Shown: in pieces, positions 1 through 64,000 of the stretch | Numbering within the stretch: position 1 is the stretch's first letter | Layout of the letters: the number at the start of each line of letters is the position of its first letter | From: Pseudonocardiales bacterium | Lineage (GTDB): Bacteria > Actinomycetota > Actinomycetes > Mycobacteriales > Pseudonocardiaceae | Direction of reading: 5' to 3' | Length of the DNA stretch: 64,000 nt | Assembly: GCA_019244165.1 (NCBI GenBank) | Contig: JAFATA010000012.1 | Coordinates: 22,912-86,911 of the forward strand | The notes under the pieces: generated by a model | The model's input: only the letters and a program-made list of their open reading frames with translations | Database searches by the model: none | What the model was told of the DNA's origin: nothing | Position numbers and translations under genes: made by a program

Positions 1-883
1 GTACCCGCGGCACGCCGTCGGCGTAACCGACCGGAACCAGCGCCAGGGTGGTCTCTCGATCGGTATGCCAGACATGCCCGTATGACACCCCCTCGCCGGC
101 CGGGACGCGTTTGACCATCACGACCTGCGAGCGCAGCGTCATCGCTGGATGAAGATGATAACCGGCCCCGGGTACCGGTGAGAGCCCGTAGATAGCAATA
201 CCGGGACGGACCAGGTCGTAGTGCAGATCAGGCCGGGTCAGCGTGGCCGCGGAGTTCGCGAGGTGCCGCAGCGGTCGCAATCCGGCATCCCGAGCCACCT
301 GGTAGGCCTCGTCGAAGTACCGCACCTGCTGCTCGATAATCGGGTGCCCGGGATCGTCGGCATGCGCGAGGTGCGACCACATCGCGACGACCTCGACGCC
401 CCGGGTAGCCGCCGCAGCATGGACCAGACCGGGCCACTGGCGGCGGTCGGCGCCGCCGCGCCTTAGCCCGGTGTCGACCTTGAGATGCACCCGAGCGGCG
501 CGGCCGAGCGCTGCGGCGGCGGCGACGGTGCTCAGTTGGCTGGTGGAGTAGATGCCGAGCTCGATCCCGGCGGCCAGCGCGGCGACGAAGTCCTCACTGG
601 GAGCGTGCAGCCAGGCCAGCACGGGGGCGTCAATCCCGCCGTGGCGCAGGGCGAGCGCCTCGTCGATGCTGCACACGCCCAACTCGCTGGCTCCCGCTTG
701 CAGCGCCGCCACGGCGACGTCGAGCGCACCATGGCCATAGCCATCGGCCTTGACCACCGCCATGGTGGCGGCGCCGGACGCGGCGGCGCACCCCGCGAGG
801 ATCCTGACGTTGTGCCGGATCGCATCGAGGTCGATCACCACTTCGGCCCGGGGACGGGGGGACGGTGCTGGCGCCGTGCTCAT
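1..883 (-). CDS. alr: alanine racemase (N-terminal part; gene runs off the window start)
   Basis: The minus-strand frame is open from 883 to the window edge. Translation starts MSTAPAPSPPRPRAEVVIDLDAIRHNVRIL...TMAVVKADGYGHG, which contains the PLP-lysine motif of alanine racemase. The ATG at 883 overlaps the nnr stop (ATGA). It is absent from the ORF track because it has no stop inside the window. Confidence 0.85.
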   Translation of the reverse strand, partial: MSTAPAPSPRPRAEVVIDLDAIRHNVRILAGCAAASGAATMAVVKADGYGHGALDVAVAALQAGASELGVCSIDEALALRHGGIDAPVLAWLHAPSEDFVAALAAGIELGIYSTSQLSTVAAAAALGRAARVHLKVDTGLRRGGADRRQWPGLVHAAAATRGVEVVAMWSHLAHADDPGHPIIEQQVRYFDEAYQVARDAGLRPLRHLANSAATLTRPDLHYDLVRPGIAIYGLSPVPGAGYHLHPAMTLRSQVVMVKRVPAGEGVSYGHVWHTDRETTLALVPVGYADGVPRV

Positions 884-2385
884 CCGTACCTCCGGGCCGC
901 CGAACGGAGGGTGCGGATCGCGTCGGTCAGGGCCGCCTGGATCGCCGAGGCCGGCGCTGGCGCACCACTGGGTGAGCCACCCCCGGCGGTGCCGGATGGG
1001 CCGCCCCAGGCGGCGAGGGTGGCGGCGAACTCGTGGGCGTGCGCTGCTGCCCCCGCCGCGGTGACCGGCTCCAGCCGAGCCGCCAGCAACGCGCCGAGCA
1101 CGCCAGTGAGGACATCGCCGGAGCCCGCGGTGGCCGGCCAGGACGAGCGGGCCGGGTTCACCAGCACCTGCCCGTCCGGGGCGGCGATGATGGTGGTATT
1201 TCCCTTGAGCACCAGCACCGCGTCGAACCGGCGAGCGGCGTCCCGGGCAGCCGTGACCCGATCGGTGCCGGGCGGGGCGCCGGTGAGCCGCTCGAACTCC
1301 CGATCGTGCGGCGTGAGGACCAGCGGGGTGCCCGGGTCACGGCTGTCCGCCAGCTCGGGGTGCCGGGCCAGCAGGGTGATCGCATCGGCGTCGGCCACCA
1401 CCGGCACCCCCGCAGCCAGCACGTGGGACAGCACGTGGCGCCCGGCGGTGCCGGTGCCTAATCCCGGCCCGACGGCCCAGGCCTGCACCTTCCCCGCGTC
1501 GGACACCGACCCGGTGGCCACAACCTCGGGCCAGCGCCCGCGCACCACGTCAGCGGCCGTGCCAGCGAAGCGAACCATGCCCGAGGTCGCCAGCACCGCG
1601 GCTCCCGCACACAGCACCGCCGCCCCGGGGTAGTCCGCCGAACCCGCGGCGATTCCCACCACGCCTTGGGTGTACTTGTCGCTGGTCGGGCCCGGCACTG
1701 GCCACAGCGCACCGATCTCGGGCGCGGTGAGCACCCGCAGATCGGGCTCCCCCAGCCCATCGAGCAACCCGATGTCCACCAGGTGCACCGGGCCGCAGCG
1801 CCAGGGGGCGAGCAGGTGCACCGGCTTACGGGCGCCGAAGGTGACGGTCTCGGTAGCGGTGACCGCGGGGCCCTGCGCGGTGCCGGTGTCCGGGTCCACC
1901 CCGGACGGGGAGTCCACCGCAATGATCGGCACCCGGACCGCCTCCACTAGCGCCGCGGCCGCCGGGCGCAGCGCGCCGTGGCCGGCGAGCCCGACAATCC
2001 CGTCAAGCACCAGGTGGGCACGCTGCGGCAGCTGCTCGGCGATCCGCCCACCAGCTCGGCGCAGCGCGGCCAGGCCCTGCGGGTGCGCCCGCTCTGGAGA
2101 CAGCAGCACAGCGGTGACCACCACCCCCCGGCGGCGCAAGAACGCGCCCGCCCACAGCGTGTCCCCGCCGTTGTTTCCGGCCCCGACCAGCAGCACAACG
2201 TGCCGGCCGGACACCCCGCCGGTTCGCTCGGCCAGTACCGCCGCAGCCCGGGTGGCCACCCCGAACGCGGCGCGGCGCATCAGGACACTCTCCGGCACGC
2301 GCCCGAGCAGGGCGTCCTCAGCGGCACGCACCCGGGCCACTGTCCACGCCCCTGGTGAATGCAACACAGTGTTACTGCGCTTCAT
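880..2385 (-). CDS. nnr: bifunctional NAD(P)H-hydrate epimerase / ADP-dependent dehydratase (YjeF/Nnr)
   Basis: 501-aa ORF. It has the N-terminal YjeF-N motif LLVGAGNNGGDTLWAG and a C-terminal kinase-like part with GPGLGTG and AGSGDVLTG. It overlaps alr by 4 bp. Confidence 0.85.
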   Translation of the reverse strand: MKRSNTVLHSPGAWTVARVRAAEDALLGRVPESVLMRRAAFGVATRAAAVLAERTGGVSGRHVVLLVGAGNNGGDTLWAGAFLRRRGVVVTAVLLSPERAHPQGLAALRRAGGRIAEQLPQRAHLVLDGIVGLAGHGALRPAAAALVEAVRVPIIAVDSPSGVDPDTGTAQGPAVTATETVTFGARKPVHLLAPWRCGPVHLVDIGLLDGLGEPDLRVLTAPEIGALWPVPGPTSDKYTQGVVGIAAGSADYPGAAVLCAGAAVLATSGMVRFAGTAADVVRGRWPEVVATGSVSDAGKVQAWAVGPGLGTGTAGRHVLSHVLAAGVPVVADADAITLLARHPELADSRDPGTPLVLTPHDREFERLTGAPPGTDRVTAARDAARRFDAVLVLKGNTTIIAAPDGQVLVNPARSSWPATAGSGDVLTGVLGALLAARLEPVTAAGAAAHAHEFAATLAAWGGPSGTAGGGSPSGAPAPASAIQAALTDAIRTLRSAARRYG

Positions 2386-2396
2386 GCCGTGTATGG

Positions 2397-4250
2397 CTAC
2401 TCGACGGTGACGGATTTGGCGAGGTTGCGGGGCTTGTCTACATCGTAGCCGCGTTGCCGGGCGATCTCCGCGGCGAGCACCTGCAGGGGCACGGTGGACA
2501 CCAGCGGCTGGAGCAGGGTGGGCACCGCGGGCACCTCCAGCAGGTGTGAGGCATAGGGTCGCACTGTCTCGTCGCCCTCCTCGGCGATGACGATGGTCCG
2601 CGCGCCGCGGGCCCGGATCTCCTGGATGTTGGACAGCAGCTTGGCGTGCAGCACAGCCCGCCCCTTGGGGGAAGGCATCACCACGACCACCGGCAGGCCC
2701 TCCTCCAACAGGGCGATCGCGCCGTGCTTGAGCTCTCCGGCGGCGAAGCCCTCGGCGTGCATGTAGGCGAGTTCTTTGAGCTTGAGTGCACCCTCCAAGG
2801 CCACCGGGAAGCCGACATGACGGCCCAGGAACAGCACCACCTTGGCGGGTGCAAGCTCGCGGCCTAGCTCGCGGACCTGCTCCACGGTGCCGAGCACCTG
2901 TGCCACCGCCGCAGGCATCGCCTCCAGCTCGGCGAACTCGCGGGCCACCTCGTCGGAGTACTTGGTGCCGCGAGCCTGCGCCAACGCCAACCCGACCAGG
3001 AAGTTAGCCACGATCTGGGCGAGGAACGTCTTGGTGGCGGCTACCCCGATCTCCGGCCCGGCGTGGGTGTAGAGCACCGCGTCGGACTCCCGCGGGATCT
3101 GCGCCCTGTTGGTGTTGCAGATCGCCAGCACCCGGGCCTTCTGCTCGCGCGCGCGGCGCACCGCCTCCAAGGTGTCCATCGTCTCCCCGGACTGCGAGAT
3201 CGCGACCACCAGGGTGCAGCGGTCTAACACTGGGTCGCGGTACCGGAACTCACTGGCCAGCTCGACTTCCACCGGCAGGCGGCACCAGTGCTCGATGGCG
3301 TATTTGGCGACCATGCCGGAGTGGTACGCGCTCCCGCAGGCAATCACGAAGACCTTGTCGACGTCCCGCAGTTCCTGGGTGTCCATCCGCTGCTCGTCCA
3401 GCACGATGCGGCCGTCAATGAAGTGCCCCCGAAGGGTGTTAGCAATGGCACTGGGTTGTTCCTGGATCTCCTTGAGCATGAAGTAGTCGTGGCCGCCCTT
3501 CTCCGCCGCGGAGAAGTCCCAATCGACGTGAAACGGTCTGCCGCTCGCGGGGGCGCCGTGGAAATCAGTGATCTGGTAGCTGTCCCGGGTAATCGTCACC
3601 ACCTGGTCCGGGCCGAGCTCGACGGCCTCGCGGGTGTGCTCGATGAACGCCGCGACGTCGGAGGCGACGAAGTGCTCCCCCTCACCCACTCCCAGCACCA
3701 GGGGCGAGGAGCGGCGCGCCGCGACGATCAGGTCGGGCTCGTCGGCGTGGCTGACGACGAGGGTGAACGCCCCGGAGAGCCGGCGGCACACCAGCCGCAG
3801 CGCCATCGGCAGGTCACCACAGCGCGCGTAGGCCGCAGCGAGCAGATGCGCGGCGGTCTCGGTGTCGGTGTCACTGGCCAGCTCCACGCCGTCGCGCTCC
3901 AACTCGGCACGCAGCTGGGCGTGGTTCTCGATGATCCCGTTGTGCACCACGGCGAGCCGGCCTGCGGTGTCGCAGTGCGGGTGGGCGTTGCGATCGGTCG
4001 GCGCACCGTGAGTGGCCCAACGGGTATGCCCCATCCCCACGGTGCCGCGCAACACCGCCCGCCCGGTGGCGTCGATCTCGTTGATCAAGTAGGCCAGTGG
4101 TCCGGCCTTGCGCGCCACCGCAAGCCCGCCGACACTGGTGAGCACCGCGACACCGGCAGAGTCATAGCCGCGGTATTCCAGCCGGCCCAGACCGCGCAGG
4201 ACGACGTCGAGGGCGTCCCGACGTCCGACGTAACCCACGATTCCGCACAT
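2397..4250 (-). CDS. glmS: glutamine--fructose-6-phosphate aminotransferase
   Basis: 617-aa ORF starting MCGIVGYVG (Ntn cysteine), with SIS-domain sequence, ending ...PRNLAKSVTVE as GlmS proteins do. Confidence 0.97.
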   Translation of the reverse strand: MCGIVGYVGRRDALDVVLRGLGRLEYRGYDSAGVAVLTSVGGLAVARKAGPLAYLINEIDATGRAVLRGTVGMGHTRWATHGAPTDRNAHPHCDTAGRLAVVHNGIIENHAQLRAELERDGVELASDTDTETAAHLLAAAYARCGDLPMALRLVCRRLSGAFTLVVSHADEPDLIVAARRSSPLVLGVGEGEHFVASDVAAFIEHTREAVELGPDQVVTITRDSYQITDFHGAPASGRPFHVDWDFSAAEKGGHDYFMLKEIQEQPSAIANTLRGHFIDGRIVLDEQRMDTQELRDVDKVFVIACGSAYHSGMVAKYAIEHWCRLPVEVELASEFRYRDPVLDRCTLVVAISQSGETMDTLEAVRRAREQKARVLAICNTNRAQIPRESDAVLYTHAGPEIGVAATKTFLAQIVANFLVGLALAQARGTKYSDEVAREFAELEAMPAAVAQVLGTVEQVRELGRELAPAKVVLFLGRHVGFPVALEGALKLKELAYMHAEGFAAGELKHGAIALLEEGLPVVVVMPSPKGRAVLHAKLLSNIQEIRARGARTIVIAEEGDETVRPYASHLLEVPAVPTLLQPLVSTVPLQVLAAEIARQRGYDVDKPRNLAKSVTVE

Positions 4251-4302
4251 GAGGCGTCACGCTAGACCACCGGGCTGCACGCGATCCGATACCGTCCGGC
4301 TC

Positions 4303-5109
4303 ATGGCACGCACCGATCACGCGCTCCGCCGTATAACGCAGGGCCGTATAGCGCAGGAGCTGTCCCGGCCGGGTCCCCATGCGGTGGCCCGCGGTGATCT
4401 CGCGGCGGCCGGGATACCCGGGGTGGTGTTCACGCCGCGCTCCGGGCAGGGACTGCCCGCCCTGGCGTTCGGGCACGGCTGGCTGCAGCCGACGTCACGC
4501 TACGAAGAGTTGCTGCGTCACCTGGCCACCTGGGGTGTGGTCGCGGCAGCGCCGGCCACCCAGCGCGGTGCGTTGGCCTCGCACGGTGAGCTTGCCGACG
4601 ATCTGCGCACCGTGCTGGACGTGTGCGCCGGGGCGCGACTGGGCGAGGGCGCGATCATCGTCGATCCCGACAAGCTGGGGCTGGCTGGGCACGGGATGGG
4701 CGGCGGCGCCGCGGTCCTCGCGGCGGCCGCCGACGGCCGTTGCCGGGCGGTGGCCACGCTGGCGGTGGCCGAGACGCTGCCCTCAGCGGTGGCCGCCGCG
4801 AGCGGCTGCACCATGCCGGGTCTGCACGTGGCCGGCGGCAAGGACCTGCTGGCGCCGCCGCTCGGGCATGCCGAGCTGGTGAGCAGGGCGTGGGCTGGTC
4901 CCGTGCAGCTGCGAACGCTGCCCAAGGCCAGCCATCTCGGCTTCACTGCGGGCCAGCACTGGACGGACCTGCTCCTGGGCAGCGGACCGGAAGGCGCAAC
5001 CCGGCGGACCAGCCGCGCGCTGCTCACCGCGTTCTTCTTGCGTCACCTTACCGAGGTCACCGAGACTGAGGCCGCCGACTACGATGAGTTGCTAGCGCAA
5101 CCCCAGTAG
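4303..5109 (+). CDS. alpha/beta hydrolase fold protein (dienelactone hydrolase/chlorophyllase-like) with the nucleophile Ser replaced by Gly
   Basis: ORF 4249..5109. The ATG at 4303 (MARTDH...) avoids overlapping the divergent glmS start. The nucleophile elbow reads LAGHGMGGG instead of GHSxG. The Asp (GGKDLLAP) and His (KASHLGF) regions are retained. Confidence 0.7.
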   Translation: MARTDHALRRITQGRIAQELSRPGPHAVARGDLAAAGIPGVVFTPRSGQGLPALAFGHGWLQPTSRYEELLRHLATWGVVAAAPATQRGALASHGELADDLRTVLDVCAGARLGEGAIIVDPDKLGLAGHGMGGGAAVLAAAADGRCRAVATLAVAETLPSAVAAASGCTMPGLHVAGGKDLLAPPLGHAELVSRAWAGPVQLRTLPKASHLGFTAGQHWTDLLLGSGPEGATRRTSRALLTAFFLRHLTEVTETEAADYDELLAQPQ

Positions 5110-5190
5110 TGTGACGAGGCGAGTCTCCCAGCGAGCAATGCCTTATACTGAGAGTAAGGGAGGGGCGCCGCGCTTGCCGAGGGAGACACC

Positions 5191-5289
5191 ATGACTATTG
5201 CTTGGGTCATGTTACTCATACTGTGGATTGCGATCGTCGTATTCGTCGTAGGGGCGGTTGCGTTCATGTTCAGATCGGCCGGACGGTAG
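5191..5289 (+). CDS. candidate 32-aa hydrophobic peptide (MTIAWVMLLILWIAIVVFVVGAVAFMFRSAGR)
   Basis: ATG preceded by GAGGGAG at about -12 to -6. It has one predicted TM helix with a basic C-terminus and AT-rich codons. It is too short for the ORF track. Support comes only from the SD sequence plus composition. Confidence 0.3.
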   Translation: MTIAWVMLLILWIAIVVFVVGAVAFMFRSAGR

Positions 5290-5980
5290 CCTGTAACGGG
5301 TTCGTGTTCGCTTCGCACTCGGCCGCGCTGATCGACCTCCTCGGCAATCGGCCGGCTTTTGACTGGACGTTCCTCGCCTCTTGGATCCACCACGGAGCCC
5401 TGCCGACCCCGGGCACCCCGTTCGTAGGAGTGCGACAAGTGCGCCCTGGCGCGCTGTTATGGATCGACGACTCCGGGCAGAGTGAACGCTTCTACTGGAA
5501 TCCGTTCCGCGTCGCGTCAGAGCCCGATGATCTGCCGTGCAGTGGGCAAATGAGAGAAACCTTCGAGGCATGCGTCACGGTGTGGACACATGAGGCGCGA
5601 CGGGTGTTGGTGGACCTGTCCGGTGGCCTAGATTCCTCGGCGGTGGCCTGGGCCGGCCGTGACCACCCCGCCGCCGTGGCCGCCTACCTCGACTGCGGCA
5701 CGATGGCGTGCGCTGACGAGTACGGCTTGCCGTGCTCCCCGAACGCGTCGTCACCCGGCAGGAGAAGGGGGACTATACGGGGATGTACCAGCTCGGATTG
5801 CGGCGCAACTTTCAGGCGGCGAAAGAACTCATCGTCGACGGGTACGCCGCGTCCGCGGGAGTTATCGACGCCACGTCAGCGATCGACAATCTGAAGGCCT
5901 CGGCGCTCGGTCACAGTCAAAAGATGTGGCCGCTGTTACAACTCCTCGCCGTGGAATCGTGGTGCCGCGCGTGGTCGTGA
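5285..5980 (+). pseudogene. remnant of an asparagine-synthetase-like lasso-peptide cyclase (truncated, internally deleted, frameshifted)
   Basis: Frame of ORF 5202..5894 reads ...NGFVFASHSAALIDLLG...FVGVRQVRPGALLWID...VLVDLSGGLDSSAV (PP-loop SGGxDS). The homology is lost after about 170 aa. A second frame (5732..5980) holds a typical C-terminal end: QEKGDYTGMYQLGLRRNF...[16 protein letters not shown]. Full-length enzymes are about 600 aa. Confidence 0.6.
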
Positions 5981-5990
5981 TCTCCAGGGA

Positions 5991-6884
5991 TCACGGGTCC
6001 GACGGGCGGAACGTAGACAGCGTCACCGCCACGGTGGTCGGCATGGGGTTGGGAAGCTGCGCGATGCGCCCGGCGAGGGCATCGGGGTTGACATGCCGCG
6101 CACTCGGTCCCATCGCGACGACCGCCGCGATGCCCTTATGATCAAGTCTCAGCGTCGAGCGGTGCTCCCACCGCTCGACAAGATTGAAACAAGGTGTCAA
6201 CTTCTCGGCAAGTCGCTCGTCCTTACGCTCGTCGATCGTCAGCAGGCCAAGCGGTTGAACGAACTCACCAAGATGATCGCGGGTCGGAGTGACGACCAAG
6301 AGGCGACCAGCGGGGTTGATGATTCGGCGCAACTCAGCCCCGTTGCGCGGAGCGAAAATGTTCAACAGGACCACAGCCGCGGAATCAACAACCGGCAAAA
6401 GGCGCCACACGTCGCAGGCGACCGCGCCAATTCGCTCATGGGCGCGCGCCGCCCGGCGAAGGGCGAACTTCGAGGAGTCCAAGGCCAACCCCACCCGGTC
6501 GGGGAGGCGATCAACCACGGCCGCAAGGTAGTACCCGGTGCCTGCGCCCACATCGATAACGCACCCCTCGGCCTCCAGCGTGGCCACCACCTCAGCGGCG
6601 GCACGCGCGAGCTCGGCAGCGATACCCGCGTAATGGCCTGCCGCAAGAAAGTCGGCTCGTGCCTGGACCATCGCCGCGCTATCGCCGTGTTCTCCTCGAG
6701 CCCCGGCGGGCAGCAAGCTGACATAGCCCTGACGCGCGATGTCGAACACGTGCCCGGCCGCACAGCGAAGCAATCCACCATCACGGCAGACACGCACACC
6801 GCAATACGGACACCTCAGGTAGCGGATCACGTCGTCGAGCACGCCTGCATTCTCACCCAGGCCATCGCGGTGCCCGGTTATAAC
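5991..6884 (-). CDS. 23S rRNA (guanine-N1)-methyltransferase, RlmA/TlrB-like
   Basis: It has the N-terminal Zn-ribbon LRCPYCGVRVCRDGGLLRCAAGHVFDIARQGYVSLL followed by the SAM motif VIDVGAGTGYY. The track ORF starts at 6944, inside glmM. The GTG at 6884 lies just after the glmM stop. Confidence 0.75.
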   Translation of the reverse strand, partial: VITGHRDGLGENAGVLDDVIRYLRCPYCGVRVCRDGGLLRCAAGHVFDIARQGYVSLLPAGARGEHGDSAAMVQARADFLAAGHYAGIAAELARAAAEVVATLEAEGCVIDVGAGTGYYLAAVVDRLPDRVGLALDSSKFALRRAARAHERIGAVACDVWRLLPVVDSAAVVLLNIFAPRNGAELRRIINPAGRLLVVTPTRDHLGEFVQPLGLLTIDERKDERLAEKLTPCFNLVERWEHRSTLRLDHKGIAAVVAMGPSARHVNPDALAGRIAQLPNPMPTTVAVTLSTFRPSDP

Positions 6885-6891
6885 CGACCCC

Positions 6892-8241
6892 TCAGTGGGC
6901 AGCGGCGACGATCGTGGCGATGCGGTGCGCGACGGTCCGGGCAATGGATTCGGTGGGGGCTTCCACCATCACCCGCACCAGTGGTTCGGTTCCCGAGGGA
7001 CGCAGCAGGATACGGCCGGTCTCGCCCAGTTCGGCCTCGGCACGGGCAACGGCGGCGGTAACCTCTGGCGCCGCCACGACCGCCATCCGATCCGCGACCG
7101 CGATGTTGACCAGCACCTGCGGCAGCCGAGTCAGCACACCGGCCAGATCCGCCAGGCTCCGTCCCGAGCTGACCATCCGGGCCATCAGTCGCAACGCGGT
7201 GAGCAACCCGTCGCCCGTGGTGGCGTAGCTCGGGAGCACCACATGCCCGGACTGCTCGCCGCCCAGCGTGAACCCCCCCGCCATCAGCGCTTCCAGCACG
7301 TACCGGTCCCCTACCGGGGTGGTCTTGACCACCACGCCGTGCTCGCGCATCGTCCGGTGCAACCCCAGGTTGCTCATCACGGTGGCGACCAAGGTGTTCT
7401 CGACCAGCTCACCGCACTCCCGCATGGCCAGCGCGAGAATGGCCATGATCTGGTCGCCGTCCACCACCGCACCGGTGGCGTCCACGGCCAGGCAGCGGTC
7501 GGCGTCGCCATCATGCGCGATACCGATCGCCGCGCGCTGCGCCAAGACCACCTCCCGCAGCTGGTCCAGATGCGCGGACCCGCAGCTATCGTTGATGTTG
7601 AGGCCGTCGGGCTGAGCGTGCAGCGTCACCACCTCGGCGCCGGCCCTGCGGTAGGCCTGGGCAGCGACGACGGACGCCGCGCCGTGCGCGCAGTCCACCA
7701 CCACGCCCAGCCCCTGCAGCGGCTGCGGGGCGGCTCGCAGCAGATGATCCACATAGTGCCCGGCGGCTTCCGGCACATCACGCACCCGACCGATCCGGGC
7801 TCCGGTAGGACGCTCGACGCCCGTGTCGTTCACCCGAGCGGCGATCTGGTCCTCCACCGCGTCGGGAAGTTTGTGGCCGCCAGCGGCGAAGAGCTTGATC
7901 CCGTTGTCGGGCATCGGGTTGTGGGAAGCGGAGATCATCACGCCGAGGTCTGCGGAGTACGCGCCCACCAGGTGGGCAATCGCTGGGGTGGGCACTACCC
8001 CGACCTGCAGCACGTCAGCGCCCGCGGAGGTCAGACCAGCGGTGACAGCCGCCTGGAGCATCTCGCCACTGGCCCGCGGGTCCCGGCCTACCACGGCGAG
8101 CGGGCGATGCCCCAGACCATGCTCGGCAAGCACCTGGGCCGCCGCAGCGGACAACGCCAACGCCAGCTCGGGGGTGAGTTCAGAGTTGGCCAGCCCCCGC
8201 ACCCCGTCGGTGCCAAACAGGCGCCGGGTCAAGGCGTGCAA
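6892..8241 (-). CDS. glmM: phosphoglucosamine mutase
   Basis: 449-aa ORF with FGTDGVRG near the N-terminus, the phosphoserine loop [13 protein letters not shown], and GDGDADR. Confidence 0.97.
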
Positions 8242-8244
8242 TGG

Positions 8245-8721
8245 CTAACGCTTCGAGTACTGGGGAGCCTTGCGCGCTTTCTTCAGCCCGTATTTCTTGC
8301 GCTCTTTAGCTCTGGCGTCGCGGGTGAGAAAGCCGGACTTCTTCAGCGCCGGGCGGTCATCACCGTTGAGCTCGACCAGCGCCCGGGCAATGGCCAGTCG
8401 CAGTGCGCCAGCCTGACCGGAGATACCGCCGCCGGAGAGGTTGCCCAGGACGTCGTAGCTCTCGAGCTTGTTGACGGTCAGCAGGGGCTCCCGGATCAGC
8501 TGTTGGTGCACCTTGTTCGGGAAGTACTGCTCCAGGCTGGCGCCATTGAGCGTGAACATACCGGTGCCCGGCGCTAGGCGCACCCGCACGATCGCCGTCT
8601 TGCGGCGACCGACGGCCTGCACGAGCTGGCCGCTGGGCATCGGCATCGCCAGCACGAGCGGGACCGGCGCAACAGCGGTATCCGACCCGGCCTCGGGTTG
8701 CGGCATCTGCGGAGTGGTCAC
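8245..8721 (-). CDS. rpsI: 30S ribosomal protein S9
   Basis: It contains [12 protein letters not shown]... and ends ...[12 protein letters not shown]. It sits directly downstream of rplM. Confidence 0.95.
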
Positions 8722-8772
8722 GGTGTCCGTCGGGTCCTTACGGGAAGAATAATCACTGTGGCTGATACGCGG

Positions 8773-9246
8773 TCACTGGGTGGTCTGGCAGTGGGTGATC
8801 TGGCACTGGGTGATCTGGGTGATCCGGAACGACGCTGGCTGCTGGGCGGCGTGGGGGTGGTCGGGGGTGGCATAGACCTTGAGTTTGCGAGCCATTGCCC
8901 GGCCCAGGGCGTTCTTCGGGAGCATGCCCTTGATGGACCGCTCCACCAGCCGCTCCGGTCGGGTGGCGAGCATCTCGGCGAACGAGCGCCGTTTGAGCCC
9001 ACCAGGATACCCGCTGTGCCGGTAGACGAAGCTGCGATCGCCTTTGTTGCCCGACAGCGCCACCTTACCCGCGTTGACGATCACCACAAAGTCGCCGGTG
9101 TCAACATGCGGGGCGTAGGTCGGCTTGTGCTTGCCACGCAGCAGCATGGCGGCCTGACTGGCCAGCCGGCCCAGCACCACGTCCGTGGCATCGATGACAT
9201 GCCAGGCGCGCTGGATTTCGCCCGGCTTAGGGCTGTACGTGCGCAC
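8773..9246 (-). CDS. rplM: 50S ribosomal protein L13 with a short repeat-encoded C-terminal tail
   Basis: [30 protein letters not shown]...[11 protein letters not shown] is canonical L13. The tail ...[18 protein letters not shown] is encoded by three 15-bp repeats. Confidence 0.95.
8774..8818 (-). repeat. 3 x 15-bp tandem repeat inside the rplM 3' end
   Basis: Plus-strand units are cactgggtggtctgg / cagtgggtgatctgg / cactgggtgatctgg, followed by a partial unit gtgatccgg. Confidence 0.7.
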
Positions 9247-9366
9247 GGACCTACCTCATGATCGCAGTTCGCGGACTTCGTCGGGGCGCCGGTGCGGCGT
9301 AGCAACATCCGCACAGCAGGAGGCACACGATACCGGCCGCCAGGGGACACGGTCAAAACGGCGTCG

Positions 9367-9386
9367 CCGCCGGGTAGGCCCGGCGG
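9367..9386 (-). terminator. weak candidate stem-loop downstream of the esx pair
   Basis: ccgccggg / tagg / cccggcgg (8-bp GC stem), 16 nt after the stop at 9402. On the minus strand a TTTT run follows only after about 8 nt, so terminator function is uncertain. Confidence 0.3.
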
Positions 9387-9401
9387 GACAGGATGGTTCT
9401 C

Positions 9402-9710
9402 CTACCACCGCCACCGGTTCGCTTCTTCACCGGCCCGGTAGTTCTCGTTCGACGTGCCCAGCGCCACGCCGATCTGGTTCAGCACCTGATTCAGGTCCTT
9501 CGCCGACTGGTCCCACTGTGCTTGAAGGGTCTGGTAGGCGATCGACGCGTCGCCGGTCCAGGTATTCGCCATCGGTTTCAGGTAGCTCTTGAGTTCTTCC
9601 AGCTCCTGGCTGATATTCTTCCACGTCGTCATAATCGATTTTCGGGCGCTTTCAAGCTCGCCGAATGTGACCAGGATCGTGCCATCACTCACGGGTCTGT
9701 CGCCTTCCAC
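9402..9710 (-). CDS. WXG100-family (Esx) protein with a C-terminal YxxxE motif
   Basis: About 100 aa and helical, with the WxG motif in ...MANTWTGDASIAY... and C-terminal NENYRAGEE (YxxxD/E export-signal type). The alternative GTG start at 9692 (VSDGTILVTFGEL) is also plausible. Confidence 0.8.
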   Translation of the reverse strand: MEGDRPVSDGTILVTFGELESARKSIMTTWKNISQELEELKSYLKPMANTWTGDASIAYQTLQAQWDQSAKDLNQVLNQIGVALGTSNENYRAGEEANRWRW

Positions 9711-10025
9711 TCAGTTGCGCAGCGCCTGGCTGATCGGCGAGTAGCTCTGGTGCTCGGCCCCGTCGTTCTGCGCGCAGGTGGCCCCGGATTCCAGGATCCG
9801 CTCACCGATACTGGTGAGCGCCTCGCTGAGCTTGCCTGCGTCGGCTTGCCACCGCTGCATCAGTATCTGGAACGCGATCGCGGCCTGCCCTTGCCACGCC
9901 CTTGACAACGGCTCCAGCTGGTTGTACAGACGCGAAAGCTGAGCCTGCACGTTCTCGTTCACGGTGGCGACGTGCTGGGCCGCTGCCTGCGTCTGTTCGA
10001 ACTGGGCACCGAACTGCTGCGCCAT
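9711..10025 (-). CDS. WXG100-family (Esx) protein
   Basis: ATG at 10025 (MAQQFGAQFEQTQAAAQHV...) preceded by GGAGG. The WxG motif is in ...LSRAWQGQAAIAF.... It directly abuts the downstream esx gene. Confidence 0.8.
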   Translation of the reverse strand: MAQQFGAQFEQTQAAAQHVATVNENVQAQLSRLYNQLEPLSRAWQGQAAIAFQILMQRWQADAGKLSEALTSIGERILESGATCAQNDGAEHQSYSPISQALRN

Positions 10026-10162
10026 CTGCGGTGGCCTCCTTGACGTGATCGGGCGGGGTGGGACGACCGGCAACAACGTCGGGTGGGCCGGCGGAGCTCC
10101 GCTGGCCCACCCGATCATCTGTCGTTGTCCGGGACCTCCAGGGGGCGCAGGATAGCGGGTCC

Positions 10163-10366
10163 TTATCGGACACTGAGGAAGCGGGAAGAACTGTACTGCT
10201 CCGGCTTTACGTCCTGGGCGGCGTTGAGTTCATTGAATTGTCGGACGAGCCTGGCAAGGCGTTGATACCGCCGGTCGATGCGCATGGTGTGCAGACCGGA
10301 CCCGACCAATACGCCGACGCAGAACGCCGCCGCCAGCCCGACCATGATGAAGAGGATGATGTTCAC
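10163..10366 (-). CDS. small membrane protein (one N-terminal TM helix), hypothetical
   Basis: 67-aa ORF: MNIILFIMVGLAAAFCVGVLVGSGL then a charged tail. It is co-directional with and just upstream of the esx pair. It has no clear SD sequence. Confidence 0.45.
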   Translation of the reverse strand: MNIILFIMVGLAAAFCVGVLVGSGLHTMRIDRRYQRLARLVRQFNELNAAQDVKPEQYSSSRFLSVR

Positions 10367-10484
10367 ACTGTCAGGCTGCCGAGGCTAGGGCACCGGCGAA
10401 AATTTTTCGGGCGGAGTGGGACCGACTCGGACCGAGTCGGCCGATCAACGGAGAGCCGACCGGATCTGACGCATACTTGGACCT

Positions 10485-13040
10485 GTGGAGGACACTGAGT
10501 TCGAGTCCGTCCCTGCGGAGGTTACGCGCCTGTGGAACTGTGTCAAGGAGGCGCTGGTAGCGAATGATGATCCTTCGCCCCGTCGCATCGACCGGATGGC
10601 CTCGGCTGCCGGCCTCGAGCTGGCCGGCAGCACGATCGCGGGGTGGTTCGAGACCTGGTCTGTCGTCCCGGCGTGGGAGAAGTTCGATGTTCTCATCAAG
10701 GCGTTAGCTGCCGAGCAGGACAAGGACTGGCGCTCGCTGCACAGCGCGGCGCTCACCGCCGACCGCAAGCGCAAACGGGAGGAACGTCGCCGCACGAAAC
10801 CGGGGCGGCAGGCTACCCCGGTGTCCGTCGAGCCCCTGGCCACGACTCGGCACTCTGATCTCCCGGCGTCGATGGATCTCCCGGCCTCGAGGCCCGACCC
10901 CGCCCTGGGGGCAATGCCCTGGGTCGTAGTGGCCCCAGTGGTAACCCCAGCCGAACACTCCCCCGCCGTGCCGCGACAGCTCCCGATGGACGTGGCCCAT
11001 TTCACCGGCCGAGATGCGGAGCTGGCGGCGCTGGACGCCCTGCTCATCCAGGACCCCACGGGCCGGCCTGCGGCCATGGTGATCGGGGTGATCGCCGGCA
11101 CCGCGGGAGTAGGCAAGACCGCCCTGGCGGTGCACTGGGCACACCGGGTCCGTGATCGCTTCCCGGACGGGCAGCTGTTCGTGAACCTGCACGGATACAG
11201 TCGCTGCCCGCCGATGGCCCCCGAGCAGGCCCTGGGCGAGTTCCTGCGGGCCCTGGGCGTGCCGGTGGAGCGAATTCCCGCCGGGTTGGGGGAAAGAGCC
11301 GCGCTGTACCGTTCCTTGCTCGATGGGCGGGCCGTCGTGGTTGTGCTGGACAACGCCCACACCGCTGAGCAAGTACGGCCGTTGCTGCCGGGCTCGGCCA
11401 CCTGCCGGGTCGTGGTGACATCCCGCAACCGCCTGTCCGGCCTCAGCGCCCATGACGGTGCCAGCCGGGTCACCATGGACCTGCTGCCCCCTGCTGAGGC
11501 GATCACGTTACTGCGCGGTGTCATCGGCACCCCCCGGGTGGCGGCCGAGCCCGAAGCGACCGCCGCGCTGGCCAGCCGGTGCGCGTACCTGCCGCTGGCG
11601 TTGCGGATTGCGGCCGAGCGTGCCGCCACGCATCCTCACGTCACGCTGGCTGACTTGGCGGACGAGCTGGCGGTGGTGCACGACCGCCTGGACTTGCTCG
11701 CCACCGCGGAGCAGGAAGACGAAGCCACCGCGGTGCGTGCGGCGTTCTCGTGGTCTTACCGAGCGCTAACGCCGGAGACGGCGCGCGCGTTCCGCTTGCT
11801 GGGCCTGCACGCCGGAGCAGACCTCAGCGCCCCGGCCGCCGCCGCGCTCACCGACACCACTCCCGCTCAGGTACGACGGCTGCTGGAGACCTTGGTCAGT
11901 GCGCACCTGATCGAGGAGACCGGCAAAGACCGGTACCGGCTGCACGACCTGCTGCGGGTTTATGCCGCAGAGCGCGCCCAGGCGGAGGAGACCGACCACG
12001 ACTGCGCCGCTGCCGTGCGGCGAGTGCTCACCTGGTACCTGCATACCGGGGATGCCGCCGACCGGATGCTCAACCCGCACCGCCGCCGTGTCCCCCTCGG
12101 CCACCCGGAACTGCCCGGCACGCCGCTGGAGTTCACGGCCTATGGCCAGGCCCTCGACTGGTGCGAGACCGAACGGGCGAACCTGGTGGCAGCCGTTCCC
12201 CACGCCGCCGAGACCGGCGAGCACGTCATCGCCTGGAAGCTCCCCCTTGCCCTATGGGGCTTCTTCACCCTGCGCGACCACTGGGCCGCCCTGATTGCCA
12301 CCCACCGCATTGGCCTCACCGCCGCGCAACACCTTCATGATCGGGAGGGTGAAGCCTGGAGCCGGGGCGGCCTCGGGATGGCCTATCTTGTTCTCCGACG
12401 CTACGACGAAGCCCTCCACCACTACCAACGCGCCCTGCAGATCTGCCAGGACATCGACGACTCCTGGGGCGAGGCGGTCGCCCTGCTCAGCCTCGGTAAG
12501 GCCTATCTCCACCTCGGGAGATACGACGAGGCCCTCGATTACTCACAGCAAGCGCTGCGCATCTGCCAGGACATCGACGACCCCTGGAGCCAGACTTTCG
12601 CGCTGCTCAACATCGGCACCATCCATCGCAGACTGCACCATTTCGACGATGCCCTCGACTGTTTTCAGCGTACCCTGACCTCCGTCCGGTCCATCTGTCA
12701 CCAATCAGGCGAAGCGATGACACTGCATAATCTTGGTGACACCTACCGGGATCTTCGGCGGTTCGAGGACGCTCTTGAATATTTCCGGCAAGCCTGTAGC
12801 GCCTATCGCGAGATCGGCGACCGGTGTGGTGAGGCGGAAACTCTCCGCGACATCGGCGATGCCCTCCAGAAACTCGACCAAACGCCCGCGGCGGTCGAGT
12901 ACTGGAATTTGGCGCTGCCCATCTTCGAAGATCTTAACGACTCGGTGACTGCAGCAAAGATTCGCGCCAGCATAGAAATTCTCGATTCCGCCGAACCGCC
13001 CACCGGAGACACCGGGGACGGGCTATGGGACCTCGGCTGA
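10485..13040 (+). CDS. STAND NTPase: N-terminal HTH-like region, NB-ARC P-loop domain, C-terminal TPR repeats
   Basis: 851 aa. Walker A is GIAGTAGVGKTALAV and a Walker-B-like segment is AVVVVLDNA. The C-terminus has six or more TPR units of the type ...GEAxxLxxLGxxYxxLxRYDEALxxxQxAL.... Confidence 0.85.
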   Translation: MEDTEFESVPAEVTRLWNCVKEALVANDDPSPRRIDRMASAAGLELAGSTIAGWFETWSVVPAWEKFDVLIKALAAEQDKDWRSLHSAALTADRKRKREERRRTKPGRQATPVSVEPLATTRHSDLPASMDLPASRPDPALGAMPWVVVAPVVTPAEHSPAVPRQLPMDVAHFTGRDAELAALDALLIQDPTGRPAAMVIGVIAGTAGVGKTALAVHWAHRVRDRFPDGQLFVNLHGYSRCPPMAPEQALGEFLRALGVPVERIPAGLGERAALYRSLLDGRAVVVVLDNAHTAEQVRPLLPGSATCRVVVTSRNRLSGLSAHDGASRVTMDLLPPAEAITLLRGVIGTPRVAAEPEATAALASRCAYLPLALRIAAERAATHPHVTLADLADELAVVHDRLDLLATAEQEDEATAVRAAFSWSYRALTPETARAFRLLGLHAGADLSAPAAAALTDTTPAQVRRLLETLVSAHLIEETGKDRYRLHDLLRVYAAERAQAEETDHDCAAAVRRVLTWYLHTGDAADRMLNPHRRRVPLGHPELPGTPLEFTAYGQALDWCETERANLVAAVPHAAETGEHVIAWKLPLALWGFFTLRDHWAALIATHRIGLTAAQHLHDREGEAWSRGGLGMAYLVLRRYDEALHHYQRALQICQDIDDSWGEAVALLSLGKAYLHLGRYDEALDYSQQALRICQDIDDPWSQTFALLNIGTIHRRLHHFDDALDCFQRTLTSVRSICHQSGEAMTLHNLGDTYRDLRRFEDALEYFRQACSAYREIGDRCGEAETLRDIGDALQKLDQTPAAVEYWNLALPIFEDLNDSVTAAKIRASIEILDSAEPPTGDTGDGLWDLG

Positions 13041-13916
13041 GGCTGCGGCTGCGTCGGCTTGGGCGGGTGCGGGCGCTGGTTGCGGCGGCATGCGCAGGAG
13101 GATCAGGATGATCAATGCGACGATCGGTGCGCAGATCAGGAGCAGGGGCGGCGCCTGCAGCATCACCAGCGCGGAGACGAGCAGGACGATGGTGATCGTT
13201 GGCCGGATGAGAACTCCGATGCTGCGAGTGGAGAATCGGGCGCCAAGGTAGACGCCGGGCAGCGCACCGAGCAGCAGGGAGCTGGTCAGGGCCAGATGGA
13301 CATCGCCGTAGTGCAGGTGAGCGACCGTGGCGGCGGCCACCAGCGGGACCGCTTGCACGATGTCGGTGCCGATGAGCTGGGCGGCCTGTAGCTCGGGGTA
13401 GACGACCAGCAGTGACGCGACGATCAGCGAGCCAGCGCCGACAGAGGTCATGCCGACGGCGAAACCGCCGATCGCCCCGATCATCATCGTAGGCAGCGGG
13501 CGGACCTCTGGCTGCCGGCGAGGATGCTCACTCTGGCGGCGGTCGAGAACCTGACGCAGGAGCGTCATCCCCACCGAGAGGCACAAGGTGATGCCGATGA
13601 ACAGCTTCAGCGCGTTCTCCATGCCCGGGGTGTGCCCGACCACACCGATGACCATCGCGCCGACGAGCGCCGCTGGCATCGAGCCGACCGCCAGCCAGCG
13701 CACAATTCCCCAGTGGACAGTGCGCTGTTGCATGTGCACGGCGGCGCCGAGGGGCTTCATGACCAGCGCGACGAGCAGGCCACTGGAGACTGCGGTCAGC
13801 GGTGAGACCTGGAAAAACAGCACCAGCATCGGTATGAGCAGTGCGCCACCGCTCATACCGATGAGACCGACCAGGACACCGATGAGCAGGCCCGTACTAA
13901 TAAGACCGATATCCAT
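13023..13916 (-). CDS. sulfite exporter TauE/SafE family membrane protein
   Basis: Polytopic membrane ORF with ...LIGVLVGLIGMSGGALLIPMLVLF... and an internal duplication typical of TauE. ATG at 13916 (MDIGLIS...); the track start is 13973. It overlaps the 3' end of the STAND gene convergently. Confidence 0.85.
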   Translation of the reverse strand: MDIGLISTGLLIGVLVGLIGMSGGALLIPMLVLFFQVSPLTAVSSGLLVALVMKPLGAAVHMQQRTVHWGIVRWLAVGSMPAALVGAMVIGVVGHTPGMENALKLFIGITLCLSVGMTLLRQVLDRRQSEHPRRQPEVRPLPTMMIGAIGGFAVGMTSVGAGSLIVASLLVVYPELQAAQLIGTDIVQAVPLVAAATVAHLHYGDVHLALTSSLLLGALPGVYLGARFSTRSIGVLIRPTITIVLLVSALVMLQAPPLLLICAPIVALIILILLRMPPQPAPAPAQADAAAASAEVP

Positions 13917-14068
13917 AATCAAGAGCACCCACCCGCTTTCCCCTCCGACCAACCCAATGGCCGAGGCCGACACGACGTGACAGGCATGGCCTGTTGATGA
14001 CGAGTCAAGTCCCCCAGTACTGCATAAAGATCAGTGCCGCATAAGGGCTGACGTGGCTCGAAGCACTC

Positions 14069-14098
14069 AATCAACCAAAGATAGATCAACCAAAGATA
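14069..14098. repeat. 2 x 15-bp tandem direct repeat in an AT-rich intergenic region
   Basis: aatcaaccaaagata / gatcaaccaaagata. A second pair, cgtaggtgagcggt x2, lies at about 14193-14220. Confidence 0.5.
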
Positions 14099-14363
14099 GC
14101 CCCATAGAATCATACAAATAAAGATGTGGCTCTTGAGGCCGAAGAGGCTCCTGCGGCTAGCGTGACGGTAGCTTCGGTAAGCGGTCGGTTGACGTAGGTG
14201 AGCGGTCGTAGGTGAGCGGTTGATCCGGTAGGTGGCTAGCGACCAGCGCTACCCTGACCATCCAGGGCTTGTGTCATGGGCATGCAACTTTTGCTTCCTA
14301 GCCTTACCGTCCACAGACAACGACACAGCGAGAGGATGAGCGGATGACTCACCGAGACCGCAC

Positions 14364-15281
14364 TTGCCGCCGGGAAACCGGGCTGGGCTTCGCCCCGGCA
14401 GGCGGGTTGTCGCGAGCCGACGCGTGGTGAGCAGCGCGGTGCCTCAGCGAGCCGGGCAACTCGTCGTCATCGGGGGTGCAGAGGACCACGCCGGCAGGGC
14501 CGTCATCCTGCGCCGGTTCCGCGACCTGTGCGGTGGTGAGCATGCCCGGATCGCCATCCTTGGGACCGCGACGATGATCCCCGCCGAGGTCGGTGAAGGC
14601 TATCTCAAGGCATTCCGGGCCCTCGGCGTCAAGGAGGTCGTGTTCCTGCCTCTGGCGTCCCGGGCAGCGGCGAGCTCGACCAAGACGATCGAGGTCCTCG
14701 AGGGAGTCGACGGAGTCTTCTTCACCGGGGGCTCTCAGCGGCGTATCACTGCCATCGTCGGAGGCTCGCGCGTGGACGCCTGGCTGCACCAGAAGCTGCA
14801 GCGGGGTTTGGTCATCGCCGGGACCAGCGCGGGCGCAGCGATGATGTCGAGCACCATGATCCTGGGTGACATCCTGGGTGACTCCGACACGATGCCCGCG
14901 ACATCAATCGTGTCACTCGGGCCTGGCCTGGGGTTCCTGCCGGGCGTGGTCATCGACATGCACATGACGGAGCGCCGGAGGCTGACTCGTCTGCTCGCCG
15001 CCGTAACCCGATTTCCCCACCACCTCGGGATCGGCATCGACGAGGACACCGCGCTGATCGTGGACGGCAACCGGTTCGAGGTCATCGGAGCCGGGACGGT
15101 CACGGTCATCGACGCTGGCGACGCGACCTCGATGAGCGGCCCGAACGGCGAGCGGCCCATCGCGCTGACGGGCATGCTCATTCACGTCCTGGCAGCCGGG
15201 TATGCGTTCAACCTCACCACCCGGTCGGTAGAGATCACCACAGGACCCGAGGCGGCACGAGGGTTGTCCCGGGCCTCGTAA
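14364..15281 (+). CDS. cphE: cyanophycinase (peptidase S51)
   Basis: It contains ...LVVIGGAEDHAG...ILGTAT...VFFTGGSQRRI...VIAGTSAGAAMMS... (Ser nucleophile context GTSAGA), typical of CphE. Confidence 0.85.
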   Translation: MPPGNRAGLRPGRRVVASRRVVSSAVPQRAGQLVVIGGAEDHAGRAVILRRFRDLCGGEHARIAILGTATMIPAEVGEGYLKAFRALGVKEVVFLPLASRAAASSTKTIEVLEGVDGVFFTGGSQRRITAIVGGSRVDAWLHQKLQRGLVIAGTSAGAAMMSSTMILGDILGDSDTMPATSIVSLGPGLGFLPGVVIDMHMTERRRLTRLLAAVTRFPHHLGIGIDEDTALIVDGNRFEVIGAGTVTVIDAGDATSMSGPNGERPIALTGMLIHVLAAGYAFNLTTRSVEITTGPEAARGLSRAS

Positions 15282-15342
15282 GGGACTCGTCAAGAACCCC
15301 AGGGTCAAGAGACCCAGTGGCGTTACCTTGTGAGCGAGCGCC

Positions 15343-15594
15343 ATGGCCGCCGAGGCGGCAGCGTGGGGCCGTGGCGGAATCAGCGCGGTGCATCGAGCCA
15401 CTGGCGCGTCGCGGACAACGATTCGACGCGGTATGGCCGAACTCGCCGACACCGAGTCGACCCAGTCCGCTCACCGAGTCCGGGCGCCGGGCGCTGGCCG
15501 CAAGAAAGCCAAGGTCGCCGAACTCGGCGGGGCCGTGATCGAGGTCAACGCCGAACCTGGCTTCCGCATGCACCTCGCTCGCTGGCGAAGGTGA
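15343..15594 (+). mobile_element. fragment of an ISAzo13-family transposase N-terminus (IS remnant)
   Basis: ...WGRGGISAVHRATGASRTTIRRGMAEL...HRVRAPGAGRKK... matches my memory of the HTH N-terminus of ISAzo13-type transposases. Only about 60 of about 480 aa are present, and I saw no inverted repeats. Confidence 0.5.
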
Positions 15595-15649
15595 ACGGCG
15601 CGACGCCGCCGGTCCACTGCTCGATTTGCTCTTCCCGCCAGGTGCGCCC

Positions 15650-15861
15650 AGCCGCATCCCCATCGTGGCCGTGACCGGGACCAACGGTAAGACGACAACC
15701 GTGCGGATGATCTCCCACATCCTCCGCGGGACGGGCAGGATGGGGGATGACCTCGACGGACGGTATCTACGTCGACAACCGCCTGATCCTCAAGGCCGAC
15801 GCGTCGGGGCCGAAGTCGGCTCGGATGGTCCTGGCGCACCCGCGGGTTGAGCTGGCGGTGA
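15650..15861 (+). pseudogene. cphA: cyanophycin synthetase fragment (Mur-ligase P-loop region only, frameshifted)
   Basis: RIPIVAVTGTNGKTTTVRMISHILRGTGRMG in one frame continues as MTSTDGIYVDNRLILKADASGPKSARMVLAHPRVELAV in another. This is about 75 aa of an enzyme of about 900 aa, bounded by the IS remnant and by the Uma2 gene. Confidence 0.6.
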
Positions 15862-15871
15862 TTTGTAGTTA

Positions 15872-16468
15872 TCACCCTGGTGGGTGGGTGGCGGCGGCGA
15901 GCTGGGCAAAGTCAAGATCTACCTTGAACGGCTCAGCCAGACACAGGACCTGGCCCGACTCGGAGGAGGTGACCTTGACGTAGTGCCCCCGGTGCAATCG
16001 GTAGGCCGCCCCGCTCGGCTCCGGACCGCCCAGCTCGATCCGCAGGTAATGCTCGATGCCCGCAGCCGCGTACAGTTGCGGCTTGATCGCACGATCGGCC
16101 GCAACACTACCCGGGCTGACGACCTCGACGACCATCGCCACCTCAGCGGGATCCCAGACCGCCCGGTCGAGCCCGGGCCTGGTCACCACGACCAAATCGG
16201 GGATCAGGATCCGGCCCGGCGCCACCCGGACGTTGATAGCTTCCAGCACCTCCAGCCCGCTCGGTGCCGCCGTGCCTAGGGCATACCAAAGCTGGGATGA
16301 CAGCCGCTGGTGCCGGCTGCCGGCTGACGGGCTCATGAGCAGCCCACCGTCGAGCAGCTCGACGCGACGGTCCTCGGGCAGCGCAAGATAGTCCTGCTCC
16401 GTCCACGGCCCGACGCGGTCAAGCAGGACCGACTGGCCGGACTGGACAGGCTGGGCAGCCGATGACAC
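15872..16468 (-). CDS. Uma2-family (DUF820) putative endonuclease
   Basis: It contains ...WTEQDYLALPEDRRVELLDGGLLMSPSAGSRHQRLS...PDLVVV...VVEVVSPGS...DRAIKPQLYAAAGIEHYL..., the Uma2 PD-(D/E)xK-like pattern. Confidence 0.85.
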   Translation of the reverse strand: MSSAAQPVQSGQSVLLDRVGPWTEQDYLALPEDRRVELLDGGLLMSPSAGSRHQRLSSQLWYALGTAAPSGLEVLEAINVRVAPGRILIPDLVVVTRPGLDRAVWDPAEVAMVVEVVSPGSVAADRAIKPQLYAAAGIEHYLRIELGGPEPSGAAYRLHRGHYVKVTSSESGQVLCLAEPFKVDLDFAQLAAATHPPG

Positions 16469-16546
16469 CGACAGCTCACCTCCGTGCGTTCGAGGGCCAT
16501 CACCATGGTCGCATGCTGCCGGAGGACCCTGACAGTTTTCGCCGGC

Positions 16547-16801
16547 CTAGCCGGGCGGGTTCGCCAAGACGCGCAGGTAGCGGTTGCACTCGCGACAGCT
16601 GCCCGTCAGGCCGCGGGGGTTAAGGGCGAGGCCGATGACCGTGATCGTCTGGCCGCACCAGGAGCGGTGTCGGGAGCCCAGGGTGGGGAAGCTGGGCGCT
16701 GAGACCAGGTGCGAGACCGTGCCGCGGCCGGTGATTGCCCACCCCCAGTAGTACGCGCGGGAGCCCTCGGCGCTGCCGGTGCAGCGGGTCAGGTGGGTCA
16801 T
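16547..16801 (-). CDS. hypothetical 84-aa Cys-containing protein
   Basis: The ATG at 16801 is preceded by AAGGAG at optimal spacing. The sequence is MTHLTRCTGS...HRSWCGQ...GSCRECNRYL. I recognise no family. Confidence 0.5.
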   Translation of the reverse strand: MTHLTRCTGSAEGSRAYYWGWAITGRGTVSHLVSAPSFPTLGSRHRSWCGQTITVIGLALNPRGLTGSCRECNRYLRVLANPPG

Positions 16802-17287
16802 CGATGGGGCTCCTTGGCGGGGAGGCGGGCCGTGGTGGTGAGGCCCTGCGGTCAAACACTGTGGTCAGGCGCTGGCCCGCGCGATCCGGCGCTGCGAAGG
16901 ACTGAATCGCGCGGGCCAGCCGTGTCGGTGCACAGCGGGCACGCCGCGCACCTGAGGAGGTCACCTTGCGGTCAAGAGCACTGCGGGCGGGGAGTGACCA
17001 CCCGGTGCGCCGCACAGATGACCAGCCGAGCGGCTGGGGCGCGGGGAGACCGGTTGGGGTGGAAACCCAGTGAGCGGGGCCGACTCGGGGGCCGATCCCG
17101 CCCACCGGGCGGCTGGGGGTGTCCCGCCCTCACCCGGTGCGGGGCGACGGTTAGGATGGACATCCATCTTGTACTCCCTACGAACCACTTGGCTACCCGG
17201 ACGCTATAAAGTGGAAGTACAAGTTGTAAATGACCTCTTCGGGTGAACGCCGTCTCCACGCCACGACCGCACCGAAAGGATCCGCAG

Positions 17288-18184
17288 ATGACCACTCCGG
17301 CCACCGCGATCGGCATCCAGCGCCGCCAGCTCGGCAACGAGCTGCGCAGACTCCGCGAGGACGCCGGGCTCATCCAGGAGCAGGCCGCCGCGAGCCTGGG
17401 CAAGGCGGCGAACATGATCAGTCGGGTGGAGAACGGGAAGGTCGGCATCTCCAAGGCTGATCTCGACGAGCTGCTACGGCTCTACCAGGCCTCGGCGAAG
17501 GACGCGCTGTGGTGCCGGGAGCTGGCCACCGGCGCGCGGCGCCGGCGGACCCGGGCCAGCGCGGAGCCCACGCTGTACCTGGGGCCGAAGTGGTTCCGCG
17601 CGTTCCGCGACTTCGAGCAGGGCGCCTCACAGATCATGCAGGTTGCCTCGGAGATCGTGCCCGGCAACCTGCAGACCGAGAACTACACCCGGGCGATGGT
17701 CAGCGGCCGGGGCAGCTACCCGGACTACCAGACCGTTGAGGACACCGTGCGGGTGCGCCGCGAGCGGCAGGCGCTGCTGACCCGGGAGCACGCCGCGCAG
17801 TTCACCTTCGTGCTCAGCGAGTCCGCACTGCGCCGGGTGATCGGCGGCTCGAAGGTGATGGCCGAGCAGCTGCGCCACCTGGCCGAGCTGGCCCTGCTGC
17901 CCACGGTGGACATCCAGGTCATCCCGTTCGACACGCTGTCCTACGAGCCACTCAGCTACGCCTTCACCGTGCTGCGGTTCGATCACGACTCGGCCACCGA
18001 CATCGTCTACATCGAGATGTACGACAATGGGATCTACCTGGACAAACCACCCGAGGCAGTGCGCCGCTACGTCGAGCTGCAGCGCCGGCTGCAAGCGATC
18101 GCCCTGGGACCAGTGGAGTCGCGTAACTTCATGGTAGAACTGGCCGGCCAGTTCGCTGCGAAACCAGACGAAGATTGGGGCTAA
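17288..18184 (+). CDS. XRE-family HTH regulator with DUF5753-type C-terminal domain (WhiJ-like)
   Basis: ATG at 17288 after AAAGGA. The HTH is LGNELRRLREDAGLIQEQAAASLGKAANMISRVENGK. It is followed by two DUF397 genes, the usual partnership. Confidence 0.85.
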   Translation: MTTPATAIGIQRRQLGNELRRLREDAGLIQEQAAASLGKAANMISRVENGKVGISKADLDELLRLYQASAKDALWCRELATGARRRRTRASAEPTLYLGPKWFRAFRDFEQGASQIMQVASEIVPGNLQTENYTRAMVSGRGSYPDYQTVEDTVRVRRERQALLTREHAAQFTFVLSESALRRVIGGSKVMAEQLRHLAELALLPTVDIQVIPFDTLSYEPLSYAFTVLRFDHDSATDIVYIEMYDNGIYLDKPPEAVRRYVELQRRLQAIALGPVESRNFMVELAGQFAAKPDEDWG

Positions 18185-18188
18185 CCCC

Positions 18189-18401
18189 ATGTCACCCGCA
18201 TCATTCCAGGAAGGGGCCTGGTACACGTCCAGCTACAGCAACGGTGGGCAGAACGACTGCGTCGAGATCAACCACTCGCTTGCGGGTCAGGTAGGAGTGC
18301 GTGACTCCAAGCTCGGCACCACCAGCCCAGTGCTGGCCATGCCAGCGGCCCAGTGGGCCTGCCTGCTGACCGCAGTCCAGCACGGCACGCTGCCCGCCTG
18401 A
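18189..18401 (+). CDS. DUF397 domain protein (BldB-like), copy 1
   Basis: MSPASFQEGAWYTSSYSNGGQNDCVEINHSLAGQVGVRDSK... is the DUF397 signature (W.KSS.S....CVEV...VRDSK). Confidence 0.85.
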   Translation: MSPASFQEGAWYTSSYSNGGQNDCVEINHSLAGQVGVRDSKLGTTSPVLAMPAAQWACLLTAVQHGTLPA

Positions 18402-18441
18402 CCCCCGCCCCTCCCCCACCCGGGGTGGGTCCACCGCAATC

Positions 18442-18503
18442 GCCATTCGGAACCAAATAGCGGTCCCAGACCCCTCGCCGACCGCTATTTGGTTCCGAAT
18501 GGC
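18442..18503 (+). promoter_or_regulatory. perfect 24-bp inverted repeat with a 14-nt loop between the two DUF397 genes
   Basis: gccattcggaaccaaatagcggtc (18442-18465) pairs with gaccgctatttggttccgaatggc (18480-18503), an exact reverse complement. It is AT-richer than its surroundings and ends 15 nt before the ATG of copy 2. Confidence 0.6.
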
Positions 18504-18518
18504 AACGAGCGCAACCGC

Positions 18519-18731
18519 ATGTCACCTGCATCGTTCCAGGAGGGGGCCTGGTACACGTCCAGCTACACCACCGGCGGTCAGAACGACTGCGTCGAGGTCA
18601 ACTACTCGCTTGAGGATCAGGTGGGAGTGCGTGACTCCAAGCTCGGCACCACCAGCCCGGTGCTGACCACGCCAGCGGCCCAGTGGGTCTGCCTGCTCGC
18701 CGCGGTACAGGAGGGCGCTCTCGACGCCTGA
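18519..18731 (+). CDS. DUF397 domain protein, copy 2 (tandem paralogue)
   Basis: MSPASFQEGAWYTSSYTTGGQNDCVEVNYSLEDQVGVRDSK... is near-identical to copy 1 over most of its length. Confidence 0.85.
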   Translation: MSPASFQEGAWYTSSYTTGGQNDCVEVNYSLEDQVGVRDSKLGTTSPVLTTPAAQWVCLLAAVQEGALDA

Positions 18732-18783
18732 CCGGTAGGGACACCTCGCCATGCGGGACAAAACGGAGGACGCGTGTCTGTGT

Positions 18784-19200
18784 ATGACACCCGGCCGCTA
18801 TTGTTCTCGGGTGACCGCTGCATCCGCCGGATCGCCGCAGCCGGGCCGGCCCCCGTTCGTGGACGCGACGCCAGCGCAGATCCGTGGCGCCCTCACACCG
18901 GAGGACGTCACGGAGTTCGACCGCCAGTGGCGCGCGGTCATGAACCAAGCCACGGACCGACTAGACCTCTCGGAGGTGCACCAGGTCCTGGAAGCGTGGC
19001 GCCGGGTCGCCTGGCTCACCGTGGCCAGAGGCCCGCACGGGTACCGGCGGACGATGGCCTCGGCCGAACAGCGCCTGCGCACCGGTGAACGCGGCGCTGG
19101 TAGCGTGCCCTGGCACCAGCTTCAAGCGAGGCTCGGTCTGTCCGAGGGAGCACCTCAGCATGAGCTACGAGATCGACGTCGATCTCCAGGCGCAGGATGA
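18784..19200 (+). CDS. putative antitoxin partner of the downstream ParE/RelE-like gene (DUF6247-like from memory)
   Basis: The ORF contains ...TPAQIRGALTPEDVTEFDRQWRAVM...LSEVHQVLEAWRRVAWL.... It overlaps the toxin start by about 40 nt. The start is uncertain (track start 18751). Confidence 0.45.
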   Translation: MTPGRYCSRVTAASAGSPQPGRPPFVDATPAQIRGALTPEDVTEFDRQWRAVMNQATDRLDLSEVHQVLEAWRRVAWLTVARGPHGYRRTMASAEQRLRTGERGAGSVPWHQLQARLGLSEGAPQHELRDRRRSPGAG

Positions 19201-19411
19201 CATCGCCGCGCTGCCCGCGAGGGCGCTGTTGACCCTCGCCGAGGCGATGACCATCCTGGAACTGACCCCATGGAACGGCCGCCCGATCAATTCGGCCAAC
19301 CCCGACGGTGCCGTCCGGACGTTAGCCTTCGGCTCCGCCGGGATGCTGACCTATCTCGTGCTCGATGACGAGAAGCGCGTGGACGTCCTGATCGTCGTCT
19401 GGGCGAGCTGA
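19160..19411 (+). CDS. RelE/ParE-family toxin
   Basis: ATG at 19160 after GAGGGAG. The 83-aa product MSYEIDVDLQAQDDIAALP...VRTLAFGSAGMLTYLVLDDEKRVDVLIVVW fits the ParE/RelE fold pattern. Confidence 0.7.
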   Translation: MSYEIDVDLQAQDDIAALPARALLTLAEAMTILELTPWNGRPINSANPDGAVRTLAFGSAGMLTYLVLDDEKRVDVLIVVWAS

Positions 19412-19560
19412 CCGAACCGACTGAGCGGGCACTGGTCTGTCGGTGCCCGACCCCCTCGAACGGCCGGGCACCGGACCCCGGGATACTCCCGCAACGACAG
19501 GGCCGGTCGGCGGGCCAAGCGAGGAGTTCAGCGGGTGCCAACCACCACCAACGGAGTCCC

Positions 19561-19605
19561 GACGGTTCCACCGTCCAGTACCGGATCGACGGTTCCACCG
19601 TCCAG
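19561..19605 (+). promoter_or_regulatory. two copies of an 18-bp element, gacggttccaccgtccag (each with a gacgg/ccgtc mini-palindrome), upstream of mycP
   Basis: Copies lie at 19561-19578 and 19588-19605 (27-bp spacing), 30-90 nt upstream of the possible mycP starts. Confidence 0.35.
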
Positions 19606-19635
19606 CACGTTCAGCAGAGTGACGGTGGTGGCTCC

Positions 19636-21138
19636 GTGCGCCCGTATCGAGCCCGGCCGGCCGCTGGCCGGGGGTGTGCTGGGCCGCTACCACCGGTGAG
19701 GGCACTCACCGGTCATCGCCGCACCCCGCTGGTGGCCCCGCTGATGACCGCTGCCCTCGCCCTGTTGTGCCTGGCCGGACCGGCGTGGCCGGTGGCCGCC
19801 CAGCCGGGCAACCGGCCGCCCGGCGTGCCACCCCCGGTTGACCTCACTGCCCTGCCCACTCCGGCCAGCGTGAACACCCTGCCTTACCTCGTGAGCACCC
19901 CGGCTGCCCAGCAGACCGGGCCGCCCACCCGACAGGCACCCTGCCAGCAGCCAGTCACGAGCGGCGCGCAGGACCTTGTGACCGAGCCGACGGCGCAACG
20001 ACGGCTGCGGATCCGCAAAGCCCAGGAGTACGCAACCGGACGCGGCCAGCGGGTCGCCGTGATCGACAGCGGGGTGCAGCCGCATCCCAGGCTGCTCGGC
20101 AGATTGATCGATGGCGGGGACTACATCGAGAATCGCAGCGGCCTGTTCGACTGCGACGGCCACGGTACCGCGGTCGCCGGTCTGATCGCCGCAGCTCCCG
20201 ATGCGCGCACCGGATTCGTCGGGGTGGCCCCCGCCGCGGAAATCCTGGCTATTCGCCAGGGCAGCACCTTCTACTCGGTACCACTGCGCCAGCTCACCAC
20301 CGGCCAGCAGACCAGCTCCAGCGCCGGCGACACCAGGAGCATGGCGGCCGCGGTGATGCGCGCCGTACAGCTGGGCGCGACAGTGATCAATATTTCGGAA
20401 GCCGCGTGTTTCCCGGCTGAGCCCAACCAGGTCAACGCGCCGGACCTGCAGGCCGCCGTGCACTACGCGGTAGAGCACAACGTTGTCGTGGTGGTGGCCG
20501 CCGCGAACGTCAGCAATATCTGCAAACAGAACAGCCCCGGGGTAGTCACCACGATCTCCTCGCCAGGCTGGTTCGACGCTGACGTGCTCACGGTCGCCGC
20601 GACGTACGACGATGGCCAGCCAGCGGACTTCTCGATTCGTGGACCGTGGGTCGATGTGGCCGCCCCGGGCACCGGCGCGGTGTCGTTGGCGCCCGGGCGC
20701 GCAGGGCTGACCGCCGGACTCCTCGACGCCCGCAGTCAAGCCTATCCGCTCAGCGGAACCAGCTTCGCCGCTCCCTACGTGGCCGGGCTAGCGGCGCTGG
20801 TCCGGGACCGGTTCACGAACCTGAGCGCGCGTCAGGTGATCCATCGTATCGAACAGACCGCCCGGCATCCCGCGGGCCGGCGCGAGCGCAACGAGGACGT
20901 TGGCTACGGCATGATCGACCCCGTTGCCGCGCTCACCGCGGTCCTGCCCGAAGAGCGCAGCCCGCAGGCCCAGCCCGTGCTGCCGAGTAAACGGGACGGT
21001 CTGCGCAGCACGCCGCGCCCGAACAGCACGCTCGCACTGGCCGGCTCTGCCGCAGCGCTCGGGGCGCTCGGACTGGCCTTGATGGTCGTCCAGACCGTCA
21101 AACGGCAGCGGCGGTGCCCCCACCAGCCGCGGCATTGA
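19636..21138 (+). CDS. mycP: mycosin-type S8 subtilase (type VII secretion-associated serine protease) with a C-terminal membrane anchor
   Basis: The catalytic triad contexts are VAVIDSGV, DCDGHGTAVAG and LSGTSFAAPYVAG. The signal-like N-terminus is ...LMTAALALLCLAGPAWPVAA. The C-terminal TM plus basic stop-transfer is LALAGSAAALGALGLALMVVQTVKRQRR. The true start may be 19696 or 19744. Confidence 0.9.
   Translation: MRPYRARPAAGRGCAGPLPPVRALTGHRRTPLVAPLMTAALALLCLAGPAWPVAAQPGNRPPGVPPPVDLTALPTPASVNTLPYLVSTPAAQQTGPPTRQAPCQQPVTSGAQDLVTEPTAQRRLRIRKAQEYATGRGQRVAVIDSGVQPHPRLLGRLIDGGDYIENRSGLFDCDGHGTAVAGLIAAAPDARTGFVGVAPAAEILAIRQGSTFYSVPLRQLTTGQQTSSSAGDTRSMAAAVMRAVQLGATVINISEAACFPAEPNQVNAPDLQAAVHYAVEHNVVVVVAAANVSNICKQNSPGVVTTISSPGWFDADVLTVAATYDDGQPADFSIRGPWVDVAAPGTGAVSLAPGRAGLTAGLLDARSQAYPLSGTSFAAPYVAGLAALVRDRFTNLSARQVIHRIEQTARHPAGRRERNEDVGYGMIDPVAALTAVLPEERSPQAQPVLPSKRDGLRSTPRPNSTLALAGSAAALGALGLALMVVQTVKRQRRCPHQPRH
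21003..21112 (+). repeat. mycP 3'-terminal segment (intact copy) that is duplicated at 24672-24749
   Basis: See the partner repeat at 24672-24749. This copy encodes ...RSTPRPNSTLALAGSAAALGALGLALMVVQTVKRQR of MycP. Confidence 0.8.
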
Positions 21139-21435
21139 CCGGACGGAGGGCGTGGTGGCTTGGGTCCTGATCTGTGGTTGCTGCTGCGTCTGGGCTGCGC
21201 TCCCTGTCCCGAACTCGACACCAGGGTTGTTCGGGCGGTGATGGGCAGCGCCGCACACAATCGATCACCTCCTCGCCGGGCCGCATCCTGATATCCACCG
21301 TTGTCGCCGGTGCACCCCGGTGGGGATACGCATATCCATGCACTTTAACTGTGAGCTGGGATAACTACGGCTTACGACCCGTCCCGGCATGTAACGACCG
21401 GCAGTGCGTGGCAGATATAAAAGACACGGGAACGG

Positions 21436-22146
21436 ATGAGCCCGCCGCACGGGGGGAGCCACACGGAAATGATCATGATACCGACCGTTTTCCGCTTTGT
21501 CCGTTCTTGTACGTGCCGCAGTCTGCGGCGTTCGTCTTCTCTCACTCTACGTAATGACAGCAGCCGAGGGACTACCCATCCGAGAGGGACCAGTAGGCCT
21601 CTGCGTTGCAGTCGGTTTAAGCGGTTCGCTGACCGACGAGCTGGCGGCCGAGACGGCCGCAGCAGGATTCCCCGTTACTCGGAGCAACCAGAACCCACAC
21701 CCTACGTCAAAGAGCTGGTCGACGAGTACGCCAAGCAGGCTGCTGCCGAGCGCGAGGCCATGGAGAGAGATACCGCTCCCTGGCGCCAAGACTTAGCCCA
21801 ACTCATCGACAAGCTACGCCATGAAGTGCACCCCGACCCTGCAGTGCGGGCGTGGCGACAGCGAGAGGCCTCCCAAGAGAAGCGGCGGCTCGAAGCGGCG
21901 ATCGCGAGTCGACGCAGGCAGTACGTCGATCGGCGGAACCAGCTGGCCGCGCACACCTGTGTCCGCATCGAGACCTACTGGACCAGGTTGGTACAGGTTC
22001 ACCCGGACGGCGAGCTGCTGACCAACTGGATCAACGAGTGGAAACCCCCGCAGCTGGCCGGTCCCCTGGGAAAGCTGATCGAGATCGACGAACTGAACGG
22101 GAGCGACGAACCCAGCGAGCTCGACGGACCATCGGAGATCAACTGA
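21436..22146 (+). CDS. hypothetical charged/helical (coiled-coil-like) protein with an acidic tail; 5' end uncertain
   Basis: The convincing coding sequence starts at about 21680: ...PYVKELVDEYAKQAAAEREAMERD...RRLEAAIASRRRQYVDRRNQLAAH...ELNGSDEPSELDGPSEIN. Upstream of that, another frame (21554-21680: MTAAEGLPIREGPVGLCVAVGLSG...) looks more protein-like, so a frameshift or a later start is possible. The stop lies 1 nt before the next gene. Confidence 0.5.
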   Translation: MSPPHGGSHTEMIMIPTVFRFVRSCTCRSLRRSSSLTLRNDSSRGTTHPRGTSRPLRCSRFKRFADRRAGGRDGRSRIPRYSEQPEPTPYVKELVDEYAKQAAAEREAMERDTAPWRQDLAQLIDKLRHEVHPDPAVRAWRQREASQEKRRLEAAIASRRRQYVDRRNQLAAHTCVRIETYWTRLVQVHPDGELLTNWINEWKPPQLAGPLGKLIEIDELNGSDEPSELDGPSEIN

Positions 22147-22147
22147 T

Positions 22148-23371
22148 ATGCACAGTGCTCGCACGATCCACCGCTGGTGGCGCCGAGAAAGCTTCCACAT
22201 GGAGGTCACAACGGTGGCGCCACCTAGCTTGTTCACTCACTTGATGCCACAAAGGCAGATTACCCGCTTGGAGCAACGGATGCGCCGAGCCGAGGCGGAT
22301 GCCCGGGGGTGGGTGGCCGAGCTGTCTGGCGCGCTCGACGTCGGTTCCGGGGGTGTGTTCGACGGGCGACTGGACGGGTTAGAGGTCAAATGGCACGCGC
22401 AGGACGACCGCGAGCACAACGCCTACCTGTCCGAGCTGGGCAAGCGGCTCGCCAAGGCGCAAGGTGCCATCGTTTTCGCCGAGAAGACCGTCGAGCAAGC
22501 CAAGGAGGACCAGGAACGTGCCGCGCGGGACTATGAAGGGGCACGGGTACGACTCGGCGGCGAGCCACGGAGTCGCCAAGGCAAGCCGACCGGAGAAACC
22601 GAGGGGAGCGCATCTCAACTCGAACCGCTGATGTGGCTGTTCGTGCTCGGCGCGGTGGCTGGTGATATCGCAGTGTTCTACAACGTCTTGGCGAGGTTGT
22701 TCCGAAGCAATCCGGTGTTAGTTGGAGCCTGTACCGTCGGCTTCGTGGCCGCCGCGATCGGGATTTGTCATCTTATCGGGATCGGGTTGCAGGAGAGGCA
22801 GTCCGCCGTCCGGAGCCGCAGCGATGCGCTGCTCTGGGCGAAAGTGGTCGCCTGGCTCGCCCTCGGGTGTTTGGCGTTTTTCGTCCGCCTCCGTGTCGGT
22901 GTCAGTTCTTCGGGCACTCTACAAAATATGGGGAGCTCAGGTTTCGGGCTGACGCCGGCCACGAACGTTGATCGGGACCTGCTCGCCGCGCTCTTTTTCG
23001 CTGGCCTGTACCTCGTTAGTGGGCTCGTCGCCATCACGGCATCTTTCAGGATGTTCAACCCCGCTGCCCGAGCTTTTCGGCACGCGTCACGCAATGTCAA
23101 GAAGCTCAAAAAGGCCGAGCGGAACACCAAGAACGCCCAAGCGCAGCTCGTGGAGCAGATCGAGCTCAAAAGTGCGGTCGACGCCGAGGTGGCTCGTGCC
23201 ACAGAGCGGCGGAGGGGAGTTCGTTACTGCACTGAAGCCAACATTGTCAGCCTTAAATGGTTCGTACGCAATCTGATAGCCGCCGAGCTGAACGACCCCA
23301 CAGCGCATGACATTTTGATGAAGGACGCGCCCAAGATGAGAACGTACCCCGAACCCGAGCCCACGTCATGA
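22148..23371 (+). CDS. hypothetical membrane protein: charged helical N-terminus, four TM helices, charged helical C-terminus
   Basis: 407 aa. The hydrophobic helices are LMWLFVLGAVAGDIAVFYNVL, VLVGACTVGFVAAAIGICHLIGIGL, LLWAKVVAWLALGCLAFFVRL and LLAALFFAGLYLVSGLVAITASF. They are flanked by K/E/R/A-rich segments. It has an ATGA overlap with the next gene. Confidence 0.65.
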   Translation: MHSARTIHRWWRRESFHMEVTTVAPPSLFTHLMPQRQITRLEQRMRRAEADARGWVAELSGALDVGSGGVFDGRLDGLEVKWHAQDDREHNAYLSELGKRLAKAQGAIVFAEKTVEQAKEDQERAARDYEGARVRLGGEPRSRQGKPTGETEGSASQLEPLMWLFVLGAVAGDIAVFYNVLARLFRSNPVLVGACTVGFVAAAIGICHLIGIGLQERQSAVRSRSDALLWAKVVAWLALGCLAFFVRLRVGVSSSGTLQNMGSSGFGLTPATNVDRDLLAALFFAGLYLVSGLVAITASFRMFNPAARAFRHASRNVKKLKKAERNTKNAQAQLVEQIELKSAVDAEVARATERRRGVRYCTEANIVSLKWFVRNLIAAELNDPTAHDILMKDAPKMRTYPEPEPTS

Positions 23372-24606
23372 TCGGACTGAGTAGGGTTTTTGCCGCCGGC
23401 ACCGCCCCTCTCCTGGCCATCGCGCTGGTGGCGTGCAGTGGGGGCGGTAACGCCCACTCGGGAGAATTCGTGATCGGCGGGGAGTGCGCCATGCCGGCCG
23501 GGCCACTTGCCGTGGCGATATCCCGGCGGGCGAACAGCCCCGGCGACCTACCCGTTCCGGTGAGCCAGATCGTGCAGCGGTTCATCACGCGTATCCCGGC
23601 GGGGGTGACCGGACCGACCCTGAGCTTGATCAACGTCGATGGTCGCTCCCGTGTTTATCAACACGGGAACTTCTTCTCGGACTCCGGGAACGATGAGGGT
23701 CTCCAAGACGACCAACAGAAGTTCCTGGCCGGGTTCACCAGCACCGCAGCCGCGATGCGCGCCGCAGAGCCCGAGGTGGATGTCCTGGGTGCGCTGGAGG
23801 AGGCGGGAAACGCCGCGGGCGCGGGCCGACCGGCGGCCGGCACCGTCGTCCTCGTCGACTCCGGTCTGTCCACAACCGGCGCGCTGGACTTCAGCCAACC
23901 GGGCATGCTGGATGCTCCAGCCGATGACCTGATCTCCTCCCTGCGGAGAACCAAGGCATTGCCCCATCTGAGCGGGTTGACCGTGGCTCTGGTCGGAGTC
24001 GGGGAGGTTGCCCGCCCGCAGCAGAAGCTCGGCACTCGTCAGCCGGGCCTCGCCGAGCTGTGGACACAGATCGCCAAAGCCAGCGGGGCGGCCTGCGTCA
24101 CGTCGGTCGAGGTGACGCGCTCCGACGACCCGGTCGATGGCCAGGTCAAGCCGGTGAAACTCGTCCCGGTCCCCTCTCCTGTGGTGGTTCATCCTCACGG
24201 GATCGTTCTCCTTGACGCAGGCGAGGTTCGATTTGAGGAGGGGCAGGCGGCCTTCCGCGACCGGAAAGCCGCGCGCACAGCGCTGGAGCCGATCGCCGCC
24301 CCGCTCAAGAACCAACCGTCGCACCACCTGCGGCTCATTGGCACCACCGCGCGCTGGGGTTCCCGGGACTACCAACTCGACCTGGCTAGGCGGCGGGCTG
24401 AGACCGTCAAGCAGGAGCTGGTCGGGCTCGGCGCCAACCCGAACCAGATCGAGACTCGCGGCTTAGGCAGCTATTTCGCGCAGTACGTCCCGGACAATGG
24501 CCCTGGCGGCGTGCTCTTACCGGGGCCAGCGCAACAAAATCGAACGGTCCGGATCGAGTCCTGCGATCCCACCTGCCCACCCGATCCAGCGGCCCCACCG
24601 GCATGA
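23368..24606 (+). CDS. lipoprotein with an unassigned central domain and a C-terminal OmpA/MotB-type peptidoglycan-binding domain
   Basis: The signal plus lipobox is MIGLSRVFAAGTAPLLAIALVAC-SGG. The C-terminus LRLIGTTARWGSRDYQLDLARRRAETVKQELVGLGANPNQIETRGLG...NRTVRIE fits the OmpA-like pattern. Confidence 0.75.
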   Translation: MIGLSRVFAAGTAPLLAIALVACSGGGNAHSGEFVIGGECAMPAGPLAVAISRRANSPGDLPVPVSQIVQRFITRIPAGVTGPTLSLINVDGRSRVYQHGNFFSDSGNDEGLQDDQQKFLAGFTSTAAAMRAAEPEVDVLGALEEAGNAAGAGRPAAGTVVLVDSGLSTTGALDFSQPGMLDAPADDLISSLRRTKALPHLSGLTVALVGVGEVARPQQKLGTRQPGLAELWTQIAKASGAACVTSVEVTRSDDPVDGQVKPVKLVPVPSPVVVHPHGIVLLDAGEVRFEEGQAAFRDRKAARTALEPIAAPLKNQPSHHLRLIGTTARWGSRDYQLDLARRRAETVKQELVGLGANPNQIETRGLGSYFAQYVPDNGPGGVLLPGPAQQNRTVRIESCDPTCPPDPAAPPA

Positions 24607-24622
24607 CCGTCCATCCGGGGGC

Positions 24623-25921
24623 TCATGGATGTTTGTGCGCGTTCTGGCGGCGCAACGCGCGGGTTTGTTCGGCGCAGCACGCCGCCTCCGAACAACACGC
24701 TCGCGCTGGCCGGCTCTGATGGTCGTCCAGACCGTCAAACGGCAGCGGCAGCGCCCCGGTTAAGATCGATGGCGCTGGGGAGCGTCCATTGCTGGGTGAG
24801 CCGACCCAGAGCGTGTAATGCTGTGGCGTGATCGTCAGGCCGAACTGGTCAATGCCAGGGCGCCCAGCGTTATCCCAGTCAGCCAGGATCGGGTCGATCT
24901 TGGCCCACAGATGCCGGATGCCGGTTTCGTGAACCCGAGCAGGTCCGCCCGAACGCGGCTCGACGCGGACCCATGAGTTACTGGCTGGATGCCACCAGCG
25001 GTAATCCACCACCGTGCCGTCCTCGCGGTGCACAAACATCAGCTGGCTCCGCTCGGCGATCAAAGAAGCCAAGAACGAGGCAACGGTGAAATCTAAGCTC
25101 CCTGGTAGGTCAGCGTCGTACTGCCGTTCCGCGACGCCGCCGGTAACCTCGAAAACCCGCCCACTCGTGGACGTGGGTAGCTCGCCTTCGGTGTGCAGCG
25201 CCATGAATCCGGCCTGGCCGCAGAACTGACCAGATACCATGTCACCGTTGCCGCGCCGGAGAGCGACCAGGCCACGGCTGACATTGGCGACGATCAACCC
25301 GCCAGGCGCCAACTGCTGGATCCAGGCTGCCGGGATGCGGTCCACTCCGCAAGTAGCGATGATCCGGTCGAAAGGGGCGCGTTCGGCCGCGCGACGGGCA
25401 CCGTTGCCGGTCAGTACCGTCACCGGGAATCCGGCATCGTCGAGGACCTCCTTCGCTGCCTGAGTGAGACGGGGATCGACGTCGATGGTCGTGACGTTGT
25501 CCGGGCCGAGTCGATGGGCCAGCAGGGCGGCGTTGTATCCCGTTCCGGTACCAATTTCCAGTACCTTGTGTCCGTCGTGGACATCCAGCAGGCCCAGCAT
25601 GTGCGCCATGAGGGCAGGCTCGGTGCTGGACGAGATGGCCACGCCATTGTCCGCGTAACGTGTGATCAGCGCTTCGTTCCGGTAGGCCGCCGCCAACCAT
25701 CGTGGACGTTCGGCCGGATCCGAGCCGTCGTACCAGCTCGCCGCAGCCGGACCGGGCTGCCCGGGCGCGCTGATCGCGAAACGCGGCGCGAAGAGGTGCC
25801 GAGGCACGCTCTGCCAGGCACGCCGCCAAGCGGGGTCGTTCAGGAGCCCAGCAGCGGCCAGCTCATCGGCCAGTTGCTCCCGGTAGTCGGCGGCCATGTC
25901 ATCGGTGACGGTGGTATTCAC
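24623..25921 (-). CDS. PIMT-like O-methyltransferase of an ATP-grasp RiPP system (TIGR04188-like)
   Basis: The SAM motif is VLEIGTGTGYNAALLA. The N-terminus ...AADYREQLADELAAAGLLNDPAWRRAWQSVPRHLF is typical of this family. The GTG at 25921 overlaps the ATP-grasp stop (GTGA); an ATG at 25897 is also possible. The last about 45 codons read antisense through the mycP-remnant junction. Confidence 0.85.
   Translation of the reverse strand: MNTTVTDDMAADYREQLADELAAAGLLNDPAWRRAWQSVPRHLFAPRFAISAPGQPGPAAASWYDGSDPAERPRWLAAAYRNEALITRYADNGVAISSSTEPALMAHMLGLLDVHDGHKVLEIGTGTGYNAALLAHRLGPDNVTTIDVDPRLTQAAKEVLDDAGFPVTVLTGNGARRAAERAPFDRIIATCGVDRIPAAWIQQLAPGGLIVANVSRGLVALRRGNGDMVSGQFCGQAGFMALHTEGELPTSTSGRVFEVTGGVAERQYDADLPGSLDFTVASFLASLIAERSQLMFVHREDGTVVDYRWWHPASNSWVRVEPRSGGPARVHETGIRHLWAKIDPILADWDNAGRPGIDQFGLTITPQHYTLWVGSPSNGRSPAPSILTGALPLPFDGLDDHQSRPARACCSEAACCAEQTRALRRQNAHKHP
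24672..24749 (+). repeat. decayed direct duplicate of the mycP 3' end
   Basis: gcgcagcacgccgcctccgaacaacacgctcgcgctggccggctctg + atggtcgtccagaccgtcaaacggcagcggc aligns with 21003-21049 plus 21082-21112. I counted about 74/78 identical by eye. A 32-bp stretch (21050-21081) is missing, which breaks the frame. Confidence 0.8.
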
Positions 25922-26904
25922 GGAGTCCAGCCCTCCAACAGGTCGGCGATAGCATGGGCGATCGGCAGATCGGTCGCCAACTCGATCCAGCCCCATTGCC
26001 CGTTAGGGCTGACTTCGAGGAAATACCAGCATCCTTCGGGGTCAACAATAAATTCGAGTGCGCCGTACGCAAGCCCCAGGGAGGTCATGAGCTGATTCAC
26101 CCCGTCGGAAATCGGTCGCGGCACGGTCGCCGGCTGGTAGGTGAGGCTGCCATAGTCCGACCGCCAATCGACACGAGTCTTGTCTGAAGACGCGTCGATC
26201 CGGGCCGCAAATTGCTGTTGGCCGACGACAATCAGCCGCACCTCGAATTTCTTGGGCACCCGAGACTGAAATAAATGAGCAGTGCGGGCTACGCCGTCGG
26301 TGATCTCCTCGGCGGTAACCGGACTTGTGTACAGGGCAACGGCTTTTCTCTCCGCTCCGTCCGGCGAGCCTCGGAGAGGCTTGTAGATAGCACCGTCCTT
26401 TTGGGCGGTCACGAAGGCCCGAGCCGCCTTGGGATCGTTGGTGATGAACGTGTCCGGGATAGCGAGACCGCACGCTACGGCGGTGGCTAACTGGAGCGGC
26501 TTGCTTTCGGCAATGGCATTGCAGTGCGGGTGGTTCACCCACCGACACCGCAACGCACTAAGAACGCCACCAAAACCAGCGAGGGCCTCCCGCTCCGTCC
26601 ATGCACGGTCACTGGTCGGCATCGCTGGGTGCAGGACAAACCGGGTAGGCCGCCGGTACCATACCGACCGTATATCAGCCAGACATACAGTGTGATGATC
26701 GGTGGACAAAAGGCCGTGCCAGCCGTTCCGCCCTCCTCCGATCCGAGCCTGCAGCACTAGTGTTTCCGGAAACTCGGCTACATCTAGACGGACCACCGGA
26801 ACGCGCCGCGAACTTAGTTCGCAGATGACTAAATCGGCAGTGGGATCAAAACACTGGGTCAGCACCAGCACAGGTGACTTAGTCACGTGGTCAGTCTGTT
26901 CCAT
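25918..26904 (-). CDS. ATP-grasp ribosomal peptide maturase (SAV_5884/TIGR04187-like)
   Basis: It contains ...PVLVLTQCFDPTADLVICELSSRRVPVVRLD...IRSVWYRRPT...VNHPHCNAIAESKPLQLATAVACGLAIPDT...GALEFIVDPEGCWYFLEVSPNGQWGW.... It is coupled to the methyltransferase downstream and the small precursor upstream. Confidence 0.85.
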   Translation of the reverse strand: MEQTDHVTKSPVLVLTQCFDPTADLVICELSSRRVPVVRLDVAEFPETLVLQARIGGGRNGWHGLLSTDHHTVCLADIRSVWYRRPTRFVLHPAMPTSDRAWTEREALAGFGGVLSALRCRWVNHPHCNAIAESKPLQLATAVACGLAIPDTFITNDPKAARAFVTAQKDGAIYKPLRGSPDGAERKAVALYTSPVTAEEITDGVARTAHLFQSRVPKKFEVRLIVVGQQQFAARIDASSDKTRVDWRSDYGSLTYQPATVPRPISDGVNQLMTSLGLAYGALEFIVDPEGCWYFLEVSPNGQWGWIELATDLPIAHAIADLLEGWTP

Positions 26905-27091
26905 CGACCACCGAATCGGGCCAGGACTGCATGTCCATAGTCGTCGTAATGGTACAGTACAGTGTGCTTTTCATCGACGGCTCGTCGATGAATGGGGTTC
27001 CCCCGGGCATCACTGTTATCTGGCGCACCGGATCGTAGCTGGCCCCACCCGGGGCGATCGCCTGCACTTGAGGCACCGAGACTCGGGTCAA
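26891..27091 (-). CDS. putative graspetide precursor peptide (TIGR04186-like)
   Basis: 66-aa ORF with a TTG start, immediately upstream of the ATP-grasp gene. The leader contains ...ASYDPVRQITV.... The C-terminal core is Thr/Ser- and Asp-rich: ...STLYCTITTTMDMQSWPDSVVDGTD. An AT-rich promoter-like region lies upstream (27092-27235). Confidence 0.6.
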   Translation of the reverse strand: MTRVSVPQVQAIAPGGASYDPVRQITVMPGGTPFIDEPSMKSTLYCTITTTMDMQSWPDSVVDGTD

Positions 27092-27235
27092 TCCGAACGG
27101 GACACTGTAAGGGGTACGGAGGTCCTGGTGCAGGGGCTACCGTAGGGATACATGATTTCTATGCGTTTCTGGAATATACATGTTCCGACTATTCATGCAG
27201 GGAATATTCGTTGGTCGACGTTCGACATGTTCCCG

Positions 27236-28108
27236 TCAGCATGCCAGTAGCATGTGGCGGTGCTGCCAGGCCTGCTCGATGCAGGCACGCGCAATGGGGG
27301 ACAGTGGCTCGGCGCGCAGCCGCTCCCGCGCCTCCGAGGTGAAAGGAATGCCCACGGTTGGCCGTCCGGCAGTCGTGCTCACCGCGGCACCTTCGTCATT
27401 GACGCTCACCATACCGGCGAACAGCCGGTCGAAGGCGGATGCCTCAATCACAGCGATGGTCAGCAGCTCAGCCCACAGCGTGAGTGGAAAAAGCGCCACA
27501 GCGGTGGCAAAGATCCTGAAGTCGCCCGCATCCCGAGCGGCGGCGAACGACCGGAACGGCTCGTCTTGCTCGTAGTCGATCGGGTCCACCGAGTTGCCGT
27601 CGTGCTCAGGGTTACCGAGAAACTCCTCGGAGTACTCCCGCTGGATATTGCGTCAGAGCGAGAAATCATTGGCCTGATGGGCCAATGCCAGCCCGGCCGG
27701 CTGGAAGACGCCGGACGGGATGACATGCAAGCCGGGCCCTGATGCGACAGATTTGGCGTCCCGCTTGTGGAGGTACAGCCGGTGTCCATCGATCGGGTCA
27801 CGCCGGATGGTCAACGTGCCGATGCTCAGCAACGCCGGGCGGGCGGCAAGATCGAACGGGTCGGCAATCCATCGGCGCAGCGGAAGAGCGGCGAGGTTAG
27901 GTCGCTTGTGTCCAGCACACAGCCAGCCTTCAGCGAACTCATGGGCGGCCGCCTCGCAGACATCGAATGTCTCGAAGTAGCTGGTAAAGCCGAACCCGAG
28001 CCGGCCGCCGGTCGTGGTCCATTCCACGTCGAGCAGCCGGTAGCTCACCCGGTTGTCCAGCAGCTTAGGCCGGGCGAGGTCACGTAGGGCGTGCGAGTAG
28101 CGCACCAT
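27236..28108 (-). pseudogene. gene of unknown function (weak Nudix-box-like REYSEEFLG) interrupted by an in-frame TGA
   Basis: ORF 27653..28333 and ORF 27236..27589 are in the same frame, separated only by the TGA at 27653-27655. The joined reading is ...AHQANDFSL*RNIQREYSEEFLGNPEHDGNSVDPIDYEQDEPF.... A Trp codon (TGG to TGA) would fit the context. Confidence 0.45.
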
Positions 28109-28745
28109 AACGGGTTCCGTCGGCGGCCAGCGGACGGGCTGACTCGGTCTGCTCAATCCCACCGGTGATAACCGGCCTAGCAGGCTCGGCGACCTCGTAC
28201 AGACCGATGTCCCCGATCTCGACCGGCGTAGCGGGTAGCCAGTCAGGTTGGGTGAGCGCCGAGCTACCGGACATGTGGTGCGCCCGTGGGTATAGCTCGG
28301 CGGCGAGGTCACCCAGGAGCGTAAGGTTGGCATTCAGCTCGGCGCGCACCATCCGCCACCGCTCCTGACTCGCCAAGACCGCACCCGGCGAACCGCTGGC
28401 CGGTTCCGGCTGGGGAATGGCGTCAACGGGCCGGTCAGGCAGAATGCCCAGCTGCTCAGAAGGGATGTTCAGCTTCCCTGCGATGAACCGCAGCTCGTCA
28501 ATCCCCAGCAGAAGAACTCCGGTCTCTATCTTTGACAGCCGGGACTGTGTGGTGTTCAGCACCACAGCAGCCTCATGCTGCGTCATCCCCGCATGTTGGC
28601 GGTGCCAGCGGATTACCCTTCCCGCGTCGGAACCGTCCGGCGGCGTGGCCACCGGTTGTGTCACGTGTAACCACCTCCCAGCACTCATCCCCTCGACCAT
28701 GACTGCTCCCCTGCGGTGCCACGCTTGTTGCAGGGCCAGTATCAC
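28080..28745 (-). CDS. XRE-family helix-turn-helix protein
   Basis: The HTH is IRWHRQHAGMTQHEAAVVLNTTQSRLSKIETG...IDELRFIAGKLNI. Its 3' end overlaps the following disrupted gene by about 28 nt in another frame. That could be a separate gene or a frameshifted fusion. Confidence 0.7.
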   Translation of the reverse strand: MILALQQAWHRRGAVMVEGMSAGRWLHVTQPVATPPDGSDAGRVIRWHRQHAGMTQHEAAVVLNTTQSRLSKIETGVLLLGIDELRFIAGKLNIPSEQLGILPDRPVDAIPQPEPASGSPGAVLASQERWRMVRAELNANLTLLGDLAAELYPRAHHMSGSSALTQPDWLPATPVEIGDIGLYEVAEPARPVITGGIEQTESARPLAADGTRYGALLARPT

Positions 28746-28773
28746 AAGCTGGAGTGCCCACCGTGAGGGGTGC

Positions 28774-29574
28774 TCACCCTGTGAAACCGCGCTGCGCTCG
28801 AGTCTGGTGGGCGCGGGCGGCGAGCCCCTCGTCGTCGGGGTAGTCCACGCCGATGAGGGTGAGCCCGTGTGCGGGCGCTACCGTGACCCCGCTGGAGCGG
28901 GCGGTGGTGCGCAGCAGGCCAGCGGGCCAGTCCGGGAGGCACCGGTGCTCTCCCACCGCCAGCAGGGCACCCACCAGGCTGCGCACCATCGAGTGGCAGA
29001 ACGCGTCCGCCGCGACGTGCGCGATCAGCAGGTGCCCTTCGTCGCGGGTCCACTCCAGCCGCTGCAGTGCCCGCACCGTGCTCGCGCCCTCCCGCCGGCG
29101 ACAGAACGCGGCGAAGTCGTGCTCACCGAGCAACAGCGCGCTCGCCGCGTTCATCGCGGCGGCGTCAAGCCGACGGTGGTAGCTCAGCGTGTCGTACCGG
29201 CGCAGCGGATCCACCCCCCACGGCGCGTCGCAGACCCGGTACCGGTAGTGCCGCCGCAACGCGGAGAACCGGGCGTCGAAGGTGTCCGGCACTTGGGCCA
29301 CCGCCGGCACTCGGAGATCCGCTGGCAGCAGCCGGGCCAGCCGGTGGGCGAGCTGCTCGGGCGGCGGCGCACCGGGCGGCAGGTCGAGATGCGCGACCTG
29401 CCCGGTGGCGTGCACGCCCGCGTCGGTACGGCCCGCGACGGTGAGGGTCACCGGGATCCGCGCCACGGTCTCCAGCGCATGCTCCAGGACTCCCTGGACG
29501 GTGCGTCGCCCAGGCTGACGGGCCCATCCGGAAAAGCCAGCTCCGTCGTAGCGGATATCCAGCCGGTAGCGCAG
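28774..29574 (-). CDS. truA: tRNA pseudouridine(38-40) synthase; start codon unresolved
   Basis: The catalytic motif is [15 protein letters not shown]. The conserved N-terminal strand [28 protein letters not shown] lies upstream of the first ATG/GTG/TTG (29466), in a frame open back to the in-frame stop at 29710-29712. The only in-frame candidates I considered are CTG at 29562, 29574 and 29631. Confidence 0.85.
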
Positions 29575-29627
29575 GAGCCCGCCCTCCCCAGCGGGTAAGG
29601 CGGGCTCCTGCGGCGTGGTGCTCGGAG

Positions 29628-30167
29628 TCAGGATTCGCCCTCGTCCTCCTGCTGTGCGGCCGGGGTCTGCGGCTCGACAAGGGTCTGCGCCTCGGCCGGG
29701 GTCTCCGGCTCAGCGTGCGCCGCAGCGGGCTCTTCAGCCTTGGTGGCCGGCTGAGGCTGTGGACGGCCCCGGAAGGCCCTGCGCTTGACCTCTTCGACAT
29801 CGGCGGCGGTGCGCTCCGTGACCAGCGCGATAATCGCCATCGCAGCGTTGTCGCCCTTGCGTGGCATTGTCTTGAGGATCCGGGTGTAGCCACCTGGCCG
29901 GGTCGCGAACTGCGGGCCGATCTCCGCGACCAGCTTGTGCACCACGTCCTTGTCCCGGATTACCCGCATGATCTGGCGACGGTTGTGCAGGTCCGCCCTA
30001 CGGGCCTTACTGATCAACCGCTCGGCGAACGGACGCAGCCGTTTCGCCTTGGCCTCGGTGGTGGTGATCCGGCCGTGGGTGAACAGCGATGTCGCCAAGT
30101 TGGCCAACATCAGCCGTTCATGGGCCGGCGACCCCCCGAGCCGGGCGCCCCTGGGCGGCGTTGGCAT
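29628..30167 (-). CDS. rplQ: 50S ribosomal protein L17 with an Ala/Glu/Pro-rich C-terminal extension
   Basis: ATG at 30167: [52 protein letters not shown].... Confidence 0.93.
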
Positions 30168-30186
30168 GTGGCTCCCTTCGGTCGCC

Positions 30187-30230
30187 CCGTGAGTGGCGAT
30201 GCGACCTATAGGTCGCATCGCCACTCACGG
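30187..30230 (-). promoter_or_regulatory. perfect 20-bp stem / 4-nt loop hairpin in the rpoA-rplQ intergenic spacer
   Basis: ccgtgagtggcgatgcgacc tata ggtcgcatcgccactcacgg. It lies between the rpoA stop (30240) and the rplQ ATG (30167). Confidence 0.6.
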
Positions 30231-30239
30231 GTAGGTCCC

Positions 30240-31349
30240 CTACAGTTGCTCGGTTTCGGCGTAGTCGTGGCCGTCGTCGCCGTTGTCGGTGCCGTTGTCG
30301 GTGCCGTTGTCGGTGCCGTTGTCGGTGCCGTTGTCGGTGCCGTTGTCGCTGGCGTCGTCCTCCCAGCCCTCGATCGAGTATTCCGCCGACACCGTTGAGG
30401 GATCAAACCCGGGCGGGCTGTCCTTGAGCTGCAGCCCAAGAGTGGCCAGCTTCAGCTTCACCTCGTCAATCGACTTAGCGCCGAAGTTGCGAATGTCCAG
30501 CAGGTCGGCCTCGCTCCGGCTGACCAGCTCACCGACGGTGTGGATGCCTTCACGCTTGAGACAGTTGTAGGACCGGACGGTAAGGTCCAGGTCTTCGATG
30601 GGCATGGCGAAGGCAGCAATCGTGTCCGCCTCGGCCGGCGAAGGACCGATTTCGATACCTTCGGCTTCCACATTGAGTTCCCGGGCCAAGCCGAACAGCT
30701 CCACCAGGGTGCGGCCAGCCGAGGCCAGCGCGTCCCGGGGAGTCAGTGACGGCTTGGTCTCTACGTCCAAGATTAACTTGTCGAAGTCGGTACGCTGCTC
30801 GACCCGGGTGGCCTCCACCTTGTAGGTCACCCTCAGGACCGGCGAGTAAATGGAGTCCACCGGGATCCGGCCGATCTCCGCGCCGGATGCCTTATTCTGC
30901 ACCGCCGGCACGTAGCCGCGGCCCCGCTCCACCACCAGCTCGATCTCCAGCTTGCCCTTGCCGTTCAAGGTGGCGATGTGCAGGTCGGGGTTGTACACGG
31001 TCACCGTGGCCGGCGGCACGATATCGCCCGCGGTGACCTCCCCCGGACCCTGCTTGCGCAGGTACATCGCTACCGGCTCGTCCTCCTCCGAGCTGACCAC
31101 GAGCTCTTTGAGATTGAGGATGATGTCGGTGACGTCCTCCTTGACGCCCGGAACAGTGGTGAACTCATGCAGCACGCCCTCAATGCGGATGCTGGTCACC
31201 GCCGCTCCGGGGATGGACGAGAGCAAGGTCCGGCGCAGCGAATTGCCCAGGGTGTAGCCGAAGCCAGGCTCCAGCGGCTCAATCACGAACCGGGAGCGGT
31301 TGTAGTCGACCGGCTCCTCGCTGAGGGTAGGTCGCTGAGTAATCAACAT
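30240..31349 (-). CDS. rpoA: DNA-directed RNA polymerase subunit alpha with a (DNGT)n C-terminal tail
   Basis: [51 protein letters not shown]... is canonical. The C-terminus ...[41 protein letters not shown] is unusual. Confidence 0.97.
30279..30350 (-). repeat. 6 x 12-bp tandem repeat (gccgttgtcggt; last unit imperfect) inside the rpoA 3' end
   Basis: Five perfect units lie at 30279-30338 and one variant at 30339-30350. They are in frame and encode the DNGT repeats. Confidence 0.9.
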
Positions 31350-31419
31350 AGTTGATGTACCTCCATCTGGCGCCCGCTATTTGACGCCATCGCGGATCTT
31401 CGATTATCGCAGCCTCATC

Positions 31420-32025
31420 CTACTTGGAGTAGAAATCGACGATAAGCTGCTCCTGGAGAGGGACGTCGATCTGCGCCCGCTCGGGCAGGCGGTGTACCAG
31501 CACCCGCAACGTTGCGGGGACCACTTGCAGCCACGCCGGCACCGGGCGGTCACCCAAGGTCTCCTTGGCTACCACAAACGGCAGCGTCGGCATCGACTTG
31601 GGCCTGACGTCGATGATGTCGAACTTGGACACCCGAAGACTGGGGACGTCCACCTTGACGCCGTTCACCAGGAAATGCCCGTGGGTCACCAGCTGACGCG
31701 CCTGGCGCCGGGTGCGAGCCAGGCCAGCACGGTAGATGACGTTGTCCAGCCGGGACTCCAAAATCTGCAGCAGCACGTCACCAGTCTTGCCGGTGCGGCG
31801 GTTGGCCTCCTCGTAGTACCGGTGGAACTGCTTTTCCATGACCCCGTAGGCGAAGCGGGCCTTCTGCTTTTCCTGCTGCTGCAGGAGGTACTCGCTTTCC
31901 TTGATCCGGGCACGGCCGTGCTGGCCGGGCGGGTACGGTCGACGCTCAAAGGCTTGGTCGCCGCCGATCAGATCGGTCTTGAGCCGACGGGACTTGCGGG
32001 TCACAGGTCCGGTGTATCGAGCCAT
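31420..32025 (-). CDS. rpsD: 30S ribosomal protein S4
   Basis: It begins MARYTGPVTRKSRRLKTDLIGG... and ends ...FYSK. Confidence 0.97.
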   Translation of the reverse strand: MARYTGPVTRKSRRLKTDLIGGDQAFERRPYPPGQHGRARIKESEYLLQQQEKQKARFAYGVMEKQFHRYYEEANRRTGKTGDVLLQILESRLDNVIYRAGLARTRRQARQLVTHGHFLVNGVKVDVPSLRVSKFDIIDVRPKSMPTLPFVVAKETLGDRPVPAWLQVVPATLRVLVHRLPERAQIDVPLQEQLIVDFYSK

Positions 32026-32046
32026 CTGCGCTGCTCCTCCCGCGCC

Positions 32047-32454
32047 TTAGACCCGGCGCCGCTTCGGCGGCCGGCAGCCGTTGTGCGGCTGAGGGGTCAC
32101 ATCCTGGATGGTGCCGACCTCAAGACCGGCAGCCTGTAGCGACCGGATCGCCGTCTCGCGGCCCGAACCGGGGCCCTTCACGAAGACATCCACCTTCTTC
32201 ATGCCGTGCTCGGCGGCCTTGCGGGCGGCATTCTCGGCGGCCATCTGGGCAGCGAACGGGGTCGACTTGCGCGAGCCCTTGAATCCCACGTGGCCCGCGG
32301 ACGCCCACGCGATCACTGCACCGGTGGGATCGGTGATCGAGACAATCGTGTTGTTGAACGTTGACTTGATATGCGCATGGCCATGCGCGACGTTCTTCTT
32401 CTCTTTGCGCCGAACCTTCTTGACACCGACACCTGCTCGTGCTCTGGGTGGCAT
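32047..32454 (-). CDS. rpsK: 30S ribosomal protein S11
   Basis: It contains ...[30 protein letters not shown]...[13 protein letters not shown]. Confidence 0.97.
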
Positions 32455-32510
32455 GCGGTTGCACTCCTACAAGATCTGGGTTAGCTGCCCTGGGATTGGT
32501 TGCGCCGTCG

Positions 32511-32891
32511 TTACTTCTTCCCGGCCTTCTTCTTGCCAGCGACCGTCTTCTTCGGACCCTTACGGGTACGGGCGTTGGTCTTGGTTCGCTGACCGCGCAC
32601 GGGAAGCCCGCGGCGCCACCGCAGACCCTCGTAGCAACCGATCTCGATCTTCCGGCGGATGTCGGCCTGGACCTCGCGCCGGAGGTCACCCTCGACCTTG
32701 CAGTTTTCTTCAATGTAGTCCCGCAGCCGGATGAGGTCCTCATCGGAGAGGTCCTTGGAGCGCAGATCCGGGCTCACCCCGGTGGCGCTGAGGATCTCGT
32801 GGGAGCGGGTACGGCCGATGCCGTAGATGTAGGTCAGCGCGATCTCCATCCGCTTGTCGCGGGGAAGGTCGACGCCAGCGAGTCGGGCCAT
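32511..32891 (-). CDS. rpsM: 30S ribosomal protein S13
   Basis: It begins [30 protein letters not shown].... Confidence 0.97.
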
Positions 32892-33068
32892 GCAGGCGTG
32901 TCTCCTGTCTCCATCGTCTCCAGGTCTGCTCCCCGCCCATCCCGCATGACGAGTGTGCTCGCCGCCCGCGGGCCCCGGCCTGGAATCCGGGGGTGGACCG
33001 ATCCCTCGCGGATCGGGTGGTGCGGGGAGGTCTTCTCGCGCCGCGCAGGACGTGACATCCTGCCCTGC

Positions 33069-33182
33069 TCAGCCCTGTCGCTGTTTGTGGCGCAGGTTCT
33101 CGCAGATCACCATGACCACACCGTGACGGCGGATCACTTTACACTTGTCACAGATCCTCTTGACGCTGGGCTTGACCTTCAC
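33069..33182 (-). CDS. rpmJ: 50S ribosomal protein L36
   Basis: Found by hand; it is below the ORF-track length cutoff. GTG-AAG-GTC... encodes (M)[36 protein letters not shown] (37 aa), with GGAGAG upstream. It lies between rpsM and infA as expected. Confidence 0.9.
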
Positions 33183-33250
33183 GTCATCTCTCCTGGTCGC
33201 GGGACCGGGTAGCGGTCCCGGGCCGTCAGTTGTGTCGTGGATCGGGTGCT

Positions 33251-33472
33251 CTACTTGTAGCGGTAGACGATGCGGCCTCGGGACAAATCGTAGGGCGAAA
33301 GCTCCACGACCACCCGATCCTCGGGCAGGATGCGGATATAGTGCTGGCGCATCTTGCCGCTGATGTGGGCGAGGACGCGGTGGCCGTTCTCCAGCTCAAC
33401 CCGGAACATGGCGTTGGGCAGTGGCTCGACCACCCGACCCTCGACCTCGATCGCCCCGTCTTTCTTGCCCAT
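33251..33472 (-). CDS. infA: translation initiation factor IF-1
   Basis: ATG at 33472: [73 protein letters not shown] (73 aa). Confidence 0.95.
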
Positions 33473-33814
33473 GTCCTCCGCGTCCTGCTCACGTCGCCCT
33501 GCCGCCGGCCAGCGGCCTTGCCGCGGCGCAGACACCGGCCGGTTCCGCGACGTGGGGAGGCATCACAAGGAGCGAAGACGCACCGCTGAGCAGGAAGCCT
33601 GCGCAGATACCTGCATACACGCTGGAACCAGCGCGTTGCGCGCGCCGACGTCACAGTGTACGTCGAGGTCACGCTCAGCTCCAAACCGGCCCGGCGATCG
33701 CCCCCGGGCGCCGAGCCAGAGGTCCCGGGCCGTGAACTCGACACCACCGACGTTGGGGTGCCCTTGAAACGTCGGTCACGTCGAGTTCACGGACAGCACC
33801 GACTGCAGCTGACG

Positions 33815-34105
33815 TCACGGAAGGCGTGCCACCGCCTGATGGATCAGTGCGACTGCATCTGCTCCAGTGGCGGCGGCCTCCTGGAGCAGGTTGAACATCG
33901 CGAGGTAGGCCATCACCTCGCCAGGGTCCTGCAAGATTTGTTCGCCGGTGAGGGTTTCGACGAATACAACGTCTTCATCATGGAGTGAGAAACCAGCCAG
34001 TGGCATCACCGGGGACGGCTGGGCGACAGGAAGCACACCGAGTTCGACTGAAGCCAGGCCGGACACGATGATGAGCCGATCGAGCTGACCTCGTAACGTA
34101 TCCAC
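33815..34105 (-). pseudogene. stand-alone duplicate of the C-terminal (DUF5753-type) part of the upstream XRE gene
   Basis: LRGQLDRLIIVSGLASVELGVLPVAQPSPVMPLAGFSLHDEDVVFVETLTGEQ...AATGADAVALIHQAVARL parallels LLGQLDRLVAVAGLAGVELGVVPFSAPLPMFPLTGFVLYDNVVLIESIVGQQ...AATGQEAVALIQRIATEL of the gene at 34108..34992. No HTH part is present. Confidence 0.55.
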
Positions 34106-34107
34106 GG

Positions 34108-34992
34108 TCAGCCGCTCAGTTCCGTCGCAATCCGCTGAATCAGCGCGACCGCTTCCTGGCCGGTAGCTGCCGCGTGACGAAATTGATCGAAGAATCTCTC
34201 ATAGAGCGCAACCTCGTCAGCAGCTTCCAGGCGCTGCTGGCCGACGATTGACTCGATGAGCACAACGTTGTCGTAGAGCACGAAGCCGGTGAGTGGGAAC
34301 ATGGGCAGCGGCGCGCTGAACGGCACCACACCGAGTTCGACCCCGGCGAGGCCAGCCACCGCAACCAACCGGTCCAGCTGACCTAACAGTGTTTCGGGCG
34401 GGCCAAATCGGGTGTGTAACGCCGCCTCGCCCAAGACCAGCTGGATCTTCTTACCAGGCTGATACAGCACGTCTTGACGCTTGATGCGCTCACCGACGAT
34501 TGCTTCGATATCCTCGGTCGAGGCTCCAAACGCAGAAGGGCCGCACGGCAACGACAGCAGTTCCCTCGCGTACGACGCTGTCTGCACCAGACCAGGCATC
34601 ATTGAGGGCTGGTATTCAGCGATGCGCATAGTCCTGGTGTCAGCAGTCGCAGTGCTCGCCTGATCCGCGACCGGGCCGCCAGCCCTGCGATAGAGCTGAC
34701 CAAAGGTCGCGTATTCGACTCGTGCGGCCGCCAGCAGATGCAGCAGTTCGTTCATCTGCATGGTCGACGCACGCGTAGCCGTGGCCCACTGCACGATGTC
34801 TTGCTCGGTAGGGCGTTGCAAGCCACGTTCCAGCTTCGACACCCGGGTCTGGTGCCAGCTAGCATCTGGGTGATCGGTTCTGAGGCGTCGGGCTAAGGCA
34901 CTGCCGGACGGGAATGCGGCTGCACGTAGGTCACGCAACCGCCGCGCGAGCAAGGCGCGCTGCGGCGTGATCGGTGCTTGCAAGTCCGCCAC
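34108..34992 (-). CDS. XRE-family HTH regulator with DUF5753-type C-terminal domain
   Basis: It has the HTH LLARRLRDLRAAAFPSGSALARRL...WHQTRVSKLERG plus the C-terminal domain described for the fragment at 33815..34105. Confidence 0.8.
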   Translation of the reverse strand: MADLQAPITPQRALLARRLRDLRAAAFPSGSALARRLRTDHPDASWHQTRVSKLERGLQRPTEQDIVQWATATRASTMQMNELLHLLAAARVEYATFGQLYRRAGGPVADQASTATADTRTMRIAEYQPSMMPGLVQTASYARELLSLPCGPSAFGASTEDIEAIVGERIKRQDVLYQPGKKIQLVLGEAALHTRFGPPETLLGQLDRLVAVAGLAGVELGVVPFSAPLPMFPLTGFVLYDNVVLIESIVGQQRLEAADEVALYERFFDQFRHAAATGQEAVALIQRIATELSG

Positions 34993-35001
34993 AGCCTCCG
35001 T

Positions 35002-35550
35002 TCAGGACTGACCTGCGGTAAGGGTCAAATAAGACACTATCTCCGGGTGGTACCCACGCAGGTAGTCGGCCCATGGCAGGGAATGGTGCAGGGCTGCGTC
35101 ACGGGCACGGCAGGCCCTGACGATCTGTTCGGGATCGGTGACATGTTCAGCACCCAGCCACGTCCCGTCCCGGTCGTAGCGCTGACTCCACAGTTCGCTG
35201 GAGTCGATCAACCAGAAGTCGTCCTGCGGCACGTCCACGGGCCATGAGCCGCCTTCGGGAACCGGAACAATACGGACGTCCTCCCCGGCCTCGACGTTGG
35301 GGGCATAGCTAGCGAGCTCGAAACGGATGTAGTCGGTCAGTGGCGAGGTGACCACGTGTACCCGCTGCATGACACAGCCGGAGCGGACCCGCTGGCGGAC
35401 CATGTGCGTCCACGTCCGGAGGGCAGGCGTAAGCGGCAAGGGTTTACCCGCCTGGAAAGCGACTCGGGCATCCTCTTCACCACTGCCGCGGTAGTCCTGC
35501 AACGCCTCCAAGCGGAACACCGAGTACCGGAAGGCGACGAGCCGGTCCAA
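35002..35550 (-). CDS. hypothetical protein (DUF6879-like from memory)
   Basis: 182-aa ORF: ...FRLEALQDYRGSGEEDARVAFQAGKPLP...MQRVHVVTSPLTDYIRFEL...DFWLIDSSELW.... It commonly neighbours XRE/DUF5753 genes. Confidence 0.6.
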   Translation of the reverse strand: MDRLVAFRYSVFRLEALQDYRGSGEEDARVAFQAGKPLPLTPALRTWTHMVRQRVRSGCVMQRVHVVTSPLTDYIRFELASYAPNVEAGEDVRIVPVPEGGSWPVDVPQDDFWLIDSSELWSQRYDRDGTWLGAEHVTDPEQIVRACRARDAALHHSLPWADYLRGYHPEIVSYLTLTAGQS

Positions 35551-35582
35551 CAGGGTCGCCGCTCCGGGAAGGGCGTCGATAG

Positions 35583-35843
35583 TCAGGCCATCCTCTCCTG
35601 GTAGCGGCGCACCGCCTCGATGACGATCTCGGGCTTGATGAGCACCGCCCCCTCCCCGAGCAGCAGGTTCTCCAGGTTGGCGTACGTGTCGTCATCGGCC
35701 ACATCGCCTTGTATGCCGAACCGGCCGTCCTCGGTGAGGTAAACGGTCTGGCAGCCAGTGGGGTTGGAATCCCCGTCCTTGGCAAGTCTCTTCAGCCGCA
35801 CGACGCACCTCCGAATCGATGAGCGAACACGCTCATCGTACAT
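35583..35843 (-). CDS. small hypothetical protein upstream of the DUF6879-like gene
   Basis: 86-aa ORF: ...NPTGCQTVYLTEDGRFGIQGDVADDDTYANLENLLLGEGAVLIKPEIV.... Its codon usage is consistent with coding. The start is uncertain. Confidence 0.5.
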   Translation of the reverse strand: MYDERVRSSIRRCVVRLKRLAKDGDSNPTGCQTVYLTEDGRFGIQGDVADDDTYANLENLLLGEGAVLIKPEIVIEAVRRYQERMA

Positions 35844-35889
35844 GCACCAACTAAGCTACCTGGAGAAGGATTTCAACCAAGATCTAAGC

Positions 35890-35918
35890 TTGACACGAGG
35901 TTCACCTCGTTCTAGCGT
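35890..35918 (+). promoter_or_regulatory. candidate sigma-70-type promoter for graspetide cluster 2
   Basis: TTGACA (35890-35895), a 17-nt spacer, then TAGCGT (35913-35918), in an AT-richer stretch about 95 nt upstream of the precursor ATG. This is a pattern match only. Confidence 0.3.
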
Positions 35919-36011
35919 TCTGACTGTCTCGTGGACAGCGTCCGACTGGGCGGTCCCGCGCTGTGCAGGCCGGTGCCCTCCAGCGACGCAAGCCTGGATG
36001 AGGAGCACGCC

Positions 36012-36314
36012 ATGACCACAGCGCCGGTGGACGATCCGGTGGCATCCGGTAGTGAGCAGTTCGGGTTGTCACGACCTCCGCAGGCCCCGCGGTGCTGGGA
36101 CGTTCCCTCCCCCATGGGGGTGCGGCCGTGGGGACTGCGCGGGATGCGCTGCGGTGCGCTGCCCGCACGCCCCGTGCCGGAGTTCAGCTACAGCCACGAG
36201 CAGCAAGTTGCCGTGGACGAACGCGGGCGAGCACTGATCCTGACTGGGATGGCGGATCCGACCGCCCATTCGGTGACCGATGGGGACGGGGACGAGGGTC
36301 GCTCTGAGGACTGA
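36012..36314 (+). CDS. putative graspetide precursor peptide (TIGR04186-like), cluster 2
   Basis: ATG at 36012 after GAGGAG. The leader contains ...GVRPWGLRGMR...PEFSYSHEQQVAV.... The core is ...GMADPTAHSVTDGDGDEGRSED (Ser/Thr plus Asp/Glu rich). An internal start at 36114 (MGVRPWGL) would give a more typical length. Confidence 0.55.
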   Translation: MTTAPVDDPVASGSEQFGLSRPPQAPRCWDVPSPMGVRPWGLRGMRCGALPARPVPEFSYSHEQQVAVDERGRALILTGMADPTAHSVTDGDGDEGRSED

Positions 36315-36349
36315 GTATATGACTTCGCGCCAGATGACCCCGCTCCGGC

Positions 36350-37302
36350 ATGACCTTTCTGATCCTGGCGGCCGAGTTCGACGTCAGCGCCGACCAGATG
36401 ATTTTTGCCTTGCGGGACCGCGAGGTGCCGGTCTGTCGGATAGATACCGCGTGGTTTCCCACGCGCCTGCACCTCGACGCCCGGCTGCGAGGAGGCACTG
36501 GGGTGGCTGGTTACGCACACCGGGGCGCGATATCGAGCTCGATGGGCTGCGATCGATATGGTACCGCAGCCCCACGACCTTCCAGTTTCCGCCAGAGTTG
36601 AGTGACGCGGAACGCCAGCACGCGTTTTTGGAGGCTAAGTACGGGCTTGGTGGGGTGTTGTCGTCGTTGCCGGTGTTGTGGGTCAATCATCCCGCGCGGG
36701 TGGCTGCAGCCTCCAAACCTGTGCAGTTGTCCACCGCGGCCCGCTGTGGCCTGGCCGTCCCGGATACTCTGATCACCAACGAACCGGAGGCGGTGCGTAG
36801 CTTCGCCCGGTGTGGTGCGACGGTGACCAAGATGCTCGGCGCAAACCATATCACCGAAGAGGGCACCCGCAAGGTCACATTCACGAGACTGCTCAGCGAT
36901 GATAATCTCACTGATTTGCACGGAGTAAGCGTCACCACCCACCAGTTCCAGCGGTGGGCACCGAAACAGCACGACGCTAGGGTGATCGCTATCGGCGATG
37001 AGCTGTTCGCTTTCGCGATCCACGCCGGCAACGCCGCATCGTATATAGATTTCCGAGCCGATTACGACGCCCTGACCTACGAACCGATCGAGCTGACCGC
37101 CGAGGTTTCCGAAGGAGTAAGAAGGTTCCTGGGCGCGCTGGGACTGACCTATGGGGCGTTGGACTTCGTGGTCGGTCCCGACGGTTCGTACACCTTCCTT
37201 GAATGCAATGCCGGCGGGCAGTTCGGGTGGCTTGAAGCCCGCACCGGTGCGCCACTCACCGATGCACTCGCTGAACTGCTGACGAGGGGTGCACTCTCGT
37301 GA
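36350..37302 (+). pseudogene. ATP-grasp ribosomal peptide maturase, cluster 2, with an apparent frameshift near 36494-36500
   Basis: The N-terminal part MTFLILAAEFDVSADQMIFALRDREVPVCRIDTAWFPTRLHLDARLRGG is in the frame of ORF 36350. The rest, (H)WGGWLRTPGRDIELDGLRSIWYRSPTTF...VNHPARVAAASKPVQL...GALDFVVGPDGSYTFLECNAGGQFGW, is in the frame of ORF 36280..37302. The paralogue at 25918..26904 is colinear with the joined reading. Confidence 0.75.
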
Positions 37303-38513
37303 GCGAGTGGTCCGCCCTGGCAGCCGCGCTGGCCGAGGAACTCACTGCGGCGGGCAAACTGCGCTCACCGCACTGGCAAGCGGCCTTGCGCGCGGTACCC
37401 CGCCATGAGCTGGTGCCGGTGCACTACACGATGGATCCCCACACCGGAGCATGGAGCGCCGCAAACACCGCCGATGACCTGCCTCTGGTGTACTCCAACA
37501 CCGCCTTGTTCGTACTCCCGGAGGGGCGCTCGTCCACCAGCATGCCCGGCCTGATGACCCGCATGCTCGAAACTCTCGACATCCGCGACGGGCACCGGGT
37601 GTTGGAAATCGGGGCCGGCACCGGCTACAACGCCGCGCTGTTGTGCCACCGGCTCGGTGAGGAGCACGTATTCGCCGTGGACGTCGAACCCGAACTGGTC
37701 GCCCTGGCCCGGCAGCGCCTCGCCCGCCTTGGCTACCACCCCACGCTGGTGGCCGCTGACGGGGTGCACGGTCTGCCGGAGCACGCACCCTACGATCGGA
37801 TCGTCGCCACCTGCGCGGTCCCGGCCGTGCCCTGGGGCTGGGTTGCGCAGATCCGGGAGGATGGTCTGATCCTGGTCGACGTGAAGATCGGGCAGCAGGC
37901 GGGCAACCAGGTGCTGCTCCGGCGGTGTGGACAGCGCACCCAAGGACAGCGCACCCAAGGACAGCGCACCCAAGGACAGCGCACCCAAGGACAGGGCGCC
38001 CAAGGGCGGTTCGACCCCACTTACGGCAGCTTCATGAGCCTCCGCCGCGCGGGGGCATCTACCAGCGCCGTGCCGTCTCATCCGACGAACCGTGACGGCG
38101 CGAACCGGCGCACCACGACGCTGGAGCTGACCCGACCCTGGGAGCAGACCGCGTTCTGGTTCTTCGCCCACCTGGTGGCCCTACCCCCCGGCACCACCTT
38201 CAGCCTGCGCGGTGAGGAGCCTCACCGACCACCCCGCAACACCGTGCTGCACTGCGCCGACGGTTCCTGGTGCGAGGTCCGGGAGGACCCCGGCAACGAC
38301 GGAAGCCGCGTGGTCTGGGAAACCGGCCCCCGTCCCCTGTGGCGCCTCATCGAAGACAGCCACGCCCAGTGGCGGCGGCTCGGCCGACCCGGGTGGGAGC
38401 GCTTCGGCCTCACCGTCACCGCTGAGCGGCACTGCATCTGGCTCGACAGCCCGGAGGGTGAGCACACCTGGGTCCGGCCCCACTTGGATACCGAGCGCGC
38501 GCTCAGGCCTTGA
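37299..38513 (+). CDS. PIMT-like O-methyltransferase of the ATP-grasp RiPP system, cluster 2, containing a (GQRTQ)n insert
   Basis: The GTG start overlaps the ATP-grasp stop (GTGA). The SAM motif is VLEIGAGTGYNAALLC. An in-frame repeat GQRTQGQRTQGQRTQGQRTQGQGAQ is present. Confidence 0.85.
   Translation: MSEWSALAAALAEELTAAGKLRSPHWQAALRAVPRHELVPVHYTMDPHTGAWSAANTADDLPLVYSNTALFVLPEGRSSTSMPGLMTRMLETLDIRDGHRVLEIGAGTGYNAALLCHRLGEEHVFAVDVEPELVALARQRLARLGYHPTLVAADGVHGLPEHAPYDRIVATCAVPAVPWGWVAQIREDGLILVDVKIGQQAGNQVLLRRCGQRTQGQRTQGQRTQGQRTQGQGAQGRFDPTYGSFMSLRRAGASTSAVPSHPTNRDGANRRTTTLELTRPWEQTAFWFFAHLVALPPGTTFSLRGEEPHRPPRNTVLHCADGSWCEVREDPGNDGSRVVWETGPRPLWRLIEDSHAQWRRLGRPGWERFGLTVTAERHCIWLDSPEGEHTWVRPHLDTERALRP
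37929..38003 (+). repeat. 5 x 15-bp tandem repeat (ggacagcgcacccaa; last unit imperfect) inside the methyltransferase gene
   Basis: Four perfect units lie at 37929-37988 plus the variant ggacagggcgcccaa. Confidence 0.9.
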
Positions 38514-39684
38514 CCGGCTCGGCTTCGGCGATCGGGTGGGCGCCGTGGATGGGGCCCTCAGCCTTGACCAGCCGGGTGGCGTCACCTCCCCAGCGCAGCG
38601 AGATGATCTCCGCGGCGATGGACACCGCGGTCTCCTCGGGGGTGCGGGCACCGAGGTCCAGCCCGATCGGCGAGGCTATCCGGGCCATCTGCTCCTCGGT
38701 CACGCCCGCCTCGCGCAGCCGAGCTGCCCGGTCCTCGTGGGTTCGGCGCGATCCCATCGCACCGACGTAGGCCAGATCCAGCTTCAGCGCCTCGACGAGC
38801 ACTGGGACGTCGAACTTCGGGTCGTGGGTGAGCACGGTGACCACGGTCCGCGCATCGATCCGGCCCGCCTCGGCCTCAGCCTTCAGGTAGCGGTGGGGCC
38901 AGTTCACCACGACCTCATGGGCGTCGGGGAAGCGACTGCGGGTGGCGAACACTTCTCGCGCGTCGCACACCGTCACGTAGTAACCGAGGAACACCCCGAT
39001 CCGGGCCATCGCGGCGGCGAAGTCGATCGCGCCGAACACCAGCATCCGGGGCGGCGGCTGCATGGCGTTGACGAACACGTCCATCCCCTCGCCGCGGCGC
39101 TGCCCCTCGGGGCCGTAGTGCAGGGTGGCGGTGCGGCCGGCGGCGAGTGCACCCCGGACATCCTCCAGGATCGCCTCATCGACCCGGGAGGAGCCGAGCG
39201 TGCCCTGGTGCCGGTCGGGCCAGACCACCATCCGACGTCCGATCCGCTCGGCGTCAGGGTGCGCGACCACGGTGGCCACCGCGACCGGCTCCTTGCGGGC
39301 CACCGACGCGGCCACCTCGTCCAGCTCGGGGAAGCTCACCGGGTCCACCTTCTCGATGAACACATCGATGATGCCGCCACAGGTGAGCCCGACGGCGAAG
39401 GCATCGTCATCGGAGACGCCGTAGCGCTGCAGGATGGGGGTGTGCTCAGCGAGCACCTGCTGGCCCAGTTCGAAGACCGCGCCCTCCACGCAGCCACCGG
39501 AGACGCTGCCGACCACCTGTTCGTCCGAGGTCACCAGCATCGACGCCCCTGCCGGGCGGGGCGCCGAACGGTAGGTGGACACCACCGTGCCCACCGCAGT
39601 GGATTTGCCCTTGCGCCACTGCGCCACCAGTTCCTCGAGCACCTCACGCACTGCGGACCTCCTCGTGCGCAGAGCTTCCAGCAT
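38503..39684 (-). CDS. XdhC/CoxI-family molybdoenzyme maturation protein
   Basis: ATG at 39684 (MLEALRTRRSAVREVLEEL...). It contains ...TVVSTYRSAPRPAGASMLVTSDEQVVGSVSGGCVEGAV... and a C-terminal Rossmann-like part, MLVFGAIDFAAAMA. Confidence 0.85.
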   Translation of the reverse strand: MLEALRTRRSAVREVLEELVAQWRKGKSTAVGTVVSTYRSAPRPAGASMLVTSDEQVVGSVSGGCVEGAVFELGQQVLAEHTPILQRYGVSDDDAFAVGLTCGGIIDVFIEKVDPVSFPELDEVAASVARKEPVAVATVVAHPDAERIGRRMVVWPDRHQGTLGSSRVDEAILEDVRGALAAGRTATLHYGPEGQRRGEGMDVFVNAMQPPPRMLVFGAIDFAAAMARIGVFLGYYVTVCDAREVFATRSRFPDAHEVVVNWPHRYLKAEAEAGRIDARTVVTVLTHDPKFDVPVLVEALKLDLAYVGAMGSRRTHEDRAARLREAGVTEEQMARIASPIGLDLGARTPEETAVSIAAEIISLRWGGDATRLVKAEGPIHGAHPIAEAEPVKA

Positions 39685-39728
39685 GGCCAGGCTGTGTAAA
39701 GCGTATTCGGCCCGGCCAGCGTGCGGGT

Positions 39729-40301
39729 TCACCCACAACGAGGAGGCTGCTGCGGGCGGTCCACGTCGACGCCGCTGGCCAGATCGGAGCACTCCACCAC
39801 GGTCAGGTCTGACCGCCCGGCCAACCAGTCCCGGGCACCCCGGTCACCCTGAACCGAGGAGATGACCTCGGCCCAGTGCTGCCGGCCGAGCAGCACCGGA
39901 TGCCCGGGCGCCCTGGCGAACCCGGCTCGGGCCACCACCGCGGGATCAGCCAGCGCGGCGAGCCGGCGAACCACGGAGGCGTCCACGTCGGGCAGATCAA
40001 CCAGGTGCACCAGCGCGGCCTGCACCTGCGGCGGTGCGCTGCGGACCAGCTCGGTCAGGCCGGCCCGCAGGGAGGCTCCCATGCCCTCGGCCCAGTCCGC
40101 GGCCAGCACGATGCTGGCCCTCGCCGGCACCAGCGGGGCCACTCGGTCGGCCTGCGCACCGAGGACGACGAATACCGGGTCGCATCCACCGCCGCTCAGC
40201 GCGGCAACCGCCCGACACAACCAAGCGCCGTTCTCGACGAGAGCCTTGGGCATCCCGTAGCGTCGCCCGGCCCCGGCTGCCAGCAGCAGTCCAGCGATCA
40301 T
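39729..40301 (-). CDS. MobA/MocA-like nucleotidyltransferase (molybdenum cofactor cytidylyl/guanylyl-transferase family)
   Basis: It begins MIAGLLLAAGAGRRYGMPKAL..., the GT-A NTP-transferase signature. It is adjacent to the xdhC-like gene. Confidence 0.75.
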   Translation of the reverse strand: MIAGLLLAAGAGRRYGMPKALVENGAWLCRAVAALSGGGCDPVFVVLGAQADRVAPLVPARASIVLAADWAEGMGASLRAGLTELVRSAPPQVQAALVHLVDLPDVDASVVRRLAALADPAVVARAGFARAPGHPVLLGRQHWAEVISSVQGDRGARDWLAGRSDLTVVECSDLASGVDVDRPQQPPRCG

Positions 40302-40467
40302 GGTTGCATTTTCCCACGGGTGGCCAGCTCCTCACAAAGAAGGCATCTACGCCATTGAGCCAGCTGCAAACTACGTGCATTTAAATATACACGAAAGAAT
40401 GATGTCAACGGCTCACACAAAGCGCGTAGTGTCGATAATCAAACGAACGAATAAAGGAGCAAGAAAA

Positions 40468-40647
40468 ATGACCGCACCACACACCCATGAGCACACCCAC
40501 GGGGACATGACGCATACGCATACCCACGTCCTGCATGAGCACGAGCACGTGGAACACGAGCACGAACACAGCCACAGCGGGCAGACTCACGCTCATCCCC
40601 ACGCCCACGAGGCGAGCCTCGCTGAGGACCACGAGCACTCGCACTGA
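40468..40647 (+). CDS. 59-aa histidine-rich peptide
   Basis: ATG preceded by AAAGGAG. The sequence is MTAPHTHEHTHGDMTHTHTHVLHEHEHVEHEHEHSHSGQTHAHPHAHEASLAEDHEHSH, with His about one-third of residues by eye. The upstream 90 nt are strikingly AT-rich. Confidence 0.6.
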   Translation: MTAPHTHEHTHGDMTHTHTHVLHEHEHVEHEHEHSHSGQTHAHPHAHEASLAEDHEHSH

Positions 40648-40680
40648 CACAGAGCTGCGCACCGCTGGCACCAGCGCGAG

Positions 40681-41526
40681 TTAGCGCAACGGCTCGCCAG
40701 TCCGCACCTGCTCGACAATCTCAATCTGATCGCCCAGGCGCAGGGCCGCCCCGGGGGAATCGGGGATGAGGTTAATCGCGAACCACACCTTGCCGTCCCA
40801 CCGCCGGCAGCGGGCCAGCGTGGTCAGCGGCTCCTTGCCCTTGCGCGCGGTGTCGGGGTCGATCGTGGTGAACACGCAGCGGTCGCAGGCCTTGACCGCC
40901 CGGAAGCGCACGGCGCCGATCCGCACCACCCGCCAGCCATCCTCGGCCCACGCGGGTGCACCCGCGACCACCAGGTTGGGCCGGAACCGACGCATCGGCA
41001 CCGGCCCCTCCTGCGCGAAGGGCCCCTCGGCGATCAGGTCGTTCAGCGCGGCCAGGGACTCCTCGGTGGCCAGCAGCAGCGGGTAGCCGTCCGCGAAGGA
41101 CACCCGGTCTTCCTCCCGGCTGTAGGCAGGGTTCGGCCGACGCTGGGTAGGGTCGTCGAGGTACACCAGCCGGAGTGGTGTACCGACGACCTTGCTGAAC
41201 CAGGCATGGGCCTGCTCGGAGGCGGGCGTGGCGCTCACGTGGCTGGAGAAGACCCGGACGGCGGTGAGTGCGTGACCGTCCGGGGTAGCCACCAGCAGCG
41301 GATCGGCATCCGGCGCCTGCACCCGCAACCCGTTCGGGTCAAGTTCCGGGGTGACCAGCACCAGCCGCGGGTATTTCCGTGCCGTCACCACCAGGCCCTC
41401 ATCGTCAACGAGCATCCACCGCCGGTCCCCGGCCAGACCCCAGGGCTCGACCAGGGCCTGCCCGAGCGCATGACCACGGCAGGACTTGATCGGATAGCGA
41501 TGGAGCCCGGTCAGCGTGATCGCCAC
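40681..41526 (-). CDS. MOSC domain-containing protein (MOSC_N beta-barrel plus MOSC)
   Basis: GTG at 41526: VAITLTGLHRYPIKSCRGHAL...FADGYPLLLATEESLAAL...RFRPNLVV...CDRCVFTTIDPDT.... The 507-aa track ORF adds an implausible Arg/Gly/His-rich N-terminus that is antisense to the real gene at 41650..42051. Confidence 0.85.
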   Translation of the reverse strand: MAITLTGLHRYPIKSCRGHALGQALVEPWGLAGDRRWMLVDDEGLVVTARKYPRLVLVTPELDPNGLRVQAPDADPLLVATPDGHALTAVRVFSSHVSATPASEQAHAWFSKVVGTPLRLVYLDDPTQRRPNPAYSREEDRVSFADGYPLLLATEESLAALNDLIAEGPFAQEGPVPMRRFRPNLVVAGAPAWAEDGWRVVRIGAVRFRAVKACDRCVFTTIDPDTARKGKEPLTTLARCRRWDGKVWFAINLIPDSPGAALRLGDQIEIVEQVRTGEPLR

Positions 41527-41649
41527 GGACGCCAGGCTAACCCGCGCCGAGCTGGCTGGCGGAACCCTGCACGGTACGGTGAGTCCCGGCACCTGATCGT
41601 TCGTCCTTGATCGTTCGGCCCTGATCGTCGACACTGTCGGGAGAACACC

Positions 41650-42051
41650 ATGAGCACCTCGACCACTCGCGCGGTTCGGATGTTCTCCCTGTTGAACGGG
41701 GTGACCCTGCTCGGTGTGCTGTGGCAAGCGGTGTCGGCAGGGGAGTTCATCAACCGCGCCGAGCCCAGCGGCTGGATAACCGCCCATGAGATCGGTGGTT
41801 TCGTCGTCGTCGTGCTGGCGCTGGCCACTGCGCTGGCCGCGGTTACGCTGCGGCGCGCGGACCCAGCGCTGACCCTCGGCGCCGTGGGCCTGCTCGTGCT
41901 GATCATCCTCCAAACGGGCCTCGGCGAGGCGATCACCAAGGCAGACGCGAGCGGGCTGACCGTCGCCCACGTGCCGATCGCGGTGCTCATCTTCGGCTTG
42001 GGCGTCTACCTCTCGAGCGTGGGCGCCCGCCTGCGCCGCGGGGCGGCGTGA
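41650..42051 (+). CDS. hypothetical four-TM membrane protein
   Basis: 133-aa ORF with four hydrophobic helices, including VRMFSLLNGVTLLGVLWQAV and IGGFVVVVLALATALAAV. Its composition is far more protein-like than the overlapping antisense frame. Confidence 0.6.
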   Translation: MSTSTTRAVRMFSLLNGVTLLGVLWQAVSAGEFINRAEPSGWITAHEIGGFVVVVLALATALAAVTLRRADPALTLGAVGLLVLIILQTGLGEAITKADASGLTVAHVPIAVLIFGLGVYLSSVGARLRRGAA

Positions 42052-42450
42052 GGACACGAGGTAGGCGGCGGGTCCGGGTCGCCCTCGAATGACGACCCGA
42101 ACCATCCCCGATAACCGTGCCGCGCGTCCCCGTCTCCGTACGGCATGGGCGTCGCTCGCTTGGCTGGGCGTCCCGGCGCTGCGCCCAGGCGGTGCAACCG
42201 ACACCGTCTACGGTGCCGCACCGCGCCGCCCGGCACATGAGGGTTCTCCCCCACCCGGACCCCGGTCCCTCACCATGGCCCCTGACCGGGGTCCCCGAGA
42301 CAGTGCCCTTGAGAGACCGCCCTTGAGAGGCGGGATCTGTGGACGATGGCGGCTGACCCCCGACCGAACCGGGGCAGCAAGCGGCGTGGCACAATCCGTC
42401 AGGTGCATGTGCATCCGGCGAATCTCTAACTTCACGACGCTTACCCGGGG

Positions 42451-42496
42451 CCACGGCCCTGGCAGGGAGGGGAGGAGGAGTCTGCCAGGGCCGTGG
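42451..42496. other. 15-bp perfect stem with a 16-nt polypurine loop (C/U-rich loop on the minus strand); candidate sRNA element
   Basis: ccacggccctggcag - ggaggggaggaggagt - ctgccagggccgtgg. It lies in a convergent intergenic region of about 730 bp with no credible ORF. Confidence 0.4.
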
Positions 42497-42685
42497 GAGA
42501 CGCCCGCTGGTGCACAAGCGGGCGAGCCGACATCACGCTGGGGGGTGGGTACCCGATTGGTAGCTCGGGGCAAGAGCAGACCGGGTAGTGCTGCGGCGGT
42601 GCGGGAGCGGGATGGCGAGCAATCCTGGAGTAGCAAGCTCTGCTGACACGGTACCAGGGCTTGGGGGCGAAGTGCAGGCCCTGGG

Positions 42686-42730
42686 TCATGAACACTGGTG
42701 TCATGAATACTAGTGTCATGAACACTGGGT
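42686..42730. repeat. 3 x 15-bp tandem repeat, each unit carrying the palindrome TCATGA
   Basis: tcatgaacactggtg / tcatgaatactagtg / tcatgaacactgggt. It lies just distal to the groEL terminator. Confidence 0.7.
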
Positions 42731-42738
42731 AATGAAAG

Positions 42739-42772
42739 ACGGGCCGGCCCCCGGACGTGGGGGCCGGCCCGT
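42739..42772 (-). terminator. groEL intrinsic terminator candidate
   Basis: A 14-bp GC-rich perfect stem acgggccggccccc / gggggccggcccgt with a 6-nt loop, 15 nt after the groEL stop. On the minus strand it is followed by CTTTCATT. Confidence 0.7.
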
Positions 42773-42786
42773 ATGCAGCAAGTGGA

Positions 42787-44433
<1,647 letters not shown>

Positions 44434-44557
44434 TCATGGGCGCCGCGGGGTGTCCGCGGCAAGGACACAGTGCTCGGCCAGGCTCGGTGCCCGCGACGGA
44501 CGTCCAGCTCGTGCCGGACTCACCGTCCCGACCTCAGTAGTTGTTGCGGTTGTTGTG

Positions 44558-44584
44558 TTGGCACTCGACAGGTCTGAGTGCCAA
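44558..44584 (-). promoter_or_regulatory. CIRCE operator (HrcA binding site), copy 1
   Basis: TTGGCACTC-N9-GAGTGCCAA is a perfect inverted repeat, against the consensus TTAGCACTC-N9-GAGTGCTAA. It lies in the groEL 5' leader region. Confidence 0.85.
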
Positions 44585-44591
44585 CTCGTGT

Positions 44592-44618
44592 CTAGCACTC
44601 GAGCCCGGTGAGTGCAAG
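44592..44618 (-). promoter_or_regulatory. CIRCE operator, copy 2
   Basis: CTAGCACTC-N9-GAGTGCAAG, 7 nt from copy 1. Confidence 0.7.
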
Positions 44619-44659
44619 CTGCCACGCCCTGTCACAGCCGCGAGTGGCAGGATGCTGGG

Positions 44660-45877
44660 GTGGCCACCGCGTCGAAACCTCGATCCGTCGACGAGCACGG
44701 CCGGGTCGTGGCCGCCCTGCTGCCCACCACCCCGGTGATCCGGCTGGCCCTGGTGGAGTGTGCCGGCCTCGCCCTGGCCGAGCCGATCACCGCGGCGGTG
44801 CCGCTACCGCCGTTCGACAACTCCGGGATGGACGGCTACGCGGTGCGCTCGGCGGACATCGAGGGCGCCAGCGCCGACACGCCGGTCGCACTGCCGGTTA
44901 CCGAGGACATCCCGGCCGGGCGCACCGACTCACCTTCGTTGCGGCCCGGCACCGCGCACCGGATCATGACCGGGGCGCCGATCCCCCCCGGCGCGGACAC
45001 GGTGGTGCCGGTGGAACTCACCGACGGTGGGCGCCACCAGGTGCAGATCTACGCCGCCCGCCCCCCGGGCGGCAGTGTGCGCCTGGCCGGGGACGACGTG
45101 GCGGCCGGCGAGGAAATCCTCCCGGCGGGTGTGGTGCTGGGCCCGGCGCAGCTCGGCGTGGCGGCCGCGGTCGGCTACGCCGAGCTGCCGGTACACCGCC
45201 CGGTGCGGGTCCTGGTGCTGTCCACCGGTTCCGAGCTGGTCGTGCCAGGCACCCCGCTGCGGCACGGGCAGATCTACGAGTCGAACGGCACGATGCTCGC
45301 CGCCGCGGTTCGGGAGGCCGGCGGCGAAGCCCAGTTGATGCACTTCGTGCCCGACGACGTTGCCGCGCTGGAGGCCGCGCTGACTCCCCGGTTGACCGGG
45401 ATAGATCTGCTGGTGACCTCCGGTGGGGTCAGCGCGGGGGCCTATGAGGTGGTCAAGAGCGCCATGACCGGGCAGGGGGTGGATTTCGGCAGGGTAGCCA
45501 TGCAACCCGGCGCGCCGCAGGGTGTCGGCCGCTACCACGGGGTGCCGGTGGCCGCGATGCCCGGCAACCCGGTGAGTGCCTCAGTGTCCTTCGAGGTGTT
45601 CGTCCGTCCCGCGCTGCGGGCCGCGATGGGCCTGCCCGCGCAGCGGCCGCAGGCCAGCGCACGGCTCACCGAGGCGCTGGACTCCCCTGGGGACAAGCGG
45701 CAGTTCCGGCGCGGAGTGTTCGATCCTGCCGGGGGCACCGTCGCCCCGATCGGTGGCCCCGGCTCGCACCTGCTCGCCGCGCTGGCCAGGTCGAACTGCT
45801 TGATCGACATTCCCGAGACCACCACTCACCTCACGGCAGATGAGGAAGTCCTGATCCTGCGCACCGGCGGGGCCTGA
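44660..45877 (+). CDS. moeA: molybdopterin molybdotransferase
   Basis: It contains ...RSVDEHGRVVAALL...PLPPFDNSGMDGYAVRSADI...TGAPIPPGADTVVPVE...STGSELV...SGGVSAGAYEVVK.... The GTG at 44660 avoids overlapping the CIRCE elements (track start 44612). Confidence 0.9.
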   Translation: MATASKPRSVDEHGRVVAALLPTTPVIRLALVECAGLALAEPITAAVPLPPFDNSGMDGYAVRSADIEGASADTPVALPVTEDIPAGRTDSPSLRPGTAHRIMTGAPIPPGADTVVPVELTDGGRHQVQIYAARPPGGSVRLAGDDVAAGEEILPAGVVLGPAQLGVAAAVGYAELPVHRPVRVLVLSTGSELVVPGTPLRHGQIYESNGTMLAAAVREAGGEAQLMHFVPDDVAALEAALTPRLTGIDLLVTSGGVSAGAYEVVKSAMTGQGVDFGRVAMQPGAPQGVGRYHGVPVAAMPGNPVSASVSFEVFVRPALRAAMGLPAQRPQASARLTEALDSPGDKRQFRRGVFDPAGGTVAPIGGPGSHLLAALARSNCLIDIPETTTHLTADEEVLILRTGGA

Positions 45878-46039
45878 CCCGGCCGCCGGCGCGGAGGCTC
45901 GGCGCCGTGAACTCGACAGCACCGACATGCCGATGACCGGAAACGTCGCTGGTGTCGAGTTCACGAACAGCGTCGGCCATCGTTGAGCAGCGCGACCGTG
46001 ACGAAGAGCCGCAGGACGGAAACGACGAGGGCCAGGCGG

Positions 46040-46600
46040 ATGACGACCGCTAAGGACGCTAAGGAACTGGCGCACGAGCTGGCCGACCAGATCCCCGCAG
46101 GGTGGGCTGGTGCGATGGGCGCGGTGGATCGGGCGCGTTTCATCCCAGCTCGAATTTGGGTGTACGACGAGCGCGACGAACCGCAGCCGATAGACCGGGA
46201 CACCGACCCGCAACGGTGGTGGCAGGTGGTCGCCTCCGACACGGCAATCATGACTCAGTTTGACAACGATGCCACGGCATGGCCGGACATCACCGGAGAG
46301 CGACCCACCAGCTCGGCCTCCCAGCCTTCCCTGGTGTTGAGCATGCTCGCTGCCCTCGACGTGCACGACGGCCACCGGGTGCTGGAGATCGGCACCGGCA
46401 CCGGATAGCAGGCCGCGCTGCTCGCCGCCCGGCTCGGCGACGACGCCGTGACCACCATCGAGATCGACGCCACGCTAGCCCAGCAGGCCCGCACCAGCCT
46501 GACCGGTGCCGGCCGCTTCCCCACCGTGATCACCGGGGACGGTGCCGCCGGTGGACCTGGCTTGACCACCCCGACCAGCGCGTGGCTCCGGCAGATGTGA
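46040..46600 (+). pseudogene. third PIMT-like methyltransferase, disrupted (in-frame TAG within the SAM motif; truncated C-terminus)
   Basis: It reads ...AKELAHELADQIPAGWAGAMGAVDRARFIP...QPSLVLSMLAALDVHDGHRVLEIGTGTG*QAALLAARLG.... The TAG at 46406-46408 sits where the paralogues have Tyr (GTGYNAALL). The downstream reading decays after ...TVITGDGAAG. Confidence 0.65.
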
Positions 46601-46948
46601 GAAATCCACGATCCCCGGACAGGTCTTGTGATCGCGGGTGAGTCCCAGCACACTAAGGGTGAACACAGGCTCAGCGTGCTACCGCATCCCAAGAATGGCG
46701 TGGGGTTCCTGCGTCGTCGGGGGGCGCAGGAGCACGCTGAGGGGATAACCGTTCGGGAAGCTGGGGAGCGGACGAGCGGTTGATCGGCACCGGGGAACTC
46801 CCTCGGGGGACGGAGGGTCCCCGGTGCCGGTCCCCCGGCGCTGCCCTGCCCCTGGTGGGGCGTACCGTGAGCACCGGGACGGCCGGTGCCGGCCTGCCCG
46901 TCATGCTGCCCTGGACCCTGAAAACCCGCCGAGGACTTTGACTCACGG

Positions 46949-47662
46949 ATGGCGTCTCCCCGGTTTCCCGCCACGCTGCAGCACCTGACCAACCTCGCCC
47001 GGGAGACTCTGCCGCCGATGCACCCGGCAGGAAGGCCGTTCGTGGTCGCCGGGGCGGCCATGGCGCTGCTGCTGAGCAGGCTGTCCCCGACCGCCAGCAC
47101 GCTGGGCGCCCTCGCTACCGCCTGCTGTGCGGCGTTCTTCCGCGAACCGCACCGGGTGCCGCCGCAGGACCCGGGGCTGGCGCTGGCGCCCGCGGACGGG
47201 ACTGTGAGCAGTGTGACGCCCGCCCCGCCGCCCGCGGAGCTGGGTCTGCAGGACCAGATGCGCCCGCGGGTCAGCGTGTTCCTCTCCGTGTTCGACGTGC
47301 ACGTGCAGCGCATCCCGATGGACGGCGTGATCCGACGCGTCACCTACCGCCCCGGTAAGTTCCTCACCGCCGACCTGGACAAGGCCAGCACAGACAACGA
47401 GCGCGCCAGCGTGCTGCTGCACTCCAGCACTGGGCACGAGCTCATCGTGGTCCAGATCGCCGGGCTGGTGGCTCGCCGGATCGTCTGCTCGGTGCGGCCC
47501 GGCGAGCGGGTACAGGCGGGCGCCACCTACGGCCTGATCCGCTTCGGGTCCCGGGTGGACCTCTACCTCCCGCCGGGCAGTTCGGTGCTGGTCCGTCCGG
47601 GGCAGCGCACCGTGGGCGGGGAGACCGCCCTGGCCCGGCTCTCCCCGACCGGGGGGTCCTAA
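46949..47662 (+). CDS. psd: phosphatidylserine decarboxylase (short form)
   Basis: It contains ...FFREPHRVPP...DVHVQRIPMDG...IRFGSRVDLYLP..., with the autocleavage site in the GS of FGSR. It is adjacent to pssA. Confidence 0.9.
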   Translation: MASPRFPATLQHLTNLARETLPPMHPAGRPFVVAGAAMALLLSRLSPTASTLGALATACCAAFFREPHRVPPQDPGLALAPADGTVSSVTPAPPPAELGLQDQMRPRVSVFLSVFDVHVQRIPMDGVIRRVTYRPGKFLTADLDKASTDNERASVLLHSSTGHELIVVQIAGLVARRIVCSVRPGERVQAGATYGLIRFGSRVDLYLPPGSSVLVRPGQRTVGGETALARLSPTGGS

Positions 47663-47665
47663 GCC

Positions 47666-48607
47666 GTGCCCCACGCTGGCGCCGGGGTCCGCCTGCTGCC
47701 CAACGTCATCACCGTGCTGGCGTTGTGCTCGGGCCTGTCCGCGCTGAAGTTCGCCTTGGACGGGAACTACGCTGGTGTACTCGCCGCGATCGGGGTGGCG
47801 GCGCTGCTGGACGCGCTGGATGGCCGGCTGGCCCGGTTGCTCGACGCCACCTCCCGGATCGGCGCCGAACTGGACTCGCTGGCCGACGCCGTGTCCTTCG
47901 GCGTAGCACCAGCGGCTGTGCTGTTCGTCTGGGCGTTGCGAGTCACCCCGACGGGGTGGCCGGTGGCCCTGGTGTTCACGGTCTGCGTGGTGTTGCGCCT
48001 GGCCCGGTTCAACACCCTGCTGGATGACACCGAGGCGCCGCCCTTCGCCAAGGAGTTCTTCGCCGGGATCCCCTCCCCGGCGGGTGCGTTGCTGGCGTTG
48101 TTCCCGCTCACCGTGTTCCTGCAGTTCGGCGCGGGTTGGTGGTCCTCGCCGGCGACCGTGGCGGTCTGGACGGTGACGGTGGCCCTGGCGATGGTGAGCC
48201 GCCTACCCACTCTGTCGATGAAGACGATGCGGGTACCGGCGCGGGCGGTGGCCCCGCTGCTGGTGCTGATCGCCGTGCTGACCGCCGCAGTGATCACCTT
48301 CCCGTTCGCGTCGCTGGGTGCGGCGATGCTGCTGTACCTGATCCACGTGCCCTATGCGAGCTATCGCTACCGGTGGCTGGCTCGGCACCCTTCGGCGTGG
48401 GAGGTCCCGCCTCGCCAGCGCCGGGCGATCCGCCGCACCGCGCGCAGCATGCGCCGCCTCGGGCTGCGTCCCCCGCTGCGCCGGCGAGTGGCTGGTGCCG
48501 CCGCTAGGGCCGGTGCCGCGGTGCGCCGCCGCCGGGCCGGCGAGACCAACGGTCAGGTGCCCCCCGAGCACCGTTCCCGCTGGGTCGGTCTGCGCCGCCG
48601 CCCTTAA
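47666..48607 (+). CDS. pssA: CDP-diacylglycerol--serine O-phosphatidyltransferase with an Arg-rich C-terminal tail
   Basis: The CDP-alcohol phosphatidyltransferase motif is LDALDGRLARLLDATSRIGAELDSLADAVSFGVAP. The protein is polytopic. Confidence 0.9.
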   Translation: MPHAGAGVRLLPNVITVLALCSGLSALKFALDGNYAGVLAAIGVAALLDALDGRLARLLDATSRIGAELDSLADAVSFGVAPAAVLFVWALRVTPTGWPVALVFTVCVVLRLARFNTLLDDTEAPPFAKEFFAGIPSPAGALLALFPLTVFLQFGAGWWSSPATVAVWTVTVALAMVSRLPTLSMKTMRVPARAVAPLLVLIAVLTAAVITFPFASLGAAMLLYLIHVPYASYRYRWLARHPSAWEVPPRQRRAIRRTARSMRRLGLRPPLRRRVAGAAARAGAAVRRRRAGETNGQVPPEHRSRWVGLRRRP

Positions 48608-48608
48608 T
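48546..48608 (+). repeat. pssA 3'-terminal 63 bp (intact copy) duplicated at 49411-49473
   Basis: ccaacggtcaggtgccccccgagcaccgttcccgctgggtcggtctgcgccgccgcccttaat. Confidence 0.85.
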
Positions 48609-48672
48609 CAGGTGGACGGTGCACAAGCATCCACGAGATGTGGTGGTGTGGTGCCCAGCCCTGACCAGTTGG

Positions 48673-49050
48673 CTACACGCAGACCACCGACGCGTCGACC
48701 GCAAGTGCGTCGAGGAGACGTCGCAGGTCTTCGGGATCGCTGGTCAGCACTCGATCGCCCGCCCGGGCCAGCAACGCGACATGCGCGTCGACGACATCGC
48801 AGCTATCGGTGGCGCCGAGCAGCAGGCCCAGGCGTTTCCCGGTGTCCAGATCCAGTGGTGGAGCCGCCACCCCAGCCAGGGTTCGGGCCAAGTGCGCCTG
48901 ACGTGCGCGGTGGCGCCACACCTGCGCCACCGCGGCAGGACTGGTGCGAACCGCGATGCGCTCTTGCTGCGCGACCCGTAGCAACGCACCCACCCGCCGG
49001 TTGCGATGGTCGATCGCCAGCAAGGCGCCCGCATCGAGTACCAAGCTCAC
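48673..49050 (-). CDS. vapC: PIN-domain toxin
   Basis: MSLVLDAGALLAIDHRNRR...VVDAHVALLARAGDRVLTSDPEDL... has the PIN acidic residues in their usual contexts. It overlaps the upstream antitoxin gene by 4 bp. Confidence 0.85.
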   Translation of the reverse strand: MSLVLDAGALLAIDHRNRRVGALLRVAQQERIAVRTSPAAVAQVWRHRARQAHLARTLAGVAAPPLDLDTGKRLGLLLGATDSCDVVDAHVALLARAGDRVLTSDPEDLRRLLDALAVDASVVCV

Positions 49051-49292
49051 GCGGCGTGTCCGCGCGATCCACGGGCGATGCCCAAAGTGGCGGCTGCGGC
49101 GTCGAGTTCCTCGTCACCGAACGGCCCGTCCTCGGCCTCCCAAACGTCGAGAGCCGCGCCGAGCAGATCGTTGCGGAGCCGGTCCGCCGCAGCTTGGGCC
49201 AGCCAACCCGAGACGCTCATGCCGGCCCGCTCGGCCGCATCCCGCACGGCTGCACCGAGATCGGGTTCCATCGTCACGGAAAAGCGGTCCAC
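49047..49292 (-). CDS. vapB: ribbon-helix-helix (CopG-type) antitoxin
   Basis: The GTG at 49292 gives VDRFSVTMEPDLGAAVRDAAERAGMSVSGWLAQAAADRL.... Other possible starts are 49298 and 49271. The track ORF extends to 49436, into the repeat. Confidence 0.7.
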   Translation of the reverse strand: MDRFSVTMEPDLGAAVRDAAERAGMSVSGWLAQAAADRLRNDLLGAALDVWEAEDGPFGDEELDAAAATLGIARGSRGHAA

Positions 49293-49333
49293 CTGCACAC
49301 ATACGATGCTATCACACACGATCGTATGTGCAG
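49293..49333 (-). promoter_or_regulatory. imperfect palindrome directly upstream of vapB (candidate operator)
   Basis: ctgcacacatacgat ... atcgtatgtgcag. The arms are complementary except for one extra AC. Confidence 0.35.
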
Positions 49334-49410
49334 CCAACTCGACACTGAGGCTCTCGCCGATGATGGATAGGGGCTTCGGTGAGGTTGGTGTTGCGGGCGT
49401 GGAGATGGCC

Positions 49411-49473
49411 CCAACGGCCAGGTGCCCCCAGAGCACCGTTCCCGCTAGGTCGGTCTGCGCCGCCGCCTCTAAT
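49411..49473 (+). repeat. decayed direct duplicate of the pssA 3' end
   Basis: ccaacggccaggtgcccccagagcaccgttcccgctaggtcggtctgcgccgccgcctctaat. I counted about 58/63 identical to 48546-48608 by eye. It contains a premature TAG in the pssA reading frame. Confidence 0.85.
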
Positions 49474-49478
49474 TCTGA

Positions 49479-51851
49479 TCACGGGCTCGGGGGGTAGGTC
49501 GCGACCGAGGCATCGGGATTGGCGCCGGAACCGGACGGGTACTGGGCGCACTGGCGCACATAGGGCGTCCCCGCGCCGACGTAGCGGTCCCACTCCTGTT
49601 GCGACAAGTTGCGCCCGACCAGCTCACACGCCCGACGTACCCACGTCGCAGGCGTTGCCCACAGCCGCACGGTTTTATCCTCACTGGCAGCGGCCAGCAG
49701 CGTGCCATCCGGACTGAACGCCACCCCGAAGACCCCGTTGGTATGGCCGATAAGCGGCTGACCGAAGGACGGATGGATGGCGACATTCGAAAACAGCACT
49801 GTGTCATCGAGACTGGTGGTGGCCAGCAATCTGCCGTCGGGACTGAATGCCATCCCCAGGATCGCGTCGGTGTGGCAGCGGAAGGGCTGGCCAACGGGCT
49901 GATGGCTGGCCACATCCCAAAACCGCACCATATCATCGAGACTGGCGCTGGCCAGCAACCTCCCATCCGGACTAAACGCCACACCATAAACCGCGTCGGT
50001 GTGGCCGATCAGCGGTTGACCGAGGGACTGGCGGCTGGCCACATCCCACAACCGCACCGTGTTATCGGCACTGGCGCTGGCCAACAATTTGCCATCCGGA
50101 CTGAACGCCACCCCACCAACCGCGTCGGTGTGGCCGCGGAGAGGCTGGCCAACGGGCTGACGGCTGGCCACATCCCACAACCGCACCGTACGATCATCAC
50201 TAGCGCTGGCCAACAGCTTGCCATCCGGACTGAACGCCACCCCCAGGACCACGTCGGTGTGGCCGCGGAGAGGCTGGCCAACGGGCCGGCGGCTGGCCAC
50301 ATCCCACAACCGCACCGTACGATCAGCGCTAGCCGTAGCCAACAATTTGCCATCCGGACTGAACGCCACGCCCCACACCCTGTCAGTGTGGCCGGTCAGC
50401 GGCTGACCAACGGGCTGACGACTGGCCACATCCCACAACCGCACCGTGTGATCCTCACCGGCACTGGCCAGCAACTTGCCATCCCGACTAAATGCCACCC
50501 CAGGGACCGGGTTGATGTGGCCGACGAGCGGCCGGCCAACGGGCTGACGACTGGCCACATCCCACAACCGCACCGTGTGATCCTCACCGGCACTGGCCAG
50601 CAACTTGCCATCCGGGCTGAACGCCACACCATAAACCGCGTCGGTGTGGCCGACGAGCGGCTGACCGAGCGGCTGACGACTGGCCACATCCCACAACCGC
50701 ACCGTACGATCAGCGCTAGCGGTAGCCAGCAGCCGGCCATCCGGACTAAACGCCACCCCAAAGACCGCGCCGATGTGGCCAATCAGCGGCTGACCGAGCG
50801 GCTGACGACTAGCCACATCCCACAACCGCACCGTACGATCATCACTGGCGCTGGCCAGCAGTTTGCCGTCGGGACTGAACGCCACGGCCCGGACCGCATT
50901 GGTGTGGCCGAGGAGTTGGTGGGAGGGGTGCAGCGGCCGGGATAGTGCCGCTTGCAGGCTGGCCCAGGCTTCCGGGGTGGCAGCGGTGTGCAGGCTTGCC
51001 AGGCTGAGCAATTGCCCAGCGTCAGATCCCGCCATCGTCGTGGCTTGGGCGGCCAGGGCGCGCGAGGTGGCCAGCCGGGTTTCCTGTTGTGCCTGGTTGG
51101 TTTGGGAGGCCGAGTACACGCCGAGGATGCTGGCGACCGCGGCGAGCGCGAGGGCGACGGCGAGCAGGGCGGCCAGTAAGCGGACGCGGCGGCGGTCGCG
51201 GGTCAGGCGTTGGTGTTGGGTGCGATCGCTGAGCCGGATGAACTCAGCCAGCTCGCTGCGCAGCTCGCCGGGCCGCTTGGCCAGCCAGCTGCGGGCCTGT
51301 TCCAGGGCGCTGCCACGCAGCAGCAGCTCCTGATCCCGGTCGGCTTGGCCTGCGGTAGAGGCCACCCAGTGGTCGTGGGCGGTCTCCAAGTCCCCCCGCC
51401 AGGCCAGGAACTCGTAGTCCTCGCTCAGCCACTGGCGAAGCAGCCCCCACTCGCGGATCAACGTTTCGTGGACCAGCTCCACGACCGGCTCACCGCTGAT
51501 CGCATCCCGGCTGGTGACCAGCAGCCTCCGGTCGGCCAACGCGGTGATCACCGCGTCCACCTCGTCCCCGCCCTGCGATGTTCCCGCGGTCTGGACACGG
51601 AGTTGGTCACGGGTGCGCCGTTGCCGGGTCGGGGGGATGTTGGCCGCCTCATCACCCGGCCTGACTAGCGAGGTGACGATCGGGCGCACCAGCGGCTGCT
51701 GAGCTGCGGGCAGTGCCTGGTAGGCCTGGTCACACCAGCGGGCCAGCCCGCCGATGACCCCGCCGATCTGCTCATACGCGCGGTGCGTGAGTCGGCCCTC
51801 CACCCGGCGGTGCCACAACTCCGTCAACGCGAACTCCAGCAGCGGCAGCAC
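49479..51851 (-). CDS. C-terminal part of a STAND protein: helical/winged-helix region, one TM helix, ten WD40 repeats (probably one gene with 51824..53230, split by a frameshift)
   Basis: It starts (V)[15 protein letters not shown]..., the typical continuation of NACHT-like NTPases. The hydrophobic segment is [23 protein letters not shown]. It is followed by 10 units of ...GH(x5)[25 protein letters not shown].... Confidence 0.85.
49653..50918 (-). repeat. tandem array of ten 129-bp (43-codon) WD40 units with high DNA identity
   Basis: Repeated strings such as ggccacatcccacaaccgcaccgt and ccatccggactgaacgccac recur at 129-bp spacing. Confidence 0.85.
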
Positions 51852-53230
51852 CCCGTAATCGCCGCACCCCCAACGGGCGCGGCGAGGGCCGGTGCCGCCG
51901 CGACCGCGTCGCTGGCGATGCGCTCGACCAGCCCAGGCTCCAGCGTCAAGCCAGCGACGGCGGCGGGTTGGTCGATGATGGCCGCCAGTTCCTCAGCGTC
52001 CAAGACCGCGGGGATGTTGACCAGCGCCTGCTCGACCAGCCGCATCAACCCGGGAGCGGCCGCGGCCAGCCGACCGTAGAAATCGTCGCGCAGCCCCACG
52101 ATCACGGTGACGGCCGGCTCCTGCTCGGTCAGCACCGTCAGCTGCGCCAGGAACTCCGTCCGCACCGCCGGTGGGGTGGCGACGAGCAGTTCTTCACACT
52201 GGTCCACCACCAGCAACAGCCGTTCGTGCTCCGGGTGCTGACCAAGCCAGCGGCGGGCCGCCGCGCCCAGCCCGGTGGCGCTCCCGGCCAAGCCGGCCTG
52301 GTCCAGCGCAGCGAACGGGTCGGCTCCCGGTCGGATGCTCAGCCAACCCCAGCCCTCGCTGCCTAGCAGCGCGCCACTAGCCAGGGCCGGCAGCACCCCG
52401 GCGTGCAGCAGCGAGGACTTACCCGCCCCGGAGGGGCCCAACAACGCCAGGAACCGATGCTCGCGACGCAGGCTGGCCAGCACGGTGCGCACCGCACGAT
52501 CACGTCCATAAAACCAGGCGGCGTCCGCGGTGCTGAAGGGTTCCAGCCCCCGGTAAGGGCGGACCTGCGAGACGGCCAGTTCCGCGCAGATGTCCCGCAG
52601 CGTCTCAGTCGGCGTGACGTAGGCACTGGATCGGCCCCGACCGTGCGGATCGGGACTGGAGATCGAGTTCACCATGCCGATCACCAACCCGGTGCGCTCG
52701 TCCAGCACCGGGCCGCCGCTGAAGCCCTCGGTCACCTCCGTGCAGCCGGTCAGCTGCAGCAGCGGGGTGCCGCCATCGCCGTCGATCTGATCTCCAGCCA
52801 CGCCGTAGCCGTAATGCCCCGCACTCGGCGCGTTGACCGGAAAGCCAAACGTCTTGACCTGGTGGCCGCCCACCCCCGGTGAGCCACCCAAGGCCAGTGG
52901 TTGGGCCTGGGCGGGGAGTGGCTGCGCCACGCGGAGGAATGCGACATCAGCGCCATCCGGGCCGCGCCAGTACCGTGGCTCGACCTGACCGGTCCGCCTG
53001 GCACCGTCCAGGTGGGCGAACACCACCGTGATCGGATCATCCGGCGGCTCATCGTGATCGTGATCGGTGAGGATGTGGGCGCAGGTGACCAGCAGCTGTG
53101 GGCCAACCACGAAGCCGGTCCCGGCGGGGCGGCCCGCGGCGTCGAGGATCTGCACGACACTGCGGGTCAGCTCGACCGGCCAGCCGGCTGCGGGGCCCGC
53201 CTGAAGCGGCGGTTCACCCAGCCGCGTCAT
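51824..53230 (-). CDS. N-terminal part of a STAND protein: trypsin-like serine protease domain plus P-loop NTPase (Walker A/B)
   Basis: The protease triad contexts are [17 protein letters not shown] and [11 protein letters not shown]. Walker A is [13 protein letters not shown] and Walker B is [11 protein letters not shown]. The ORF ends in the out-of-frame tail ...[12 protein letters not shown]. Confidence 0.85.
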
Positions 53231-53540
53231 CGCCTTGTTCCCAGCGCAGCGTGACCTTCAGGTGGCACTCGCCCGCAGTTTTGACAATGGCCGCCCCCGC
53301 TTCGGCGGTGAGCAGCAGCCCGAACTCCACCGTGATCTCGTTGGATCGGGCCTGGCGCAGCTTCGTCAGGATGGACTGCGCCGCCGGGGCCACCGAGTCC
53401 AAGGCAGCTTCCAAGGAATGCGTCGCCGTGCCGATGACCCCTCCGGCCCGGCGCGCCTTGACCACACCGGCCTGGGCATGGTCCATCTCAACCACGATCT
53501 CACCGCCGTCATCCAGCGGCACCGCCACTAACTCCGCCAT
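53214..53540 (-). CDS. small Trypco1-like (trypsin-co-occurring domain, CU044_2847-like) protein
   Basis: ATG at 53540: MAELVAVPLDDGGEIVVEMD...VKARRAGGVIG...SLEAALDSVAPAAQSILTKL...EITVEFGLLLTAEAGAAIVKTAGECHLKVTLRW. It overlaps the protease-STAND start by 17 nt. The family assignment is from memory. Confidence 0.6.
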   Translation of the reverse strand: MAELVAVPLDDGGEIVVEMDHAQAGVVKARRAGGVIGTATHSLEAALDSVAPAAQSILTKLRQARSNEITVEFGLLLTAEAGAAIVKTAGECHLKVTLRWEQGDDAAG

Positions 53541-53635
53541 CGCACCGCCCACCCTCAGCAGCCGCCCAGACACAAGGTGCCCTGTCCTAACAGAGTTGAG
53601 GCAAACCCACCGTGATACCCCTCCGGTTACCCTGG

Positions 53636-53684
53636 CCAGGAAAGATCGAGATCGACGGGCTGGTCGTAATCAAGACCGGGCACG
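53636..53684 (-). repeat. decayed duplicate of the fabV-like gene's 3' end
   Basis: ccaggaaagatcgagatcgacgggctggtcgtaatcaagaccgggcacg aligns with 55645-55693, ccatgcaaggtccggatcgacgggctggtcgtaatcaacaccgggcacg. It encodes ...VPGLDYDQPVDLDLSWPG* against the genuine ...VPGVDYDQPVDPDLAWPFVG*. Confidence 0.75.
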
Positions 53685-53922
53685 CAGTCGGCGCCCCCGT
53701 TCGGCCAGCATGAGGTTTCTCCTTGACGCCAGCCTCTCCCGCGGGTCGCCGCTCGACTTTGTGACGGCGGCTCCGAGTCCTTGGTCAGGATCGTGGAACC
53801 CGTATCGCCAGCACTTAGTGGTCGGCGCTGCAAGTCCGTCGGGGGTCGCTATCGGGATTGTCGGATACCCGGTTGAGTGGTAAGACACGATCCACTCCGA
53901 GGCCACTGATGGGGGTGATCGT

Positions 53923-55200
53923 TTAGCAGCGGAGGGGGTTGTGAAGTGGTCTGCGGTCGGGGTCAATGATCACTGGGGGGATGAATTCGACGTAGCCCGG
54001 GCGGATCAGGATCTCCCACCCGGTCTGATGCACGTGGCGGTGATGGGTCTCGCATAACAGGACGCAGTTGTCGATGCTGGTCGCACCGCCGTCGGCCCAG
54101 TGCTGCGCGTGGTAGCTCTGGCACAATCCCGGCGGCCGGTCGCACCCAGGGAAAGCGCATCCCCCGTCCCGTGCCACGAGTGCGCGGCGCAGGGACAGCG
54201 GGATGGTCCGCATCGCCCGCCCGACGTCCAGCGGTTCCGATACCCCGCCCAACACGACGGGAATGATTTTCGCGTCACAAGCCCAGCGTCGGGCCTCAGC
54301 GGCGCTCAGATGCGTCCCGTAGTCCAGGGTCGCGGCCCCGAGGCCGGTGCGCAGAGCCTCCCAGGGGAGGGTGAGGGTCAGGTGTGGGGGTTCCCCAGCG
54401 GTGGCGGGGCAGTCTTGCGCAGCGCGGGCCAGCCCGCAAACTTCCGTCAGCGCATCAGCGTTGCGCTGCGGGGCGGTACGCGGATCAAGGATCCCCTCGC
54501 TGGCCGGGCAGGGTGCGGCGAATTGTTCAATCAGGGAACGAAACGCGGCACCGTGTTCAGGTTCGAGGAATCCTTCCAGCCCCAGCCGCCCATCACGGCG
54601 TTCCCGCCACCGCAGCTCCCCCGCCGCTGCGGCGGGCTCGGGCTCCTCCCGGGGCTTCGGACCGTCCTGATCGAAGTGCGCGAGGATGTGCCGCCCGATC
54701 TTGTGCAGCGACGCCGGGTTAAACGAGCGGGCATAGCGGGCCAGATCAGCCTCGGCAGCCTCGCGCTGCTCCACACTCACCGAGGCAGGGATCGCGCTCA
54801 TCGTCTCGGCGATCACCCGAACCTGCCCCACCCCGATCTCCCCTGCCGCCAACGCCGCAGCAGTCTTCGGCAGCGCTGGCGCGAGCACCTCACCACTCAA
54901 GGTGCGCCGCGCGGTCAGTTGCGCGGCGTGCATGACCCGGGTACCGGCCTCGGTGGCCGAGAGCTGCAGCATCCCCGCCAGCAGCCGTTTCGTACTGCCG
55001 AACCCGCTGGTGGCCGCGATATTGCGGAACTCCAGCTCCGCAACGGCATCCAGCATCACCGCATGCAGCATCCGCGAAACTGCTTCGACGTCCCGAATCT
55101 GATCCGGCAATCCGGCGTCACCACACTCGACGATCGACTGCCGCCACTGCTCCAGGCAGACGACCATCGCCTGCCTGGGATCCAGCCGCGTCTCGATCAC
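53923..55200 (-). CDS. HNH endonuclease with an N-terminal DUF222 domain (REP13E12-type element protein)
   Basis: 425 aa. The C-terminal HNH motif is CAFPGCDRPPGLCQSYHAQHWADGGATSIDNCVLLCETHHRHVHQTGW. Confidence 0.9.
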   Translation of the reverse strand: MIETRLDPRQAMVVCLEQWRQSIVECGDAGLPDQIRDVEAVSRMLHAVMLDAVAELEFRNIAATSGFGSTKRLLAGMLQLSATEAGTRVMHAAQLTARRTLSGEVLAPALPKTAAALAAGEIGVGQVRVIAETMSAIPASVSVEQREAAEADLARYARSFNPASLHKIGRHILAHFDQDGPKPREEPEPAAAAGELRWRERRDGRLGLEGFLEPEHGAAFRSLIEQFAAPCPASEGILDPRTAPQRNADALTEVCGLARAAQDCPATAGEPPHLTLTLPWEALRTGLGAATLDYGTHLSAAEARRWACDAKIIPVVLGGVSEPLDVGRAMRTIPLSLRRALVARDGGCAFPGCDRPPGLCQSYHAQHWADGGATSIDNCVLLCETHHRHVHQTGWEILIRPGYVEFIPPVIIDPDRRPLHNPLRC

Positions 55201-55629
55201 GCCACCATCATCACACCCACCTCTGACAATTTCGGGTGTTCCCGAGACCCGAAAACAAGATCTTTAGCCGTCGCCCCCCTCAGCGGCGTCGGGATGGATC
55301 GCGGCCACCACCGCCCTGATCATGGGCATACCTCGACAACAGCACAACGCTGACGGTGCCGTCCCCACTCAGCCAGGCGCCCGCCGCTGTGGAAGAGCTG
55401 GTGGCCACGTTGCAGGCGGCGGCGTCGATCGACAACCTGTGGCCGGTCTCGCAGCTGCTGGTTAAGTGGCGGCACACGGCCGAGATCTACGCTGATCCTC
55501 GACTGTACACCGCTGCGACCCGTGTTCTCGGCGAGGACGGCGGTCCGGTCCGGCGCCCGGAAGCGCCGGAAAGCGTGGCGTGAGCCCCAAACGTCGAACT
55601 CGGCGCACGGAGAGCACACACGATCACTG

Positions 55630-56829
55630 CTATCCCACGAAAGGCCATGCAAGGTCCGGATCGACGGGCTGGTCGTAATCAACACCGGGCACGGCGAAGC
55701 CGTACAGCCGGCGCACTTCGTCGCGGAACCAGTCGATGTCGGCGATGGTGGTGATGTTTTCCGGCGTGGCCGCCTGCCACCGGGCAGCCAGCTCCCTCTG
55801 GACGTCACGGGCAAGTTCCCACTGGTCGAGACGGATTTGACCGTGATCGTCGAGTTCCAGTCGCTTGGTGCCGACAAGTTGATCCCACAGCTCCGTGAAC
55901 TGGCCGATGGGAGAATCCATGGCTTCCCCCATGACGCCGCGTAACAGCCCAATATACAGGGCTATGCCGGGGATCGCGGTAGCGGACTGGGTGACGGCGG
56001 CGCCGTTGACCGAGATCAGCGCACGCCCGCCGGGCCCGCTGGCGAGTCGTGCGTTCAGAGTTGTCGCGGTTTTTTCCAGATGTTCTTTCGCAGCGCCAAT
56101 AGTGCCACGCCGGTAGATCGCCGAGGTCACGTCGGATCCGATATAGGACAGGGCGACTGTCTGGAAACCGGGCCGGATGAGGCCGCGCTCCTCCAGAGCA
56201 TCGACCCAGCGAGCCCAGTCCTCCCCGCCCATGACCTTGACGGTCCCCGTGACGTCGTCGTCCTCGGCAGCGGGGACCTCAATTTCCCGCAACAGCGGGG
56301 CGCCGTCGTCGTCAAAGATGAGAGTCTTTGTGCGGTACGCCTGCCCGATCGGCTTGATGACGGATCGGTAGGTGTCTCCGCTCACCGGATCGGCGCGGCG
56401 GGGGGCCGCGACGCTGTAGATCAGGTAGTCAACCGGGCCAAACCGCTGGGCAAGGAGGTCCAGCACCTCGGTCTTGGTCGGGTCGGCAAAACAGTCGGCG
56501 TTGACAAACTCCATGTGCGTACCGACTTTAGCCGCCATACGAGAGGTGGCGATCGTCCGGTACCAGCCAGCGGTGGCCGTTCGTCGAGCGGACCACGATT
56601 TTTCGTAGCACACGCCCACGCCGCAGATACCGTAGCGGGCGAGTCCCACGATCGTTGCGGCCAATCCGTACCCGGCGCTGGAACCGATGATCAGAGCGAC
56701 GGGGTGGTGGTGGGCATCGAGCGGGCGGACCTGCGACCACATCTCCGCGACATTCTCGGCGCATCCGGTGGGGTGGGAGTCGAGCAAGAGAAAGCCCCGG
56801 CCAGTGGGGCTGATAATGCGTGTGGTCAT
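55630..56829 (-). CDS. fabV: trans-2-enoyl-CoA/ACP reductase, FabV/TER family
   Basis: ATG at 56829: MTTRIISPTGRGFLLLDSHPTGCAENV...ALIIGSSAGYGLA...YSVAAPRR...ALSYIG.... The track start is 56898. Confidence 0.85.
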   Translation of the reverse strand: MTTRIISPTGRGFLLLDSHPTGCAENVAEMWSQVRPLDAHHHPVALIIGSSAGYGLAATIVGLARYGICGVGVCYEKSWSARRTATAGWYRTIATSRMAAKVGTHMEFVNADCFADPTKTEVLDLLAQRFGPVDYLIYSVAAPRRADPVSGDTYRSVIKPIGQAYRTKTLIFDDDGAPLLREIEVPAAEDDDVTGTVKVMGGEDWARWVDALEERGLIRPGFQTVALSYIGSDVTSAIYRRGTIGAAKEHLEKTATTLNARLASGPGGRALISVNGAAVTQSATAIPGIALYIGLLRGVMGEAMDSPIGQFTELWDQLVGTKRLELDDHGQIRLDQWELARDVQRELAARWQAATPENITTIADIDWFRDEVRRLYGFAVPGVDYDQPVDPDLAWPFVG

Positions 56830-57006
56830 GAGGAGCCTGTCGGTGTCGGGAACGGGACGTCGAGCCGTGCTGCCGCTGACTTTATCAGGATTGATCACAC
56901 GCGGTTCTTCCCAGCCCAGCAGGGAAACTCGCGCTCAGTCGTGCTGCCGTGATCGGGGTACCGTTCTATCCACCATCAGGAGGGGTAGCAGGCGGGGGAG
57001 GAACAC

Positions 57007-58563
57007 ATGCAGGACAAGGCGCACAGTCTTCGGCGGGAACAGCTCCGGCTCACGGCTGACCTTCGCGGTGCGGGCAAGAGCTGGGTTGAGGTCGCCACGG
57101 TCTTCCGGAGCAGGTATCGGGTGAACGCGCGGGTGGCGTTCCGGCTGGCGCACGCCTGGAGCCAGCGGCACGCCGCCGAGGAGTGGAACCGGCTCTGGCC
57201 GGATGACCCGAAGACGTTCAAAAACTTCTCGTACTGGGAGGTCTGGCCCAGCGCCAGCGGCTATGCACCATCACTGAACGTTCTCAGCAAGCTGGCGCGG
57301 CTCTACGAGTGCAGCATCAGTGACCTCGTGATAGATCTGCCCGGCTTTCGGCACCACGACACAAATAACCTGGCGCTTACCCAACACGTGGAATCATTAC
57401 TTGTCGACCTTTTCAGTCAAGAAAACAGCGACGGTGGTATACTGTCACCGTTGGTTCTGCGACTGGAAGAGCTCGACGTTGTTGATTTAGCGCGGATGAT
57501 TGTCATGTGGACGCAAGGGCTCGGTTCCGGGGTGAACCGCCGCGAGCTGATCTCCAAGCTGAGCGCGGCATTGGCGCTTGCGGGCGTCGCGCCGTGGGGT
57601 GCGCTGGATCCGGAGGAGCGCGACCGGGTCACCCGGGTGGTCCAGGGCACCGTGGGATTCACCGAGCCCGCGCTTCGCTATTGCGAAGCAATGGTGGGTA
57701 CCCTTCGCCAGCAAGACCAGGCACTCGGCCCCCGGCTCGGACTGCAGAGTGCCCTGGGCCATCAGGACGTCGCGCGCCGTCTTGCTCACTCGGCGCCGCC
57801 GGAGCTTCACCAACGTGCACTCTCGGTGTATGCCGAGCTGACCCAGCTCGTCGGCTGGATGTCCTTCAATCTCGGTGACTACCGCAGCGCCCAGCATTAC
57901 TACGACGATGCCCGCAGCGCCGCGCACGACGCCCAGAACCTCGAACTAGTCACCCGTGCCTTGTGTTCGATGAGCTACCTCGCCACCTGCCAAGGAAAGC
58001 CCCGGGTCGGCATTGACCACGCGATCGCCGCTCACTCGTGGGCCGCGCAGACCAGCAACCCGCGAATTGAGGGGTATGCAGCCGAGCGAGCGGCGATAGC
58101 GTTTGCGGTAGACCGGCAGGAGGGTGCCTGCCGAAAGAAGCTGGACGCCGCGCAGGCCGCGATTGCCAGGTTCGGGACTGACGCTGACGACCCTCGGTGG
58201 CACTACTTTTTTAACGAGTCATTTTTCTGGGGGACGGCGAGCGACTGCGCCTTGCGGTTGGGTGATCCCGATCGCGCTCTGGAAACAGCGTCGAAATCGC
58301 TCGCGATCGCGGATCCGGCGGATGTCCACAACCGTGCCTTCAGGATGCTTTTCCACGCTGACGCGTTCACTCAGAAAGGCGAGATCGACGAAGCCAGCCG
58401 GGCTCTCGGCGAGGCGGTCACGCTCACCGCCACCCACACCTCGTCACGCATTCGCCAGCGCATCACCGAACTGCGGATGGCACTGGCACCGTGGCAGGAC
58501 AGCAGGCCGGTCCGCGAACTGGACGACCTCATGGCGGCCTACGCCTATCCCGGGGACTCGTAA
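57007..58563 (+). CDS. HTH-type regulator with a C-terminal TPR-like helical domain
   Basis: The N-terminus is [54 protein letters not shown]. The long helical C-terminus contains TPR-like pairs. Confidence 0.7.
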
Positions 58564-59156
58564 TCGTTCGTGACGATCACGATCAGGCCCGGACTGGCGT
58601 TCGCGATGCCTGGGAACCGAGGCTCGACCCGCATCCTGAACTGGGTAGCGAGGGCCTCAGCGGCAGCGCGTTGCCCGGTGCCCTCCTGGTAGTACACGGT
58701 GCTCGTCGGGATCGTCCCCCGTGCGTAGTTACCGACCTCACTCACCGTCCACCCCCCGGCAGTCAGCTCCCGCGCGACCCGGGCGGCCAAGCCGCGGATG
58801 GTGCCGTTGTTGTAAACCCGTACCTCAACCCCGCGAAAACTCTCGCTGGAAGCACCGGAGGCGTTCTCACCGGCGGGCGCGCTCGGGGCGGGCTCCGGCG
58901 GGGCGGACGGCGAGACGACCGGCGCGGGGGTGGGGCGCACGGACGCGGGCGGCGGAAAGGGAACCAGGGGGGGTGGTTTCGCCACCGGGCTGCGGGCGGC
59001 ATGAGCCGGGTGTTGTCCGGTGGCCCCGGTCTGCTTGTGGCTCCGGAGGCCGGTGACCACCAGTCCGACCAGCAGGGCGAGCACCGAGAGCACCACCAGC
59101 GTCAAGCCGATGGTTCGCACCCGCCGGCCGGTTCTGGTCCCGTTCGGGGTACACAT
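58545..59156 (-). CDS. membrane-anchored LytR_C domain protein
   Basis: It has an N-terminal TM helix, a Pro-rich linker, and the C-terminal sequence [47 protein letters not shown].... Confidence 0.75.
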
Positions 59157-59168
59157 CAGCGTTCAGCG

Positions 59169-59528
59169 CTACCGTGAGTCGAGGCCGGTCCGGCGAGCGG
59201 CCCGCGCCCGCTGGCGGCCAGAGCGCAGTCGACGCAGTCGCTTGACCAGCATCGGGTCGGCGGCGAGCGCCTCTGGCCGGTCGATCACCCGGTTCAGGGC
59301 CTGGTAGTAGCGTGTGGCAGACATGTCAAATAGTTCCCGGATGGCCTGCTCCTTGGCACCGGCGTACTTCCACCACTGCCGCTCGAAGGCCAGCATCTCG
59401 TGGTCCTGGGAGCTCAGACCCTCGGACTGGTCGTCGATCGGGTGCAGTGCTGGTGCGGTGTCCATTGCGCTCCTCGGTTCACGATCCCGCGCGCGGCGAA
59501 TCACAGGTGTGTGATTCTCAGTCGGCAT
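59169..59528 (-). CDS. DUF3263 domain protein
   Basis: It contains ...[65 protein letters not shown].... An alternative ATG lies at 59465. Confidence 0.7.
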
Positions 59529-59617
59529 TGAACCATGCGGTGACCGAGACGGGCTGGGTACCCCCGGGGGGCCTCCCCAGGGCGCGGGGCCGAGGAGACC
59601 ATGATTACTGTTCCGTC

Positions 59618-60184
59618 ATGGCTGTACGCCCGATCCGGATCGTCGGCGACCCGGTGCTGCACACTCCGACCAGGCTCGTCACGGAGTTCGACGAGCAGCT
59701 GCACCCGCTAGTTGCGGACATGTTCGACACGATGGCGGCGGCCCAGGGTGTCGGGCTTGCCGCCAACCAGATCGGCATAGACCTGCGCCTGTTCGTCTAC
59801 GACTGCCCCGATGAGGAGGGCGTGCGGCATCGGGGAGTGGTGGTCAACCCCGTGCTGGAGACCAGTGAGCGACCCGAGACCATGCCCGACCCCGATGACG
59901 ACTGGGAGGGTTGCTTGTCGGTGCCCGGTGAGTCCTTCCCCACCGGGCGGGCCAGCTGGGCGAAGGTCACCGGAGTCGATGCCGACGGCGCACCGGTCAC
60001 CGTCGAGGGCACCGGCACCGTGGCCCGTTGCCTGCAGCACGAGACCGACCACCTCGACGGGACCCTCTACCTCAACCGGCTGGTCGGTCGGTACGCCCGC
60101 GAGGCGAAGAAGATGCTCAAAGCTCAAGGCTGGGGCGTACCCGGGCTGAGCTGGGACCCCGCCGCCAACTTCCCCGACACCTGA
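59618..60184 (+). CDS. def: peptide deformylase
   Basis: ATG at 59618: [17 protein letters not shown].... The motifs are [18 protein letters not shown] and QHETDHLDG. Confidence 0.95.
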
Positions 60185-60225
60185 GCGCGCGGATTCTTGT
60201 CAGGGGCTTGTGATACACCATCGAG

Positions 60226-63200
60226 GTGCCCCCTGACCTGATCTCTTCACCTGACGAGTTCGGCCAGTTGTTGCGTCGTCTTGCCGATCGCGACCGGGTC
60301 CGCAGCGAGGCCACCGTGCAGGCCGACGTCCGGCAGTTGCTGCTCAGCGGCGATCTCGGTCTCGGGGACCACGATCTGGAGGTGGAGCTCGAATCCCCGT
60401 TAGGAGATCGCCGACGCATCGATGTTGAGGTCGGCTGCACCGTCATCGAAGTCAAGAAGGATCTCCGCAAGGCGAGTGTCATCAAGGTCGTACAGGACCA
60501 ACTGGCCGGCTATGTGGCGATGCGTGCCGCACAGACTGGACAGCGTTACGTCGGTGTCCTCACCGACGGACGGGAGTGGCGCGCGTATCACGAACGCAAC
60601 GGCAAACTCGTCGAGGTCACCCAGCACGTGGTCAACCCGACGAGACCTGATAGCACCGCGTTGCTGTACTGGCTTGAGGGCGTCTTGGCCAGCCGACAAG
60701 GCGTGCCGCCAAGGCCAAGCGAGATCATAGCTCGACTCGGTGCCACCAGTGCTTCCTATGCGCTCGATCGTGCCACGCTGACCGCGCTCTATGCCGACCA
60801 CGGCTCACACGCGACCGTCCGATTCAAGCGGCAGCTCTGGAGCCGGTTGCTGCGCAGCGCTTTGGGAACCCAGTTCACCGACGATGACGAGCTGTTTCTC
60901 GAACATACCCTGCTGGTGAACAGCGCTGAGATCATCGCCCATCTCGTGGTGGGGCTCGATGTCATCGACATGCAGCCCGCCTCCCTGCTCGGCGGGCAAA
61001 GGTTTGACCTCGCAGCCATCTACGGTGTCGTCGAACACGATTTCTTCGACTGGGTGCTCGAGGTTCCGAGCGGCGGCGACTTTGTCCGCACCCTCGCTCG
61101 GCGACTGTCTCGATTCGACTGGACCAATGTCGAACACGACGTGCTGAAGGTTCTCTACGAGTCGATTATCGGATCCGAGACCCGTAAGCAGCTCGGCGAG
61201 TACTACACGCCCGACTGGTTGGCCGAGCAGGTCGTCAGCACTGCAGTCACCGACCCGCTGAACCAGCGAGTACTCGACCCCGCTTGCGGTTCGGGCACGT
61301 TCTTATTCCACGCTGTGCGCGGCTATCTCGATGCCGCAGCCGCTGCTGGCATCTCCCTAGCGCATAGCCTTTCCGGGCTCACCGACCACGTACTCGGAGT
61401 CGATCTCCACCCGGTGGCCGTCACACTGGCCCGCGTCACCTACCTGCTCGCAATCGGCCGAGAACGACTGCTCGCCCCCGATCGAGGGGCCATCACGGTA
61501 CCCGTCTACCTGGGTGACAGCATGCAGTGGAACCAGCGTCGCGACCTGTTTACCGAGGGGCACCTCGTCGTCGCCACCGGCAGAGGAGATCAGCTCTTCG
61601 ACGCCGAGTTTCGCTTTCCCGACCGATTCCTTGCTGATGCGGCCCGCTTCGATCGCCTCGTCAGCGCCCTGGCCGACCACGCCGCCAAGCAGGTTACTCC
61701 TGGACGAAATACAGCACTTCCCGTGGGCCTGCTCCACCGACTCGCGGTCAGCGAGGAGGACCGGCCAGCGGTGGAGGAGAACTACCGTTTGCTGTGTCAG
61801 CTGAATGACGAGGGACGCGATCACGTCTGGAGTTATTATATCCGTAACCTCGCGCGGCCGGCCTGGCTAGCCCGACCTGAGAACCGAGTCGACGTCCTCA
61901 TCGGCAACCCACCGTGGCTGTCGTACCGATACATGACCGAAGATATGCAAGCCATCTTCCGAGAGATGTCCGAGGCACGAGGGCTGTGGCATGGTCGCGA
62001 GGTGGCGACACATCAGGACCTTTCGGCACTGTTCGTTGCGAGAACCACCCAGCAATACCTGACTGACGGCGGCTCCTTCGCCTTCGTGATGCCGAACGCA
62101 GTCCTCGACCGCGGTTACTACGCGGGGTTCCGAACCGGAAACTACCCCGACCAGAAACACCCGATCGCAGTCGAGTTCACCGGCTCCTGGGATCTCCGCC
62201 GACTACGTCCGCACTTCTTCCCACGCGGTGCCGCCGTAGTCTTCGGCAAACGCAGCTCCACCCAGTTCGGCTCACCGTTACCAGCAAGGACGACGCGCTG
62301 GACGGGGCAACTACCGCGCGGCACCGATGCCTGGGACGTGGTCTCGAAGCATGTTTATCGACATAACACTGATCTCTCCGTTCATAACGACACCCTGGCT
62401 GAATCGCCGTACGAACCACGATTCAGCCAGGGTGCGACCATCGTGCCTCGCGTACTATTCATGGTCGACACTCTGGACTCTGGCCCACTCGGGCTCGCCG
62501 CTGGCCGCAAAAATGTCCGATCGGCCCGCAGCAGCACCGAGAAGATGCCCTGGAAAGAGCTGCGCTCACTCGAAGCCGTTGTCGAGGCCGAGTTCATCCG
62601 GCCCATCCTCCTCGGCGAGAGCGTCCTGCCGTTTCGCGTGCTGCCCGCGAAGCACGGGATAATTCCCCTGGAGGGGACCAAGCTCCTCGACGGAGAGCAC
62701 CCTCACCTCGATCGGTATCCCGGTCTTGCCGATTGGTGGCGCAAAGTGGAGCAGCTCTGGTTGTACCACCGGAGCAGCGACCGCCTGACACTGCGCGAGC
62801 AGCTCGATTTCCGCAACAAGTTGACCAACCAGCTACCGACACCACCACTACGGGTAGTCTACGGGGCTTCAGGAATGCATGTAGTAGCCGCGCTGGTGGA
62901 AGATCCGACGGTGATATGCGAACACAGCATATATTGGGGCGCCGTAGCAAGTCCCGCTGAAGGAAATTTTCTCTGCGCTATTTTCAACACACCGTCATTG
63001 ACGAACATTGTGCGGCCGCTTATGTCGTACGGCAAGGATGAGCGCCACATCGACAAACATGTGTGGAAATTGCCGATTCCGCTGTTCGACAGCAACAACC
63101 CAACGCATCGCGAACTGTCGGATCTCGGGGCGAAATGCGCTGATGTCGTTGCTGGCCTTGACCTCGGCAACTCCAGCAACTTCGTTGCCCTGCGCCGCCG

Positions 63201-63276
63201 AGTCCGATCCGCACTCGCCGCAGACCCGACAGCCACCAAGATCAACGAGGTGGTGCTCGATCTTCTTCGCGGGTAA
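60226..63276 (+). CDS. single-polypeptide nuclease-methyltransferase (Type IIG/IIL-like restriction-modification enzyme candidate)
   Basis: 1016 aa. The N-terminal PD-(D/E)xK-like motif is RRIDVEVGCTVIEVKKD (D-x8-E-x-K). The N6-adenine methyltransferase motifs are GEYYTPDW, VLDPACGSGTFLF (motif I) and LIGNPPWLSY (motif IV). A long C-terminal region could be the target-recognition domain. Confidence 0.7.
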   Translation: MPPDLISSPDEFGQLLRRLADRDRVRSEATVQADVRQLLLSGDLGLGDHDLEVELESPLGDRRRIDVEVGCTVIEVKKDLRKASVIKVVQDQLAGYVAMRAAQTGQRYVGVLTDGREWRAYHERNGKLVEVTQHVVNPTRPDSTALLYWLEGVLASRQGVPPRPSEIIARLGATSASYALDRATLTALYADHGSHATVRFKRQLWSRLLRSALGTQFTDDDELFLEHTLLVNSAEIIAHLVVGLDVIDMQPASLLGGQRFDLAAIYGVVEHDFFDWVLEVPSGGDFVRTLARRLSRFDWTNVEHDVLKVLYESIIGSETRKQLGEYYTPDWLAEQVVSTAVTDPLNQRVLDPACGSGTFLFHAVRGYLDAAAAAGISLAHSLSGLTDHVLGVDLHPVAVTLARVTYLLAIGRERLLAPDRGAITVPVYLGDSMQWNQRRDLFTEGHLVVATGRGDQLFDAEFRFPDRFLADAARFDRLVSALADHAAKQVTPGRNTALPVGLLHRLAVSEEDRPAVEENYRLLCQLNDEGRDHVWSYYIRNLARPAWLARPENRVDVLIGNPPWLSYRYMTEDMQAIFREMSEARGLWHGREVATHQDLSALFVARTTQQYLTDGGSFAFVMPNAVLDRGYYAGFRTGNYPDQKHPIAVEFTGSWDLRRLRPHFFPRGAAVVFGKRSSTQFGSPLPARTTRWTGQLPRGTDAWDVVSKHVYRHNTDLSVHNDTLAESPYEPRFSQGATIVPRVLFMVDTLDSGPLGLAAGRKNVRSARSSTEKMPWKELRSLEAVVEAEFIRPILLGESVLPFRVLPAKHGIIPLEGTKLLDGEHPHLDRYPGLADWWRKVEQLWLYHRSSDRLTLREQLDFRNKLTNQLPTPPLRVVYGASGMHVVAALVEDPTVICEHSIYWGAVASPAEGNFLCAIFNTPSLTNIVRPLMSYGKDERHIDKHVWKLPIPLFDSNNPTHRELSDLGAKCADVVAGLDLGNSSNFVALRRRVRSALAADPTATKINEVVLDLLRG

Positions 63277-63321
63277 GCCACGACGTTCACTGAGTGGCCC
63301 GAGGCCTCGCTCGCTAGCCGG

Positions 63322-63710
63322 CTAGGCGTCGACCGCCGCACCGGGTGAATCAACGGGCAGATGGTGTGCCTCGGCAACGCCTGCCAGCCGCTTGTCGTAC
63401 GTGACGATGGCGTGGAGTTCTTCGCCCAGCACCAATGCGGCGGCGAGATGAATCGCGTCCAGCAAACGGAGGGAGCGATCAGGAAGCCGGCTTGCGGACT
63501 CGACGATGCTCGCCGTCATGCCGATCCGGCCCATCCGGGTAAGCAGGAGATCGGCCCGGGGAAGCGCGGCCGGGCCCTTCGCGGTGCACGGCACGGCGTG
63601 TCTCCAGGGTAAGCAGGGTGCTCGACACCAGAGGTGTTCCGGCCCACCGCGCAAGGTACCGAGTGAGGGCATCGCTGTCCGGCTCAGCCCACACAAGCCG
63701 CTGCCGGAAC
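63322..63710 (-). pseudogene. degraded PIN-domain (VapC-like) gene
   Basis: The C-terminal half ...SLRLLDAIHLAAALVLGEELHAIVTYDKRLAGVAEAHHLPVDSPG is in one frame. The N-terminal half ...LVWAEPDSDALTRYLARWAGTPLVSSTLLTLETRRAV is in another. No intact N-terminal Asp motif or antitoxin partner is seen. Confidence 0.5.
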
Positions 63711-63781
63711 ATCGGGTGGGGCGGCGGCGTTGGTTGCAGAGCAACGGTGTAATCCTCGTCAGTCCTGAGGCGGTGGGCGCG

Positions 63782-64000
63782 ATGGACCCCCTGGACTCCT
63801 ACTCGCGGACGGTCAGCTCGGTGGCCGCAGCGGTCACTCCGCACGTCGCCAGCCTGCGGATCGGGCCGGGCGCAGGGTCGGCCGTCGTCTTCGCCGACGA
63901 CGGGTTGCTGCTGACCAACGCGCACGTCATCGGCGGCGCCCCCGGCGGTGTCGCGGCCTTCACCGACGGCACCGAGAGCCGCTTCGACGTGGTGGGTGTT
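63782..64000 (+). CDS. trypsin-like (S1C/HtrA-type) serine protease, N-terminal part; continues past the window end
   Basis: ATG at 63782. The frame is open to the window edge: MDPLDSYSRTVSSVAAAVTPHVASLRIGPGAGSAVVFADDGLLLTNAHVIGG..., with the His context TNAHV. Confidence 0.6.
   Translation, partial: MDPLDSYSRTVSSVAAAVTPHVASLRIGPGAGSAVVFADDGLLLTNAHVIGGAPGGVAAFTDGTESRFDVVGV

Follow-up and report, generated by a model that had tools for sequence, protein, structure and literature searches.

Truncated copies of core-gene 3' ends beside accessory DNA in a Pseudonocardiales genome: candidate displacement scars of integrase-free, homology-anchored insertion

How does accessory DNA come to lie between a core gene and a second, damaged copy of that gene's own 3' end? 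The arrangement occurs three times, at mycP, pssA, and fabV, within the 64,000 nucleotides analyzed here (the window; Pseudonocardiales bacterium, a soil actinomycete, contig JAFATA010000012.1, positions 22,912 to 86,911). A preliminary description had attributed all three cases to one mechanism that targets gene 3' ends and regenerates them. Its candidates were attP-like capture and homology-facilitated insertion, possibly involving an HNH-DUF222 element, with repeated cassette exchange at hot spots as the alternative.

The three direct-repeat pairs are present, within 2 to 8 nt of the positions first proposed. The mycP copies (21000-21120 versus 24669-24757) share 93% identity over shared columns, with an internal deletion of 32 nt in the second copy. 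The pssA copies (48546-48608 versus 49411-49473) are identical at 58 of 63 positions, and those of the minus-strand gene fabV (55643-55693 versus 53634-53684) at 45 of 51. In a self-BLAST of the window, the pairs scored 66 to 92 bits, compared with a background maximum of 40 bits for the best match in 30 Markov-1 simulated windows. They are real, and once WD40 tandem repeats are set aside no other dispersed direct repeat in the window rises above background. The order of host gene, intact end, cargo, and decayed direct copy was borne out in all three cases, decay being evident in the mycP deletion and in a W-to-TAG change in the distal pssA copy. Each proximal copy (R1) runs on into newer cargo, and each distal copy (R2) is truncated at its 5' end, retains a stop codon of its own, and adjoins older cargo. 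Repeat length is not constant (51, 63, and 121 nt here). The boundaries fall where orthologous alleles cease to align, on or close to the stop codon, in a stretch where relatives differ in their C-terminal tails. Repeat ends coincide with the loss of allelic homology and not with a fixed site or shared core.

Site 1 contains the following features.

19636-21138, plus strand: mycP, host gene, encoding a mycosin (Peptidase_S8; 1938 homologues, named mycosin by database sources)
21000-21120, plus strand: mycP R1, proximal 3'-end copy, ending 16 nt short of the stop codon
21121-24668, plus strand: younger cargo, a three-gene operon (GC 0.63-0.64)
21436-22146, 22148-23371, and 23368-24606, plus strand: genes of the operon, the last with a C-terminal OmpA-like domain
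24619-24640, minus strand: degenerate copy (19/22) of a dispersed intergenic REP-like repeat, GTGCACAAGCATCCATGAGACC, between the operon end and mycP R2
24669-24763, plus strand: mycP R2, distal 5'-truncated copy with the 32-nt deletion; own stop, GGT TAA at 24758-24763
24623-28770, minus strand: older cargo, with a graspetide-type RiPP pair, unknown ORFs, and an HTH gene (28080-28745)
24623-25996 and 25918-26904, minus strand: the RiPP pair, methyltransferase and ATP-grasp (TIGR04188, TIGR04187; Pfam)
28774-29598, minus strand: truA, core gene that converges on mycP where the site is empty

Sites 2 and 3 face each other across a second region.

47666-48607, plus strand: pssA, host gene of site 2 (CDP-OH_P_transf), downstream of psd
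48546-48608, plus strand: pssA R1, proximal copy; final base 1 nt past the stop codon
48619-48640, plus strand: REP-like repeat copy, 11 nt 3' of the pssA stop; same position in L001, L002, L006, L007, and L016
48673-49271, minus strand: younger cargo of site 2, a toxin-antitoxin-like pair with a palindromic operator, encoding a 125-aa PIN-like protein (48673-49050) and a 74-aa protein (49047-49271)
49411-49473, plus strand: pssA R2, distal copy with in-frame TAG; 5 nt separate it from the stop codon of the convergent WD40 gene
49479-53573, minus strand: older cargo between pssA R2 and fabV R2, a conflict-type module of Trypco1 (53214-53573), trypsin-nSTAND1 (51824-53230), and nSTAND1-WD40 (49479-51851) genes
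53627-53684, minus strand: fabV R2 (repeat 53634-53684), with its own stop codon at 53627-53629; reads ...PVDLDLSWPG, stop
53685-55629, minus strand: younger cargo of site 3, a mosaic of three pieces
53694-53771: piece 1, a short fragment common to L004
53814-55385, minus strand: piece 2, the HNH-DUF222 unit (gene 53923-55200), with one terminal inverted repeat lacking its outer part
55389-55593, plus strand: piece 3, the 3' part (~200 nt) of a gene for a 162-aa protein, complete in L004
55643-55693, minus strand: fabV R1; the repeat ends 10 nt short of the fabV stop; protein tail ...PVDPDLAWPFVG, stop
55630-56898, minus strand: fabV, host gene of site 3 (NCBIfam NF010177 FabV, 438 bits; curated cut-off 403)

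Alignment with relatives, a check that had been suggested at the outset, yielded an empty site for each region. In strain L081, mycP lies beside truA (94% identity), with window position 21110 joined to 28771 and a spacer of 33 nt between the called genes, or 34 nt by sequence; the older site 1 cargo is missing there. In L007, pssA is joined to fabV with ~50 nt between them. Compared with these empty sites, the insertions span 21111-28770 (7.66 kb) at site 1 and 48639-55642 (7.0 kb) at sites 2 and 3, so that each cargo is only the youngest layer of a variable region of ~7-7.7 kb between convergent core genes, and the distal copies lie in mid-region, each abutting older cargo. The cargo extents originally given hold for the gene-proximal part but fall short of the full insertions. 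This layering of younger on older cargo is observed directly. The older layers have no duplicated ends, and not every insertion here left a scar. In L003 and L004, a 5' remnant of the conflict-type module sits downstream of pssA. The gaps between mycP and truA and between pssA and fabV seem on balance to be two recombination hot spots, a picture to which the suggestion of repeated cassette exchange came near. All three sites occupy these convergent gaps, where 3' ends are the sole homologous anchors and only gene-preserving events survive; targeting of 3' ends as such is not supported. Nor are the ends strictly regenerated: because the repeats stop short of the mycP and fabV stop codons, both proteins gained new C-terminal tails.

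The mycP alleles bear on which copy is the resident one. Here mycP is all that survives of a decayed ESX-4-like locus, which by comparison with L082 has lost eccD. Whereas orthologues finish ...KRQR(Q)RPG before the stop, the window's mycP finishes ...CPHQPRH; its last five codons (HQPRH) derive from the insert, the left junction falls within the ORF, and the novel tail is not present in 120 homologues. The distal copy reads ...KRQRQRPG, like orthologues P0024, P0039, and P0047, and the GATCGAT after its stop matches the bases in L083. It is also slightly closer to orthologues (84-87%, versus 80-81% for R1), and the functional R1 has more derived changes than the non-coding R2. The two copies are 93% identical to each other, compared with at most 87% between either and any orthologue, and the right block of R1 in L149 shows no difference from R2 of the window. 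As to which copy is ancestral, the orthologue-type C-terminus points to mycP R2 as the resident end; for the pssA-fabV region, continuity with the L007 flank was counted for the opposite order. The three-gene operon is rare (13 homologues of the middle protein) and occurs in unrelated contexts in L150-L153. The methyltransferase ORF overruns its family model by 61 aa, running antisense through mycP R2, and has lost its native stop.

At site 2, in strains L021 and L011 the toxin-antitoxin pair follows pssA and the REP-like motif without a break, and the distal repeat is absent; in L005 and L006 the pair is located elsewhere, without pssA-like sequence. The pair had been called vapBC. Neither protein matched any Pfam or NCBIfam model, and the label's only prop is a 35%-identical homologue in L083 with a faint PIN match. 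A duplicated pssA end was also found in Nocardia sp. NRRL S-836 (L063), a distant cultured relative. There, both copies, 243 nt long, end at the stop codon, and a 5'-truncated rhs fragment adjoins the distal one. The architecture thus recurs independently at pssA.

We hypothesize that the repeats are displacement scars of integrase-free, homology-anchored insertion at the two hot spots, a reading to which we assign a probability of roughly 55%. Homology-facilitated insertion was the best fit among the mechanisms proposed earlier, and ordinary homology-anchored recombination is most likely at work, rather than a new dedicated insertion machine. The anatomy, the empty sites, the layering, and the lack of an integrase are direct observations, from which we infer the recombination route itself. 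DNA from a related strain would bring the last 50-250 nt of the core gene plus the donor's downstream neighbor, and would recombine with the resident gene via short shared homology. This could proceed by a single (Campbell-type) crossover of a circularized fragment, or by one homologous and one illegitimate junction of a linear fragment (homology-facilitated illegitimate recombination, HFIR). By either route the product would be the same: an intact gene would now run into new cargo, and the resident 3' end, with its own stop and old neighbor, would be shunted downstream, 5'-truncated, and would then decay. Microhomology at the presumed illegitimate junctions (at most 0-3 nt) is uninformative.

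Several observations favor homology-anchored insertion, besides the empty sites, the repeat boundaries, and the absence of an integrase. The displaced mycP copy has the orthologue-type end and L083-like post-stop bases, and R1 has the novel tail; a donor-type site 2 allele exists in L021 and L011. Cargo ends and other junctions look arbitrary (the HNH unit fused to a 5'-truncated gene, the stop-less methyltransferase, the rhs fragment of L063), and repeat lengths vary. Against it, 51-121 nt of homology is little for RecA-type recombination, the older layers lack duplicated ends, and the L149 block would also fit an intragenomic duplication that was exact at first. For the host genes, no relative combined >95% similarity with enough structural difference to reveal a donor tract, and sliding-window comparisons were uninformative. 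For sites 1 (the HQPRH tail beside the operon) and 3, no donor alleles were found outside the full-structure strains L149 and L154.

Decayed site-specific integrative elements, whose attP held the target gene's 3' end as at tRNA genes and whose integrase was later lost, would give an identical topology, with attL regenerating the gene and attR being the displaced end. Such elements are common in actinomycetes, the repeat pairs do lie at gene ends, and serial insertion beside an intact gene resembles tandem accretion at tRNA genes. However, attP-like capture is unlikely. In agreement with the first description, the main ORFs gave no integrase or transposase domain; nor was an excisionase found in any insert, those of L149 and L154 included. 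A survey of 131 ORFs, taken from the 8 kb that follow pssA in 27 relatives, showed no integrase family among its 25 most frequent Pfam families. The older islands end without a third repeat on the far side, and searches for a phage, plasmid, or viral contig carrying the repeats or cargos found none. Cargo ends beside the distal copies look like arbitrary breakpoints, cargo 3 is a mosaic of truncated pieces, and the toxin-antitoxin pair occurs both beside pssA without a distal copy and elsewhere without pssA-like sequence. Repeat boundaries also mark the end of allelic homology, not a shared core. More doubtful still is an intragenomic insertion with a long target duplication, by template switching (fork stalling or microhomology-mediated break-induced replication) with re-entry 50-120 nt behind the exit point, or by staggered-break repair. 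The closeness of the mycP copies to each other, the L149 block, the junction inside the mycP ORF with its unmatched tail, and the operon's presence at unrelated loci all fit such an event. Both copies would have been identical at birth, however, and the functional R1 is more derived than the non-coding R2, the opposite of what exact duplication predicts; moreover, other lineages have a pssA allele with the same cargo contiguous, and the window holds no source copy of any cargo.

Less probable again is a foreign origin of the distal copies, in which a piece of the same locus from another strain, terminating within the flanking genes (pssA-3'/STAND block/fabV-3'; mycP-3'/RiPP cluster), was end-joined into the middle of the resident variable region. 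The block 49411-53684, bracketed by truncated pssA and fabV ends, does resemble a random piece of a pssA-STAND-fabV allele, flank continuity with L007 places the proximal copies in native context, and Ku/LigD end joining is present in actinomycetes. Yet the site 1 counterpart lacks a truA fragment at its other end, the orthologue-type C-terminus is on mycP R2 and not R1, two illegitimate joints per event are required, and the altered R1 tails are left unexplained. Homing by the HNH-DUF222 element, whose nuclease would cut near gene ends so that repair copied in cargo and a gene-end copy, is very improbable and largely refuted by anatomy. The element is a separate ~1.6-kb unit with terminal inverted repeats (~60-80 nt), multicopy and dispersed within the lineage, and probably mobile, judging by these features. 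But only one of the three cargos contains the element, one inverted repeat of that copy lacks its outer ~45 nt, and the unit sits between two truncated fragments, away from the fabV repeats. Intact copies in L144-L148 have no duplicated gene ends. In this genome the unit is a passenger that did not give rise to the duplications.

Homology-anchored insertion has laboratory precedent. Of 60 integrants obtained by E. coli conjugation, 56 had arisen by a single crossover of a re-circularized truncated plasmid, which left the integrase-free insert flanked by a 109-950 bp duplication of the end of the homologous gene (Amarir-Bouhram et al. 2011, PMC3240628; HFIR from de Vries & Wackernagel 2002 and Prudhomme et al. 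2002, as cited there). That work relied on constructs made in the laboratory, in E. coli and in species with natural competence, and on longer, identical homologous stretches. Islands at tRNA/tmRNA or protein-gene 3' ends, with their integrase-mediated attL/attR repeats and tandem accretion, likewise have direct 3'-end repeats bracketing accessory DNA, an intact gene, and the newer insert on the gene side. In the present case there is no integrase, far-end repeat, or carrier, and cargo ends are arbitrary. The cargo-3 gene resembles the REP13E12/DUF222-HNH repeats of Mycobacterium tuberculosis (Gordon et al. 1999, as cited in PMC10589994), a likeness in DUF222 + HNH gene architecture and in being multicopy within its lineage. 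The closest parallel in architecture and explanation is C-terminal displacement, with its orphan modules, at rhs and CDI loci and in T6SS effector-immunity arrays (Jackson et al. 2009, PMC2935791; Kirchberger et al. 2017, PMC5361080). There, too, a gene is followed by new cargo and then a 5'-truncated 3' fragment with its old partner, in serial layers without integrase, and a circular-intermediate single crossover or HFIR was proposed. The process would thus be one already known, here at core-gene ends: the anchors are housekeeping or core genes (pssA, fabV, mycP) rather than polymorphic toxins, the duplicated segment is merely 51-243 nt, and the gene product is essentially unchanged, with no functional toxin-tip exchange. 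At the L063 pssA locus, an rhs fragment and the pssA end duplication occur together.

All three duplicated gene ends claimed in the preliminary description were present in the window, with coordinates that were off by only a few bases. For each pair, we refer to the proximal copy, which lies in the intact host gene, as R1 and to the distal, 5'-truncated copy as R2.

Duplicated gene ends in the window
21000-21120 and 24669-24757: end of mycP; second copy has a 32-nt internal deletion
48546-48608 and 49411-49473: end of pssA; 58/63 identical; second copy has an in-frame TAG
55643-55693 and 53634-53684, minus strand: end of fabV; 45/51 identical

In a self-BLAST of the window, these pairs scored 66-92 bits, whereas the best match in 30 simulated Markov-1 windows reached 40 bits, which rules out an origin by chance or low complexity. 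WD40 tandem repeats aside, no dispersed direct repeats other than the three pairs rose above background. The gene labels mycP, pssA, fabV, and HNH-DUF222 held, but the pair described as vapBC had no Pfam or NCBIfam match; it is PIN-like by faint homology only, and we refer to it as toxin-antitoxin (TA)-like. No tRNA, tmRNA, or Rfam family was detected at the sites, and no tRNA or Rfam family occurred anywhere in the window.

To place the repeats in context, we compared 80 loci around pssA (L001-L080) and contigs around mycP homologues (L081-L083) from relatives of the window's source, an uncultured Pseudonocardiaceae lineage. Two near-identical strains shared its structure: L149 (96-97% identity) at mycP and L154 (99% identity) from pssA to fabV. 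A search for empty sites, that is, convergent core genes without an insert, succeeded for both regions. In L081, the closest mycP relative (92-94% nucleotide identity), a 34-nt spacer separates mycP from convergent truA, and the extra DNA in the window is 21111-28770 (7.66 kb). In L007, pssA and fabV are convergent neighbors with about 50 nt between them, and the extra DNA is 48639-55642 (7.0 kb). Each R2 therefore sits midway through a variable region. At the mycP site, the order is R1, a three-gene operon, R2, a graspetide-type RiPP cluster with an HTH gene, and truA. Between pssA and fabV, it is pssA R1, the TA-like pair, pssA R2, a Trypco1/trypsin-STAND/WD40 module, fabV R2, an HNH mosaic, and fabV with its R1. 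Thus, the three cargos are indeed bracketed by gene-end copies, but they are only the youngest layers of larger variable regions, and each was placed between older cargo and a core gene. GC content is lower in all cargo (0.59-0.68) than in the core genes (0.70-0.73).

The same comparisons revealed variation elsewhere. Between moeA and psd, a further small region is variable (45890-46590); it is missing from most relatives and holds a PCMT-like fragment with a faint match in the L154 annotation and 73% identity to L001 11359-11625. The ESX-4-like locus has decayed in this lineage (19423-19650 in the window versus 6270-7736 in L082): eccD is cut to about 145 nt, eccB and eccE are absent, and mycP alone is kept, in the window and in L081. 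Two other relatives (L082 and L083) have the gene order eccD-mycP-eccB fragment-eccE-...-truA-rpoA.

The anatomy of the duplicated ends was consistent across sites. All three R2 copies are truncated at the 5' end and retain their own in-frame stop. At each of the three sites, R1 is continuous with the intact gene while R2 keeps its stop and its downstream neighbor, as is also the case in L063, a pssA locus considered below. The gene-distal boundary of the repeat is the point where orthologous alleles cease to align. At mycP, it is R2 that ends as ...KRQRQRPG* (asterisk, stop), as do the orthologues P0024, P0039, and P0047 (P0001 ends KRQRPG*), and the bases after the R2 stop agree with L083. 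The repeat ends 16 nt short of the present mycP stop, and R1 terminates as ...KRQRRCPHQPRH*, a tail absent from the homologue C-termini inspected. The fabV repeat likewise ends 10 nt short of the stop, with tails of ...WPFVG* versus ...WPG* (...WPTQA* in L007). Insertion had been proposed to regenerate gene ends; this is exactly true of pssA but not of mycP and fabV, whose tails changed.

Nucleotide identity of mycP copies
R1 versus R2: 93%
R2 versus orthologues: 84-87%
R1 versus orthologues: 80-81%

In L149, the right block of R1 is identical to R2 of the window, so two changes in the window's R1 are recent.

Gene-end repeats around cargo had suggested attP-like capture. An integrase-mediated island of the att type would carry a recombinase gene, att repeats around the whole island, and a shared carrier or attP, and we found none of the three. 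Pfam detected no recombinase domain in the main open reading frames (ORFs) of 21121-28770 and 48609-55642 or in those of L149 and L154, a lineage integrase used as a tblastn query had no homologue at these loci, and no integrase family was among the 25 commonest of 88 families (131 ORFs within 8 kb 3' of pssA in 27 relatives). The repeats enclose the proximal layer alone rather than the whole island, and the older islands have no third copy at their far ends. Neither the cargos nor the repeats matched a plasmid, phage, or viral contig, in a search whose sensitivity is limited for an uncultured lineage. Moreover, the TA-like pair occurs after pssA without a distal copy in two relatives (L021 and L011) and about 3 kb away without a pssA-like flank in two others (L005 and L006). 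By these tests, the sites do not qualify as integrase-type islands. Nor do they resemble the target-site duplications of transposons: the repeats are 51, 63, and 121 nt long, there is no transposase, and the cargo ends lack terminal repeats.

What the sites do show is the anatomy of homology-anchored displacement, also called C-terminal displacement. A circularized fragment that joined a short gene-end piece to foreign DNA would produce the observed arrangement by a single Campbell-type crossover. Homology-facilitated illegitimate recombination (HFIR), with the illegitimate joint upstream of the homology end, would equally leave the same anatomy. The crossover route has an experimental precedent that involves no integrase: after conjugation in E. 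coli, duplications of the lacZ-end homology, 109-950 bp long, flanked the insert in 56 of 60 integrants (PMC3240628). The accepted model for displacement of rhs C termini follows the same logic (PMC2935791), as does that for T6SS effector-immunity arrays (PMC5361080). On this model, R1 would be the donor-derived end. Among relatives, donor-type alleles (pssA, the intergenic motif described below, and the TA-like pair) occur in L021 and L011, and a resident-type remnant, the STAND 5' end 3' of pssA, occurs in L003 and L004; for mycP and fabV, alleles of both kinds were looked for and not found. In sliding-window comparisons, the nearest neighbor never switched, but the relatives, at 80-92% identity, are too distant to reveal a donor tract (mycP versus L081; psd-pssA versus 29 relatives), and no sufficiently close one differs in structure. 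The presumed junctions share 0-3 nt. The impression that insertion targets gene 3' ends is only apparent, because at each hot spot the flanking core genes converge and leave 3' ends as the only homologous anchors; in addition, only gene-preserving insertions would persist. We conclude that the repeats are a scar of a known kind, of which they provide a further instance, here beside actinomycete housekeeping genes.

A similar event has occurred independently. We scanned 1.69 Mb of relatives' loci for short dispersed direct repeats and found a second duplication of the pssA 3' end in the cultured Nocardia sp. NRRL S-836 (L063 10727-12254). The copies (243 nt, 80% identity) are 1.05 kb apart and both finish exactly at the stop, the distal one with indels. 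Between them lie an orphan C-terminal fragment of a polymorphic toxin and a small ORF, followed by an immunity-like gene and a 2,217-aa Rhs-type toxin. Gene-end and toxin-tip displacement therefore co-occur at one locus.

We also considered a dedicated, integrase-independent insertion of cassettes at convergent gene ends, in which REP-like repeats of 42 nt serve as recombination sites and the gene-end duplications are by-products of recombination that a REP-associated enzyme would start at these repeats. This idea arises from a 22-25-nt motif, GTGCACAAGCATCCATGAGACC, found 11 nt past the pssA stop both in the window and in a number of relatives, among them L007 with its empty site. The repeat unit of about 42 nt consists of AAGGTGCACAAGCATCCATGAGACC and a GC-rich, hairpin-capable spacer of about 17 nt.

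Copies of the REP-like repeat
window 48619-48640, plus strand
window 24619-24640, minus strand
L001 4140-4202 and 6154-6218
L083 18239-18302
L084-L143

The minus-strand copy in the window (19/22 matches) is flanked by the three-gene operon and mycP R2. A metagenome scan recovered 117 instances in 60 contigs, forming 64 clusters that are mostly tandem doublets with a period of about 42 nt and up to four in a row. We rejected the motif as a gene C terminus (KVHKHP*), given that 60 of the 64 clusters fall between genes and that the motif lies outside ORFs in L008. The neighboring gene end is a 3' end about twice as often as a 5' end. The motif has no Rfam family and was absent from viral contigs in one scan. 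Compatible with cassette insertion at REP-like repeats are the positions of the window's only two copies (within 11 and 28 nt of repeat/cargo junctions), the copy at the empty site in L007, and the doublets that directly flank nitrile-hydratase cargo in L001, cargo that also carries a glycosyltransferase 3' remnant. Nevertheless, we consider this mechanism very improbable. In its behavior, the motif resembles a REP-type element, one that is specific to this Pseudonocardiaceae lineage and occurs at the hot spots described above. Separately, a long near-perfect inverted repeat, ccaagatcactgtttgggtgccaaaaccgaca...tgtcggttttggcacccaaacagtgatcttcc (L004 11000-11110), lies 3' of pssA in L003 and L004 and is MITE- or terminator-like.

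Accessory modules (the TA-like pair, the STAND/WD40 conflict system, the rare operon, and the graspetide cluster) layer beside conserved genes in this uncultured soil actinomycete without a dedicated mobility gene. Displaced gene-end fragments serve as stratigraphic markers: they reveal the sequence of insertions, the layer beside the gene being the younger, and they point to hot spots in which new defense or conflict systems could be sought. If displacement anchored by homology is the right mechanism, the C-terminal displacement of polymorphic toxin loci would be a general by-product of homology-anchored gene flow, and such scars should not count as evidence for integrases or attachment sites. 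The interest of the repeat pairs themselves is modest, and by-products of the analysis such as the REP-like repeat may outweigh them.

Other junctions in these regions are sloppy. The HNH-DUF222 gene (PF02720 and PF01844; 386 close homologues) belongs to a discrete, multicopy, dispersed unit of about 1.6 kb (1.57 kb conserved) with imperfect terminal inverted repeats of about 60-80 nt (CTTAGTGGTCGGCGCTGCAAGTCCGTCGGGGGTCTC...). Intact units occur at unrelated loci in L144-L148, for example adjoining parB, with no obvious target-site duplication.

Copies of the HNH-DUF222 unit and of an associated 162-aa gene
window 53814-55385: HNH-DUF222 unit
L144 4771-6385: HNH-DUF222 unit
L146 4744-6343: HNH-DUF222 unit
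L148 909-2355: HNH-DUF222 unit
window 55389-55593, plus strand: remnant (3' ~200 nt) of the 162-aa gene, ending ...PEAPESVA*; the stop overlaps a GTG
L004 20190-20680, also L006 and L015: intact 162-aa gene, beside TA-like genes or pssA

In the window's unit, one inverted repeat has lost its outer ~45 nt, and the shortened end is joined to the last 200 nt (3') of the 162-aa gene, which is intact in L004 and has no Pfam match. It is this unit alone, and not the whole finding, that represents a DUF222-HNH (REP13E12-like) repeat element. A possible DUF5615 toxin fragment at 53710-53771 was not confirmed by Pfam. At the mycP site, the graspetide methyltransferase ORF (24623-25996, minus strand) runs 61 aa past the TIGR04188 model, antisense through mycP R2, and terminates within the REP-like motif, the native stop of the ORF having disappeared at the older junction of mycP with the RiPP cluster.

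The conserved three-gene operon is very rare, with 13 homologues of its middle protein among 5.8 billion clusters.

Copies of the three-gene operon
window 21436-24606
L149 (near-identical strain)
L150 7334-10456
L152 and L153

Its proteins are about 225, 407, and 410 aa long, and the third carries an OmpA-like peptidoglycan-binding domain at its C terminus. The operon was found in unrelated contexts, with homology that stops at its borders; it was absent from the ESX loci of relatives and had no match in PADLOC. It may be an uncharacterized defense or conflict module, because in L150 and L151 it adjoins an EACC1-caspase-WD40 conflict system.

In the older cargo between pssA and fabV (49479-53573, minus strand), an nSTAND1 NTPase domain is split exactly between two ORFs, with model positions 1-225 in the trypsin-STAND ORF (51824-53230) and 226-374 in the WD40 ORF (49479-51851). 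The split is identical in L154. Upstream of the two ORFs is a Trypco1 gene. The WD40 region consists of a 129-nt tandem array with nine copies in register; the protein has 739 aa in L154, 51 fewer than the 790 aa here.

Follow-up and report, generated by a model that had tools for sequence, protein, structure and literature searches.

Zorya (ZorA/ZorB), MotAB and TolQR-Pal each join a multi-pass membrane protein, whose cytoplasmic helices are long, to a peptidoglycan-binding partner of the OmpA-like type, and an essential-looking acidic residue lies in the membrane. The three-gene operon described here (g1, g2 and g3), found in a window of 64,000 nucleotides from a Pseudonocardiales bacterium, shares these features and a similar envelope-spanning logic, and it often lies next to defence genes, as Zorya does in its defence islands. 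The stator-like or Zorya-type logic suggested in the original prediction holds as an analogy only, as Pfam, PADLOC and Foldseek gave no sequence or fold homology. Unlike in these systems, the peptidoglycan binder of the trio is a vWA-like lipoprotein without a TM helix, the Asp sits on the 4-TM subunit, and nuclease or helicase partners of the ZorC/D type are missing. Kiwa (KwaA/KwaB) comprises a 4-TM membrane sensor and a cytoplasmic partner and is a proposed detector of phage at the envelope; the trio likewise couples a 4-TM protein with a cytoplasmic partner, but shows no KwaA/KwaB homology in a PADLOC scan, and neither a lipoprotein nor a peptidoglycan binder belongs to Kiwa. YfiB-YfiR-YfiN (TpbB) of Pseudomonas and E. 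coli is also tripartite, with an OmpA-like peptidoglycan-binding lipoprotein, YfiB, that senses the envelope state, controls a membrane protein and appears among both the sequence and fold matches of the g3 OmpA domain. The likeness is confined to this domain: YfiB lacks the vWA-like domain of g3, YfiR resides in the periplasm and YfiN acts as a diguanylate cyclase, whereas g1 and g2 carry no GGDEF or other enzymatic domain.

Two further groups are predicted multi-protein membrane complexes that are present in Actinobacteria, with proposed roles in membrane remodelling or conflict: the membrane-associated FtsZl1-linked operons with vWA and OmpA-like proteins (Makarova and Koonin 2010, PMC2875224) and the iSTAND ternary systems with OmpA effectors (Kaur et al. 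2020, PMC7159879). Like the trio, they bring together vWA-domain proteins, OmpA-like proteins and TM proteins that are uncharacterised; unlike them, the trio contains neither an FtsZ-like, GTPase, MoxR or STAND component nor a kinase, and it fuses a vWA-like domain with a non-canonical MIDAS and an OmpA-like domain in one lipoprotein. The way the cassette is inserted recalls actinomycete integrative/conjugative elements (AICEs), which integrate into a gene's 3' end and restore that gene: both show flanking direct repeats, an exact core within a longer similarity and a preserved target reading frame. Unlike AICEs, the cassette targets the protein-coding mycP instead of a tRNA gene, is only 3.6 kb long, and lacks integrase, excisionase, replication and transfer genes.

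Insertion at the mycP 3' end

The predicted arrangement of three co-directional, translationally coupled genes, with the intact mycP 3' end on one side and its decayed direct repeat on the other, was borne out (Table 1). The g1/g2 junction is TGA-T-ATG with a 1-nt spacer, and g2 and g3 share an ATGA overlap. The two repeat copies are identical at 82 of 89 positions (92%), with one frameshifting 32-nt deletion in copy 2, and their exact 33-nt core, which has two exact matches in the window versus 0 in 100 shuffles, was probably the crossover segment. Repeat similarity stops sharply at 21120/24757. Past this point mycP carries new codons and a stop (21121-21138, CAC CAG CCG CGG CAT TGA), so that its C-terminus today reads ...LMVVQTVKRQRRCPHQPRH*. 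Next comes a leader of 297 nt (21139-21435) that is richer in AT (GC 0.623); no Rfam family matches this left end or leader. Judging from the translation across copy 2, the ancestral protein would have ended in ...KRQRQRPG*. A relative that is 95.8% identical (L009) displays the same layout, the same mycP remnant and the same 32-nt deletion.

The repeats point to an insertion of Campbell type, two codons ahead of the mycP stop. The segment 21121-24757 is a foreign three-gene operon that entered the chromosome by a single recombination, either site-specific or homology-driven, within the ~120 nt at the end of mycP; this event gave mycP five new codons and left the old mycP end decaying at the right border. 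ORF and profile searches of the window found no integrase or recombinase gene between the repeats. Horizontal acquisition, as proposed from the outset, is supported by the flanking mycP 3' repeats with their sharp right-hand junction, by cassette GC and GC3 below those of core genes, and by the presence of the same trio in unrelated neighbourhoods elsewhere. The cassette has a GC of 0.642 versus 0.670 for the window (11th percentile of 3.5-kb windows), and the trio a GC3 of 0.74-0.79 versus 0.82-0.90 in core genes; the AT-richness that had been noted by eye is therefore real, but it is modest and the low-GC tract runs past the trio to about 28.7 kb. A dN/dS of 0.65-0.82 against the closest relative, estimated from few substitutions, is consistent with fast-evolving accessory genes. 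In the methyltransferase ORF that neighbours the module, the TIGR04188 match ends at residue 393 of 457, and the last ~55 aa are antisense read-through of the mycP remnant.

Table 1. Features at the mycP 3' end and in the adjoining three-gene module (window positions).
Feature	Position	Strand	Evidence
mycP (mycosin, S8 protease), insertion target	19636..21138	+	TIGR03921 4.8e-110, PF00082 3.3e-38, translation
Direct repeat copy 1, intact mycP 3' end coding the C-terminal TM anchor	21000..21120	+	alignment
Exact 33-nt core common to both repeat copies	21080..21112 = 24717..24749	+	exact match
Cassette left end: last 5 codons of new mycP and stop, then leader	21121..21435	+	junction alignment
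g1, charged cytoplasmic protein, 236 aa	21436..22146	+	ORF, homologues beside g2
g2, inner-membrane protein, 407 aa	22148..23371	+	AF2 model, hydropathy, alignments
g3, lipoprotein, 412 aa	23368..24606	+	AF2 pLDDT 79, Foldseek, PF00691, Pal/YiaD alignments
Graspetide-type PIMT-like methyltransferase, neighbour outside the module	24623..25996	-	TIGR04188 1.6e-93, ORF
Direct repeat copy 2, decayed frameshifted mycP 3' remnant, cassette right border	24669..24757	+	alignment
Inferred original mycP last codon and stop, GGT TAA	24758..24763	+	frame-1 translation across copy 2, junction alignment

Architecture of the three proteins

The original prediction described a cytoplasmic protein with an acidic tail, a 4-TM protein with long helical arms at both ends and an OmpA-type lipoprotein, together spanning cytoplasm, membrane and wall, and both the topology and the domain evidence support this picture. 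In g1, neither a TM segment nor a signal peptide is present; the protein is probably helical, and its last ~20 residues are acidic. Its start is uncertain, at 21436 or at 21469 (225 aa) as called in the 95.8%-identical relative; the N-terminal ~55 aa lack conservation, and a coding GC3 signal is seen only past about 21620. Two conserved motifs, PLRYG..KRF.DRR..G.DG on the N-terminal side and R..TYW.RL...HP.GE on the C-terminal side, precede the acidic tail. Homologues of g1 lie directly upstream of g2 in close loci and beside g2 in distant ones, where the Salinispora homologue (L014) is divergently oriented, and were not identified at one locus (L019). The best family signal, DUF6269, is sub-threshold, with no Pfam or NCBIfam match at or above curated cut-offs, no significant PADLOC or PHROGs match and none among PDB sequences.

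In g2, hydropathy places four TM helices at 164-182, 189-207, 228-246 and 278-296, and the AF2 model adds a cytoplasmic N-terminal helical hairpin (about 35-137) and a C-terminal helix (305-381), likewise cytoplasmic, the long terminal helices at pLDDT around 90. The TM region itself is modelled at low confidence (pLDDT about 50), so any channel in g2 is a conjecture. Three residues are invariant in alignments at 27-40% identity, namely D173 in TM1, H208 in TM2 and R247 at the outer end of TM3, and the outer loop, which contains an SGFG motif, is rich in Gly/Ser. The absence of a MotB-type TM Asp from g3 was correctly called, but g2 has its invariant Asp in TM1. As for g1, the view that g2 belongs to no named family is supported: g2 has no Pfam match at E<=0.01, none at or above NCBIfam curated cut-offs, no significant PADLOC or PHROGs match, none among PDB sequences, and no significant Foldseek match of its model against PDB (top 50 all E>0.03).

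g3 carries a signal peptide with the lipobox LVAC (C23) and a C-terminal OmpA-like domain at about 289-400 (PF00691, 41 bits versus a cut-off of 27.2; Foldseek E 4e-9) containing GTTARWG...RRRAE. In alignment with Pal and YiaD, the canonical DAP-contacting Asp is replaced by Ala328, so that peptidoglycan binding by g3 is itself presumptive. The central domain (about 34-270), previously considered unplaceable, is now assigned by Foldseek to a vWA-like alpha/beta fold (VWFA matches at E 1e-4 over about 220 columns). At its MIDAS position stands S52-x-R54-x-N56-S57, accompanied by a D164-S-G loop; no canonical metal-binding MIDAS is present. No enzyme or obvious killing domain was found in g1-g3, and PADLOC gave no defence-protein match for any of them.

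Genomic contexts and proposed function

A profile of the g3 central domain retrieved 1,912 clusters at 50% identity (E<=1e-3), with hosts including Salinispora, Pseudonocardia, Virgisporangium, Lentzea and Spirillospora. The gene set of g1, g2 and g3 and the g2-g3 order are kept across 10 independent contexts in Actinomycetota; close homologues have 1-nt or 4-nt gene junctions, and g2 is often split over two genes in relatives. The trio was absent from the phage and IMG/VR collections searched. Recognised defence genes lie within 10 kb in 5 of the 10 contexts, a small, non-random sample without a control set. L001 has Wadjet JetA2 (717 bits) about 8 kb off and EACC1-caspase-WD40 0.5 kb off; L016 has type III CRISPR-Cas directly downstream; L019 has McrBC at 0.5 kb plus DruE (1,588 bits); in L014 (Salinispora arenicola) a TIR_2 protein is encoded on an integrated element together with a serine recombinase and Replic_Relax; and in L018 a PNP_UDP effector and a group II intron are near. 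Four or five contexts show no clear adjacent defence gene (L003/L007, L005, L006, L017 and the window itself).

We give a probability of roughly 0.4 to the reading that the trio is a sensor-effector module of a new kind that spans the envelope and may serve in defence, a function that we infer. The three products would assemble into a single envelope-spanning complex, in which g3, lipid-tethered to the membrane and holding the wall through its OmpA-like domain, would act as the extracytoplasmic sensor, a role suggested by single-chain relatives that join HTH_31, TM, vWA-like and OmpA domains (P0084). g3 might sense phage adsorption, a breach of the wall, damage to it or a similar event at the wall, and contact the Gly/Ser-rich outer loop of g2. 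In turn, g2 would relay the signal via the TM bundle that contains the Asp and His: either an ion or proton path would open and collapse the membrane potential, or the cytoplasmic helical bundle of g2 would change conformation. On this helical bundle g1 would dock as regulator or output. Since the module is patchy, mobile and repeatedly beside defence systems, a conflict function would be its most likely role, whether anti-phage or anti-mobile-element defence, or exclusion.

A somewhat unlikely alternative is a non-defence envelope module, an accessory wall-membrane tether or an envelope-stress signalling system comparable to YfiB-YfiR-YfiN or LpqB-MtrB, reporting or stabilising the peptidoglycan state in hyphal growth, desiccation or antibiotic stress. 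The OmpA-like lipoprotein is a family hallmark, the family is large, the HTH-fused single-chain relatives suggest ordinary transcriptional signalling, and several contexts are metabolic or regulatory, including sigma/anti-sigma and DsbA/VKOR genes (L005), ABC/FtsX and two-component systems (L017) and GH77 (L003/L007). Patchiness argues against it, as a pattern-based scan with only close relatives within reach detected the g2 subfamily in one species representative out of 185,579, as do the non-conserved chromosomal position with secondary insertion in the window, the repeated adjacency of defence systems and mobile elements, and the weak purifying selection between close strains. Cargo serving the AICEs that carry it, for example in entry or surface exclusion directed at related elements or as an aid to intramycelial spread, appears improbable: a large serine recombinase and a Replic_Relax gene stand beside the module in Salinispora arenicola, DUF2637 and NUDIX genes, typical of AICEs, in L018, and att-like direct repeats bound it at a gene 3' end in the window, but transfer and replication genes are missing from most contexts, 72,556 plasmid records hold no homologue, and ORF and profile searches found no tra or spd gene between the window repeats.

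Considerably more doubtful is a divergent ion-driven stator motor of the MotAB, TolQR-Pal or ZorAB kind, with g2 as an ion-conducting rotor or stator ring and g3 as its peptidoglycan anchor. The pairing of an invariant TM Asp in g2 with an OmpA-like g3 fits this reading, and the long cytoplasmic helices of g2 recall the tail of ZorA. Against it, g2 has no MotA_ExbB match in Pfam at E<=0.01, no ZorA match in PADLOC at E<=0.1, and no MotA, ExbB or ZorA among its top 50 PDB Foldseek matches; g3 is a lipoprotein without a TM helix, and therefore can supply neither a plug nor an Asp-bearing helix to a 5:2 ring; it is the multi-pass subunit that carries the Asp. An ESX/type VII secretion accessory acting with mycP is scarcely credible: the trio does lie directly 3' of mycP in the window and a distant four-gene variant (L006) is 6 kb from WXG100 and EccC genes, but T7SS genes are near in only 2 of 10 contexts with none within 10 kb in the other 8, the trio entered an already existing mycP end, Ecc and Esp models do not match g1-g3, and the window ORFs scanned hold mycP and a WXG100 pair without any Ecc match. 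The trio is not a T7SS component, in keeping with the original prediction, which recognised no Ecc/Esp component among the three proteins, and the module is tied neither to mycP nor to the T7SS.

Judged by its homologues, the trio is not an orphan; it is a member of a large, so far uncharacterised Actinomycetota module. Because this module often adjoins anti-phage defence genes, it may represent a new system of defence or of envelope sensing.

Horizontal acquisition of a cassette at the mycP 3' end

The window comes from a Pseudonocardiales MAG and contains a variable region bounded by rplM-rpsI-glmM and truA-rplQ, in which we found a WXG100 pair, mycP, an NB-ARC/TPR protein, a Uma2 nuclease, Xre/DUF5753-DUF397 and DUF6247 pairs, further HTH genes, a graspetide-type cluster and a trio of genes that encode a cytoplasmic protein (g1), a four-TM membrane protein (g2) and a lipoprotein (g3). 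The original prediction had described three coupled, co-directional genes behind an intact mycP, bracketed by duplicated mycP 3' ends, and all of this was borne out. The g1/g2 junction reads TGA-T-ATG, and g2 and g3 overlap by ATGA. There are two candidate starts for g1, 21436 or 21469, and its first ~55 residues show neither conservation nor codon bias.

Features of the window, in window coordinates
Feature	Position	Strand	Evidence or note
WXG100 pair	9402-10118		beside rplM/rpsI
mycP, mycosin	19636-21138		TIGR03921 4.8e-110; upstream of trio
Copy 1, left repeat	21000-21120		intact mycP 3' end
33-nt core of copy 1	21080-21112		exact in both copies
g1	21436-22146	+	ORF
g2	22148-23371	+	ORF
g3	23368-24606	+	ORF
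Copy 2, right repeat	24669-24757		decayed
33-nt core of copy 2	24717-24749		exact in both copies
PIMT-like methyltransferase	24623-25996	-	TIGR04188 1.6e-93
ATP-grasp maturase	25918-26904	-	TIGR04187 3e-124
Candidate precursor ORF	26891-27091	-	Thr/Asp-rich end ...TLYCTITTTMDMQSWPDSVVDGTD
Second PIMT-type methyltransferase	37299-38513	+	PCMT 2.1e-30
Second half of nSTAND1, WD40 repeats	49479-51851	-	overlaps next ORF
Trypsin_2, first half of nSTAND1	51824-53230	-	overlaps previous ORF

The two copies of the mycP 3' end are identical at 82 of 89 positions and share an exact 33-nt core (0 matches in 100 shuffles), and copy 2 carries a single 32-nt frameshifting deletion. Their similarity ends sharply at 21120/24757. 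Beyond copy 1 the sequence runs CAC CAG CCG CGG CAT TGA, giving the present mycP end ...KRQRRCPHQPRH, while beyond copy 2 it runs GGT TAA, which would restore a former mycP end ...KRQRQRPG; together these sequences place the interruption of mycP two codons short of its stop. With the incoming DNA, mycP would have gained a new short 3' end, and a mycP-end-like stretch would have been left at the right border of the insert. Judged from the DNA, this pattern is the predicted signature of a circular molecule with a mycP-3'-like segment that entered by a single crossover inside the identical core. The repeats and the sharp junction show that the cassette was horizontally acquired, as had been proposed. 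A 95.8%-identical relative (L009), on a 3.7-kb assembly contig whose two ends both fall within the repeat, shares this structure together with the 32-nt deletion, so the insertion is older than the split of these strains. The mycP repeat of this relative has a longer identical core than that of the window and its mycP ends ...KRQRQRPHQLRH; a ~64-nt indel separates the two sequences in the non-coding leader upstream of g1 (L009 162-224 versus window ~21243-21251).

The cassette has a GC content of 0.642 against 0.670 for the window, at the 11th percentile among 3.5-kb windows, and the trio has a GC3 of 0.74-0.79 against 0.82-0.90 for core genes (truA, glmM, rpsI). The AT-richness suspected earlier is therefore real but modest in size, and it is not confined to the trio, since the low-GC tract extends to ~28.7 kb across the adjoining RiPP cluster. 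That cluster, of graspetide type, lies directly right of the trio on the minus strand (24623-27091), and its pairing of a PIMT-like methyltransferase with an ATP-grasp enzyme suggests an aspartimide-forming graspetide. The family match covers the methyltransferase up to residue 393 of 457; ~55 residues at the end of the ORF are read-through over the antisense mycP remnant (24623-24817, minus strand), with no stop before 24623. The second PIMT-type methyltransferase, far from the first, may be part of another RiPP or lanthipeptide-type cluster, and the overlapping nSTAND1 ORFs appear to be the two parts of a single STAND NTPase gene, broken by a frameshift or an assembly error.

Two stretches of the window (10485-19411 and 53923-63276) are rich in conflict-type genes, among them the NB-ARC/TPR protein, the Uma2 nuclease, Xre/DUF5753 with DUF397, DUF6247 with a small partner ORF, DUF222 and an Eco57I-like methylase fusion of 1,016 aa. 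The full-length mycosin lies 9.5 kb from the WXG100 pair. Family scans of most larger ORFs of the 64-kb window gave no other T7SS (Ecc) match, eccB, eccC and eccD being without a match among the ORFs scanned, and the T7SS here appears reduced to a remnant. No Rfam family matched anywhere in the window, and a promoter and terminator scan of its DNA returned nothing informative.

A large, unnamed, envelope-spanning three-component module

Close homologues of the trio are rare: among 5.8 billion clusters we found 13 for g2, 21 for g3 and 3 for g1. Pattern scans, which reach close relatives only, returned a single locus in 185,579 species genomes and three short loci in metagenomes. The close homologues always form the same operon with the same junctions in differing neighbourhoods (L001/L002, L003/4/7/8/10; more distantly L005 and L006). 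A profile of the g3 central domain run against 1.84 billion representatives reached 1,912 clusters at E<=1e-3 and 1,283 at E<=1e-10, the majority of them lipoproteins of 380-420 aa, with hosts that include Salinispora arenicola, Pseudonocardia oroxyli, Virgisporangium aurantiacum, Lentzea guizhouensis and Spirillospora. In every distant locus opened, a diverged g2 homologue adjoins the g3 homologue (BLASTP E 1e-5 to 1e-33), and a g1 homologue does so in all but L019 (BLASTP). These results show that the trio is one member of a large, unnamed module of three components that spans the envelope. This lipoprotein family of ~1,900 clusters is at present annotated only as 'OmpA family protein', and g3 itself is 100% identical to the NCBI entry 'OmpA family protein [Pseudonocardiales bacterium]'. 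The trio was not found in the plasmid, phage and IMG/VR collections searched, and literature searches yielded no description of the module or its accessions. Although dN/dS against the closest relative is 0.65-0.82 (few substitutions), the deep conservation of key residues demonstrates long-term constraint.

The module recurs in 10 independent genomic contexts, window included. Neighbourhoods vary, and the module is not tied to mycP. At the other loci the trio has neither flanking repeats nor conserved non-coding ends. Recognised conflict or mobile-element genes occur in five of the 10 contexts, a small sample without a control set: Wadjet JetA2 (717 bits) ~8 kb ahead of the module and an EACC1-caspase-WD40 pair 0.5 kb after it (L001); a type III CRISPR-Cas locus, RT-Cas1 included, that directly follows the module (L016, Pseudonocardia oroxyli); McrBC 0.5 kb downstream followed by the DruE helicase (1,588 bits) (L019); a TIR_2 protein, a large serine recombinase and Replic_Relax (L014, Salinispora); and a PNP_UDP effector, NUDIX, DUF2637 and a group II intron (L018). 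The other contexts (L003/L007, L005, L006, L017 and the window) are not clearly defensive, and links of the module to defence islands are suggestive but unproven.

Some loci carry more than the trio. Micromonosporaceae modules gain a membrane-anchored protein with a canonical DxSxS vWA domain, seen in Salinispora (L014 9179-10072) and Virgisporangium (L017 7275-8057); the two proteins are 41% identical to each other, and the gene follows the module in one genome and precedes it in the other. In Pseudonocardia oroxyli (L016 2882-6172), genes for two large proteins of 722 aa and 330 aa, neither with a Pfam match, immediately precede the module on its own strand, with no recognisable gene on their far side; the two proteins may be additional components.

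Architecture of the three proteins

The g3 product has a signal peptide with the lipobox LVAC (MIGLSRVFAAGTAPLLAIALVAC), its C23 is invariant in the alignment of 19 homologues, and there is no other hydrophobic helix, features by which it is a predicted bacterial lipoprotein; 107 of 146 wider relatives also show a lipobox pattern, and the remainder have TM anchors or are fragments. Both this lipobox and the C-terminal OmpA-type domain had been predicted correctly. The latter scores 41.1 bits with PF00691 (cut-off 27.2) and matches the C-terminal domains of MotB, Pal and OmpA by Foldseek (E 4e-9 to 1e-6). R343, the Arg of the RA motif, is invariant, and the position of the canonical DAP-contacting Asp of the (H/N)TD motif reads Ala328, as in nearly all close relatives (GTTARWG aligned to GNTDERG and GYTDSTG); peptidoglycan binding of g3 is thus a prediction.

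The central domain, which the original prediction could not place, could be assigned by structure. In the AF2 model of g3 (pLDDT 79), residues 34-270 form an alpha/beta domain with the order b1-a1-b2-b3-a2-a3-b4-a4-b5-a5-b6, which is also compatible with a vWA fold. The domain had neither a Pfam nor a PDB sequence match, and Foldseek against PDB was dominated by OmpA-like matches; a vWA-like fold emerged only with BFVD, where several viral VWFA-domain proteins matched at E 1e-4 to 1e-2 and probability 0.95-1.0. These matches span 210-230 aligned columns covering the central domain, and we rate them as moderate because of an rmsd of 6-8 A. From this agreement over ~220 columns, the modelled domain is predicted to adopt a vWA-like fold. 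Pfam VWA did not match any of 13 family members at E<=1, and when the domain was compared by hhalign with an integrin I-domain and with the Salinispora VWA_2 protein, the probabilities were <1%. The MIDAS motif DxSxS...T...D is absent, its position reading S52-R-R54-A-N56-S57; this S-x-R-x-N-S stretch and a conserved D164-S-G loop after strand b4 argue for a putative metal-independent, Arg-containing binding site.

The AF2 model of g2 has a pLDDT of 65 overall, with ~90 in the helical arms and ~50 in the TM region. By the positive-inside rule, both termini of this four-TM protein are cytoplasmic. Three residues stay invariant in homologues with as little as 27% identity: D173 (TM1), H208 (TM2) and R247 (outer end of TM3). 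The outer loop, at residues 250-277, is Gly/Ser-rich and carries an SGFG motif. We found no family, fold or defence-model match for g2 in Pfam, NCBIfam, PADLOC, PHROGs or PDB, Foldseek against PDB returning generic coiled coils only (TTYH, chemoreceptors, alpha-pore-forming toxins; best E 0.035). A holin assignment (Phage_holin_3_6, Holin-X) was rejected at 17.1 bits against a Pfam cut-off of 28.4, in one of nine family members. The g2 gene is often split into one gene for the N-terminal cytoplasmic domain and another for the four-TM part with the C-terminal helix. An apparent g2-g3 fusion (P0040) on a 2.3-kb contig is probably an artefact, caused by a frameshift where the two genes overlap (ATGA).

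The g1 product is a charged, probably helical cytoplasmic protein with two conserved motifs and an acidic tail. Nothing exceeded threshold in Pfam, NCBIfam, PADLOC or PHROGs, DUF6269 being sub-threshold only, and hhalign detected no relationship between g1 and g2. PDB sequence-profile searches with g1, g2 and the g3 central domain gave as sole weak match an implausible one to EME1 (E 0.003).

Candidate functions of the module

We propose, with a probability of about 0.4, that the trio is a sensing and signalling module with a role in conflict, as defence or exclusion. The lipoprotein g3, tethered to membrane and wall, would sense a wall-associated event and signal through the outer loop of g2, which would respond by ion conduction along its Asp/His path or by movement of its cytoplasmic bundle, with g1 as partner or output. 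The single-chain g3 relative P0084 combines an N-terminal Xre-type HTH, one TM helix and an ectodomain with vWA-like and OmpA-like parts. One-component transmembrane sensors are built in this way, which argues that the ectodomain is used as an input module. Two further single-chain relatives (P0081, P0053) have an N-terminal cytoplasmic extension without an assigned domain, one TM helix and the same ectodomain. Their predicted architecture suggests that the three are one-component regulators of a new class that senses the wall. It is a more speculative, rather unlikely proposition that the trio and its ~1,900-cluster family represent an unrecognised Actinomycetota-wide class of envelope-anchored immunity, in which a wall-bound vWA-like/OmpA lipoprotein would detect phage attack at the peptidoglycan and gate a new Asp/His four-TM channel with a cytoplasmic helical partner, aborting infection or blocking DNA entry, and which would move as a small cassette able to target the mycP 3' end. 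PADLOC-DB 2.0 gave no match for g1, g2 or g3 at E<=0.1, and none for their L019 counterparts at E<=1e-5.

Among the alternatives, a non-defence module for envelope stress or tethering is conceivable, if doubtful; YfiBNR and LpqB-MtrB follow a similar logic, a lipoprotein reporting envelope state to a membrane protein. A function serving an integrative element is improbable. Direct repeats flank the cassette at the 3' end of an intact target gene, and no integrase or recombinase lies between them, where only g1, g2 and g3 are found, all without a recombinase domain. The trio is very unlikely to be a true stator-type motor. Zorya ZorAB, MotAB and Tol-Pal likewise join a peptidoglycan-anchored partner to a membrane protein with an acidic TM residue, and g3 does carry an OmpA-like peptidoglycan-binding domain, but g2 has no PF01618 match at E<=0.01, no PADLOC ZorA match at E<=0.1 and no MotA/ExbB/ZorA structure among its Foldseek PDB matches, and g3 is a lipoprotein without an N-terminal TM helix carrying a conserved Asp. 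The stator- or Zorya-like logic of the original prediction, which had remarked on the missing MotB-type TM Asp, thus survives as a resemblance of logic without homology. A T7SS accessory role we dismiss, the trio not being an ESX component (Ecc, Esp or mycosin-associated): no T7SS model in Pfam or NCBIfam matched g1, g2 or g3, only the adjoining mycP, and T7SS genes lie within 10 kb in just two of the 10 contexts, the window and L006.

The original prediction had recognised none of the three proteins as a member of a named Ecc/Esp, defence, secretion or stator family, and Pfam, NCBIfam and PADLOC agree. Homology-based tests placed it in none of Zorya/MotAB/Tol-Pal, YfiBNR or LpqB-MtrB, with which it has only the generic OmpA-like domain in common. 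Operons of vWA/OmpA membrane proteins are on record around FtsZl1 (PMC2875224) and in iSTAND systems (PMC7159879); unlike these, the trio is missing the defining FtsZ-like, MoxR and STAND components.

As the insertion shows, cargo DNA can integrate at the 3' end of a T7SS protease gene. Even as an envelope-stress module, the trio defines three linked protein families, two of them without detectable relatives of known function, and the invariant membrane Asp/His pair of g2 can be targeted directly by mutagenesis. Phage immunity has received far less study in Gram-positive mycelial bacteria, which include antibiotic producers and relatives of pathogens, than in Proteobacteria. If the trio serves defence or exclusion, the mechanisms of these organisms would be extended by one that senses the wall and acts at the membrane.
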